A stretch of DNA of 64,000 nucleotides from Nemertoderma westbladi (taxonomy: Eukaryota; Animalia; Xenacoelomorpha): positions 5,531 to 69,530 of the forward strand of contig JAUCBJ010003901.1 of NCBI GenBank assembly GCA_032718475.1. The letters are read 5' to 3'. The notes under the pieces were generated by a model, which did not search any database, was not told the origin of the DNA, and saw only the letters and a list, made by a program, of their open reading frames with translations. Shown here one piece after another: positions 1 to 64,000 of the stretch (its first letter is position 1; each line of letters opens with the position of its first letter). The position numbers were made by a program, and so were the translations under genes.

Positions 1-3000
1 CCCTACTGTTTATCTGATATACTGTTTGTTATACAAATATCGGATATCGGTAGGCCCTACTGTTTATCTGATATACTGTTTGTTATACAAATATCTGATA
101 TAGGTAGGCCCTACTGTTTATCTGATATACTGTTTGTTATACAAATATCGGATATAGGTAGCCCTACTGTTTATCTGATATACTGTTTGTTATACAAATA
201 TCGGATATAGGTAGGCCCTACTGTTTATCTGATATACGGTTTGTTATACAAATATCGGATATAGGTTAGGTAGGCCCTACTGTTTATCTGATATACTGTT
301 TGTTATACAAATATCGGATATCGGTAGGCCCTAATGTTTATCTGATATTCTGTTTGTTATACAAATATCGGATATCGCTAGGTCCTACTCTTTATCTGAT
401 ATACTGTTTATCTGATATACTGTTTGTTATACAAATATCGGATAGGTAGGCCCTACTGTTTATCTGATGTACTGTTTGTTATACAAATATCGGATATAGG
501 TAGGCCCTACTGTTTATCTGATATACTGTTTGTTATACAAATATCGGATATAGGTAGGCCCTACTGTTTATCTGATATACTGTTTGTTATACAAATATCG
601 GATATCGGTAGGTCCTACTGTTTATCTGATATACTGTTTGTTATACAAATATCGGATATCGGTAGGCCTTACTGTTTATCTGATATACTGTTTATCTGAA
701 ATACTGTTTGTTATACAAATATCGGATATAGGTAGGCCCTACTGTTTATCTGATATACTGTTTGTTATACAAATATCGGATATCGGTAGGCCTTACTGTT
801 TATCTGATATACTGTTTATCTGATATACTGTTTGTTATACAAATATCGGATATAGGTAGGCCCTACTGTTTATCTGATATACTGTTTGTTATACAAATAT
901 CGGATATCGGTAGGCCCTACTGTTTATCTGATATACTGTTTGTTATACAAATATCGGATATCGGTAGGTCCTACTGTTTATCTGATATACTGTTTGTTAT
1001 ACAAATATCGGATATCGGTAGGCCTTACTGTTTATCTGATATACTGTTTATCTGATATACTGTTTGTTATACAAATATCGGATAGGTAGGCCCTACTGTT
1101 TATCTGATATACTGTTTGTTATACAAATATCGGATATAGGTAGGCCCTACTGTTTATCTGATATACTGTTTGTTATACAAATATCGGATATAGGTAGGCC
1201 CTACTGTTTATCTGATATACTGTTTGTTATACAAATATCGGATATCGGTAGGTCCTACTGTTTATCTGATATACTGTTTGTTATACAAATATCGGATATC
1301 GGTAGGCCTTACTGTTTATCTGATATACTGTTTATCTGATATACTGTTTGTTATACAAATATCGGATATAGGTAGGCCCTATTTTTTATCTGATATATTG
1401 TTTGTTATACAAATATCGGATATCGGTAGGCCCTACTGTTTATCTGATATACTGTTTATCTGATATACTGTTTGTTATACAAATATCGGATATAGGTAGG
1501 CCCTACTGTTTATCTGATATACTGTTTGTTATACAAATATCGGATATCGGTAGGCCCTACTGTTTATCTGATATACTGTTTATCTGATGTACTGTTTGTT
1601 ATACAAATATCGGTAGGCCCTACTGTCTATCTGATATACTGTTTATATGATATACTGTTTGTTATACAAATATCGGATATCGGTAGCTACTGTTTATCTG
1701 ATATACTGTTTGTTATACAAATATCGGATATCGGTAGGCCCTACTGTTTATCTGATATTTTGTTTGTTATACAAATATCGGATATAGGTAGGCCCTAATG
1801 TTTATCTGATATACTGTTTATCTGATATACTGTTTGTTATACAAATATCGGATATAGGTAGGCCCTACTGTTTATCTGATATACTGTTTATCTGATATAC
1901 TGTTTGTTATACAAATATCGGATATAGGTAGGCCCTACTGTTTATCTGATATACTGTTTGTTATACAAATATCGGATATCGGTAGGCCCTACTGTTTATC
2001 TGATATTCTGTTTGTTATACAAATATCGGATATAGGTAGGCCCTACTGTTTATCTGATATACTGTTTGTTATACAAATATCGGATATAGGTAGGCCCTAC
2101 TGTTTATCTGATATACTGTTTGTTATACAAATATCGGATATCGGTAGGCCCTACTGTTTATCTGATATACTGTTTGTTATACAAATATCGGATATCGGTA
2201 GGCCCTACTCTTTATCTGATATACTGTTTGTTATACAAATATCGGATATCGGTAGGCCCTACTGTTTATCTGATATACTGTTTGTTTAACAAATATCGGA
2301 TATCGGTAGGCCCTACTGTTTATCTGATATACTGTTTGTTATACAAATATCGGATATTCCCTACTGTTTATCTGATATACTGTTTGTTATACAAATATCG
2401 GATATCGGTAGGCCCTACTGTTTATCTGATATTCTGTTTGTTATACAAATATCGGATATAGGTAGGCCCTACTGTTTATCTGATATACTGTTTGTTATAC
2501 AAATATCGGATATTCCCTACTGTTTATCTGATATACTGTTTGTTATACAAATATCGGATATCGGTAGGCCCTACTGTTTATCTGATATACTGTTTGTTAT
2601 ACAAATATCGGATATCGGTAGGTCCTACTGTTTATCTGATATACTGTTTGTTATACAAATATCGGATATCGGTAGGCCTTACTGTTTATCTGATATACTG
2701 TTTATCTGATATACTGTTTGTTATACAAATATCGGATATAGGTAGGCCCTATTGTTTATCTGATATATTGTTTGTTATACAAATATCGGATATCGGTAGG
2801 CCCTACTGTTTATCTGATATACTGTTTATCTGATATACTGTTTGTTATACAAATATCGGATATAGGTAGGCCCTACTGTTTATCTGATATACTGTTTGTT
2901 ATACAAATATCGGATATCGGTAGGCCCTACTGTTTATCTGATATACTGTTTATCTGATGTACTGTTTGTTATACAAATATCGGTAGGCCCTACTGTCTAT

Positions 3001-6000
3001 CTGATATACTGTTTATATGATATACTGTTTGTTATACAAATATCGGATATCGGTAGCTACTGTTTATCTGATATACTGTTTGTTATACAAATATCGGATA
3101 TCGGTAGGCCCTACTGTTTATCTGATATTTTGTTTGTTATACAAATATCGGATATAGGTAGGCCCTAATGTTTATCTGATATACTGTTTATCTGATATAC
3201 TGTTTGTTATACAAATATCGGATATAGGTAGGCCCTACTGTTTATCTGATATACTGTTTATCTGATATACTGTTTGTTATACAAATATCGGATATAGGTA
3301 GGCCCTACTGTTTATCTGATATACTGTTTGTTATACAAATATCGGATATCGGTAGGCCCTACTGTTTATCGGATATTCTGTTTGTTATACAAATATCGGA
3401 TATAGGTAGGCCCTACTGTTTATCTGATATACTGTTTGTTATACAAATATCGGATATAGGTAGGCCCTACTGTTTATCTGATATACTGTTTGTTATACAA
3501 ATATCGGATATAGGTAGGCCCTACTGTTTATCTGATATACTGTTTGTTATACAAATATCGGATATTCCCTACTGTTTATCTGATATACTGTTTGTTATAC
3601 AAATATCGGATATCGGTAGGCCCTACTGTTTATCTGATATTCTGTTTGTTATACAAATATCGGATATAGGTAGGCCCTACTGTTTATCTGATATACTGTT
3701 TGTTATACAAATATCGGATATTCCCTACTGTTTATCTGATATACTGTTTGTTATACAAATATCGGATATCGGTAGGCCCTACTGTTTATCTGATATTCTG
3801 TTTGTTATACAAATATCGGATATAGGTAGGCCCTACTGTTTATCTGATATACTGTTTATCTGATATACTGTTTGTTATACAAATATCGGATATAGGTAGG
3901 CCCTACTGTTTATCTGATATACTGTTTGTTATACAAATATCGGATATCGGTAGGCCCTACTGTTTATCTGATATTCTGTTTGTTATACAAATATCGGATA
4001 TAGGTAGGCCCTACTGTTTATCTGATATACTGTTTGTTATACAAATATCGGATATAGGTAGGCCCTACTGTTTATCTGATATACTGTTTGTTATACAAAT
4101 ATCGGATATAGGTAGGCCCTACTGTTTATCTGATATACTGTTTGTTATACAAATATCGGATATAGGTAGGCCCTACTGTTTATCTGATATACTGTTTGTT
4201 ATACAAATATCGGATATAGGTAGGCCCTACTGTTTATCTGATATACTGTTTGTTATACAAATATCGGATATAGGTAGGCCCTACTGTTTATCTGATATAC
4301 TGTTTGTTATACAAATATCGGATATAGGTAGGCCCTACTGTTTATCAGATATACTGTTTGTTATACAAATATCGGATATAGGTAGGCCCTACTGTTTATC
4401 TGATATACTGTTTGTTATACAAATATCGGATATCGGTAGGTCCTACTGTTTATCTGATATACTGTTTGTTATACAAATATCGGATATCGGTAGGCCCTAC
4501 TGTTTATCTGATATACTGTTTGTTATACAAATATCGGATATCGGTAGGCCCTACTGTTTATCTGATATACTGTTTGTTATACAAATATCGGATATCGGTA
4601 GGCCCTACTGTTTATCTGATATACTGTTTGTTATACAAATATCGGATATCGGTAGGCCCTACTGTTTATCTGATATACTGTTTGTTATACAAATATCGGA
4701 TATCGGTAGGCCTTACTGTTTATCTGATATACTGTTTGTTATACAAATATCGGATATAAGTAGGCCCTATTGTTTATCTGATATACTGTTTGTTATACAA
4801 ATATCGGATATCGGTAGGCCCTACTGTTTATCTGATATACTGTTTGTTATACAAATATCGGATATCGGTAGGCCCTACTGTTTATCTGATATACTGTTTG
4901 TTATACAAATATCGGATATAAGTAGGCCCTATTGTTTATCTGATATACTGTTTATCTGATATACTGTTTATCTGATATACTGTTTGTTATACAAATATCG
5001 GATATCGGTAGGCCCTACTGTTTATCTGATATACTGTTTGTTATACAAATATCGGATATAGGTAGGCCCTACTGTTTATCTGATATACTGTTTGTTATAC
5101 AAATATCGGATAGGTAGGCCCTACTGTTTATCTGATATACTGTTTGTTATACAAATATCGGATATCGGTAGGCCCTACTGTTTATCTGATATACTGTTTG
5201 TTATACAAATATCGGATATAGGTAGGCCCTACTGTTTATCTGATATACTGTTTGTTATACAAATATCGGATATCGGTAGGCCCTACTGTTTATCTGATAT
5301 ACTGTTTGTTATACAAATATCGGATATCGGTAGGCCCTACTGTTTATCTGATATACTGTTTGTTATACAAATATCGGATATCGGTAGGCCTTACTGTTTA
5401 TCTGATATACTGTTTGTTATACAAATATCGGATATAGGTAGGCCCTACTGTTTATCTGATATACTGTTTGTTATACAAATATCGGATATCGGTAGGCCCT
5501 ACTGTTTATCTGATATACTGTTTGTTATACAAATATCGGATATAGGTAGGCCCTACTGTTTATCTGATATACTGTTTGTTATACAAATATCGGATATCGG
5601 TAGGCCCTACTGTTTATCTGATATACTGTTTGTTATACAAATATCGGATATCGGTAGGCCCTACTGTTTATCTGATATACTGTTTGTTATACAAATATCG
5701 GATATCGGTAGGCCCTACTGTTTATCTGATATACTGTTTGTTATACAAATATCGGATATAGGTAGGCCCTACTGTTTATCTGATATACTGTTTGTTATAC
5801 AAATATCGAATATAGGTAGGCCCTACTGTTTATCTGATATACTGTTTGTTATACAAATATCGGATATCGGTAGGCCCTACTGTTTATCTGATATACTGTT
5901 TGTTATACAAATATCGGATATCGGTAGGCCCTACTGTTTATCTGATATACTGTTTGTTATACAAATATCGGATATAGGTAGGCCCTACTGTTTATCTGAT

Positions 6001-9000
6001 ATACTGTATATCTGATATACTGTTTGTTATACAAATATCGGATATCGGTAGGCCCTACTGTTTATCTGATATACTGTTTGTTATACAAATATCGGATATC
6101 GGTAGGCCCTACTGTTTATCTGATATACTGTTTGTTATACAAATATCGGATATAGGTAGGCCCTACTGTTTATCTGATATACTGTATATCTGATATACTG
6201 TTTGTTATACAAATATCGGATATAGGTAGGCCCTACTGTTTATCTGATATACTGTTTGTTATACAAATATCGGATATCGGTAGGCCCTACTGTTTATCTG
6301 ATATTCTGTTTGTTATACAAATATCGGATATCGGTAGGTCCTACTGTTTATCTGATATACTGTTTATCTGATATACTGTTTGTTATACAAATATCAGATA
6401 GGTAGGCCCTACTGTTTATCTGATATACTGTTTGTTATACAAATATCGGATATAGGTAGGCCCTACTGTTTATCAGATATACTGTTTGTTATACAAATAT
6501 CGGATATAGGTAGGCCCTACTGTTTATCTGATATACTGTTTGTTATACAAATATCGGATATCGGTAGGTCCTACTGTTTATCAGATATACTGTTTGTTAT
6601 ACAAATATCGGATATCGGTAGGCCTTACTGTTTATCTGATATACTGTTTATCTGATATACTGTTTGTTATACAAATATCGGATATAGGTAGGCCCTACTG
6701 TTTATCTGATATACTGTTTGTTATACAAATATCGGATATCGGTAGGCCCTACTGTTTATCTGATATACTGTTTATCTGATATACTGTTTGTTATACAAAT
6801 ATCGGATATAGGTAGGCCCTACTGTTTATCTGATATACTGTTTGTTATACAAATATCGGATATCGGTAGCTACTGTTTATCTGATATACTGTTTGTTATA
6901 CAAATATCGGATATCGGTAGGCCCTACTGTTTATCTGATATACTGTTTATCTGATATACTGTTTGTTAAACAAATATCGGTAGGCCCTACTGTCTCTCTG
7001 ATATACTGTTTATATGATATACTGTTTGTTATACAAATATCGGATAGGTAGGCCCTACTGTTTATCTGATATTTTGTTTGTTATACAAATATCGGATATA
7101 GGTAGGCCCTAATGTTTATCTGATATACTGTTTATCTGATATACTGTTTGTTATACAAATATCGGATATCGGTAGGCCCTACTGTTTATCTGATATACTG
7201 TTTGTTATACAAATATCGGATATAGGTAGGCCCTAATGTTTATCTGATATACTGTTTATCTGATATACTGTTTGTTATACAAATATCGGATATCGGTAGG
7301 CCCTACTGTTTATCTGATATACTGTTTGTTATACAAATATCGGATATCGGTAGGCCCTACTGTTTATCTGATATACTGTTTGTTATACAAATATCGGATA
7401 TAGGTAGGCCCTACTGTTTATCTGATATACTGTTTGTTATACAAATATCGGATATCGGTAGGCCCTACTGTTTATCTGATATACTGTTTGTTATACAAAT
7501 ATCGGATATCGGTAGGCCCTACTGTTTATCTGATATACTGTTTGTTATACAAATATCGGATATAGGTAGGCCCTACTGTTTATCTGATATACTGTTTGTT
7601 ATACAAATATCGGATATCGGTAGGCCCTACTGTTTATCTGATATACTGTTTGTTATACAAATATCGGATATCGGTAGGCCCTACTGTTTATCTGATATAC
7701 TGTTTGTTATACAAATATCGGATATCGGTAGGCCCTACTGTTTATCTGATATACTGTTTGTTATACAAATATCGGATATAGGTAGGCCCTACTGTTTATC
7801 TGATATACTGTATATCTGATATACTGTTTGTTATACAAATATCGGATATCGGTAGGCCCTGCTGTTTATCTGATATACTGTTTGTTATACAAATATCGGA
7901 TATCGGTAGGCCCTACTGTTTATCTGATATACTGTTTGTTATACAAATATCGGATATAGGTAGGCCCTACTATTTATCTGATATACTGTATATCTGATAT
8001 AGTGTTTGTTATACAAATATCGGATATAGGTAGGCCCTACTGTTTATCTGATATACTGTTTGTTATACAAATATCGGATATCGGTAGCTACTGTTTATCT
8101 GATATTCTGTTTGTTATACAAATATCGGATATCGGTAGGTCCTACTGTTTATCTGATATACTGTTTATCTGATATACTGTTTGTTATACAAATATCGGAT
8201 AGGTAGGCCCTACTGTTTATCTGATATACTGTTTGTTATACAAATATCGGATATAGGTAGGCCCTACTGTTTATCAGATATACTGTTTGTTATACAAATA
8301 TCGGATATAGGAAGGCCCTACTGTTTATCTGATATACTGTTTGTTATACAAATATCGGATATCGGTAGGTCCTACTGTTTATCTGATATACTGTTTGTTA
8401 TACAAATATCGGATATCGGTAGGCCTTACTGTTTATCTGATATACTGTTTATCTGATATACTGTTTGTTATACAAATATCGGATATAGGTAGGCCCTACT
8501 GTTTATCTGATATATTGTTTGTTATAAAAATATCGGATATCGGTAGGCCCTACTGTTTATCTGATATACTGTTTATCTGATATACTGTTTGTTATACAAA
8601 TATCGGATATAGGTAGGCCCTATTGTTTATCTGATATACTGTTTGTTATACAAATATCGGATATCGGTAGCTACTGTTTATCTGATATGCTGTTTGTTAT
8701 ACAAATATCGGATATCGGTAGGCCCTACTGTTTATCTGATATACTGTTTGTTATACAAATATCGGATATCGGTAGGCCCTACTGTTTATCTGATATACTG
8801 TTTATCTGATATACTGTTTGTTATACAAATATCGGTAGGCCCTACTGTCTATCTGATATACTGTTTATATGATATACTGTTTGTTATACAAATATCGGAT
8901 AGGTAGGCCCTACTGTTTATCTGATATTTTGTTTGTTATACAAATATCGGATATAGGTAGGCCCTAATGTTTATCTGATATACTGTTTATCTGATATACT

Positions 9001-12000
9001 GTTTGTTATACAAATATCGGATATCGGTAGGCCATACTGTTTATCTGATATACTGTTTGTTATACAAATATCGGATATAGGTAGGCCCTAATGTTTATCT
9101 GATATACTGTTTGTTATACAAATATCGGATATCGGTAGGCCCTACTGTTTATCTGATATACTGTTTGTTATACAAATATCGGATATCGGTAGGCCCTACT
9201 GTTTATCTGATATACTGTTTGTTATACAAATATCGGATATAGGTAGGCCCTACTGTTTATCTGATATACTGTTTGTTATACAAATATCGGATATCGGTAG
9301 GCCCTACTGTTTATCTGATATACTGTTTGTTATACAAATATCGGATATCGGTAGGCCCTACTGTTTATCTGATATACTGTTTGTTATACAAATATCGGAT
9401 ATCGGTAGGCCCTACTGTTTATCTGATATACTGTTTGTTATACAAATATCGGATATCGGTAGGCCCTACTGTTTATCTGATATACTGTTTGTTATACAAA
9501 TATCGGATATCGGTAGGCCCTACTCTTTATCTGATATACTGTTTGTTATACAAATATCGGATATCGGTAGGCCCTACTGTTTATCTGATATACTGTTTGT
9601 TATACAAATATCGGATATCGGTAGGCCTTACTGTTTATCTGATATACTGTTTGTTATACAAATATCGGATATAGGTAGGCCCTACTGTTTATCTGATATA
9701 CTGTTTATCTGATATACTGTTTGTTATACAAATATCGGATATCGGTAGGCCCTACTGTTTATCTGATATACTGTTTGTTATACAAATATCGGATATAAGT
9801 AGACCCTATTGTTTATCTGATATACTGTTTGTTATACAAATATCTGATATCGGTAGGCCCTACTGTTTATCTGATATACTGTTTGTTATACAAATATCGG
9901 ATATAGGTAGGCCCTACTGTTTATCTGATATACTGTTTGTTATACAAATATCGGATATAGGTAGGCCCTACTGTTTGTCTGATATACTGTTTGTTATACA
10001 AATATCGGATATCGGTAGGCCCTACTGTTTATCTGATATACTGTTTGTTATACAAATATCGGATATAGGTAGGCCCTACTGTTTATCTGATATACTGTTT
10101 GTTATACAAATATCGGATATAGGTAGGTCCTACTGTTTATCAGATATACTGTTTGTTATACAAATATCGGATATCGGTAGGCCTTACTGTTTATCTGATA
10201 TACTGTTTATCTGATATACTGTTTGTTATACAAATATCGGATATAGGTAGGCCCTACTGTTTATCTGATATACTGTTTGTTATACAAATATCGGATATCG
10301 GTAGGCCCTACTGTTTATCTGATATACTGTTTATCTGATATACTGTTTGTTATACAAATATCGGATATAGGTAGGCCCTACTGTTTATCTGATATACTGT
10401 TTGTTATACAAATATCGGATATCGGTAGCTACTGTTTATCTGATATACTGTTTGTTATACAAATATCGGATATCGGTAGGCCCTACTGTTTATCTGATAT
10501 ACTGTTTATCTGATATACTGTTTGTTAAACAAATATCGGTAGGCCCTACTGTCTCTCTGATATACTGTTTATATGATATACTGTTTGTTATACAAATATC
10601 GGATAGGTAGGCCCTACTGTTTATCTGATATTTTGTTTGTTATACAAATATCGGATATAGGTAGGCCCTAATGTTTATCTGATATACTGTTTATCTGATA
10701 TACTGTTTGTTATACAAATATCGGATATCGGTAGGCCCTACTGTTTATCTGATATACTGTTTGTTATACAAATATCGGATATAGGTAGGCCCTAATGTTT
10801 ATCTGATATACTGTTTATCTGATATACTGTTTGTTATACAAATATCGGATATCGGTAGGCCCTACTGTTTATCTGATATACTGTTTGTTATACAAATATC
10901 GGATATCGGTAGGCCCTACTGTTTATCTGATATACTGTTTGTTATACAAATATCGGATATAGGTAGGCCCTACTGTTTATCTGATATACTGTTTGTTATA
11001 CAAATATCGGATATCGGTAGGCCCTACTGTTTATCTGATATACTGTTTGTTATACAAATATCGGATATCGGTAGGCCCTACTGTTTATCTGATATACTGT
11101 TTGTTATACAAATATCGGATATCGGTAGGCCCTACTGTTTATCTGATATACTGTTTGTTATACAAATATCGGATATCGGTAGGCCCTACTGTTTATCTGA
11201 TATACTGTTTGTTATACAAATATCGGATATCGGTAGGCCCTACTGTTTATCTGATATACTGTTTGTTATACAAATATCGGATATAGGTAGGCCCTACTGT
11301 TTATCTGATATACTGTATATCTGATATACTGTTTGTTATACAAATATCGGATATCGGTAGGCCCTGCTGTTTATCTGATATACTGTTTGTTATACAAATA
11401 TCGGATATCGGTAGGCCCTACTGTTTATCTGATATACTGTTTGTTATACAAATATCGGATATAGGTAGGCCCTACTATTTATCTGATATACTGTATATCT
11501 GATATAGTGTTTGTTATACAAATATCGGATATAGGTAGGCCCTACTGTTTATCTGATATACTGTTTGTTATACAAATATCGGATATCGGTAGCTACTGTT
11601 TATCTGATATTCTGTTTGTTATACAAATATCGGATATCGGTAGGTCCTACTGTTTATCTGATATACTGTTTATCTGATATACTGTTTGTTATACAAATAT
11701 CGGATAGGTAGGCCCTACTGTTTATCTGATATACTGTTTGTTATACAAATATCGGATATAGGTAGGCCCTACTGTTTATCAGATATACTGTTTGTTATAC
11801 AAATATCGGATATAGGAAGGCCCTACTGTTTATCTGATATACTGTTTGTTATACAAATATCGGATATCGGTAGGTCCTACTGTTTATCTGATATACTGTT
11901 TGTTATACAAATATCGGATATCGGTAGGCCTTACTGTTTATCTGATATACTGTTTATCTGATATACTGTTTGTTATACAAATATCGGATATAGGTAGGCC

Positions 12001-15000
12001 CTACTGTTTATCTGATATATTGTTTGTTATAAAAATATCGGATATCGGTAGGCCCTACTGTTTATCTGATATACTGTTTATCTGATATACTGTTTGTTAT
12101 ACAAATATCGGATATAGGTAGGCCCTATTGTTTATCTGATATACTGTTTGTTATACAAATATCGGATATCGGTAGCTACTGTTTATCTGATATGCTGTTT
12201 GTTATACAAATATCGGATATCGGTAGGCCCTACTGTTTATCTGATATACTGTTTGTTATACAAATATCGGATATCGGTAGGCCCTACTGTTTATCTGATA
12301 TACTGTTTATCTGATATACTGTTTGTTATACAAATATCGGTAGGCCCTACTGTCTATCTGATATACTGTTTATATGATATACTGTTTGTTATACAAATAT
12401 CGGATAGGTAGGCCCTACTGTTTATCTGATATTTTGTTTGTTATACAAATATCGGATATAGGTAGGCCCTAATGTTTATCTGATATACTGTTTATCTGAT
12501 ATACTGTTTGTTATACAAATATCGGATATCGGTAGGCCATACTGTTTATCTGATATACTGTTTGTTATACAAATATCGGATATAGGTAGGCCCTAATGTT
12601 TATCTGATATACTGTTTGTTATACAAATATCGGATATCGGTAGGCCCTACTGTTTATCTGATATACTGTTTGTTATACAAATATCGGATATCGGTAGGCC
12701 CTACTGTTTATCTGATATACTGTTTGTTATACAAATATCGGATATAGGTAGGCCCTACTGTTTATCTGATATACTGTTTGTTATACAAATATCGGATATC
12801 GGTAGGCCCTACTGTTTATCTGATATACTGTTTGTTATACAAATATCGGATATCGGTAGGCCCTACTGTTTATCTGATATACTGTTTGTTATACAAATAT
12901 CGGATATCGGTAGGCCCTACTGTTTATCTGATATACTGTTTGTTATACAAATATCGGATATCGGTAGGCCCTACTGTTTATCTGATATACTGTTTGTTAT
13001 ACAAATATCGGATATCGGTAGGCCCTACTCTTTATCTGATATACTGTTTGTTATACAAATATCGGATATCGGTAGGCCCTACTGTTTATCTGATATACTG
13101 TTTGTTATACAAATATCGGATATCGGTAGGCCTTACTGTTTATCTGATATACTGTTTGTTATACAAATATCGGATATAGGTAGGCCCTACTGTTTATCTG
13201 ATATACTGTTTATCTGATATACTGTTTGTTATACAAATATCGGATATCGGTAGGCCCTACTGTTTATCTGATATACTGTTTGTTATACAAATATCGGATA
13301 TAAGTAGACCCTATTGTTTATCTGATATACTGTTTGTTATACAAATATCTGATATCGGTAGGCCCTACTGTTTATCTGATATACTGTTTGTTATACAAAT
13401 ATCGGATATAGGTAGGCCCTACTGTTTATCTGATATACTGTTTGTTATACAAATATCGGATATAGGTAGGCCCTACTGTTTGTCTGATATACTGTTTGTT
13501 ATACAAATATCGGATATCGGTAGGCCCTACTGTTTATCTGATATACTGTTTGTTATACAAATATCGGATATAGGTAGGCCCTACTGTTTATCTGATATAC
13601 TGTTTGTTATACAAATATCGGATATCGGTAGGCCCTACTGTTTATCTGATATACTGTTTGTTATACAAATATCGGATATCGGTAGGCCTTACTGTTTATC
13701 TGATATACTGTTTGTTATACAAATATCGGATATAGGTAGGCCCTACTGTTTATCTGATATACTGTTTGTTATACAAATATCGGATATCGGTAGGCCCTAC
13801 TGTTTGTCTGATATACTGTTTGTTATACAAATATCGGATATCGGTAGGCCCTACTGTTTATCTGATATACTGTTTGTTATACAAATATCGGATATAGGTA
13901 GGCCCTACTGTTTATCTGATATACTGTTTGTTATACAAATATCGGATATAGGTAGGCCCTACTGTTTATCTGATATACTGTTTGTTATACAAATATCGGA
14001 TATCGGTTGGCCCTACTGTTTATCTGATATACTGTTTGTTATACAAATATCGGATATCGGTAGGCCCTACTGTTTATCTGATATACTGTTTGTTATACAA
14101 ATATCGGATATAGGTAGGCCCTACTGTTTATCTGATATACTGTATATCTGATATACTGTTTGTTATACAAATATCGGATATCGGTAGGCCCTACTGTTTA
14201 TCTGATATACTGTTTGTTAAACAAATATCGGATATCGGTAGGCCCTACTGTTTATCTGATATACTGTTTGTTATACAAATATCGGATATAGGTAGGCCCT
14301 ACTGTTTATCTGATATACTGTATATCTGATATACTGTTTGTTATACAAATATCGGATATAGGTAGGCCCTACTGTTTATCTGTTATACTGTTTGTTATAC
14401 AAATATCGGATATCGGTAGGCCCTACTGCTTATCTGATATACTGTTTGTTATACAAATATCGGATATCGGTAGGCCCTACTGTTTATCTGATATACTGTT
14501 TGTTATACAAATATCGGATATCGGTAGGCCCTACTGTTTATCTGATATACCGTTTGTTATACAAATATCGGATATCGGTAGGCCCTACTGTTTATCTGAT
14601 ATACTGTTTGTTATACAAATATCGGATATCGGTAGGCCCTACAGTTTATCTGATATACTGTTTGTTATACAAATATCGGATATCGGTAGGCCCTACAGTT
14701 TATCTGATATACTGTTTGTTATACAAATATCGGATATCGGTAGGCCCTACTGTTTATCTGATATACTGTTTGTTATACAAATATCGGATATCGGTAGGTC
14801 CTACTGTTTATCTGATATACTGTTTGTTATACAAATATCGGATATCGGTAGGCCCTACTGTTTATCTGATATACTGTTTGTTATACAAATATCGGATATC
14901 GGTAGGCCTTACTGTTTATCTGATATACTGTTTGTTATACAAATATCGGATATCGGTAGGTCCTACTGTTTATCTGATATACTGTTTGTTATACAAATAT

Positions 15001-18000
15001 CGGATATCGGTAGGCCCTACTGTTTATCTGATATACTGTTTGTTATACAAATATCGGATATCGGTAGGCCTTACTGTTTATCTGATATACTGTTTGTTAT
15101 ACAAATATCGGATATCGGTAGGCCCTACTGTTTATCTGATATACTGTTTGTTATACAAATATCGGATATAGGTAGGCCCTACTGTTTATCTGATATACTG
15201 TTTGTTATACAAATATCGGATATCGGTAGGCCCTACTGTTTATCTGATATACTGTTTGTTATACAAATATCGGATATCGGTAGGCCCTACTGTTTATCTG
15301 ATATACTGTTTGTTATACAAATATCGGATATCGGTAGGCCCTACTGTTTATCTGATATACTGTTTGTTATACAAATATCGGATATCGGTAGGCCCTACTG
15401 TTTATCTGATATACTGTTTGTTATACAAATATCGGATATCGGTAGGCCCTACTCTTTATCTGATATACTGTTTGTTATACAAATATCGGATATCGGTAGG
15501 CCCTACTGTTTATCTGATATACTGTTTGTTATACAAATATCGGATATCGGTAGGCCTTACTGTTTATCTGATATACTGTTTGTTATACAAATATCGGATA
15601 TAGGTAGGCCCTACTGTTTATCTGATATACTGTTTATCTGATATACTGTTTGTTATACAAATATCGGATATCGGTAGGCCCTACTGTTTATCTGATATAC
15701 TGTTTGTTATACAAATATCGGATATAAGTAGACCCTATTGTTTATCTGATATACTGTTTGTTATACAAATATCTGATATCGGTAGGCCCTACTGTTTATC
15801 TGATATACTGTTTGTTATACAAATATCGGATATAGGTAGGCCCTACTGTTTATCTGATATACTGTTTGTTATACAAATATCGGATATAGGTAGGCCCTAC
15901 TGTTTGTCTGATATACTGTTTGTTATACAAATATCGGATATCGGTAGGCCCTACTGTTTATCTGATATACTGTTTGTTATACAAATATCGGATATAGGTA
16001 GGCCCTACTGTTTATCTGATATACTGTTTGTTATACAAATATCGGATATCGGTAGGCCCTACTGTTTATCTGATATACTGTTTGTTATACAAATATCGGA
16101 TATCGGTAGGCCTTACTGTTTATCTGATATACTGTTTGTTATACAAATATCGGATATAGGTAGGCCCTACTGTTTATCTGATATACTGTTTGTTATACAA
16201 ATATCGGATATCGGTAGGCCCTACTGTTTGTCTGATATACTGTTTGTTATACAAATATCGGATATCGGTAGGCCCTACTGTTTATCTGATATACTGTTTG
16301 TTATACAAATATCGGATATAGGTAGGCCCTACTGTTTATCTGATATACTGTTTGTTATACAAATATCGGATATAGGTAGGCCCTACTGTTTATCTGATAT
16401 ACTGTTTGTTATACAAATATCGGATATCGGTTGGCCCTACTGTTTATCTGATATACTGTTTGTTATACAAATATCGGATATCGGTAGGCCCTACTGTTTA
16501 TCTGATATACTGTTTGTTATACAAATATCGGATATAGGTAGGCCCTACTGTTTATCTGATATACTGTATATCTGATATACTGTTTGTTATACAAATATCG
16601 GATATCGGTAGGCCCTACTGTTTATCTGATATACTGTTTGTTAAACAAATATCGGATATCGGTAGGCCCTACTGTTTATCTGATATACTGTTTGTTATAC
16701 AAATATCGGATATAGGTAGGCCCTACTGTTTATCTGATATACTGTATATCTGATATACTGTTTGTTATACAAATATCGGATATAGGTAGGCCCTACTGTT
16801 TATCTGTTATACTGTTTGTTATACAAATATCGGATATCGGTAGGCCCTACTGCTTATCTGATATACTGTTTGTTATACAAATATCGGATATCGGTAGGCC
16901 CTACTGTTTATCTGATATACTGTTTGTTATACAAATATCGGATATCGGTAGGCCCTACTGTTTATCTGATATACCGTTTGTTATACAAATATCGGATATC
17001 GGTAGGCCCTACTGTTTATCTGATATACTGTTTGTTATACAAATATCGGATATCGGTAGGCCCTACAGTTTATCTGATATACTGTTTGTTATACAAATAT
17101 CGGATATCGGTAGGCCCTACAGTTTATCTGATATACTGTTTGTTATACAAATATCGGATATCGGTAGGCCCTACTGTTTATCTGATATACTGTTTGTTAT
17201 ACAAATATCGGATATCGGTAGGTCCTACTGTTTATCTGATATACTGTTTGTTATACAAATATCGGATATCGGTAGGCCCTACTGTTTATCTGATATACTG
17301 TTTGTTATACAAATATCGGATATCGGTAGGCCTTACTGTTTATCTGATATACTGTTTGTTATACAAATATCGGATATCGGTAGGTCCTACTGTTTATCTG
17401 ATATACTGTTTGTTATACAAATATCGGATATAGGTAGGCCCTACTGTTTATCTGATATACTGTTTATCTGATATACTGTTTGTTATACAAATATCGGATA
17501 TCGGTAGGCCCTACTGTTTATCTGATATACTGTTTGTTATACAAATATCGGATATAAGTAGGCCCTATTGTTTATCTGATATACTGTTTATCTGATATAC
17601 TGTTTGTTATACAAATATCGGATATCGGTAGGCCCTACTGTTTATCTGATATACTGTTTGTTATACAAATATCGGATATCGGTAGGCCTTACTGTTTATC
17701 TGATATACTGTTTGTTATACAAATATCGGATATAGGTAGGCCCTACTGTTTAATACTGTTTGTTATACAAATATCGGATATCGGTAGGCCCTACTGTTTA
17801 TCGATATACTGTTTGTTATACAAATATCGGATATCGGTAGGCCCTACTGTTTGTCTGATATACTGTTTGTTATACAAATATCGGATATCGGTAGGCCCTA
17901 CTGTTTATCTGATATACTGTTTGTTATACAAATATCGGATATCGGTAGGCCTTACTGTTTATCTGATATACTGTTTGTTATACAAATATCGGATATAGGT

Positions 18001-21000
18001 AGGCCCTACTGTTTAATACTGTTTGTTATACAAATATCGGATATCGGTAGGCCCTACTGTTTATCGATATACTGTTTGTTATACAAATATCGGATATCGG
18101 TAGGCCCTACTGTTTGTCTGATATACTGTTTGTTATACAAATATCGGATATCGGTAGGCCCTACTGTTTATCTGATATACTGTTTGTTATACAAATATCG
18201 GATATAAGTAGGCCCTATTGTTTATCTGATATACTGTTTGTTATACAAATATCGGATATCGGTAGGCCCTACTGTTTATCTGATATACTGTTTGTTATAC
18301 AAATATCGGATATCGGTAGGCCCTACTGTTTATCTGATATACTGTTTGTTATACAAATATCGGATATAGGTAGGCCCTACTGTTTATCTGATATACTGTT
18401 TGTTATACAAATATCGGATATCGGTAGGCCCTACTGTTTATCTGATATACTGTTTGTTATACAAATATCGGATATCGGTAGGCCCTACTGTTTATCTGAT
18501 ATACTGTTTGTTATACAAATATCGGATATCGGTAGGCCCTACTGTTTATCTGATATACTGTTTGTTATACAAATATCGGATATCGGTAGGCCCTACTGTT
18601 TATCTGATATACTGTTTGTTATACAAATATCGGATATCGGTAGGCCCTACTGTTTATCTGATATACTGTTTGTTATACAAATATCGGATATAGGTAGGCC
18701 CTACTGTTTATCTGATATACTGTATATCTGATATACTGTTTGTTATACAAATATCGGATATCGGTAGGCCCTGCTGTTTATCTGATATACTGTTTGTTAT
18801 ACAAATATCGGATATCGGTAGGCCCTACTGTTTATCTGATATACTGTTTGTTATACAAATATCGGATATAGGTAGGCCCTACTATTTATCTGATATACTG
18901 TATATCTGATATAGTGTTTGTTATACAAATATCGGATATAGGTAGGCCCTACTGTTTATCTGATATACTGTTTGTTATATAAATATCGGATATCGGTAGG
19001 CCCTACTGTTTATCTGATATTCTGTTTGTTATACAAATATCGGATATCGGTAGGTCCTACTGTTTATCTGATATACTGTTTATCTGATATACTGTTTGTT
19101 ATACAAATATCGGATAGGTAGGCCCTACTGTTTATCTGATATACTGTTTGTTATACAAATATCGGATAGGTAGGCCCTACTGTTTATCTGATATACTGTT
19201 TGTTATACAAATATCGGATAGGTAGGCCCTACTGTTTATCTGATATACTGTTTGTTATACAAATATCGGATAGGTAGGCCCTACTGTTTATCTGATATAC
19301 TGTTTGTTATACAAATATCGGATAGGTAGGCCCTACTGTTTATCTGATATACTGTTTGTTATACAAATATCGGATATCGGTAGGTCCTACTGTTTATCTG
19401 ATATACTGTTTATCTGATATACTGTTTGTTATACAAATATCGGATATCGGTAGGCCTTACTGTTTATCTGATATACTGTTTGTTATACAAATATCGGATA
19501 TAGGTAGGCCCTACTGTTTATCAGATATACTGTTTGTTATAGAAATATCGGATATAGGATGGCCCTACTGTTTATCTGATATACTGTTTGTTATACAAAT
19601 ATCGGATATCGGTAGGTCCTACTGTTTATCTGATATACTGTTTGTTATACAAATATCGGATATCGGTAGGCCTTACTGTTTATCTGATATACTGTTTATC
19701 TGATATACTGTTTGTTATACAAATATCGGATATAGGTAGGCCCTACTGTTTATCTGATATATTGTTTGTTATAAAAATATCGGATATCGGTAGGCCCTAC
19801 TGTTTATCTGATATACTGTTTATCTGATATACTGTTTGTTATACAAATATCGGATATAGGTAGGCCCTATTGTTTATCTGATATACTGTTTGTTATACAA
19901 ATATCGGATATCGGTAGCTACTGTTTATCTGATATGCTGTTTGTTATACAAATATCGGATATCGGTAGGCCCTACTGTTTATCTGATATACTGTTTGTTA
20001 TACAAATATCGGATATCGGTAGGCCCTACTGTTTATCTGATATACTGTTTATCTGATATACTGTTTGTTATACAAATATCGGTAGGCCCTACTGTCTATC
20101 TGATATACTGTTTATATGATATACTGTTTGTTATACAAATATCGGATAGGTAGGCCCTACTGTTTATCTGATATTTTGTTTGTTATACAAATATCGGATA
20201 TAGGTAGGCCCTAATGTTTATCTGATATACTGTTTATCTGATATACTGTTTGTTATACAAATATCGGATATCGGTAGGCCATACTGTTTATCTGATATAC
20301 TGTTTGTTATACAAATATCGGATATAGGTAGGCCCTAATGTTTATCTGATATACTGTTTGTTATACAAATATCGGATATCGGTAGGCCCTACTGTTTATC
20401 TGATATACTGTTTGTTATACAAATATCGGATATCGGTAGGCCCTACTGTTTATCTGATATACTGTTTGTTATACAAATATCGGATATAGGTAGGCCCTAC
20501 TGTTTATCTGATATACTGTTTGTTATACAAATATCGGATATCGGTAGGCCCTACTGTTTATCTGATATACTGTTTGTTATACAAATATCGGATATCGGTA
20601 GGCCCTACTGTTTATCTGATATACTGTTTGTTATACAAATATCGGATATCGGTAGGCCCTACTGTTTATCTGATATACTGTTTGTTATACAAATATCGGA
20701 TATCGGTAGGCCCTACTGTTTATCTGATATACTGTTTGTTATACAAATATCGGATATCGGTAGGCCCTACTCTTTATCTGATATACTGTTTGTTATACAA
20801 ATATCGGATATCGGTAGGCCCTACTGTTTATCTGATATACTGTTTGTTATACAAATATCGGATATCGGTAGGCCCTACTGTTTATCTGATATACTGTTTG
20901 TTATACAAATATCGGATATCGGTAGGCCCTACTGTTTATCTGATATACTGTTTGTTATACAAATATCGGATATCGGTAGGCCCTACTGTTTATCTGATAT

Positions 21001-24000
21001 ACTGTTTGTTATACAAATATCGGATATCGGTAGGCCCTACTCTTTATCTGATATACTGTTTGTTATACAAATATCGGATATCGGTAGGCCCTACTGTTTA
21101 TCTGATATACTGTTTGTTATACAAATATCGGATATAGTTAGGCCCTACTGTTTATCTGATATACTGTTTGTTATACAAATATCGGATATAGGTAGGCCCT
21201 ACTGTTTATCTGATATACTGTTTGTTATACAAATATCGGATATCGGTAGGCCCTACTGTTTATCTGATATACTGTTTGTTATACAAATATCGGATATCGG
21301 TAGGCCCTACTGTTTATCTGATATACTGTTTGTTATACAAATATCGGATATCGGTAGGCCCTACTCTTTATCTGATATACTGTTTGTTATACAAATATCG
21401 GATATCGGTAGGCCCTACTGTTTATCTGATATACTGTTTGTTATACAAATATCGGATATCGGTAGGCCTTACTGTTTATCTGATATACTGTTTGTTATAC
21501 AAATATCGGATATAGGTAGGCCCTACTGTTTATCTGATATACTGTTTATCTGATATACTGTTTGTTATACAAATATCGGATATAGTTAGGCCCTACTGTT
21601 TATCTGATATACTGTTTGTTATACAAATATCGGATATAAGTAGACCCTACTGTTTATCTGATATACTGTTTGTTATACAAATATCGGATATCGGTAGGCC
21701 TTACTGTTTGTCTGATATACTGTTTGTTATACAAATATCGGATATAGGTAGGCCCTACTGTTTATCTGATATACTGTTTGTTATACAAATATCGGATATA
21801 GGTAGGCCCTACTGTTTGTCTGATATACTGTTTGTTATACAAATATCGGATATCGGTAGGCCCTACTGTTTATCTGATATACTGTTTGTTATACAAATAT
21901 CGGATATAGGTAGGCCCTACTGTTTATCTGATATACTGTTTGTTATACAAATATCGGATATCGGTAGGCCCTACTGTTTATCTGATATACTGTTTGTTAT
22001 ACAAATATCGGATATCGGTAGGCCTTACTGTTTATCTGATATACTGTTTGTTATACAAATATCGGATATAGGTAGGCCCTATTGTTTATCTGATATACTG
22101 TTTGTTATACAAATATCGGATATCGGTAGGCCCTACTGTTTGTCTGATATACTGTTTGTTATACAAATATCGGATATCGGTAGGCCCTACTGTTTATCTG
22201 ATATACTGTTTGTTATACAAATATCGGATATAGGTAGGCCCTACTGTTTATCTGATATACTGTTTGTTATACAAATATCGGATATCGGTTGGCCCTACTG
22301 TTTATCTGATATACTGTTTGTTATACAAAAATCGGATATCGGTAGGCCCTACTGTTTATCTGATATACTGTTTGTTATACAAATATCGGATATAGGTAGG
22401 CCCTACTGTTTATCTGATATACTGTATATCTGATATACTGTTTGTTATACAAATATCGGATATCGGTAGGCCCTACTGTTTATCTGATATACTGTTTGTT
22501 ATACAAATATCGGATATCGGTAGGCCCTACTGTTTATCTGATATACTGTTTGTTATACAAATATCGGATATAGGTAGGCCCTACTGTTTATCTGATATAC
22601 TGTATATCTGATATACTGTTTGTTATACAAATATCGGATATAGGTAGGCCCTACTGTTTATCTGTTATACTGTTTGTTATACAAATATCGGATATCGGTA
22701 GGCCCTACTGCTTATCTGATATACTGTTTGTTATACAAATATCGGATATCGGTAGGCCCTACTGTTTATCTGATATACTGTTTGTTATACAAATATCGGA
22801 TATCGGTAGGCCCTACTGTTTATCTGATATACCGTTTGTTATACAAATATCGGATATCGGTAGGCCCTACTGTTTATCTGATATACTGTTTGTTATACAA
22901 ATATCGGATATCGGTAGGCCCTACAGTTTATCTGATATACTGTTTGTTATACAAATATCGGATATCGGTAGGCCCTACAGTTTATCTGATATACTGTTTG
23001 TTATACAAATATCGGATATCGGTAGGCCCTACTGTTTATCTGATATACTGTTTGTTATACAAATATCGGATATCGGTAGGTCCTACTGTTTATCTGATAT
23101 ACTGTTTGTTATACAAATATCGGATATCGGTAGGCCCTACTGTTTATCTGATATACTGTTTGTTATACAAATATCGGATATCGGTAGGCCTTACTGTTTA
23201 TCTGATATACTGTTTGTTATACAAATATCGGATATCGGTAGGTCCTACTGTTTATCTGATATACTGTTTGTTATACAAATATCGGATATAGGTAGGCCCT
23301 ACTGTTTATCTGATATACTGTTTATCTGATATACTGTTTGTTATACAAATATCGGATATCGGTAGGCCCTACTGTTTATCTGATATACTGTTTGTTATAC
23401 AAATATCGGATATAAGTAGGCCCTATTGTTTATCTGATATACTGTTTATCTGATATACTGTTTGTTATACAAATATCGGATATCGGTAGGCCCTACTGTT
23501 TATCTGATATACTGTTTGTTATACAAATATCGGATATCGGTAGGCCTTACTGTTTATCTGATATACTGTTTGTTATACAAATATCGGATATAGGTAGGCC
23601 CTACTGTTTAATACTGTTTGTTATACAAATATCGGATATCGGTAGGCCCTACTGTTTATCGATATACTGTTTGTTATACAAATATCGGATATCGGTAGGC
23701 CCTACTGTTTGTCTGATATACTGTTTGTTATACAAATATCGGATATCGGTAGGCCCTACTGTTTATCTGATATACTGTTTGTTATACAAATATCGGATAT
23801 AGGTAGGCCCTACTGTTTATCTGATATACTGTTTGTTATACAAATATCGGATATCGGTAGGCCTTACTGTTTATCTGATATACTGTTTGTTATACAAATA
23901 TCGGATATAGGTAGGCCCTACTGTTTAATACTGTTTGTTATACAAATATCGGATATCGGTAGGCCCTACTGTTTATCGATATACTGTTTGTTATACAAAT

Positions 24001-27000
24001 ATCGGATATCGGTAGGCCCTACTGTTTGTCTGATATACTGTTTGTTATACAAATATCGGATATCGGTAGGCCCTACTGTTTATCTGATATACTGTTTGTT
24101 ATACAAATATCGGATATAAGTAGGCCCTATTGTTTATCTGATATACTGTTTGTTATACAAATATCGGATATCGGTAGCTACTGTTTATCTGATATACTGT
24201 TTGTTATACAAATATCGGATATCGGTAGGCCCTACTGTTTATCTGATATACTGTTTGTTATACAAATATCGGATATCGGTAGCTACTGTTTATCTGATAT
24301 ACTGTTTGTTATACAAATATCGGATATCGGTAGGCCCTACTGTTTATCTGATATACTGTTTGTTATACAAATATCGGATATAAGTAGGCCCTATTGTTTA
24401 TCTGATATACTGTTTGTTATACAAATATCGGATATCGGTAGCTACTGTTTATCTGATATACTGTTTGTTATACAAATATCGGATATCGGTAGGCCCTACT
24501 GTTTATCTGATATACTGTTTGTTATACAAATATCGGATATCGGTAGGCCCTACTGTTTATCTGATATACTGTTTGTTATACAAATATCGGATATCGGTAG
24601 GCCCTACTGTTTATCTGATATACTGTTTGTTATACAAATATCGGATATCGGTAGGCCCTACTGTTTATCTGATATACTGTTTGTTATACAAATATCGGAT
24701 ATCGGTAGCTACTGTTTATCTGATATACTGTTTGTTATACAAATATCGGATATCGGTAGGCCCTACTGTTTATCTGATATACTGTTTGTTATACAAATAT
24801 CGGATATCGGTAGGCCCTACTGTTTATCTGATATACTGTTTGTTATACAAATATCGGATATCGGTAGGCCCTACTGTTTATCTGATATACTGTTTATCTG
24901 ATATACTGTTTGTTATACAAATATCGGATATCGGTAGCTACTGTTTATCTGATATACTGTTTGTTATACAAATATCGGATATCGGTAGGCCCTACTGTTT
25001 ATCTGATATACTGTTTGTTATACAAATATCGGATATAAGTAGGCCCTATTGTTTATCTGATATACTGTTTGTTATACAAATATCGGATATCGGTAGGCCC
25101 TACTGTTTAATACTGTTTGTTATACAAATATCGGATATCGGTAGGCCCTACTGTTTATCGATATACTGTTTGTTATACAAATATCGGATATCGGTAGGCC
25201 CTACTGTTTGTCTGATATACTGTTTGTTATACAAATATCGGATATCGGTAGGCCCTACTGTTTATCTGATATACTGTTTGTTATACAAATATCGGATATC
25301 GGTAGGCCTTACTGTTTATCTGATATACTGTTTGTTATACAAATATCGGATATAGGTAGGCCCTACTGTTTAATACTGTTTGTTATACAAATATCGGATA
25401 TCGGTAGGCCCTACTGTTTATCGATATACTGTTTGTTATACAAATATCGGATATCGGTAGGCCCTACTGTTTGTCTGATATACTGTTTGTTATACAAATA
25501 TCGGATATCGGTAGGCCCTACTGTTTATCTGATATACTGTTTGTTATACAAATATCGGATATAAGTAGGCCCTATTGTTTATCTGATATACTGTTTGTTA
25601 TACAAATATCGGATATCGGTAGCTACTGTTTATCTGATATACTGTTTGTTATACAAATATCGGATATCGGTAGCTACTGTTTATCTGATATACTGTTTGT
25701 TATACAAATATCGGATATCGGTAGGCCCTACTGTTTATCTGATATACTGTTTGTTATACAAATATCGGATATAAGTAGGCCCTATTGTTTATCTGATATA
25801 CTGTTTGTTATACAAATATCGGATATCGGTAGCTACTGTTTATCTGATATACTGTTTGTTATACAAATATCGGATATCGGTAGGCCCTACTGTTTATCTG
25901 ATATACTGTTTGTTATACAAATATCGGATATCGGTAGGCCCTACTGTTTATCTGATATACTGTTTGTTATACAAATATCGGATATCGGTAGGCCCTACTG
26001 TTTATCTGATATACTGTTTGTTATACAAATATCGGATATCGGTAGCTACTGTTTATCTGATATACTGTTTGTTATACAAATATCGGATATCGGTAGGCCC
26101 TACTGTTTATCTGATATACTGTTTGTTATACAAATATCGGATATAGGTAGGCCCTACTGTTTATCTGATATACTGTTTGTTATACAAATATCGGATATCG
26201 GTAGCCTACTGTTTATCTGATATACTGTTTGTTATACAAATATCGGATATCGGTAGGCCCTACTGTTTATCTGATATACTGTTTGTTATACAAATATCGG
26301 ATATCGGTAGGCCCTACTGTTTATCTGATATACTGTTTGTTATACAAATATCGGATATCGGTAGGCCCTACTGTTTATCTGATATACTGTTTGTTATACA
26401 AATATCGGATATCGGTAGGCCCTACTGTTTATCTGATATACTGTTTGTTATACAAATATCGGATATCGGTAGGCCTACTGTTTATCTGATATACTGTTTG
26501 TTATACAAATATCGGATATCGGTAGCTACTGTTTATCTGATATACTGTTTGTTATACAAATATCGGATATCGGTAGGCCCTACTGTTTATCTGATATACT
26601 GTTTGTTATACAAATATCGGATATCGGTAGGCCCTACTGTTTATCTGATATACTGTTTGTTATACAAATATCGGATATCGGTAGCCTACTGTTTATCTGA
26701 TATACTGTTTGTTATACAAATATCGGATATCGGTAGGCCCTACTGTTTATCTGATATACTGTTTGTTATACAAATATCGGATATCGGTAGGCCCTACTGT
26801 TTATCTGATATACTGTTTGTTATACAAATATCGGATATCGGTAGGCCCTACTGTTTATCTGATATACTGTTTGTTATACAAATATCGGATATCGGTAGGC
26901 CCTACTGTTTATCTGATATACTGTTTGTTATACAAATATCGGATATCGGTAGGCCCTACTGTTTATCTGATATACTGTTTGTTATACAAATATCGGATAT

Positions 27001-30000
27001 CGGTAGGCCCTACTGTTTATCTGATATACTGTTTGTTATACAAATATCGGATATAGGTAGGCCCTACTGTTTATCTGATATACTGTTTGTTATACAAATA
27101 TCGGATATCGGTAGGCCTACTGTTTATCTGATATACTGTTTGTTATACAAATATCGGATATCGGTAGGCCCTACTGTTTATCTGATATACTGTTTGTTAT
27201 ACAAATATCGGATATCGGTAGGCCCTACTGTTTATCTGATATACTGTTTGTTATACAAATATCGGATATCGGTAGGCCCTACTGTTTATCTGATATACTG
27301 TTTGTTATACAAATATCGGATATCGGTAGGCCCTACTGTTTATCTGATATACTGTTTGTTATACAAATATCGGATATCGGTAGGCCCTACTGTTTATCTG
27401 ATATACTGTTTGTTATACAAATATCGGATATCGGTAGGCCCTACTGTTTATCTGATATACTGTTTGTTATACAAATATCGGATATCGGTAGGCCCTACTG
27501 TTTATCTGATATACTGTTTGTTATACAAATATCGGATATCGGTAGGCCCTACTGTTTATCTGATATACTGTTTGTTATACAAATATCGGATATCGGTAGG
27601 CCCTACTGTTTATCTGATATACTGTTTGTTATACAAATATCGGATATCGGTAGGCCCTACTGTTTATCTGATATACTGTTTGTTATACAAATATCGGATA
27701 TCGGTAGGCCCTACTGTTTATCTGATATACTGTTTGTTATACAAATATCGGATATCGGTAGGCCCTACTGTTTATCTGATATACTGTTTGTTATACAAAT
27801 ATCGGATATCGGTAGGCCCTACTGTTTATCTGATATACTGTTTGTTATACAAATATCGGATATCGGTAGGCCTACTGTTTATCTGATATACTGTTTGTTA
27901 TACAAATATCGGATATCGGTAGGCCCTACTGTTTATCTGATATACTGTTTGTTATACAAATATCGGATATCGGTAGGCCCTACTGTTTATCTGATATACT
28001 GTTTGTTATACAAATATCGGATATCGGTAGGCCCTACTGTTTATCTGATATACTGTTTGTTATACAAATATCGGATATCGGTAGGCCCTACTGTTTATCT
28101 GATATACTGTTTGTTATACAAATATCGGATATCGGTAGGCCCTACTGTTTATCTGATATACTGTTTGTTATACAAATATCGGATATCGGTAGGCCCTACT
28201 GTTTATCTGATATACTGTTTGTTATACAAATATCGGATATCGGTAGGCCCTACTGTTTATCTGATATACTGTTTGTTATACAAATATCGGATATCGGTAG
28301 GCCCTACTGTTTATCTGATATACTGTTTGTTATACAAATATCGGATATCGGTAGGCCCTACTGTTTATCTGATATACTGTTTGTTATACAAATATCGGAT
28401 ATCGGTAGGCCCTACTGTTTATCTGATATACTGTTTGTTATACAAATATCGGATATCGGTAGGCCCTACTGTTTATCTGATATACTGTTTGTTATACAAA
28501 TATCGGATATCGGTAGGCCCTACTGTTTATCTGATATACTGTTTGTTATACAAATATCGGATATCGGTAGGCCCTACTGTTTATCTGATATACTGTTTGT
28601 TATACAAATATCGGATATCGGTAGGCCCTACTGTTTATCTGATATACTGTTTGTTATACAAATATCGGATATCGGTAGGCCCTACTGTTTATCTGATATA
28701 CTGTTTGTTATACAAATATCGGATATCGGTAGGCCCTACTGTTTATCTGATATACTGTTTGTTATACAAATATCGGATATCGGTAGGCCCTACTGTTTAT
28801 CTGATATACTGTTTGTTATACAAATATCGGATATCGGTAGGCCCTACTGTTTATCTGATATACTGTTTGTTATACAAATATCGGATATCGGTAGGCCCTA
28901 CTGTTTATCTGATATACTGTTTGTTATACAAATATCGGATATCGGTAGGCCCTACTGTTTATCTGATATACTGTTTGTTATACAAATATCGGATATCGGT
29001 AGGCCCTACTGTTTATCTGATATACTGTTTGTTATACAAATATCGGATATCGGTAGGCCCTACTGTTTATCTGATATACTGTTTGTTATACAAATATCGG
29101 ATATCGGTAGGCCCTACTGTTTATCTGATATACTGTTTGTTATACAAATATCGGATATCGGTAGGCCCTACTGTTTATCTGATATACTGTTTGTTATACA
29201 AATATCGGATATCGGTAGGCCCTACTGTTTATCTGATATACTGTTTGTTATACAAATATCGGATATCGGTAGGCCCTACTGTTTATCTGATATACTGTTT
29301 GTTATACAAATATCGGATATCGGTAGGCCCTACTGTTTATCTGATATACTGTTTGTTATACAAATATCGGATATCGGTAGGCCCTACTGTTTATCTGATA
29401 TACTGTTTGTTATACAAATATCGGATATCGGTAGGCCCTACTGTTTATCTGATATACTGTTTGTTATACAAATATCGGATATCGGTAGGCCCTACTGTTT
29501 ATCTGATATACTGTTTGTTATACAAATATCGGATATCGGTAGGCCCTACTGTTTATCTGATATACTGTTTGTTATACAAATATCGGATATCGGTAGGCCC
29601 TACTGTTTATCTGATATACTGTTTGTTATACAAATATCGGATATCGGTAGGCCCTACTGTTTATCTGATATACTGTTTGTTATACAAATATCGGATATCG
29701 GTAGGCCCTACTGTTTATCTGATATACTGTTTGTTATACAAATATCGGATATCGGTAGGCCCTACTGTTTATCTGATATACTGTTTGTTATACAAATATC
29801 GGATATCGGTAGGCCCTACTGTTTATCTGATATACTGTTTGTTATACAAATATCGGATATCGGTAGGCCCTACTGTTTATCTGATATACTGTTTGTTATA
29901 CAAATATCGGATATCGGTAGGCCCTACTGTTTATCTGATATACTGTTTGTTATACAAATATCGGATATCGGTAGGCCCTACTGTTTATCTGATATACTGT

Positions 30001-32552
30001 TTGTTATACAAATATCGGATATCGGTAGGCCCTACTGTTTATCTGATATACTGTTTGTTATACAAATATCGGATATCGGTAGGCCCTACTGTTTATCTGA
30101 TATACTGTTTGTTATACAAATATCGGATATCGGTAGGCCTTACTGTTTATCTGATATACTGTTTGTTATACAAATATCGGATATAGGTAGGCCCTACTGT
30201 TTATCTATACTGTTTGTTATACAAATATCGGATATCGGTAGGCCCTACTGTTTATCTGATATACTGTTTGTTATACAAATATCGGATATCGGTAGGCCCT
30301 ACTGTTTGTCTGATATACTGTTTGTTATACAAATATCGGATATCGGTAGGCCCTACTGTTTATCTGATATACTGTTTGTTATACAAATATCGGATATCGG
30401 TAGCCTACTGTTTATCTGATATACTGTTTGTTATACAAATATCGGATATCGGTAGCTACTGTTTATCTGATATACTGTTTGTTATACAAATATCGGATAT
30501 CGGTAGGCCCTACTGTTTATCTGATATACTGTTTGTTATACAAATATCGGATATAAGTAGGCCCTATTGTTTATCTGATATACTGTTTGTTATACAAATA
30601 TCGGATATCGGTAGCTACTGTTTATCTGATATACTGTTTGTTATACAAATATCGGATATCGGTAGGCCCTACTGTTTATCTGATATACTGTTTGTTATAC
30701 AAATATCGGATATCGGTAGGCCCTACTGTTTATCTGATATACTGTTTGTTATACAAATATCGGATATCGGTAGGCCCTACTGTTTATCTGATATACTGTT
30801 TGTTATACAAATATCGGATATCGGTAGGCCCTACTGTTTATCTGATATACTGTTTGTTATACAAATATCGGATATCGGTAGCTACTGTTTATCTGATATA
30901 CTGTTTGTTATACAAATATCGGATATCGGTAGGCCCTACTGTTTATCTGATATACTGTTTGTTATACAAATATCGGATATAAGTAGGCCCTATTGTTTAT
31001 CTGATATACTGTTTGTTATACAAATATCGGATATCGGTAGCTACTGTTTATCTGATATACTGTTTGTTATACAAATATCGGATATCGGTAGGCCCTACTG
31101 TTTATCTGATATACTGTTTGTTATACAAATATCGGATATCGGTAGGCCCTACTGTTTATCTGATATACTGTTTGTTATACAAATATCGGATATCGGTAGG
31201 CCCTACTGTTTATCTGATATACTGTTTGTTATACAAATATCGGATATCGGTAGGCCCTACTGTTTATCTGATATACTGTTTGTTATACAAATATCGGATA
31301 TCGGTAGGCCTTACTGTTTATCTGATATACTGTTTGTTATACAAATATCGGATATCGGTAGGCCCTACTGTTTATCTGATATACTGTTTGTTATACAAAT
31401 ATCGGATATCGGTAGGCCCTACTGTTTATCTGATATACTGTTTGTTTAACAAATATCGGATATCGGTAGGCCTTACTGTTTATCTGATATACTGTTTGTT
31501 ATACAAATATCGGATATAGGTAGGCCCTACTGTTTAATACTGTTTGTTATACAAATATCGGATATCGGTAGGCCCTACTGTTTATCTGATATACTGTTTG
31601 TTATACAAATATCGGATATCGGTAGGCCCTACTGTTTGTCTGATATACTGTTTGTTATACAAATATCGGATATCGGTAGGCCCTACTGTTTATCTGATAT
31701 ACTGTTTGTTATACAAATATCGGATATAGGTAGGCCCTACTGTTTATCTGATATACTGTTTGTTATACAAATATCGGATATAGGTAGGCCCTACTGTTTA
31801 TCTGATATACTGTTTGTTATACAAATATCGGATATCGGTAGGCCCTACTGTTTATCTGATATACTGTTTGTTATACGAATATCGGATATCGGTAGGCCCT
31901 ACTGTTTATCTGATATACTGTTTGTTATACAAATATCGGATATAGGTAGGCCCTACTGTTTATCTGATATACTGTATATCTGATATACTGTTTGTTATAC
32001 AAATATCGCATATCGGTAGGCCCTACTGTTTATCTGATATACTGTTTGTTATACAAATATCGGATATAGGTAGGCCCTACTGTTTATCTGATATACTGTA
32101 TATCTGATATACTGTTTGTTATACAAATATCGGATATAGGTAGGCCCTACTGTTTATCTGATATACTGTTTGTTATACAAATATCGGATATCGGTAGGCC
32201 CTACTGTTTATCTGATATACTGTTTGTTATACAAATATCGGATATCGGTAGGCCCTACTGTTTATCTGATATACTGTTTGTTATACAAATATCGGATATC
32301 GGTAGGCCCTACTGTTTATCTGATATACTGTTTGTTATACAAATATCGGATATCGGTAGGCCCTACTGTTTATCTGATATACTGTTTGTTATACAAATAT
32401 CGGATATCGGTAGGCCCTACTGTTTATCTGATATACTGTTTGTTATACAAATATCGGATATCGGTAGGCCCTACTGTTTATCTGATATACTGTTTGTTAT
32501 ACAAATATCGGATATCGGTAGGCCCTACTGTTTATCTGATATACTGTTTGTT
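1..32552. repeat. 54-bp satellite array (roughly 590-600 monomers in the window, open at the left edge); consensus CCCTACTGTTTATCTGATATACTGTTTGTTATACAAATATCGGATAT(C/A)GGTAGG; lies directly upstream of an internal VMAT exon, so presumably intronic
   Basis: Continuous head-to-tail 54-bp periodicity, which gives the 18-aa periodic ORFs. Variants include 70-bp units (16-bp TACTGTTTATCTGATA duplicated), 52-, 51-, 48- and 47-bp deletion units and a C/A dimorphism. The array ends abruptly at ...CTGTTTGTT|CTCTCATC (32552). Confidence 0.99.
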
Positions 32553-32584
32553 CTCTCATCACCACAGATTATATTCCCTTTCAG

Positions 32585-32643
32585 GGTCGGATATAGTATT
32601 CCAATGTTCTCGGGCTTCGTCATTCTATTTGTTTCAACACTCT
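32585..32643 (+). CDS. VMAT: Internal 59-nt coding exon of vesicular monoamine transporter: (R)VGYSIPMFSGFVILFVSTL(L)
   Basis: Acceptor TTCCCTTTCAG ends at 32584 and donor GTGAGT starts at 32644. The exon has a phase-2 start and phase-1 end. The peptide matches the conserved SLC18 segment RIGYxIPxFxGFxIxFxST. Its final T joins TG at 58583 to give TTG (Leu) in frame. Confidence 0.93.
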
Positions 32644-35600
32644 GTGAGTCAATTAATTATACCATATAATTATGTTTTTGTTTACAGTGTTCGCCTTTGA
32701 CGAGAACTACCCTTGTTTACTTATAGTGTGTTTTTGTTTACAGTGTTCGCCTTTGACGAGAACTTCCCTTGTTTACTTATAGTGTGTTTTTGTTTTCAGT
32801 GTTCGTCTTTGACGCGAACTACCCTTGTTTACTTATAGTGTGTTTTGTTTACAGTGTTCGCCTTTGGCGAGAACTACGCTTGTTTACTGATAGTGTATTT
32901 TTGTTTTCAGTGTTCGTCTTTGACGCGAACTACCCTTGTTTACTTATAGTGTATTTTTGTTTACAGTGTTCGCCTTTGGCGAGAACTACGCTTGTTTACT
33001 GATAGTGTATTTTTGTTTACAGTGTTCGCCTTTGACGAGAACTTCCCTTGTTTACTTATAGTGTGTTTTTGTTTTCAGTGTTCGTCTTTGACGCGAACTA
33101 CCCTTGTTTACTTATAGTGTATTTTTGTTTACAGTGTTCGCCTTTGGCGAGAACTATGCTTGTTTACTGATAGTGTATTTTTGTTTACAGTGTTCGCCTT
33201 TGGCGAGAACTACGCTTGTTTACTGATAGTGTATTTTTGTTTACAGTCTTCGCCTTTGGCGAGAATTACCCTAGTTTACTTATAGTGTGTTTTTGTTTTG
33301 TTTGCCTTTGGCGAGAACTACGCTTGTTTACTGATAGTGTATTTTTGGTTACAGTCTTCGCCTTTGGCGAGAATTACCCTTGTTTACTAATAGTGTGTTT
33401 TTGTTTTGTTTGCCTTTGGCGAGAACTACGCTTGTTTACTGATAGTGTATTTTTGTTTACAGTCTTCGCCTTTGGCGAGAATTACCCTTGTTTACTGATA
33501 GTGTGTTTTTGTTTTGTTTGCCTTTGGCGAGAACTACGCTTGTTTACTGATAGTGTATTTTTGTTTACAGTGTTCGCCTTTGTCGAGAACTACCCTTGTT
33601 TACTGATAGTGTGTTTTTGTTTTGTTTGCCTTCGGCGAGAACTACCCTTGTTTACTTATAGTGTGTTTTTGTCTATAGTGTTCGCCTTTGGCGAGAATTA
33701 CCCTTGTTTACTGATAGTGTGTTTTTGTTTTGTTTGCCTTTAGCGAGAACTACGCTTGTTTACTGATAGTGTATTTTTGTTTACAGTCTTCGCCTTTGGC
33801 GAGAATTACCCTTATTTACTGATAGTGTGTTTTTGTTTTGTTTGCCTTTGGCGAGAACTACGCTTGTTTACTGATAGTGTATTTTTGTTTACAGTCTTCG
33901 CCTTTGGCGAGAATTACCCTTGTTTACTGATAGTGTGTTTTTGTTTTGTTTGCCTTTGGCGAGAACTACGCTTGTTTACTGATAGTGTATTTTTGTTTAC
34001 AGTCTTCGCCTTTGGCGAGAATTATCCTAGTTTACTTATAGTGTGTTTTTGTTTTGTTTGCCTTTGGCGAGAACTACGCTTGTTTACTGATAGTGTATTC
34101 TTGTTTACAGTCTTCGCCTTTGGCGAGAATTACCCTTGTTTACTGATAGTGTGTTTTTGTTTTGTTTGCCTTTGGCGAGAACTACGCTTGTTTACTGATA
34201 GTGTATTTTTGTTTACAGTCTTCGCCTTTGGCGAGAATTACCCTTGTTTACTGATAGTGTGTTTTTGTTTTGTTTGCCTTTGGCGAGAACTACGCTTGTT
34301 TACTGATAGTGTATTTTTGTTTACAGTGTTCGCCTTTGTCGAGAACTACCCTTGTTTACTGATAGTGTGTTTTTGTTTTGTTTGCCTTTGGCGAGAACTA
34401 CGCTTGTTTACTGATAGTGTATTTTTGTTTACAGTGTTAGCCTTTGGCGAGAATTACCCTTGTTTACTGATAGTGTATTTTTATTTTGTTTGCCTTTGGC
34501 GAGAACTACGCTTGTTTACTGATAGTGTATTTTTGTTTACAGTGTTCGCCATTGGCGAGAATTACCCTTGTTTACTGATAGTGTGTTTTTGTTTTGTTTG
34601 CCTTTGGCGAGAACTACCCTTGTTTACTTATAGTATGTTTTTGTCTACAGTGTTCGCCTTTGGCGAGAATTACCCTTGTTTACTGATGGTGTGTTTTTGT
34701 TTTGTTTGCCTTTGGCGAGAACTACGCTTGTTTACTGATAGTGTATTTTTGTTTACAGTCTTCGCCTTTGGCGAGAATTACTCTTGTTTACTGATAGTAT
34801 ATGTTTGTTTTGTTTGCCTTTGGCGAGAACTACCCTTGTTTACTTATAGTGTGTTTTTGTCTACAGTGTTCGCCTTTGGCGAGAATTACCCTTGTTTACT
34901 GATAGTGTGTTTTTGTTTTGTTTGCCTTTGGCGAGAACTACGCTTGTTTACTGATAGTGTATTTTTGTTTACAGTCTTCGCCTTTGGCGAGAATTACCCT
35001 TGTTTACTGATAGTGTGTTTTTGTTTTGTTTGCCTTTGGCGAGAACTACGCTTGTTTACTGATAGTATATTTTTGTTTACAGTCTTCGCCTTTGGCGAGA
35101 ATTACCCTTGTTTACTGATAGTGTGTTTTTGTTTTGTTTGCCTTTGGCGAGAACTACGCTTGTTTACTGATAGTGTATTTTTGTTTACAGTCTTCGCCTT
35201 TGGCGAGAATTACCCTTGTTTACTGATAGTGTGTTTTTGTTTTGTTTGCCTTTGGCGAGAACTACGCTTGTTTACTGATAGTGTATTTTTGTTTACAGTC
35301 TTCGCCTTTGGCGAGAATTACCCTAGTTTACTTATAGGTGTTTTTGTTTTGTTTGCCTTTGGCGAGAATTACGCTTGTTTACTGATAGTGTATTTTTGTT
35401 TACAGTCTTCGCCTTTGGCGAGAATTACCCTTGTTTACTGATAGTGTGTTTTTGTTTTGTTTGCCTTTGGCGAGAACTACGCTTGTTTACTGATAGTGTG
35501 TTTTTGTTTTGTTTGCCTTCGGCGAGAACTACGCTTGTTTACTGATAGTGTATTTTTGTTTACAGTGTTCGCCTTTGGCGAGAACTACCCTTGTTTACTT

Positions 35601-38600
35601 ATAGTGTGTTTTTGTTTTGTTCGCCTTTGGCGAGAACTACCCTTGTTTACTGATAGTGTGTTTTTGTTTTGTTTGCCTTCGGCGAGAACTACGCTTGTCT
35701 ACTGATAGTGTATTTTTGTTTACAGTGTTCGCCTTTGGCGAGAACTACCCTTGTTTACTTATAGTGTGTTTTTGTTTACAGTGTTCGCCTTTGGCGAGAA
35801 CTACCCTTGTTTACTGATAGTGTGTTTTTGTTTTGTTTGCCTTCGGCGAGAACTACGCTTGTTTACTGATAGTGTATTTTTGTTTACAGTGTTCGCCTTT
35901 GTCGAGAACTACCCTTGTTTACTGATAGTGTGTTTTTGTTTTGTTTGCCTTCGGCGAGAACTACGCTTGTTTACTGATAGTGTATTTTTGTTTACAGTGT
36001 TCGCCTTTGACGAGAACTACCCTTGTTTACTTATAGTGTGTTTTTGTTTACAGTGTTCGCCTTTGGCGAGAACTACCCTTGTTTACTGATAGTGTGTTTT
36101 TGTTTTGTTTGCCTTCGGCGAGAACTACGCTTGTTTACTGATAGTGTATTTTTGTTTACAGTGTTCGCCTTTGTCGAGAACTACCCTTGTTTACTGATAG
36201 TGTGTTTTTGTTTTGTTTGCCTTCGGCGAGAACTACGCTTGTTTACTGATAGTGTATTTTTGTTTACAGTGTTCGCCTTTGTCGAGAACTACCCTTGTTT
36301 ACTGATAGTGTGTTTTTGTTTTGTTTGCCTTCGGCGAGAACTACGCTTGTTTACTGATAGTGTATTTTTGTTTACAGTGTTCGCCTTTGGCGAGAACTAC
36401 CCTTGTTTACTTATAGTGTGTTTTTGTCTACAGTGTTCGCCTTTGGCGAGAACTACCCTTGTTTACTTATAGTGTGTTTTTGTTTACAGTGTTCGCCTTT
36501 GACGAGAACTACCATTGTTTACTTATAGTGTATTTTTGTATACAGTGTTCGCCTTTGGCGAGAACTACCCTTGTTTACTTATAGTGTGTTTTTGTTTACA
36601 GTGTTCGCCTTTGGCGAGAACTACCGTTGTTTACTTATAGTGTGTTATTATTTACAGTGTTTGCCTTTGGCGAGAACTACCCTTGTTTACTTATAGTGTG
36701 TTTTTGTTTTGTTTGCCTTTGACGAGAACTACCCTTGTTTACTTATAGTGTGTTTTCGTTTACAGTGTTCGCCTTTGACGCGAACTACCCTTGTTTACTT
36801 ATAGTGTATTTTTGTTTACAGTGTTTGCCTTTGACGAGAACTACCCTTGTTTACTTATAGTGTGTTTTTGTTTACAGTGTTCGCCTTTGGCGAGAACTAC
36901 CGTTGTTTACTTATAGTGTGTTATTATTTACAGTGTTCGCCTTTGGCGAGAACTACCCTTGTTTACTTATAGTGTGTTTTTGTTTTGTTTGCCTTTGGCG
37001 AGAACTACGCTTGTTTATTTATAGTGTGTTTTTGTTTTCAGTGTTTGCCTTTGACGAGAACTACTCTTGTTTACTTATAGTGTGTTTTTGTTTACAGTGT
37101 TCGCCTTTGGCGAGAACTACCCTTGTTTACGTATAGTGTGTTTTTGTTTTTAGTGTTCGCCTTTGACGAGAACTTCCCTTGTTTACCTATAGTGTGTTTT
37201 TTTTACAGTGTTTGCCTTTGGCGAGAACTACCCTTGTTTACTTATAGTGTGTTTTTGTTTACAGTGTTCGCCTTTGGCGAGAACTACCCTTGTTTACTTA
37301 TAGTGTGTTTTTGTTTTGTTTGCCTTTGACGAGAACTACCCTTGTTTACTTATAGTGTGTTTTCGTTTACAGTGTTCGCCTTTGACGCGAACTACCCTTG
37401 TTTACTTATAGTGTATTTTTGTTTACAGTGTTCGCCTTTGATGAGAACTACCCTTGTTTACTTATAGTGTGTTTTTGTTTACAGTGTTCGCCTTTGGCGA
37501 GAACTACCCTTGTTTACTTATAGTGTGTTATTATTTACAGTGTTCGCCTTTGGCGAGAACTACCCTTGTTTACTTATAGTGTGTTTTTGTTTTGTTCGCC
37601 TTTGGCGATAACTACCCTTATTTACTTATAGTGTGTTTTTGTTTTCAGTGTTCGCCTTTGACGAGAACTACCCTTGTTTACTTATAGTGTGTTTTTGTCT
37701 ACAGTGTTCGCCTTTGGCGAGAACTACGCTTGTTTACTTATAGTGTGTTTTTGTTTACAGTGTTCGCCTTTGACGAGAACTACCCTTGTTTACTTATAGT
37801 GTGTTTTTTTTGTTTACAGTGTTCGCCTTTGGCGAGAACTACCCTTGTTTACTTATAGTGTATTTTTGTTTACAGTGTTCGCCTTTGACGAGAACTACCC
37901 TTGTTTACTTATAGTGTATTTTTGTTTACAGTGTTCGCCTTTGACGAGAACTACCCTTGTTTACTTATAGTTTGTTTTTGTTTACAGTGTTCGCCTTTGA
38001 CGAGAACTACCCTTGTTTACTTATACTGTGTTTTTTTGTTTACAGTGTTCGCCTTTGACGAGAACTACCCTTGTTTACTTATAGTGTGTTTTTGTTTTGT
38101 TTGCCTTTGACGAGAACTACCCTTGTTTACTTATAGTGTATTTTTGTTTACAGTGTTCGCCTTTGACGAGAACTACCCTTGTTTACTTATAGTGTGTTTT
38201 TGTTTACAGTGTTCGCCTTTGACGAGAACTACCCTTGTTTACTTATAGTGTGTTTTTTTGCTTACAGTGTTCGCCTTTGACGAGAACTACCCTTGTTTAC
38301 TTAGAGTGTATTTTTGTTTACAGTGTTCGCCTTTGACGAAAACTACCCTTGTTTACTTATAGTGTGTTTTTGTTTGCAGTGTTCGCCTTTGACGAGAACT
38401 ACCCTTGTTTACTTAGAGTGTATTTTTGTTTACAGTGTTCGCCTTTGACGAAAACTACCCTTGTTTACTTATAGTGTGTTTTTGTTTGCAGTGTTCGCCT
38501 TTGACGAGAACTACCCTTGTTTACTTATAGTGTGTTTTTGTTTACAGTGTTCGCCTTTGACGAGAACTACCCTTGTTTACTTATAGTGTGTTTTTGTTTT

Positions 38601-41600
38601 GTTTGCCTTTGGCGAGAACTACGCTTGTTTACTGATAGTGTATTTTTGTTTACAGTGTTCGCCTTTGACGAAAACTACCCTTGTTTACTTATAGTGTGTT
38701 TTTGTTTACAGTATTCGCCTTTGACGAGAACTACCCTTGTTTTCTTATAGTGTGTTTTTGTTTGCAGTGTTCGCCTTTGACGAGAACTACCCTTGTTTAC
38801 TTATAGTGTGTTTTTGTTTACAGTGTTCGCCTTTGACGAGAACTACCCTTGTTTACTTATAGTGTGTTTTTGTTTTGTTTGCCTTTGACGAGAACTACCC
38901 TTGTTTACTTATAGTGTGTTTTTGTTTGCAGTGTTCGCCTTTAACGAGAACTACCCTTGTTTACTTATAGTGTGTTTTTGTTTACAGTGTTCGCCTTTGA
39001 CGAGAACTACGCTTGTTTACTTATAGTGTGTTTTTGTTTTCAGTGTTCGCCTTTGACGAGAACTACTCTTGTTTACTTATAGTGTGTTTTTGTTTACAGT
39101 GTTCGCCTTTGGCGATAACTACCCTTGTTTACTTATAGTGTGTTTTTGTTTACAGTGTTCGCTTTTGGCGAGAACTACCCTTGTTTACTTATAGTGTGTT
39201 TTTGTTTTCAGTGTTCGCCTTTGACGAGAACTACCCTTGTTTACTTATAGTGTGTTTTTGTTTACAGTGTTCGCCTTAGGCGATAACTACCCTTGTTTAC
39301 TTATAGTGTGTTTTTGTTTACAGTGTTCGCCTTTGGCGAGAACTACCCTTGTTTACTTATAGTGTGTTTTTGTTTTCAGTGTTCGCCTTTGACGCGAACT
39401 ACCCTTGTTTACTTATAGTGTGTTTTTGTTTACAGTGTTCGCCTTAGGCGAGAACTACCCTTGTTTACTTATAGTGTGTTTTTGTTTACAGTGTTCGCCT
39501 TTGGCGAGAACTACCCTTGTTTACTTATAGTGTGTTTTTGTTTTCAGTGTTCGCCTTTGACGCGAACTACCCTTGTTTACTTATAGTGTGTTTTTGTTTA
39601 CAGTGTTTGCCTTTGGCGAGAACTACCCTTGTTTACTGATAGTGTGTTTTTGTTTACAGTGTTCGCCTTAGGCGAGAACTACCCTTGTTTACTTATAGTG
39701 TGTTTTTGTTTACAGTGTTCGCCTTTGGCGAGAACTACCCTTGTTTACTTATAGTGTGTTTTTGTTTACAGTGTTCGCCTTTGGCGAGAACTACCCTTGT
39801 TTACTTATAGTGTGTTTTTGTTTTCTGTGTTCGCCTTTGACGCGAACTACCCTTGTTTACTGATAGTGTGTTTTTGTTTTCAGTGTTCGCCTTTGAGGAG
39901 AACTACCCTTGTTTACTTATAGTGTGTTTTTGTTTACAGTGTTCGCCTTTGGCGAGAACTACCCTTGTTTACTTATAGTATGTTTTTGTTTACAGTGTTC
40001 GCCTTAGGCGAGAACTACCCTTGTTTACTTATAGTGTGTTTTTGTTTACAGTGTTCGCCTTTGGCGAGAACTACCCTTGTTTACTTATATTGTGTTTTTG
40101 TTTTGTTTGCCTTTGACAAGAACTACCCTTGTTTACTTATAGTGTGTTTTTGTTTTGTTTTCCTTTGACGAGAACTACACTTGTTTACTTATAGTGTATT
40201 TTTGTTTACAGTGTTCGCCTTTGACGAGAACTACGCTTGTTTACTTATAGTGTGTTTTTGTTTTCAGTGTTCGCCTTTGACGAGAACTACTCTTGTTTAC
40301 TTATAGTGTGTTTTTGTTTACAGTGTTCGCCTTTGGCGATAACTACCCTTGTTTACTTATAGTGTGTTTTTGTTTTCAGTGTTCGCCTTTGGCGATAACT
40401 ACCCTTGTTTACTTATAGTGTGTTTTTGTTTTTAGTGTTCGCCTTTGACGAGAACTTCCCTTGTTTACTTATAGTGTGTTTTTGTTTACAGCGTTCGCCT
40501 TTGGCGACAACTACCCTTGTTTACTTATAGTGTGTTTTTGTTTTGTTCGCCTTCGGCGAGAACTACCCTTGTTTACTTATAGTGTGTTTTTGTTTTCAGT
40601 GTTCGCCTTTGACGAGAACTACCCTTGTTTATTTATAGTGTGTTTTTGTCTACAGTGTTCGCCTTTGGCGAGAACTACCCTTGTTTACTGATAGTGTGTT
40701 TTTGTTTACAGTGTTCGCCTTTGTCGAGAACTACCCTTGTTTACTTATTGTGTGTTTTTGTTTTTAGTGTTCGCCTTTGACGAAAACTACCCTTGTTTAC
40801 TTATAGTGTGTTTTTGTTTACAGCGTTCGCCTTTGGCGACAACTACCCTTGTTTACTTATAGTGTGTTTTTGTTTTGTTCGCCTTCGGCGAGAACTACCC
40901 TTGTTTACTTATAGTGTGTTTTTGTTTGCAGTGTTCGCCTTTGACGAGAACTACCCTTGTTTACTTATAGTGTGTTTTTGTTTACAGTGTTCGCCTTTGA
41001 CGAGAACTACCCTTGTTTACTTATAGTGTGTTTTTGTTTTGTTTGCCTTTGGCGAGAACTACGCTTGTTTACTGATAGTGTATTTTTGTTTACAGTGTTC
41101 GCCTTTGACGAAAACTACCCTTGTTTACTTATAGTGTGTTTTTGTTTACAGTATTCGCCTTTGACGAGAACTACCCTTGTTTTCTTATAGTGTGTTTTTG
41201 TTTGCAGTGTTCGCCTTTGACGAGAACTACCCTTGTTTACTTATAGTGTGTTTTTGTTTACAGTGTTCGCCTTTGACGAGAACTACCCTTGTTTACTTAT
41301 AGTGTGTTTTTGTTTTGTTTGCCTTTGACGAGAACTACCCTTGTTTACTTATAGTGTGTTTTTGTTTACAGTGTTCGCCTTTAACGAGAACTACCCTTGT
41401 TTACTTATAGTGTGTTTTTGTTTACAGTGTTCGCCTTTGACGAGAACTACGCTTGTTTACTTATAGTGTGTTTTTGTTTTCAGTGTTCGCCTTTGACGAG
41501 AACTACTCTTGTTTACTTATAGTGTGTTTTTGTTTACAGTGTTCGCCTTTGGCGATAACTACCCTTGTTTACTTATAGTGTGTTTTTGTTTACAGTGTTC

Positions 41601-44600
41601 GCTTTTGGCGAGAACTACCCTTGTTTACTTATAGTGTGTTTTTGTTTTCAGTGTTCGCCTTTGACGAGAACTACCCTTGTTTACTTATAGTGTGTTTTTG
41701 TTTACAGTGTTCGCCTTAGGCGATAACTACCCTTGTTTACTTATAGTGTGTTTTTGTTTACAGTGTTCGCCTTTGGCGAGAACTACCCTTGTTTACTTAT
41801 AGTGTGTTTTTGTTTTCAGTGTTCGCCTTTGACGCGAACTACCCTTGTTTACTTATAGTGTGTTTTTGTTTACAGTGTTCGCCTTAGGCGAGAACTACCC
41901 TTGTTTACTTATAGTGTGTTTTTGTTTACAGTGTTCGCCTTTGGCGAGAACTACCCTTGTTTACTTATAGTGTGTTTTTGTTTTCTGTGTTCGCCTTTGA
42001 CGCGAACTACCCTTGTTTACTGATAGTGTGTTTTTGTTTTCAGTGTTCGCCTTTGAGGAGAACTACCCTTGTTTACTTATAGTGTGTTTTTGTTTACAGT
42101 GTTCGCCTTTGGCGAGAACTACCCTTGTTTACTTATAGTGTGTTTTTGTTTACAGTGTTCGCCTTAGGCGAGAACTACCCTTGTTTACTTATAGTGTGTT
42201 TTTGTTTACAGTGTTCGCCTTTGGCGAGAACTACCCTTGTTTACTTATATTGTGTTTTTGTTTTGTTTGCCTTTGACAAGAACTACCCTTGTTTACTTAT
42301 AGTGTGTTTTTGTTTTGTTTTCCTTTGACGAGAACTACACTTGTTTACTTATAGTGTATTTTTGTTTACAGTGTTCGCCTTTGACGAGAACTACGCTTGT
42401 TTACTTATAGTGTGTTTTTGTTTTCAGTGTTCGCCTTTGACGAGAACTACTCTTGTTTACTTATAGTGTGTTTTTGTTTACAGTGTTCGCCTTTGGCGAT
42501 AACTACCCTTGTTTACTTATAGTGTGTTTTTGTTTTCAGTGTTCGCCTTTGGCGATAACTACCCTTGTTTACTTATAGTGTGTTTTTGTTTTTAGTGTTC
42601 GCCTTTGACGAGAACTTCCCTTGTTTACTTATAGTGTGTTTTTGTTTACAGCGTTCGCCTTTGGCGACAACTACCCTTGTTTACTTATAGTGTGTTTTTG
42701 TTTTGTTCGCCTTCGGCGAGAACTACCCTTGTTTACTTATAGTGTGTTTTTGTTTTCAGTGTTCGCCTTTGACGAGAACTACCCTTGTTTATTTATAGTG
42801 TGTTTTTGTCTACAGTGTTCGCCTTTGGCGAGAACTACCCTTGTTTACTGATAGTGTGTTTTTGTTTACAGTGTTCGCCTTTGTCGAGAACTACCCTTGT
42901 TTACTTATTGTGTGTTTTTGTTTTTAGTGTTCGCCTTTGACGAAAACTACCCTTGTTTACTTATAGTGTGTTTTTGTTTACAGCGTTCGCCTTTGGCGAC
43001 AACTACCCTTGTTTACTTATAGTGTGTTTTTGTTTTGTTCGCCTTCGGCGAGAACTACCCTTGTTTACTTATAGTGTGTTTTTGTTTTCAGTGTTCGCCT
43101 TTGACGAGAACTACCCTTGTTTATTTATAGTGTGTTTTTGTCTACAGTGTTCGCCTTTGGCGAGAACTACCCTTGTTTTCTTATAGTGTGTTTTTGTTTG
43201 CAGTGTTCGCCTTTGACGAGAACTACCCTTGTTTACTTATAGTGTGTTTTTGTTTACAGTGTTCGCCTTTGACGAGAACTACCCTTGTTTACTTATAGTG
43301 TGTTTTTGTTTTGTTTGCCTTTGACGAGAACTACCCTTGTTTACTTATAGTGTGTTTTTGTTTACAGTGTTCGCCTTTAACGAGAACTACCCTTGTTTAC
43401 TTATAGTGTGTTTTTGTTTACAGTGTTCGCCTTTGACGAGAACTACGCTTGTTTACTTATAGTGTGTTTTTGTTTTCAGTGTTCGCCTTTGACGAGAACT
43501 ACTCTTGTTTACTTATAGTGTGTTTTTGTTTACAGTGTTCGCCTTTGGCGATAACTACCCTTGTTTACTTATAGTGTGTTTTTGTTTACAGTGTTCGCTT
43601 TTGGCGAGAACTAACCTTGTTTACTTATAGTGTGTTTTTGTTTTCAGTGTTCGCCTTTGACGAGAACTACCCTTGTTTACTTATAGTGTGTTTTTGTTTA
43701 CAGTGTTCGCCTTAGGCGATAACTACCCTTGTTTACTTATAGTGTGTTTTTGTTTACAGTGTTCGCCTTTGGCGAGAACTACCCTTGTTTACTTATAGTG
43801 TGTTTTTGTTTTCAGTGTTCGCCTTTGACGCGAACTACCCTTGTTTACTTATAGTGTGTTTTTGTTTACAGTGTTCGCCTTAGGCGAGAACTACCCTTGT
43901 TTACTTATAGTGTGTTTTTGTTTACAGTGTTCGCCTTTGGCGAGAACTACCCTTGTTTACTTATAGTGTGTTTTTGTTTTCAGTGTTCGCCTTTGACGCG
44001 AACTACCCTTGTTTACTTATAGTGTGTTTTTGTTTACAGTGTTTGCCTTTGGCGAGAACTACCCTTGTTTACTGATAGTGTGTTTTTGTTTACAGTGTTC
44101 GCCTTAGGCGAGAACTACCCTTGTTTACTTATAGTGTGTTTTTGTTTACAGTGTTCGCCTTTGGCGAGAACTACCCTTGTTTACTTATAGTGTGTTTTTG
44201 TTTACAGTGTTCGCCTTTGGCGAGAACTACCCTTGTTTACTTATAGTGTGTTTTTGTTTTCTGTGTTCGCCTTTGACGCGAACTACCCTTGTTTACTGAT
44301 AGTGTGTTTTTGTTTTCAGTGTTCGCCTTTGAGGAGAACTACCCTTGTTTACTTATAGTGTGTTTTTGTTTACAGTGTTCGCCTTTGGCGAGAACTACCC
44401 TTGTTTACTTATAGTGTGTTTTTGTTTACAGTGTTCGCCTTAGGCGAGAACTACCCTTGTTTACTTATAGTGTGTTTTTGTTTACAGTGTTCGCCTTTGG
44501 CGAGAACTACCCTTGTTTACTTATATTGTGTTTTTGTTTTGTTTGCCTTTGACAAGAACTACCCTTGTTTACTTATAGTGTGTTTTTGTTTTGTTTTCCT

Positions 44601-47600
44601 TTGACGAGAACTACACTTGTTTACTTATAGTGTATTTTTGTTTACAGTGTTCGCCTTTGACGAGAACTACGCTTGTTTACTTATAGTGTGTTTTTGTTTT
44701 CAGTGTTCGCCTTTGACGAGAACTACTCTTGTTTACTTATAGTGTGTTTTTGTTTACAGTGTTCGCCTTTGGCGATAACTACCCTTGTTTACTTATAGTG
44801 TGTTTTTGTTTTCAGTGTTCGCCTTTGGCGATAACTACCCTTGTTTACTTATAGTGTGTTTTTGTTTTTAGTGTTCGCCTTTGACGAGAACTTCCCTTGT
44901 TTACTTATAGTGTGTTTTTGTTTACAGCGTTCGCCTTTGGCGACAACTACCCTTGTTTACTTATAGTGTGTTTTTGTTTTGTTCGCCTTCGGCGAGAACT
45001 ACCCTTGTTTACTTATAGTGTGTTTTTGTTTTCAGTGTTCGCCTTTGACGAGAACTACCCTTGTTTATTTATAGTGTGTTTTTGTCTACAGTGTTCGCCT
45101 TTGGCGAGAACTACCCTTGTTTACTGATAGTGTGTTTTTGTTTACAGTGTTCGCCTTTGTCGAGAACTACCCTTGTTTACTTATTGTGTGTTTTTGTTTT
45201 TAGTGTTCGCCTTTGACGAAAACTACCCTTGTTTACTTATAGTGTGTTTTTGTTTACAGCGTTCGCCTTTGGCGACAACTACCCTTGTTTACTTATAGTG
45301 TGTTTTTGTTTTGTTCGCCTTCGGCGAGAACTACCCTTGTTTACTTATAGTGTGTTTTTGTTTTCAGTGTTCGCCTTTGACGAGAACTACCCTTGTTTAT
45401 TTATAGTGTGTTTTTGTCTACAGTGTTCGCCTTTGGCGAGAACTACCCTTGTTTACTGATAGTGTGTTTTTGTTTACAGTGTTCGCCTTTGTCGAGAACT
45501 ACCCTTGTTTACTTATTGTATGTTTTTGTTTTTAGTGTTCGCCTTTGACGAAAACTACCCTTGTTTACTTATAGTGTGTTTTTGTTTACAGTGTTCGCCT
45601 TTGTCGAGAACTACCCTTGTTTACTTATTGTGTGTTTTTGTTTTTAGTGTTCGCCTTTGACGAAAACTACCCTTGTTTACTTATAGTGTGTTTTTGTTTA
45701 CAGTGTTCGCCTTTGACGAGAACTACCCTTGTTTACTTAGAGTGTATTTTTGTTTACAGTGTTCGCCTTTGACGAAAACTACCCTTGTTTACTTATAGTG
45801 TGTTTTTGTTTGCAGTGTTCGCCTTTGACGAGAACTACCCTTGTTTACTTATAGTGTGTTTTTGTTTACAGTGTTCGCCTTTGACGAGAACTACCCTTGT
45901 TTACTTATAGTGTGTTTTTGTTTTGTTTGCCTTTGGCGAGAACTACGCTTGTTTACTGATAGTGTATTTTTGTTTACAGTGTTCGCCTTTGACGAAAACT
46001 ACCCTTGTTTACTTATAGTGTGTTTTTGTTTACAGTATTCGCCTTTGACGAGAACTACCCTTGTTTTCTTATAGTGTGTTTTTGTTTGCAGTGTTCGCCT
46101 TTGACGAGAACTACCCTTGTTTACTTATAGTGTGTTTTTGTTTACAGTGTTCGCCTTTGACGAGAACTACCCTTGTTTACTTATAGTGTGTTTTTGTTTT
46201 GTTTGCCTTTGACGAGAACTACCCTTGTTTACTTATAGTGTGTTTTTGTTTACAGTGTTCGCCTTTAACGAGAACTACCCTTGTTTACTTAGTGTGTTTT
46301 TGTTTACAGTGTTCGCCTTTGACGAGAACTACGCTTGTTTACTTATAGTGTGTTTTTGTTTTCAGTGTTCGCCTTTGACGAGAACTACTCTTGTTTACTT
46401 ATAGTGTGTTTTTGTTTACAGTGTTCGCCTTTGGCGATAACTACCCTTGTTTACTTATAGTGTGTTTTTGTTTTCAGTGTTCGCCTTGGGCGATAACTAC
46501 CCTTGTTTACTTATAGTGTGTTTTTGTTTTTAGTGTTCGCCTTTGACGAGAACTTCCCTTGTTTACTTATAGTGTGTTTTTGTTTACAGCGTTCGCCTTT
46601 GGCGACAACTACCCTTGTTTACTTATAGTGTGTTTTTGTTTTGTTCGCCTTCGGCGAGAACTACCCTTGTTTACTTATAGTGTGCTTTTGTTTTCAGTGT
46701 TCGCCTTTGACGAGAACTACCCTTGTTTATTTATAGTGTGTTTTTGTCTACAGTGTTCGCCTTTGGCGAGAACTACCCTTGTTTACTGATAGTGTGTTTT
46801 TGTTTACAGTGTTCGCCTTTGTCGAGAACTACCCTTGTTTACTTATTGTGTGTTTTTGTTTTTAGTGTTCGCCTTTGACGAAAACTACCCTTGTTTACTT
46901 ATAGTGTGTTTTTGTTTACAGCGTTCGCCTTTGGCGACAACTACCCTTGTTTACTTATAGTGTGTTTTTGTTTTGTTCGCTTTCGGCGAGAACTACCCTT
47001 GTTTACTTATAGTGTGTTTTTGTTTTCAGTGTTCGCCTTTGACGAGAACTACCCTTGTTTATTTATAGTGTGTTTTTGTCTACAGTGTTCGCCTTTGGCG
47101 AGAACTACCCTTGTTTACTGATAGTGTGTTTTTGTTTACAGTGTTCGCCTTTGTCGAGAACTACCCTTGTTTACTTATTGTATGTTTTTGTTTTTAGTGT
47201 TCGCCTTTGACGAAAACTACCCTTGTTTACTTATAGTGTGTTTTTGTTTACAGTGTTCGCCTTTGTCGAGAACTACCGTTGTTTACTTATTGTGTGTTTT
47301 TGTTTTTAGTGTTCGCCTTTGACGAAAACTACCCTTGTTTACTTATAGTGTGTTTTTGTTTACAGTGTTCGCCTTTGACGAGAACTACCCTTGTTTACTT
47401 AGAGTGTATTTTTGTTTACAGTGTTCGCCTTTGACGAAAACTACCCTTGTTTACTTATAGTGTGTTTTTGTTTGCAGTGTTCGCCTTTGACGAGAACTAC
47501 CCTTGTTTACTTATAGTGTGTTTTTGTTTACAGTGTTCGCCTTTGACGAGAACTACCCTTGTTTACTTATAGTGTGTTTTTGTTTTGTTTGCCTTTGGCG

Positions 47601-50600
47601 AGAACTACGCTTGTTTACTGATAGTGTATTTTTGTTTACAGTGTTCGCCTTTGACGAAAACTACCCTTGTTTACTTATAGTGTGTTTTTGTTTACAGTAT
47701 TCGCCTTTGACGAGAACTACCCTTGTTTTCTTATAGTGTGTTTTTGTTTGCAGTGTTCGCCTTTGACGAGAACTACCCTTGTTTACTTATAGTGTGTTTT
47801 TGTTTACAGTGTTCGCCTTTGACGAGAACTACCCTTGTTTACTTATAGTGTGTTTTTGTTTTGTTTGCCTTTGACGAGAACTACCCTTGTTTACTTATAG
47901 TGTGTTTTTGTTTACAGTGTTCGCCTTTAACGAGAACTACCCTTGTTTACTTATAGTGTGTTTTTGTTTACAGTGTTCGCCTTTGACGAGAACTACGCTT
48001 GTTTACTTATAGTGTGTTTTTGTTTTCAGTGTTCGCCTTTGACGAGAACTACTCTTGTTTACTTATAGTGTGTTTTTGTTTACAGTGTTCGCCTTTGGCG
48101 ATAACTACCCTTGTTTACTTATAGTGTGTTTTTGTTTACAGTGTTCGCTTTTGGCGAGAACTACCCTTGTTTACTTATAGTGTGTTTTTGTTTTCAGTGT
48201 TCGCCTTTGACGAGAACTACCCTTGTTTACTTATAGTGTGTTTTTGTTTACAGTGTTCGCCTTAGGCGATAACTACCCTTGTTTACTTATAGTGTGTTTT
48301 TGTTTACAGTGTTCGCCTTTGGCGAGAACTACCCTTGTTTACTTATAGTGTGTTTTTGTTTTCAGTGTTCGCCTTTGACGCAAACTACCCTTGTTTACTT
48401 ATAGTGTGTTTTTGTTTACAGTGTTCGCCTTAGGCGAGAACTACCCTTGTTTACTTATAGTGTGTTTTTGTTTACAGTGTTCGCCTTTGGCGAGAACTAC
48501 CCTTGTTTACTTATAGTGTGTTTTTGTTTTCAGTGTTCGCCTTTGACGCGAACTACCCTTGTTTACTTATAGTGTGTTTTTGTTTACAGTGTTTGCCTTT
48601 GGCGAGAACTACCCTTGTTTACTGATAGTGTGTTTTTGTTTACAGTGTTTGCCTTAGGCGAGAACTACCCTTGTTTACTTATAGTGTGTTTTTGTTTACA
48701 GTGTTCGCCTTTGGCGAGAACTACCCTTGTTTACTTATAGTGTGTTTTTGTTTACAGTGTTCGCCTTTGTCGAGAACTACCCTTGTTTACTTATAGTGTG
48801 TTTTTGTTTTCAGTGTTCGCCTTTGACGCGAACTACCCTTGTTTACTGATAGTGTGTTTTTGTTTTCAGTGTTCGCCTTTGAGGAGAACTACCCTTGTTT
48901 ACTTATAGTGTGTTTTTGTTTGCAGTGTTCGCCTTTGACGAGAACTACCCTTGTTTACTTATAGTGTGTTTTTGTTTACAGTGTTCGCCTTTGGCGAGAA
49001 CTACCCTTGTTTACTTATAGTGTGTTTTTGTTTACAGTGTTCGCCTTAGGCGAGAACTACCCTTGTTTACTTATAGTGTGTTTTTGTTTACAGTGTTCGC
49101 CTTTGGCGAGAACTACCCTTGTTTACTTGTAGTGTGTTTTTGTTTTGTTTGCCTTTGGCGAGAACTACGCTTGTTTACTGATAGTGTGTTTTTGTTTACA
49201 GTGTTCGCCTTTGGCGAGAACTACCCTTGTTTACTTATAGTGTGTTTTTGTTTACAGTGTTCGCCTTAGGCGAGAACTACCCTTGTTTACTTATAGTGTG
49301 TTTTTGTTTGCAGTGTTCGCCTTTGACGAGAACTACCCTTGTTTACTTATAGTGTGTTTTTGTTTACAGTGTTCGCCTTTGGCGAGAACTACCCTTGTTT
49401 ACTTATAGTGTGTTTTTGTTTACAGTGTTCGCCTTTGACGAGAACTACCCTTGTTTACTTATAGTGTGTTTTTGTTTACAGTGTTCGCCTTTGACGAGAA
49501 CTACCCTTGTTTACTTATAGTGTGTTTTTGTTTTGTTTGCCTTTGACGAGAACTACCCTTGTTTACTTATAGTGTGTTTTTGTTTACAGTGTTCGCCTTT
49601 AACGAGAACTACCCTTGTTTACTTATAGTGTGTTTTTGTTTACAGTGTTCGCCTTTGACGAGAACTACGCTTGTTTACTTATAGTGTGTTTTTGTTTTCA
49701 GTGTTCGCCTTTGACGAGAACTACTCTTGTTTACTTATAGTGTGTTTTTGTTTACAGTGTTCGCCTTTGGCGATAACTACCCTTGTTTACTTATAGTGTG
49801 TTTTTGTTTACAGTGTTCGCTTTTGGCGAGAACTACCCTTGTTTACTTATAGTGTGTTTTTGTTTTCAGTGTTCGCCTTTGACGAGAACTACCCTTGTTT
49901 ACTTATAGTGTGTTTTTGTTTACAGTGTTCGCCTTAGGCGATAACTACCCTTGTTTACTTATAGTGTGTTTTTGTTTACAGTGTTCGCCTTTGGTGAGAA
50001 CTACCTTTGTTTACTTATAGTGTGTTTTTGTTTTCAGTGTTCGCCTTTGACGCGAACTACCCTTGTTTACTTATAGTGTGTTTTTGTTTACAGTGTTTCG
50101 CCTTAGGCGAGAACTACCCTTGTTTACTTATAGTGTGTTTTTGTTTACAGTGTTCGCCTTTGGCGAGAACTACCCTTGTTTACTTATAGTGTGTTTTTGT
50201 TTTCAGTGTTCGCCTTTGACGCGAACTACCCTTGTTTACTTATAGTGTGTTTTTGTTTACAGTGTTTGCCTTTGGCGAGAACTACCCTTGTTTACTGATA
50301 GTGTGTTTTTGTTTACAGTGTTCGCCTTAGGCGAGAACTACCCTTGTTTACTTATAGTGTGTTTTTGTTTACAGTGTTCGCCTTTGGCGAGAACTACCCA
50401 TGTTTACTTATAGTGTGTTTTTGTTTACAGTGTTCGCCTTTGGCGAGAACTACCCTTGTTTACTTATAGTGTGTTTTTGTTTTCAGTGTTCGCCTTTGAC
50501 GCGAACTACCCTTGTTTACTGATAGTGTGTTTTTGTTTTCAGTGTTCGCCTTTGAGGAGAACTACCCTTGTTTACTTAGTGTGTTTTTGTTTGCAGTGTT

Positions 50601-53600
50601 CGCCTTTGACGAGAACTACCCTTGTTTACTTATAGTGTGTTTTTGTTTACAGTGTTCGCCTTTGGCGAGAACTACCCTTGTTTACTTATAGTGTGTTTTT
50701 GTTTACAGTGTTCGCCTTAGGCGAGAACTACCCTTGTTTACTTATAGTGTGTTTTTGTTTACAGTGTTCGCCTTTGGCGAGAACTACCCTTGTTTACTTA
50801 TAGTGTGTTTTTGTTTTGTTTGCCTTTGGCGAGAACTACGCTTGTTTACTGATAGTGTGTTTTTGTTTACAGTGTTCGCCTTTGGCGAGAACTACCCTTG
50901 TTTACTTATAGTGTGTTTTTGTTTACAGTGTTCGCCTTAGGCGAGAACTACCCTTGTTTACTTATAGTGTGTTTTTGTTTGCAGTGTTCGCCTTTGACGA
51001 GAACTACCCTTGTTTACTTATAGTGTGTTTTTGTTTACAGTGTTCGCCTTTGGCGAGAACTACCCTTGTTTACTTATAGTGTGTTTTTGTTTACAGTGTT
51101 CGCCTTAGGCGAGAACTACCCTTGTTTACTTATAGTGTGTTTTTGTTTGCAGTGTTCGCCTTTGACGAGAACTACCCTTGTTTACTTATAGTGTGTTTTT
51201 GTTTACAGTGTTCGCCTTTGGCGAGAACTACCCTTGTTTACTTATAGTGTGTTTTTGTTTACAGTGTTCGCCTTTGGCGAGAACTACCCTTGTTTACTTA
51301 TAGTGTGTTTTTGTTTACAGTGTTCGCCTTAGGCGAGAACTACCCTTGTTTACTTATAGTGTGTTTTTGTTTACAGTGTTCGCCTTTGGCGAGAACTACC
51401 CTTGTTTACTTATAGTGTGTTTTTGTTTGCAGTGTTCGCCTTTGACGAGAACTACCCTTGTTTACTTATAGTGTGTTTTTGTTTACAGTGTTCGCCTTTG
51501 GCGAGAACTACCCTTGTTTACTTATAGTGTGTTTTTGTTTACAGTGTTCGCCTTAGGCGAGAACTACCCTTGTTTACTTATAGTGTGTTTTTGTTTACAG
51601 TGTTCGCCTTTGGCGAGAACTACCCTTGTTTACTTATAGTGTGTTTTTGGTTTGTTTGCCTTTGGCGAGAACTACGCTTGTTTACTGATAGTGTGTTTTT
51701 GTTTACAGTGTTCGCCTTTGACGAGAACTACCCTTGTTTACTTATAGTGTGTTTTTGTTTTGTTTGCCTTTGACGAGAACTACCCTTGTTTACTTATAGT
51801 GTATTTTTGTTTACAGTGTTTGCCTTTAACGAGAACTACCCTTGTTTACTTATAGTGTGTTTTTGTTTACAGTGTTCGCCTTTGACGAGAACTACGCTTG
51901 TTTACTTATAGTGTGTTTTTGTTTTCAGTGTTCGCCTTTGGCGATAGTTTCTTTGACGATTGTTTACTTATAGTGTGTTTTTGTTTACAGTGTTCGCCTT
52001 TGGCGATAACTACCCTTGTTTACTTATAGTGTGTTTTTGTTTTTAGTGTTCGCCTTTGACGAGAACTTCCCTTGTTTACATATAGTGTGTTTTTGTTTTG
52101 TTTGCCTTTGGCGAGAACTACGCTTGTTTACTGATAGTGTGTTTTTGTTTACAGTGTTCGCCTTTGACGAGAACTACCCTTGTTTTCTTATAGTGTGTTT
52201 TTGTTTGCAGTGTTCGCCTTTGACGAGAACTACCCTTGTTTACTTATAGTGTGTTTTTGTTTACAGTGTTCGCCTTTGACAAGAACTACCCTTGTTTACT
52301 TATAGTGTGTTTTTGTTTTGTTTGCCTTTGACGAGAACTACCCTTGTTTACTTATAGTGTGTTTTTGTTTTGTTTGCCTTTGACGAGAACTACACTTGTT
52401 TACTTATAGTGTATTTTTGTTTACAGTGTTCGCCTTTGACGAGAACTACGCTTGTTTACTTATAGTGTGTTTTTGTTTTCAGTGTTCGCCTTTGACGAGA
52501 ACTACTCTTGTTTACTTATAGTGTGTTTTTGTTTACAGTGTTCGCCTTTGGCGATAACTACCCTTGTTTACTTATAGTGTGTTTTTGTTTACAGTGTTCG
52601 CCTTTGGCGATAACTACCCTTGTTTACTTATAGTGTGTTTTTGTTTTTAGTGTTCGCCTTTGACGAGAACTTCCCTTGTTTACTTATAGTGTGTTTTTGT
52701 TTACAGCGTTAGCCTTTGGCGACAACTACCCTTGTTTACTTATAGTGTGTTTTTGTTTTGTTCGCCTTCGGCGAGAACTACCCTTGTTTACTTATAGTGT
52801 GTTTTTGTTTTCAGTGTTCGCCTTTGACGAGAACTACCCTTGTTTATTTATAGTGTGTTTTTGTCTACAGTGTTCGCCTTTGGCGAGAACTACCCTTGTT
52901 TACTGATAGTGTGTTTTTGTTTACAGTGTTCGCCTTTGTCGAGAACTACCCTTGTTTACTTATAGTGTGTTTTTGTTTTCAGTGTTCGCCTTTGACGCGA
53001 ACTACCCTTGTTTACTTATAGTGTGTTTTTGTTTACAGTGTTTCGCCTTAGGCGAGAACTACCCTTGTTTACTTATAGTGTGTTTTTGTTTACAGTGTTC
53101 GCCTTTGGCGAGAACTACCCTTGTTTACTTATAGTGTGTTTTTGTTTTCAGTGTTCGCCTTTGACGCGAACTACCCTTGTTTACTTATAGTGTGTTTTTG
53201 TTTACAGTGTTTGCCTTTGGCGAGAACTACCCTTGTTTACTGATAGTGTGTTTTTGTTTACAGTGTTCGCCTTAGGCGAGAACTACCCTTGTTTACTTAT
53301 AGTGTGTTTTTGTTTACAGTGTTCGCCTTTGGCGAGAACTACCCATGTTTACTTATAGTGTGTTTTTGTTTACAGTGTTCGCCTTTGGCGAGAACTACCC
53401 TTGTTTACTTATAGTGTGTTTTTGTTTACAGTGTTCGCCTTTGGCGAGAACTACCCTTGTTTACTTATAGTGTGTTTTTGTTTTCAGTGTTCGCCTTTGA
53501 CGCGAACTACCCTTGTTTACTGATAGTGTGTTTTTGTTTTCAGTGTTCGCCTTTGAGGAGAACTACCCTTGTTTACTGATAGTGTGTTTTTATTTTCAGT

Positions 53601-56600
53601 GTTCGCCTTTGAGGAGAACTACCCTTGTTTACTTATAGTGTGTTTTTGTTTACAGTGTTCGCCTTTGGCGATAACTACCCTTGTTTACTTATAGTGTGTT
53701 TTTGTTTACAGTGTTCGCCTTTGGCTATAACTACCCTTGTTTACTTATAGTGTGTTTTTGTTTTTAGTGTTCGCCTTTGACGAGAACTTCCCTTGTTTAC
53801 TTATAGTGTGTTTTTGTTTTGTTTGCCTTTGGCGAGAACTACGCTTGTTTACTGATAGTGTGTTTTTGTTTACAGTGTTCGCCTTTGACGAGAACTACCC
53901 TTGTTTTCTTATAGTGTGTTTTTGTTTGCAGTGTTCGCCTTTGACGAGAACTACCCTTGTTTACTTATAGTGTGTTTTTGTTTACAGTGTTCGCCTTTGA
54001 CGAGAACTACCCTTGTTTACTTATAGTGTGTTTTTGTTTTGTTTGCCTTGGACGAGAACTACCCTTGTTTACTTATAGTGTGTTTTTGTTTTGTTTGCCT
54101 TTGACGAGAACTACACTTGTTTACTTATAGTGTATTTTTGTTTACAGTGTTCGCCTTTGACGAGAACTACGCTTGTTTACTTATAGTGTGTTTTTGTTTT
54201 CAGTGTTGCCTTTGACGAGAACTACTCTTGTTTACTTATAGTGTGTTTTTGTTTACAGTGTTCGCCTTTGGCGATAACTACCCTTGTTTACTTATAGTGT
54301 GTTTTTGTTTACAGTGTTCGCCTTTGGCGATAACTACCCTTGTTTACTTATAGTGTGTTTTTGTTTTTAGTGTTCGCCTTTTACGATAACTTCCCTTGTT
54401 TACTTATAGTGTGTTTTTGTTTACAGCGTTCGCCTTTGGCGACAACTACCCTTGTTTACTTAAAGTGTGTTTTTGTTTTGTTCGCCTTCGGCGAGAACTA
54501 CCCTTGTTTACTTATAGTGTGTTTTTGTTTTCAGTGTTCGCCTTTGACGAGAACTACCCTTGTTTACTTATAGTGTGTTTTTGTCTACAGTGTTCGCCTT
54601 TGGCGAGAACTACCCTTGTTTACTGATAGTGTGTTTTTGTTTACAGTGTTCGCCTTTGGCGATAACTACCCTTGTTTACTTATAGTGTGTTTTTGTTTTT
54701 AGTGTTCGCCTTTGACGAGAACTTCCCTTGTTTACTTATAGTGTGTTTTTGTTTACAGCGTTAGCCTTTGGCGACAACTACCCTTGTTTACTTATAGTGT
54801 GTTTTTGTTTTGTTCGCCTTCGGCGAAAACTACCCTTGTTTACTTATAGTGTGTTTTTGTTTTCAGTGTTCGCCTTTGACGAGAACTACCCTTGTTTATT
54901 TATAGTGTGTTTTTGTCTACAGTGTTCGCCTTTGGCGAGAACTACCCTTGTTTACTGATAGTGTGTTTTTGTTTACAGTGTTCGCCTTTGTCGAGAACTA
55001 CCCTTGTTTACTTATAGTGTGTTTGTGTTTTTAGTGTTCGCCTTTGACGAAAACTACCCTTGTTTACTTATAGTGTGTTTTTGTTTACAGTGTTCGCCTT
55101 AGGCGAGAACTACCCTTGTTTACTTATAGTGTGTTTTTGTTTACAGTGTTCGCCTTTGGTGAGAACTACCCTTGTTTACTTATAGTGTGTTTTTGTTTTC
55201 AGTGTTCGCCTTTGACGAGAACTACCCTTGTTTACTTATAGTGTGTTTTTGTTTACAGTGTTCGCCTTAGGCGAGAACTACCCTTGTTTACTTATAGTGT
55301 ATTTTTGTTTACAGTGTTCGCCTTTGGCGAGAACTACCCTTGTTTACTTATAGTGTGTTTTTGTTTTCAGTGTTCGCCTTTGACGCGAACTACCCTTGTT
55401 TACTCATAGTGTGTTTTTGTTTACAGTGTTTGCCTTTGGCGAGAACTACCCTTGTTTACTGATAGTGTGTTTTTGTTTTCAGTGTTCGCCTTTGAGGAGA
55501 ACTACCCTTGTTTACTTATAGTGTGTTTTTGTTTACAGTGTTCGCCTTTGGCGATAACTACCCTTGTTTACTTATAGTGTGTTTTTGTTTACAGTGTTCG
55601 CCTTTGGCGATAACTACCCTTGTTTACTTATAGTGTGTTTTTGTTTTTAGTGTTCGCCTTTGACGAGAACTTCCCTTGTTTACTTATAGTGTGTTTTTGT
55701 TTTGTTTGCCTTTGGCGAGAACTACGCTTGTTTACTGATAGTGTGTTTTTGTTTACAGTGTTCGCCTTTGACGAGAACTACCCTTGTTTTCTTATAGTGT
55801 GTTTTTGTTTGCAGTGTTCGCCTTTGACGAGAACTACCCTTGTTTACTTATAGTGTGTTTTTGTTTACAGTGTTCGCCTTTGACGAGAACTACCCTTGTT
55901 TACTTATAGTGTGTTTTTGTTTTGTTTGCCTTTGACGAGAACTACCCTTGTTTACTTATAGTGTGTTTTTGTTTTGTTTGCCTTTGACGAGAACTACACT
56001 TGTTTACTTATAGTGTATTTTTGTTTACAGTGTTCGCCTTTGACGAGAACAACGCTTGTTTACTTATAGTGTGTTTTTCTTTTCAGTGTTCGCCTTTGAC
56101 GAGAACTACTCTTGTTTACTTATAGTGTGTTTTTGTTTACAGTGTTCGCCTTTGGCGATAACTACCCTTGTTTACTTATAGTGTGTTTTTGTTTACAGTG
56201 TTCGCCTTTGGCGATAACTACCCTTGTTTACTTATAGTGTGTTTTTGTTTTTAGTGTTCGCCTTTGACGAGAACTTCCCTTGTTTACTTATAGTGTGTTT
56301 TTGTTTACAGCGTTCGCCTTTGGCGACAACTACCCTTGTTTACTTATAGTGTGTTTTTGTTTTGTTCGCCTTCGGCGAGAACTACCCTTGTTTACTTATA
56401 GTGTGTTTTTGTTTTCAGTGTTCGCCTTTGACGAGAACTACCCTTGTTTACTTATAGTGTGTTTTTGTCTACAGTGTTCGCCTTTGGCGAGAACTACCCT
56501 TGTTTACTGATAGTGTGTTTTTGTTTACAGTGTTCGCCTTTGTCGAGAACTACCCTTGTTTACTTATTGTGTGTTTTTGTTTTTAGTGTTCGCCTTTGAC

Positions 56601-58582
56601 GAAAACTACCCTTGTTTACTTATAGTGTGTTTTTGTTTACAGTGTTCGCCTTAGGCGAGAACTACCCTTGTTTACTTATAGTGTGTTTTTGTTTACAGTG
56701 TTCGCCTTTGGCGAGAACTACCCTTGTTTACTTATAGTGTGTTTTTGTTTTCAGTGTTCGCCTTTGACGAGAACTACCCTTGTTTACTTATAGTGTGTTT
56801 TTGTTTACAGTGTTCGCCTTAGGCGAGAACTACCCTTGTTTACTTATAGTGTGTTTTTGTTTACAGTGTTCGCCTTTGGCGAGAACTACCCTTGTTTACT
56901 TATAGTGTGTTTTTGTTTTCAGTGTTCGCCTTTGACGCGAACTACCCTTGTTTACTTATAGTGTGTTTTTGTTTACAGTGTTTGCCTTTGGCGAGAACTA
57001 CCCTTGTTTACTGATAGTGTGTTTTTGTTTTCAGTGTTCGCCTTTGAGGAGAACTACCCTTGTTTACTTATAGTGTGTTTTTGTTTACAGTGTTCGCCTT
57101 TGGCGAGAACTACCCTTGTTTACTTATAGTGTGTTTTTGTTTACAGTGTTCGCCTTTGGCGAGAACTACCCTTGTTTACTTATAGTGTGTTTTTGTTTTC
57201 AGTGTTCGCCTTTGACGAGAACTACCCTTGTTTACTTATAGTGTGTTTTTGTTTACAGTGTTCGCCTTAGGCGAGAACTACCCTTGTTTACTTATAGTGT
57301 GTTTTTGTTTACAGTGTTCGCCTTTGACGAGAACTACTCTTGTTTACTTATAGTGTGTTTTCGTTTACAGTGTTCGCCTTTGGCGATAACTACCCTTGTT
57401 TACTTATAGTGTGTTTTTGTTTACAGTGTTCGCCTTTGGCGATAACTACCCTTGTTTACTTATAGTGTGTTTTTGTTTTTAGTGTTCGCCTTTGACGAGA
57501 ACTACCCTTGTTTACTTATAGTGTGTTTTTGTTTTGTTTGCCTTTGACGAGAACTACCCTTGTTTACTTATAGTGTGTTTTTGTTTTGTTTGCCTTTGAC
57601 GAGAACTACCCTTGTTTACTTATAGTGTATTTTTGTTTACAGTGTTCGCCTTTGACGAGAACTACGCTTGTTTACTTATAGTGTGTTTTTGTTTTCAGTG
57701 TTCGCCTTTGACGAGAACTACTCTTGTTTACTTATAGTGTGTTTTTGTTTACAGTGTTCGCCTTTGTCGAGAACTACCCTTGTTTACTTATTGTGTGTTT
57801 TTGTTTTGTTTGCCTTTGGCGAGAACTACGCTTGTTTACTGATAGTGTGTTTTTGTTTACAGTGTTCGCCTTTGACGAGAACTACCCTTGTTTTCTTATA
57901 GTGTGTTTTTGTTTGCAGTGTTCGCCTTTGACGAGAACTACCCTTGTTTACTTATAGTGTGTTTTTGTTTACAGTGTTCGCCTTTGACGAGAACTACCCT
58001 TGTTTACTTATAGTGTGTTTTTGTTTTGTTTGCCTTTGACGAGAACTACCCTTGTTTACTTATAGTGTGTTTTTGTTTTGTTTGCCTTTGACGAGAACTA
58101 CCCTTGTTTACTTATAGTGTATTTTTGTTTACAGTGTTCGCCTTTGACGAGAACTACGCTTGTTTACTTATAGTGTGTTTTTGTTTTCAATGTTCGCCTT
58201 TGACGAGAACTACTCTTGTTTACTTATAGTGTGTTTTTGTTTACAGTGTTCGCCTTTGTCGAGAACTACCCTTGTTTACTTATTGTGTGTTTTTGTTTTT
58301 AGTGTTCGCCTTTGACGAAAACTACCCTTGTTTACTTATAGTGTGTTTTTGTTTACAGTGTTCGCCTTAGGCGAGAACTACCCTTGTTTACTTATAGTGT
58401 GTTTTTGTTTACAGTGTTCGCCTTTGGCGAGAACTACCCTTGTTTACTTATAGTGTGTTTTTGTTTTCAGTGTTCGCCTTTGACGAGAACTACCCTTGTT
58501 TACTGATAGTGTGTTTTTGTCTACAGTGTTCGCCTTTGGCGAGAACTACCCTTGTTTACTTATAGTGTGTTTTTGTTTACAG
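32644..58582 (+). other. 25.9-kb GT-AG intron of VMAT made almost entirely of the 56-bp satellite
   Basis: GTGAGT at 32644 and TTTTTGTTTACAG ending at 58582. Joining the flanking exons restores the contiguous VMAT sequence FVSTL-LFAFGENY. Only about 27 nt (32644-32670) is non-repetitive. Confidence 0.9.
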
Positions 58583-58619
58583 TGTTCGCCTTTGGCGAGA
58601 ACTACGCTTGTTTACTGAT
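32671..58619 (+). repeat. 56-bp satellite array (roughly 460-470 monomers) derived from the VMAT acceptor/exon junction; consensus GTGTGTTTTTGTTTACAG|TGTTCGCCTTTG(G/A)CGAGAACTAC(C/G)CTTGTTTACT(T/G)ATA
   Basis: Continuous 56-bp periodicity with 52-bp variants that lack ACAG. The last monomer is the functional acceptor plus the codons for (L)[12 protein letters not shown] and runs into unique exon sequence at 58620. Confidence 0.99.
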
Positions 58620-58759
58620 CGCTCGAATGCTCCAGGGTATCGGTAGTTCCTGCAGCAGTGTCAGCGGAATGGGAATGTTGGCGGCCCGATACCCTGACGA
58701 CCAGGAACGTGGCAACGCCATGGGATTCGCTTTAGGGGGTCTGGCTCTGGGCGTCCTGA
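58583..58759 (+). CDS. VMAT: Internal 177-nt coding exon of VMAT: (L)[58 protein letters not shown]
   Basis: Contains the VMAT-type signature [21 protein letters not shown]...DDxERGNxMGxALGGLAxGVL. Acceptor TTTACAG ends at 58582 and donor GTAAGT starts at 58760; phase 1/1. Confidence 0.97.
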
Positions 58760-58879
58760 GTAAGTTCAAACTGTTTCTGTTCTTATTGTGTTATTGTTGT
58801 TATTTTTTGTGCGGTGGGTCAGGTGTCCTCAGTAAGTTATTCTAACTATTATATTCATTAACATTTTGTTGTGTTTCAG

Positions 58880-58969
58880 TTGGGCCACCGTTTGGAGGAG
58901 TAATGTATCAATTTGTTGGAAAAAGTTCCCCATTTATTGTTTTGGCTCTCCTGGCATTAGGCGATGGAT
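58880..58969 (+). CDS. VMAT: Internal 90-nt coding exon of VMAT: (I)[29 protein letters not shown]
   Basis: Acceptor GTGTTTCAG ends at 58879 and donor GTAAGT starts at 58970. A|TT gives Ile, continuing GVL-IGPPFGG, and the peptide matches the conserved GPPFGxxxYxFVGKxxPFxxLA..L.DG segment. Confidence 0.96.
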
Positions 58970-59449
58970 GTAAGTTTGAACTACATTATCATTTACATTA
59001 CTTTATCATTATTCTAAGACTATATATTATAGAATTGAGTTCACTAGTACACTCTACCAACTACACACGTTCGTGGGGCCATCGCGCAGGACGAGGCTCA
59101 GTTATTAGATACAGATTAAAATTGAGCCGTTCTACCCCAAAATTGGTACTTAAGAAATTTAAATAAATAATTAAGAAAATTTAACCAAACTTTTACTTAA
59201 AAAAAAACTTTCGCATTGGCAGCTTGGCATCGATGCCATAGAAGTCCACAGTCAAACTACTCAAAAAAAATCAATGCATTCTTCAGACCTCGGGTCTCGC
59301 TCATCGGTTAGTCCAGTTTGCCCGTAGCGCTAGCGCAGTAGCGATACCAAAAGTCGAGGTCGCCAACGACACTGCGACAGGCAGAGGCGGTTACCTTGAT
59401 GGCGAGTTGGTACCTTAGGTGGTATATAATTAATCGTTCCCCTGTGTTT

Positions 59450-60675
59450 AAAATATCCCACAAGAAATGAAAACAAATACGTTGGTGCCAGTTCCCAAGA
59501 AGGGCAACCTAACACTCTATGGTTCTTTTCGGGGAATCTCATTGATCTCGATAGCTGCAAAGCTATACAATAGAATTATATTAAATCGCACCAGGGATCC
59601 CATTGAGAGACTGCTCCGTGGAAATCAGAATGGGTACCGTAAAGGTCGTGGGACCATGGAGCCCGTTTTGGCACTTAGAAGGATAATGGAAGAGTTATCA
59701 AAAAAGAAAGACAGGCATCTGGCTGTTATCTTTGATGACTTCTTAAGGCCTTTGATTCAGTCTCTCGCTCACGTATGTTCAGCATACTTTCATTATATGG
59801 GATTCCTGATGAAATTATTGCAGCAATCAGATCAGTATACGATGGTTCGACAACATTTGTGTCTACTGTTGACGGTGACACAGAACCATTTTAAGTGTTA
59901 TAGGGCGTCCTCCAGGGAGACACACTTGCACCATTCTTGTTCATAATTGTTGTTGACTATGTACTACGCATGTCCTTAGTTCATCATAATGATGATGGGG
60001 TGATGATAACTCCACCTACTGGCTCCAGAAGTCGAGGAAATCCTGCCAAGTACCTAACTGATCTAGACTTTGTTGATGACTTAGGAGTACTCTCAGAATC
60101 ACTAGAAGAGGGAGCCCAACGGCTCCTCAGCTCATTAGAACATGCTGCTACTAGTGTTGGTCTTTTTATTAATTCCAGAAAGACCAAAGAATTAATCGGA
60201 AACTTAAGGTCCGATTATTTAGAGCAGCAGTAGTTACAGTACTCCTCTATGGGAGTCCAGGCTGGGCTCTAACTGCTGAGGACTCCAAATCTCTGGATAG
60301 CACATTCACAAGAATGCTACGCCGGGTTCATTGTGTCAAGTACAATGCACACATCTCCAACCAGACACTATATAACATTGGAGGTGTCTCATTGGTTCCC
60401 CAAGCTTGACACTAGAACAAAATCGCCTCCGCTTTGCGGGACATTGCTTTCGCCGTGAGGACCAGCCAGTGCATAATCTTGTACTTTGGCAGCCTCATGG
60501 AGTGAATAAGCATGGTGGACAGCCCATGACTTTCTTGAGACGCATCTTAAAGGACACTGGCCTTGAAGGTGCGGATGATCTAGCAAATGTCATGGGTGAT
60601 AGGGAGTTGTGGCGGTGCAATTTTGTCGATAAGCCGGCACAGCATTCTTAAAAATGCAGCTGCAATGCAGCATGC
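59450..60675 (+). mobile_element. Decayed, 5'-truncated non-LTR retrotransposon (LINE, probably RTE-like): reverse transcriptase and C-terminal region
   Basis: Motifs VPVPKKGN..FRGISLISIAAKLYNRI, NQNGYRKGRGT, DF/KAFDSV (frameshifted near 59745), GVLQGDTLAPFLF, DLDFVDDL and RLRFAGHCFR. It carries in-frame stops, frameshifts and an internal deletion. An imperfect ATGCAG-like repeat follows the stop at 60651. The clade assignment is by recalled motif similarity only. Confidence 0.9.
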
Positions 60676-60684
60676 CGATCCTAG

Positions 60685-61176
60685 TGTTCATAATTGTGGT
60701 TGACTATGTTCTACGCATGTCCTTAGATCATCATAATGATGATGGGGTGATGATAACTCCACCTACTGGCTCCAGAAGTCAAGGAAATCCTGCCAAGTAC
60801 ATAACTGATCTAGACTTTGCTGATGACTTAGGAGTACTCTCAGAATCACTAGAGGGAGCCCAACGGCTCCTCAGCTCATTAGAACATGCTGCTTCTAGTG
60901 TTGGTCTTTTTATTAACTCCAGAAAGACCAAAATTTTGACAGTTAACTTTGAAAGTCCTCAGCAAGTCTCTGACCGGATGAGCATAAGCTCAAAGGATGG
61001 TATGCTTGAGCATGTGGACGACTTCTGTTACCTGGGATCATGGATCCGGAAGTCAGGTGAGGATCTTCGAATACGTAAGGGAAAGGCATGTGCAGCCTTG
61101 AATAGGCTTTCCAGGATTTGGAAGTCACCGAGAATTAATCGGAAACTTAAGGTCCGATTATTTAGAGCAGCAGTAG
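60685..61176 (+). mobile_element. Second partial copy of the same LINE RT region (DLDFADDL ... VDDFCYLGSWI ... LSRIWKS ... KLKVRLFRA)
   Basis: Near-identical to 59938-60233 but retains about 200 bp (60932-61130) that is missing from the first copy. Confidence 0.9.
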
Positions 61177-61699
61177 CACTGTACCACTGTAACAGTACCG
61201 GTACCGTACCATAAAACATATGTTTAATAAGATTAAGGTACCATACCGATACATGATATGGCTGAATATTGCGATATCGCAATTCAAACATCACTCAGGC
61301 AATTGCAGGACTCCCGACCCTACCGCACGTACCAATACTCAGATAATGCAGTAGCAGTACCTACTGACAGACTGACTACCAGCCTAGAAAGCTAGGCCTA
61401 CCACATACATCAACAGCAGTGAGCAGTACCGGTACTGAGTACAGGCATCTCATGGTACCGGTGTCGTACTCTGAACTCTGCAATCTGGAAATGCTGGAAT
61501 GGCTGAAAGTGAAATAGGCCTACCACACTTCCCAAGGTCACATTATTGCTGCATTGTACACGTATTGCTTTATTTCAAACCCACCTGATATATCCTGCAG
61601 TCTCCTAGCAACCAGCTGATGCCAAGCCTAATAATTTTCGGATAGATAAATTTTATTATAACTGCAAGACAGTTACACAGATGCTGCATGAAGACCCCA

Positions 61700-61915
61700 C
61701 GCAAATTCAACTTGGAAAATTTCTAAACTTTTGCCAGACTACATGTGTACCAAGTTTGGATATATTTTATCGAGATTTGGCTGAGTTATTAACGTTTAAA
61801 ATTGGAAACAACAGATCGACAGAACAACAGATCAACAGAGCAACAGATCGACAGAACAACAGAACTACAGAACAACAGATCAACAGACACACCGATTGAG
61901 TTAGTAGTACCTGTA
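61700..61915 (-). mobile_element. Non-autonomous interspersed repeat (DINE-1/HINE-like architecture) with an imperfect 8-bp (AACAACAG/ATCGACAG) tract at about 61807-61887
   Basis: Core 61720-61757 is the reverse complement of 63184-63221 at 36/38 nt, and a microsatellite-like tract lies next to the core. The family assignment and outer limits are inferred. Confidence 0.5.
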
Positions 61916-61959
61916 TTTTAAGCTCGCTTACTTTCCTCCCTCGCCCCACATGGTCTCAG

Positions 61960-62139
61960 GAATTCGTAGCCCGCGAGTATTCTTAGCCCGTGGGAATTCT
62001 TAGCCCGTGGGTATTCTTAGCCCGCAAAAAAATAATGTTTATTGTTTTGGTTCCCCCAATACGCATCTGAAACCTGCACCTTTATTAACCTGCTCCTTTA
62101 CTAACTCGCGGGCTAAGAATACTCGCGGGCTAAGAATTC
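61960..62139. repeat. ~180-bp fold-back/MITE-like element whose arms are 17-bp tandem units
   Basis: The left arm GAATTCGTAGCCCGCGAGTATTCTTAGCCCG... (about 3.5 units) is the reverse complement of the right arm CTCGCGGGCTAAGAATACTCGCGGGCTAAGAATTC (about 2 units). No target-site duplication was seen. Confidence 0.7.
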
Positions 62140-62544
62140 ACCCAACCCTACACATTGCTGCATTGGTACCAGTATTATACGTTGCCGTCGCTTATCACAT
62201 TGTAAGCTGATATTTAATTTGTCCATACTAATCACTCTTACATTATGTAAATGACCCGTACGCCCCTTTGTATTCATAAATAAAGCTCTGTAAGTTGTCT
62301 AGAGTTACCTTATCAAGCATCAGTTTACTGACTTATAAATTACAGATACATTTAGGTTTTCCACCTAAGTGTATAGAAGCAACAACGATTAACATAATAT
62401 GTTACTGACGTAATTGACCGTGGATTGACTTAGGCTGAGATCATTAAATTGTGATTTTGTAAAAGGCGACGAACTTTATACATGTATTTGTTTTTTCTGT
62501 GAAATATAACAATCATTCAAATTTGCAAGAAATATCCCCTCTAA

Positions 62545-62990
62545 AATATGGGTTCGGAGGTCTGGTGAAAATTCGCAAACGTGAAGGCCTGGTCTGCTAC
62601 CTGTCACATATCCAGGATCTAAAAGAGCTGTGATTTATATATGTGCTGTTTAAATGAACGCCTTTACCGTGCAGTAGTGTTAGTGTAGCATTATTGTGAT
62701 ACTCTATGGCAGTCCATCCTGGGCTCTGACTGTTGAGTAACTGCTGTCTCTGGATTGTACATATACCAGGTTGCTGCACAGGATGCACACAACCTTGCCT
62801 ATGGTACACACGTCATAAGCAATGATGTGTTATACAACTAATACAACATATCATAGCCAAGACCCAGCATTACCCTGTAGAGAGGCCACCAAAATCTTGC
62901 AGGACACTGTTTCCGCCTGCTGATCTTCACCAATCATTAGTTAATATGGGTCAATGCCAACCATATTGACCCAAGCCGCGAACCTAATTA
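62545..62990 (+). mobile_element. Older, highly degenerate LINE C-terminal fragment related to the element at 59450-60675
   Basis: CTCTATGGCAGTCCATCCTGGGCTCTGACTG..TCTCTGGAT (about 62702-62755) resembles CTCTATGGGAGTCCAGGCTGGGCTCTAACTG..TCTCTGGAT (about 60245-60298). GCAGGACACTGTTTCCGC (AGHCFR) near 62900 parallels 60435. Boundaries are approximate. Confidence 0.7.
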
Positions 62991-63039
62991 CGTGCTCGTT
63001 TTGGCCATTAAAATTACACTTCAGGTGCTAAACGAATAA

Positions 63040-63260
63040 TATCCTTGCGTTGTGGGGCGAGCCACGAAGTGAGCGAAACCTTAGCATATGGGTGCCATTA
63101 ACGAGTTGTCTGTCGTCGTCTGTCGTCGTCATCGTAAATTTTTGATCGCTAATAACTCAGTCATTCCTTGATGAAACTAAACGAAACTTGGTACATATGT
63201 AGTCCGGCAAAAGTTTAGAAAGAATCGAAAGTTTGGTAAAAAAAACGAACGAACGCAACT
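63040..63260 (+). mobile_element. Non-autonomous interspersed repeat related to 61700-61915, in the opposite orientation, with a (GTC)n tract
   Basis: A (GTC)n/CTGT tract at about 63107-63135 is followed by TAATAACTCAG-N23-AAACTTGGTACATATGTAGTCCGGCAAAAGTTTAGAAA. The same motifs and spacing occur on the - strand at 61720-61791. Confidence 0.5.
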
Positions 63261-64000
63261 AGTTTACAATGGATACGAGTATCCATCTGCCATAAATCTG
63301 CAGTTACTCTGACATTTTCGAGACTTTGCATAGTTATAAAGGTCGTTAGTCTCCGTTTAAAAAAATTATTTTGAGACAAAACAGGACGAGCGCAACGAGG
63401 CTAATGAAGGAGAAGAGTATTGTAAAACTAAAAATGTCATACTTAACTTAACTTGTGTAAGGGCAAACTGAAATGGATCTCTGTTTTTACAACTAGTTTA
63501 TCACAAACTGATAGCATCGCCTTCACTCATATATATTTTGGGAAAGACTGTTTTCTTATATCTAATAGAGATTAGTATAATGTACTTTCTAATATAGGCT
63601 CTCGTACTGCGCGAAGGTCCCACGAACGTGTATAATTACTGTGGACCCATAAACATACCTTCGTTGTAAATTTGAGGTATCAGAAATAAAATTTATTTTG
63701 ACACACAACATATTGCGGCGACCACAAAATAAGCATTCACGCAAGCAAATGCGACAAATTAGCCTGTTAGTTTGTATAATGCCCCGCCAGCTGAATAGCT
63801 CTTTCCAGTGAACTCACTGCTATGATAGGTGGGGGGCCAGCTGATTGAATTGTAAGCACTGGGCCGTTCAAATGTTTATAGGTTGATGATAATGAATGCG
63901 AACTAACACTACGTTTGTCTATATGGACGGTCTCCTTAAAGCCAGCCAGCTCGCTGGCTTTTCTAGTTGAATCATAGAAACTGGAGTAGATTGGGGGAAC

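Follow-up and report, generated by a model that had tools for sequence, protein, structure and literature searches.

An expressed VMAT gene of Nemertoderma westbladi carries, within the window analysed here (the whole stretch of 64,000 nt), what we read as a giant mirage of 469 copies of its own intron-exon border, and the assembled transcript takes the last of the acceptors, likely through exon definition acting on a donor-poor array; we give this reading a probability of roughly 0.7. The features concerned are as follows.

1-32552, plus strand: array 1, a 54-nt satellite that extends beyond the first position of the window, which holds 584 of its units, and that is spliced out in the X4 contig.
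32553-32584, plus strand: unique intron of 32 nt with the exon A acceptor (AG ends at 32584), from sequence.
32585-32643, plus strand: VMAT exon A, 59 nt, its frame open with exons B and C, covered by the spliced contig X4-25.
32644-32670, plus strand: donor GTGAGT and the sole unique part of the next intron, 27 nt, inside an X2 DNA contig that spans 32524-32725.
32671-58619, plus strand: array 2, units of acceptor plus exon start, from unit counts and spacing analysis.
49994-49999, plus strand: donor-like site GTGAGA of a mutant unit, with candidate pseudo-exons of 68-292 nt that all lead to a stop.
55159-55164, plus strand: donor-like site GTGAGA of a second mutant unit, from sequence only.
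58565-58582, plus strand: real acceptor, formed by the last unit's 5' part; the X4 contig joins 32643 to 58583.
58583-58759, plus strand: VMAT exon B, 177 nt, its first 37 nt supplied by the last unit's 3' part, followed by the donor GTAAGT at 58760.
58760-58879, plus strand: ordinary GT..AG intron of 120 nt, skipped in contig X4-25.
58880-58969, plus strand: VMAT exon C, 90 nt, from the reading frame and contig X4-25; the following exon lies outside the window.

Judged by its translation, the gene is VMAT-like (SLC18A1/A2 type), with the vesicular acetylcholine transporter (VAChT) more distant than VMAT, the exon B peptide giving E-values of 4e-22 for VMAT2, 9e-18 for VMAT1 and 8e-13 for VAChT; the VMAT identity proposed in an earlier note on this DNA is thereby upheld. 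The window covers three exons of the gene (108 aa), and the spliced contig extends past both ends. Homologs of the spliced peptide are gap-free in 103 of 110 full-length alignments, and among the matches listed (120 of 865) a nemertodermatid VMAT ranks first in identity, with 87% over 108 aa, and the remainder stand at 77-82%, a ranking and not a phylogenetic placement. Three exonic differences, all synonymous, were found in runs X2, X3 and X4.

Array 2 comprises 469 tandem units, most of them (377) 56 nt long, with a further 79 of 52 nt and 13 of other lengths. Its unit is made of an 18-nt U-rich tract closed by YAG, then 37 nt from the start of exon B, then one linker base. The terminal unit is the authentic intron-exon border and the sequence is unique again from 58620. 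The extent of the array, the composition of its unit and the point where unique sequence resumes are just as the earlier note had described them, and so is the donor 177 nt downstream of the real acceptor. The intron (32644-58582) measures 25,939 nt, all of it array 2 except exactly 27 nt, which the note had put at about 27. The AG is kept in 382 of the 469 units, i.e., 381 decoys and the real acceptor, and is absent from 87, mainly of the 52-nt type; the decoys announced as hundreds are indeed many, but they number 381 and not 468, since these 87 units lack it. Among the AG-bearing units, with the real one counted each time, identity with the real acceptor extends over 18 nt in 186 and over 40 nt in 103 (102 decoys), and 4 reproduce the 37-nt exon part exactly. 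Both the commonest unit and the exon start were translated over 12 residues.

The mean identity among units is about 94%, which for hundreds of units is far above chance. Higher-order blocks recur at a spacing of 2.16-2.44 kb in the middle of the array, and the divergence from the exon amounts to 1.6-1.75 differences per 28 nt in the first 4 kb and 2.7-3.1 elsewhere. As in concerted evolution, the array is homogenised inside and its edges are excluded; the units of the first 4 kb, less diverged from the exon, together with the recurring blocks, resemble the boundary exclusion reported for BflGb6 in the available part of that study (PMC3087553).

Could the mirage be real but much shorter, and array 2 inflated or misplaced by the assembler? 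Array 2 is not spanned by any contig or read from the runs examined, its link to the real acceptor comes from the window (the contigs of three DNA runs start at 58590), and the summed depth of unit versus flank, a rough value and not a copy number, is about 70-140 in X1 and X2, under 469. We nevertheless consider a much shorter array quite unlikely. With 132 distinct sequences among 466 segments, and 1,292 nt for the longest exact repeat, the diversity of the units is unlike that of a collapsed or stuttered unit; a contig of X2 runs through exon A and the unique intron into unit 1; tandem unit-to-unit joints occur in DNA runs X1, X2 and X3 (two samples); and in X3, from the other sample, the same rough ratio is about 420-530. 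Summed contig depth was itself set aside as a measure of copy number, X1 and X3 being even devoid of a unique contig over exon A.

The use of the last acceptor is seen in contig X4-25 (1846 nt, public run X4), in which window positions 32582-32643 lie at record positions 1321-1382, 58583-58759 at 1144-1320 and 58880-58969 at 1054-1143. Ahead of 58583, its overhanging end is identical to window positions 32614-32643, a direct joint of 32643 to 58583, from where the contig continues through the unique exon, and both arrays are absent. The VMAT gene is therefore expressed and spliced to its last acceptor, the choice that the earlier note had expected, and the joint whose absence it named as fatal is present. 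X4 yielded no contig over 58565-58582, the intronic part of the unit, or over 32651-32725, and this lack of cover is given no weight. We treat X4 as RNA because the contig skips GT..AG introns (the run is labelled 'DNA?'). The RNA support comes from a single assembled contig of a single run, a record in which assembly loses rare forms and decay masks those bearing stops, and the DNA runs stem from individuals other than that of X4, whose array may differ in length. Within this scope, the contig being correctly spliced, normal splicing is compatible with array 2.

For the decoys the reading frame is unfavourable throughout, a premature stop preceding the donor at 58760 in 381 of 381 readings (median 93 nt, longest 1653 nt) and falling within 100 nt in 305 of them. 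The three nearest, with AG ending at 58526, 58470 and 58414, run into TGA, TAG and TGA at 90-93 nt, which bears out the earlier note. Errors of this kind would be invisible at steady state, and the splicing might be leaky: early or near-terminal decoys would often be used co-transcriptionally, nonsense-mediated decay (NMD) would clear the products and leave the clean transcript as the survivor, and the array would cost VMAT output. The 102 decoys identical to the real acceptor over 40 nt, and the transcription of decoys as much as 26 kb ahead of it, favour such leakage. A splice into an internal unit, however, finds no donor nearby to complete an exon, and amphioxus mirages and the F7 VNTR reportedly give rise to no aberrant mRNA (PMC3087553, PMC3902484, PMC1557585); leakage on this scale seems to us rather unlikely.

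The scarcity of donors is pronounced. Array 2 has 2 GTRAG and 0 GTRAGT in 25.9 kb, against 1.99 GTRAG per kb in the comparison stretch 58970-64000. A GTRAG lies within 300 nt downstream of 15 of the 382 acceptors, and 3 of these 15 pair with the real donor at 58760, at distances of 177, 233 and 289 nt. Pairing with that donor is still the best explanation for the choice of the last acceptor, as first suggested, but the accompanying notion that hundreds of acceptors have to be ignored was overstated, under exon definition, when just those 15 are near a GTRAG. Two single changes could create GTRAG in the unit, one of them seen twice and the other never; selection against donors is not shown by this, as many other positions are equally invariant. 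By a crude U1 duplex score, the donor-like sites of the two mutant units reach -8.1 kcal/mol vs -5.4 to -5.6 kcal/mol for the real donors, and this better U1 pairing counts, as a separate observation, against an explanation by donor scarcity.

Other ways of marking the real acceptor were considered and dropped. Recursive splicing would need AG-GT points and there are none, the base after the unit AG being T or C in 377 of 377 units of 56 nt; RNA structure puts the real acceptor ahead of 41 of 60 sampled decoys in openness, which is not unusual; and a better branch point is not apparent, the real site being of the common CTTAT type, as are 298 of the 381 units that carry an AG and follow another unit.

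We favour exon definition, which would pair an acceptor with the nearest downstream donor in an array almost free of donors. The history may have begun with a single 56-bp duplication over the border, followed by expansion and homogenisation through unequal exchange. Such growth would be tolerated since each added unit brings an acceptor and no donor, and the last two or three acceptors would compete at any array length; rare mis-splices would bear a stop and be removed by NMD. As the acceptors 56 and 112 nt upstream also give exons shorter than 300 nt, a proximity rule or exon enhancers are needed too. Separately, the 120-nt intron indicates that the VMAT gene also has short introns, possibly intron-defined, an observation that counts against exon definition.

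On the assumption of neutrality, array 2 is most likely passenger DNA. The earlier note had raised the idea of a copy-number-tuned control of VMAT output; in its fuller form, the array would be selected as a control element whose copy number sets the level or timing of VMAT by transcription delay, mis-splicing or chromatin. Together, the satellites in the two neighbouring introns of this neuronal gene amount to about 58 kb, which would add many minutes of transcription, and the unit stands at high summed depth in both DNA samples, with a ratio unequal between them (depth, not copy number). However, the variants within array 2 are patterned as expected from ordinary repeat turnover, and mirages sit in unrelated genes without an effect mentioned in the available text of the reports (PMC3087553, PMC3902484). 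The idea is not supported, and we hold it to be highly improbable.

Array 1 (1-32552) had been overlooked in the earlier note. It fills the preceding intron with at least 32.5 kb, and exon A is flanked by a satellite on each side. With 540 GTAGG donor-like sites and 0 acceptor-like sites, it is likely the mirror case of array 2, donors without acceptors. Its unit has a 10-nt exact match to nt 3-12 of exon A, in register and just before GTAGG, which was equalled in 4 of 5000 shuffles for the first 30 nt and 19 of 5000 for the whole exon, a post hoc comparison made with the 5' edge of the array outside the window. Positions 32518-32584, the last piece of array 1 plus the unique 32 nt, are readable as a complete 67-nt GT..AG intron. 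On these sequence matches, array 1 may also be junction-derived. Tentatively, and with the odds somewhat against it, both arrays may be joined in one reading: two adjacent introns, each filled by a satellite (26 to >32 kb) from its own border, whose growth would be possible only with one half of the exon signals. Array 2 would then carry acceptors only and array 1 donors only, the latter likely from the 67-nt intron and 12 nt of the exon minus the acceptor. If true, this would amount to a rule for how splice-border repeats turn into satellites, and to a test bed for acceptor choice from the exon side despite hundreds of identical sites transcribed minutes before.

Taken by itself, the locus is an extreme natural experiment on 3' splice-site choice. 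An early acceptor would be expected both from 'first come, first served' and from 5'-to-3' scanning, whereas exon definition predicts the last, and the assembled transcript has the last. The locus further suggests how a small duplication at a border can grow into an intron of satellite size, which bears on intron gigantism. For assembly and annotation it sets a trap, since repeat masking would conceal 37 nt of coding exon.

Junction-derived repeats are already known as a class, and array 2 is no new mechanism. In human CBS, the 844ins68 allele duplicates the 3' end of an intron and the exon start, and with them the acceptor. The allele is reportedly the subject of work by Romano et al. in 2002. 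It amounts to one extra copy, whereas array 2 is an array. The satellites of the Drosophila Y fertility genes are of megabase scale and are not known to be copies of their own splice border. As here, long satellite arrays are transcribed there and removed as introns. These satellite-filled giant introns are the subject of PMC11207136 and PMC6508613.

The closest relatives are the mirage minisatellites of amphioxus, described, as far as the accessible text goes, in the globins BflGb6 and BflGb9 (PMC3087553) and in PGBD5 (PMC3902484), with Adh3 also cited as one (Canestro et al. 2002). In the same portions, the BflGb6 mirage is made up of an intron's 3' end plus the 5' portion of exon 2 (PMC3087553), and mirages leave splicing undisturbed (PMC3087553, PMC3902484). 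Array 2 has what marks a mirage: units that span the border, an authentic terminal unit, splice signals in many units though not all, and normal splicing. It shares with the amphioxus cases the tandem border copies, the end unit that is the real border, the normal mRNA, the signal kept in many but not all units and the edges that escape homogenisation, and its unit length falls inside the 10-160 bp range given for mirages in the text available. Unlike them, it has higher-order blocks and is accompanied by another giant array in the neighbouring intron, and its 469 units over 26 kb compare with 3-6 units for BflGb6 and 2-7 for PGBD5 in those excerpts.

In the 37-bp VNTR of human F7 intron 7, splicing takes place solely at the site closest to the exon (PMC1557585, available part). 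The likeness to array 2 lies in a first unit that spans the border and in identical pseudo-sites that stay silent while the exon-adjacent site wins; the F7 case, however, is on the donor side, with 5-9 sites and tests by mutants in the portion at hand (PMC1557585), whereas array 2 lies on the acceptor side and exceeds it about 50 times in size. Array 1, whose 5' edge lies outside the window, may be the closer analogue of the F7 VNTR. No satellite-sized mirage was found in the literature searched, which took in few subscription papers. What is new, against published cases of 2-9 units in the parts of the sources available (the copy number of Adh3 standing outside the comparison), is the scale, together with a second array in the preceding intron.

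The window divides into two satellite arrays and a short stretch of unique sequence at its end, with the VMAT exons set between and after the arrays. The features, all on the forward strand, are:

1-32552: array 1, a 54-nt satellite filling the intron before exon A and running off the window start
32585-32643: exon A
32671-58619: array 2, the satellite filling the intron between exons A and B, its unit being 18 nt of acceptor plus the first 37 nt of exon B
58583-58759: exon B
58880-58969: exon C

A single open frame runs across the three exons. For the exon B peptide, E-values are 4e-22 against VMAT2 structures, 9e-18 against VMAT1 and 8e-13 against the acetylcholine transporter; of 110 full-length alignments between the spliced 108-aa peptide and retrieved homologs, 103 contain no gap. 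Our search covered six public sequencing runs from three studies, and the four that contained the stretch (DNA runs X1, X2 and X3, and X4, labelled 'DNA?') were all compared with the window at both intron ends. In X4, a 1846-nt contig lacks the GT..AG intron 58760-58879 and carries the exons at adjoining record positions, 1321-1382 (A), 1144-1320 (B) and 1054-1143 (C). Its loose end ahead of 58583 equals 32614-32643, which places 32643 directly against 58583, and from there the contig runs on into unique exon; this is the very junction on which the earlier note had hung its reading. The X4 contig differs from the window at three exonic positions, all of them synonymous and all found in the X2 and X3 contigs too. 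By this one assembled contig, which reports the main form and neither an error rate nor the array length of that individual, the VMAT gene is real, expressed and correctly spliced. An extra CAG at 32561-32568, 16 nt upstream of the exon A acceptor, is unused in it.

The intron 32644-58582 measures 25,939 nt, of which 27 nt are unique. Of the 469 units of array 2, 377 measure 56 nt, 79 measure 52 nt and 13 have other lengths; an AG precedes exon-start-like sequence in 382 of the 469 (357 CAG and 25 TAG, real site included) and is absent from 87. Identity to the real acceptor, itself counted, extends over 18 nt in 186 of the 382 and over 40 nt in 103. Reading on from any of the 381 decoys towards the 58760 donor leads to a stop, at a median of 93 nt. 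The earlier description, of about 27 unique nt and an array of border-derived units whose three nearest upstream acceptors run into stops, was right. From ~33200 to 36000, 56-nt units (AG) and 52-nt units (no AG) strictly alternate, and this 108-nt dimer allows an open reading frame of as much as 1,653 nt.

One X2 contig, over 32524-32725, reaches from exon A through the unique intron into unit 1, and unit-to-unit joints are present in X1, X2 and X3. The unique contigs of these three runs all start at 58590, as would be expected of graph assembly at a repeat edge. X1 is identical to the window and may be its source sample, and X3 was therefore taken as independent. Summed depth on the unit relative to the flank, which is no copy number, is ~70-140x in X1 and X2 and ~420-530x in X3. 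The length of array 2 is taken from the window sequence, no read spanning it; that an inflated assembly lies behind this length seems quite unlikely beside 132 distinct units among 466 segments, ~94% unit identity, blocks recurring at 2.16-2.44 kb and a longest exact repeat of 1,292 nt. By its unit diversity, recurring blocks and repeat length, array 2 looks like a genuine, evolving satellite. Units of the first 4 kb are nearest to the exon (19/73 identical over 28 nt) and the middle has drifted, a pattern consistent with a single duplication of the border and later homogenisation of the interior.

In long animal introns, exons are recognised as acceptor-donor pairs. Over the 25.9 kb of array 2, GTRAG occurs twice and GTRAGT never, compared with a GTRAG density of 1.99 per kb for the unique tail. 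Only 15 of the 382 acceptors have a GTRAG within 300 nt: twelve cluster around the mutant units at 49994 and 55159, and the other three are the last in the array, at 289, 233 and 177 nt from the real donor. If pair recognition applies to the VMAT intron, the choice would reduce to a contest among three sites, won by the nearest, and array length would be immaterial to it. Neutral expansion permitted by exon definition is our favoured reading (probability about 0.72). Against exon definition, the gene also has a 120-nt intron, which may be intron-defined, and the mutant donors outscore the real ones against U1 in a crude duplex calculation. In the units at 49994 and 55159 a C-to-T change at a CpG has produced a donor-like GTGAGA; predicted pseudo-exons ending there (68-292 nt) all run into stops, and these units are possibly candidate poison pseudo-exons.

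Mis-spliced products would carry stops and be degraded. Such decay could mask leaky splicing, a rival that the stops behind all decoys would accommodate and that we hold unlikely beside the scarcity of donors in the array. The copy-number control of VMAT output raised in the earlier note could look to the depth ratios differing between samples, and appears highly improbable. Two other selectors were rejected: by folding, the real acceptor is more open than 41 of 60 decoys and is not singled out, and its branch-point motif does not set it apart from decoys. No recursive AG-GT points were found in array 2.

Array 1 consists of 584 units of a different repeat, without a unique island, and contains 540 donor-like GTAGG sites; a simple pattern that found the real acceptors of exons A and B, and missed that of C, detected no acceptor-like sites in it. 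Exon A (59 nt), with unique flanks of 32 and 27 nt, is enclosed by ~58 kb of satellite. Ten nt are common to the array 1 unit and exon A nt 3-12, directly ahead of the unit's GTAGG (4/5000 shuffles, post hoc), and the last array 1 piece with its unique tail reads as a complete 67-nt GT..AG intron. The entire short intron was likely duplicated along with 12 nt of exon and the acceptor then lost, like that of the 87 array 2 units without AG; array 1 is probably a second border-derived satellite adjoining array 2. In one X2 DNA contig, 29 nt of upstream-exon sequence, matching the X4 loose end ahead of exon A, run directly into the unit at 32509, which suggests that array 1 begins at the upstream exon or close to it; this contig lacks the last dozen exon bases seen in the spliced contig and may be either a form with a deletion or an internal exon fragment. 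Another X2 DNA contig has at least 237 AT-rich unique letters before 32502, and there may be unique DNA between upstream exon and array, or the unit may also occur elsewhere.

Beyond exon C, 59065-59300 is a very high-copy interspersed repeat (summed depth >100,000 in the DNA runs), whose start seems inverted relative to 63610-63640 and which is MITE-like by eye. Broken reverse-transcriptase frames at 59470-61200, presumably of a non-LTR retrotransposon, include an internal duplication of ~250 nt near 59940 and 60685. Short tandem repeats with units of 10-20 nt lie at 61810-61900 and 61960-62140 in the following intron, the second with inverted copies.

Tandem repeats whose unit spans an exon-intron border are known as 'mirages' in amphioxus. 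The BflGb6 mirage, with 3 and 6 units of intron 3' end plus exon start, keeps its signals in many but not all of them, is spliced normally and escapes homogenisation at its edges (PMC3087553); the PGBD5 mirage has 2-7 units (PMC3902484), and of the 5-9 identical donors in the human F7 VNTR, the one at the exon is used (PMC1557585). Five of the six mirage features tested are found in array 2; on the sixth, length instability, depth ratios (no copy number) varied between samples. Our literature searches, which missed most subscription papers, turned up no mirage of satellite size. Array 2 is an acceptor-side mirage of that size: the class of border repeats is already known, and it is the scale, together with the pairing of two arrays, that is unusual.
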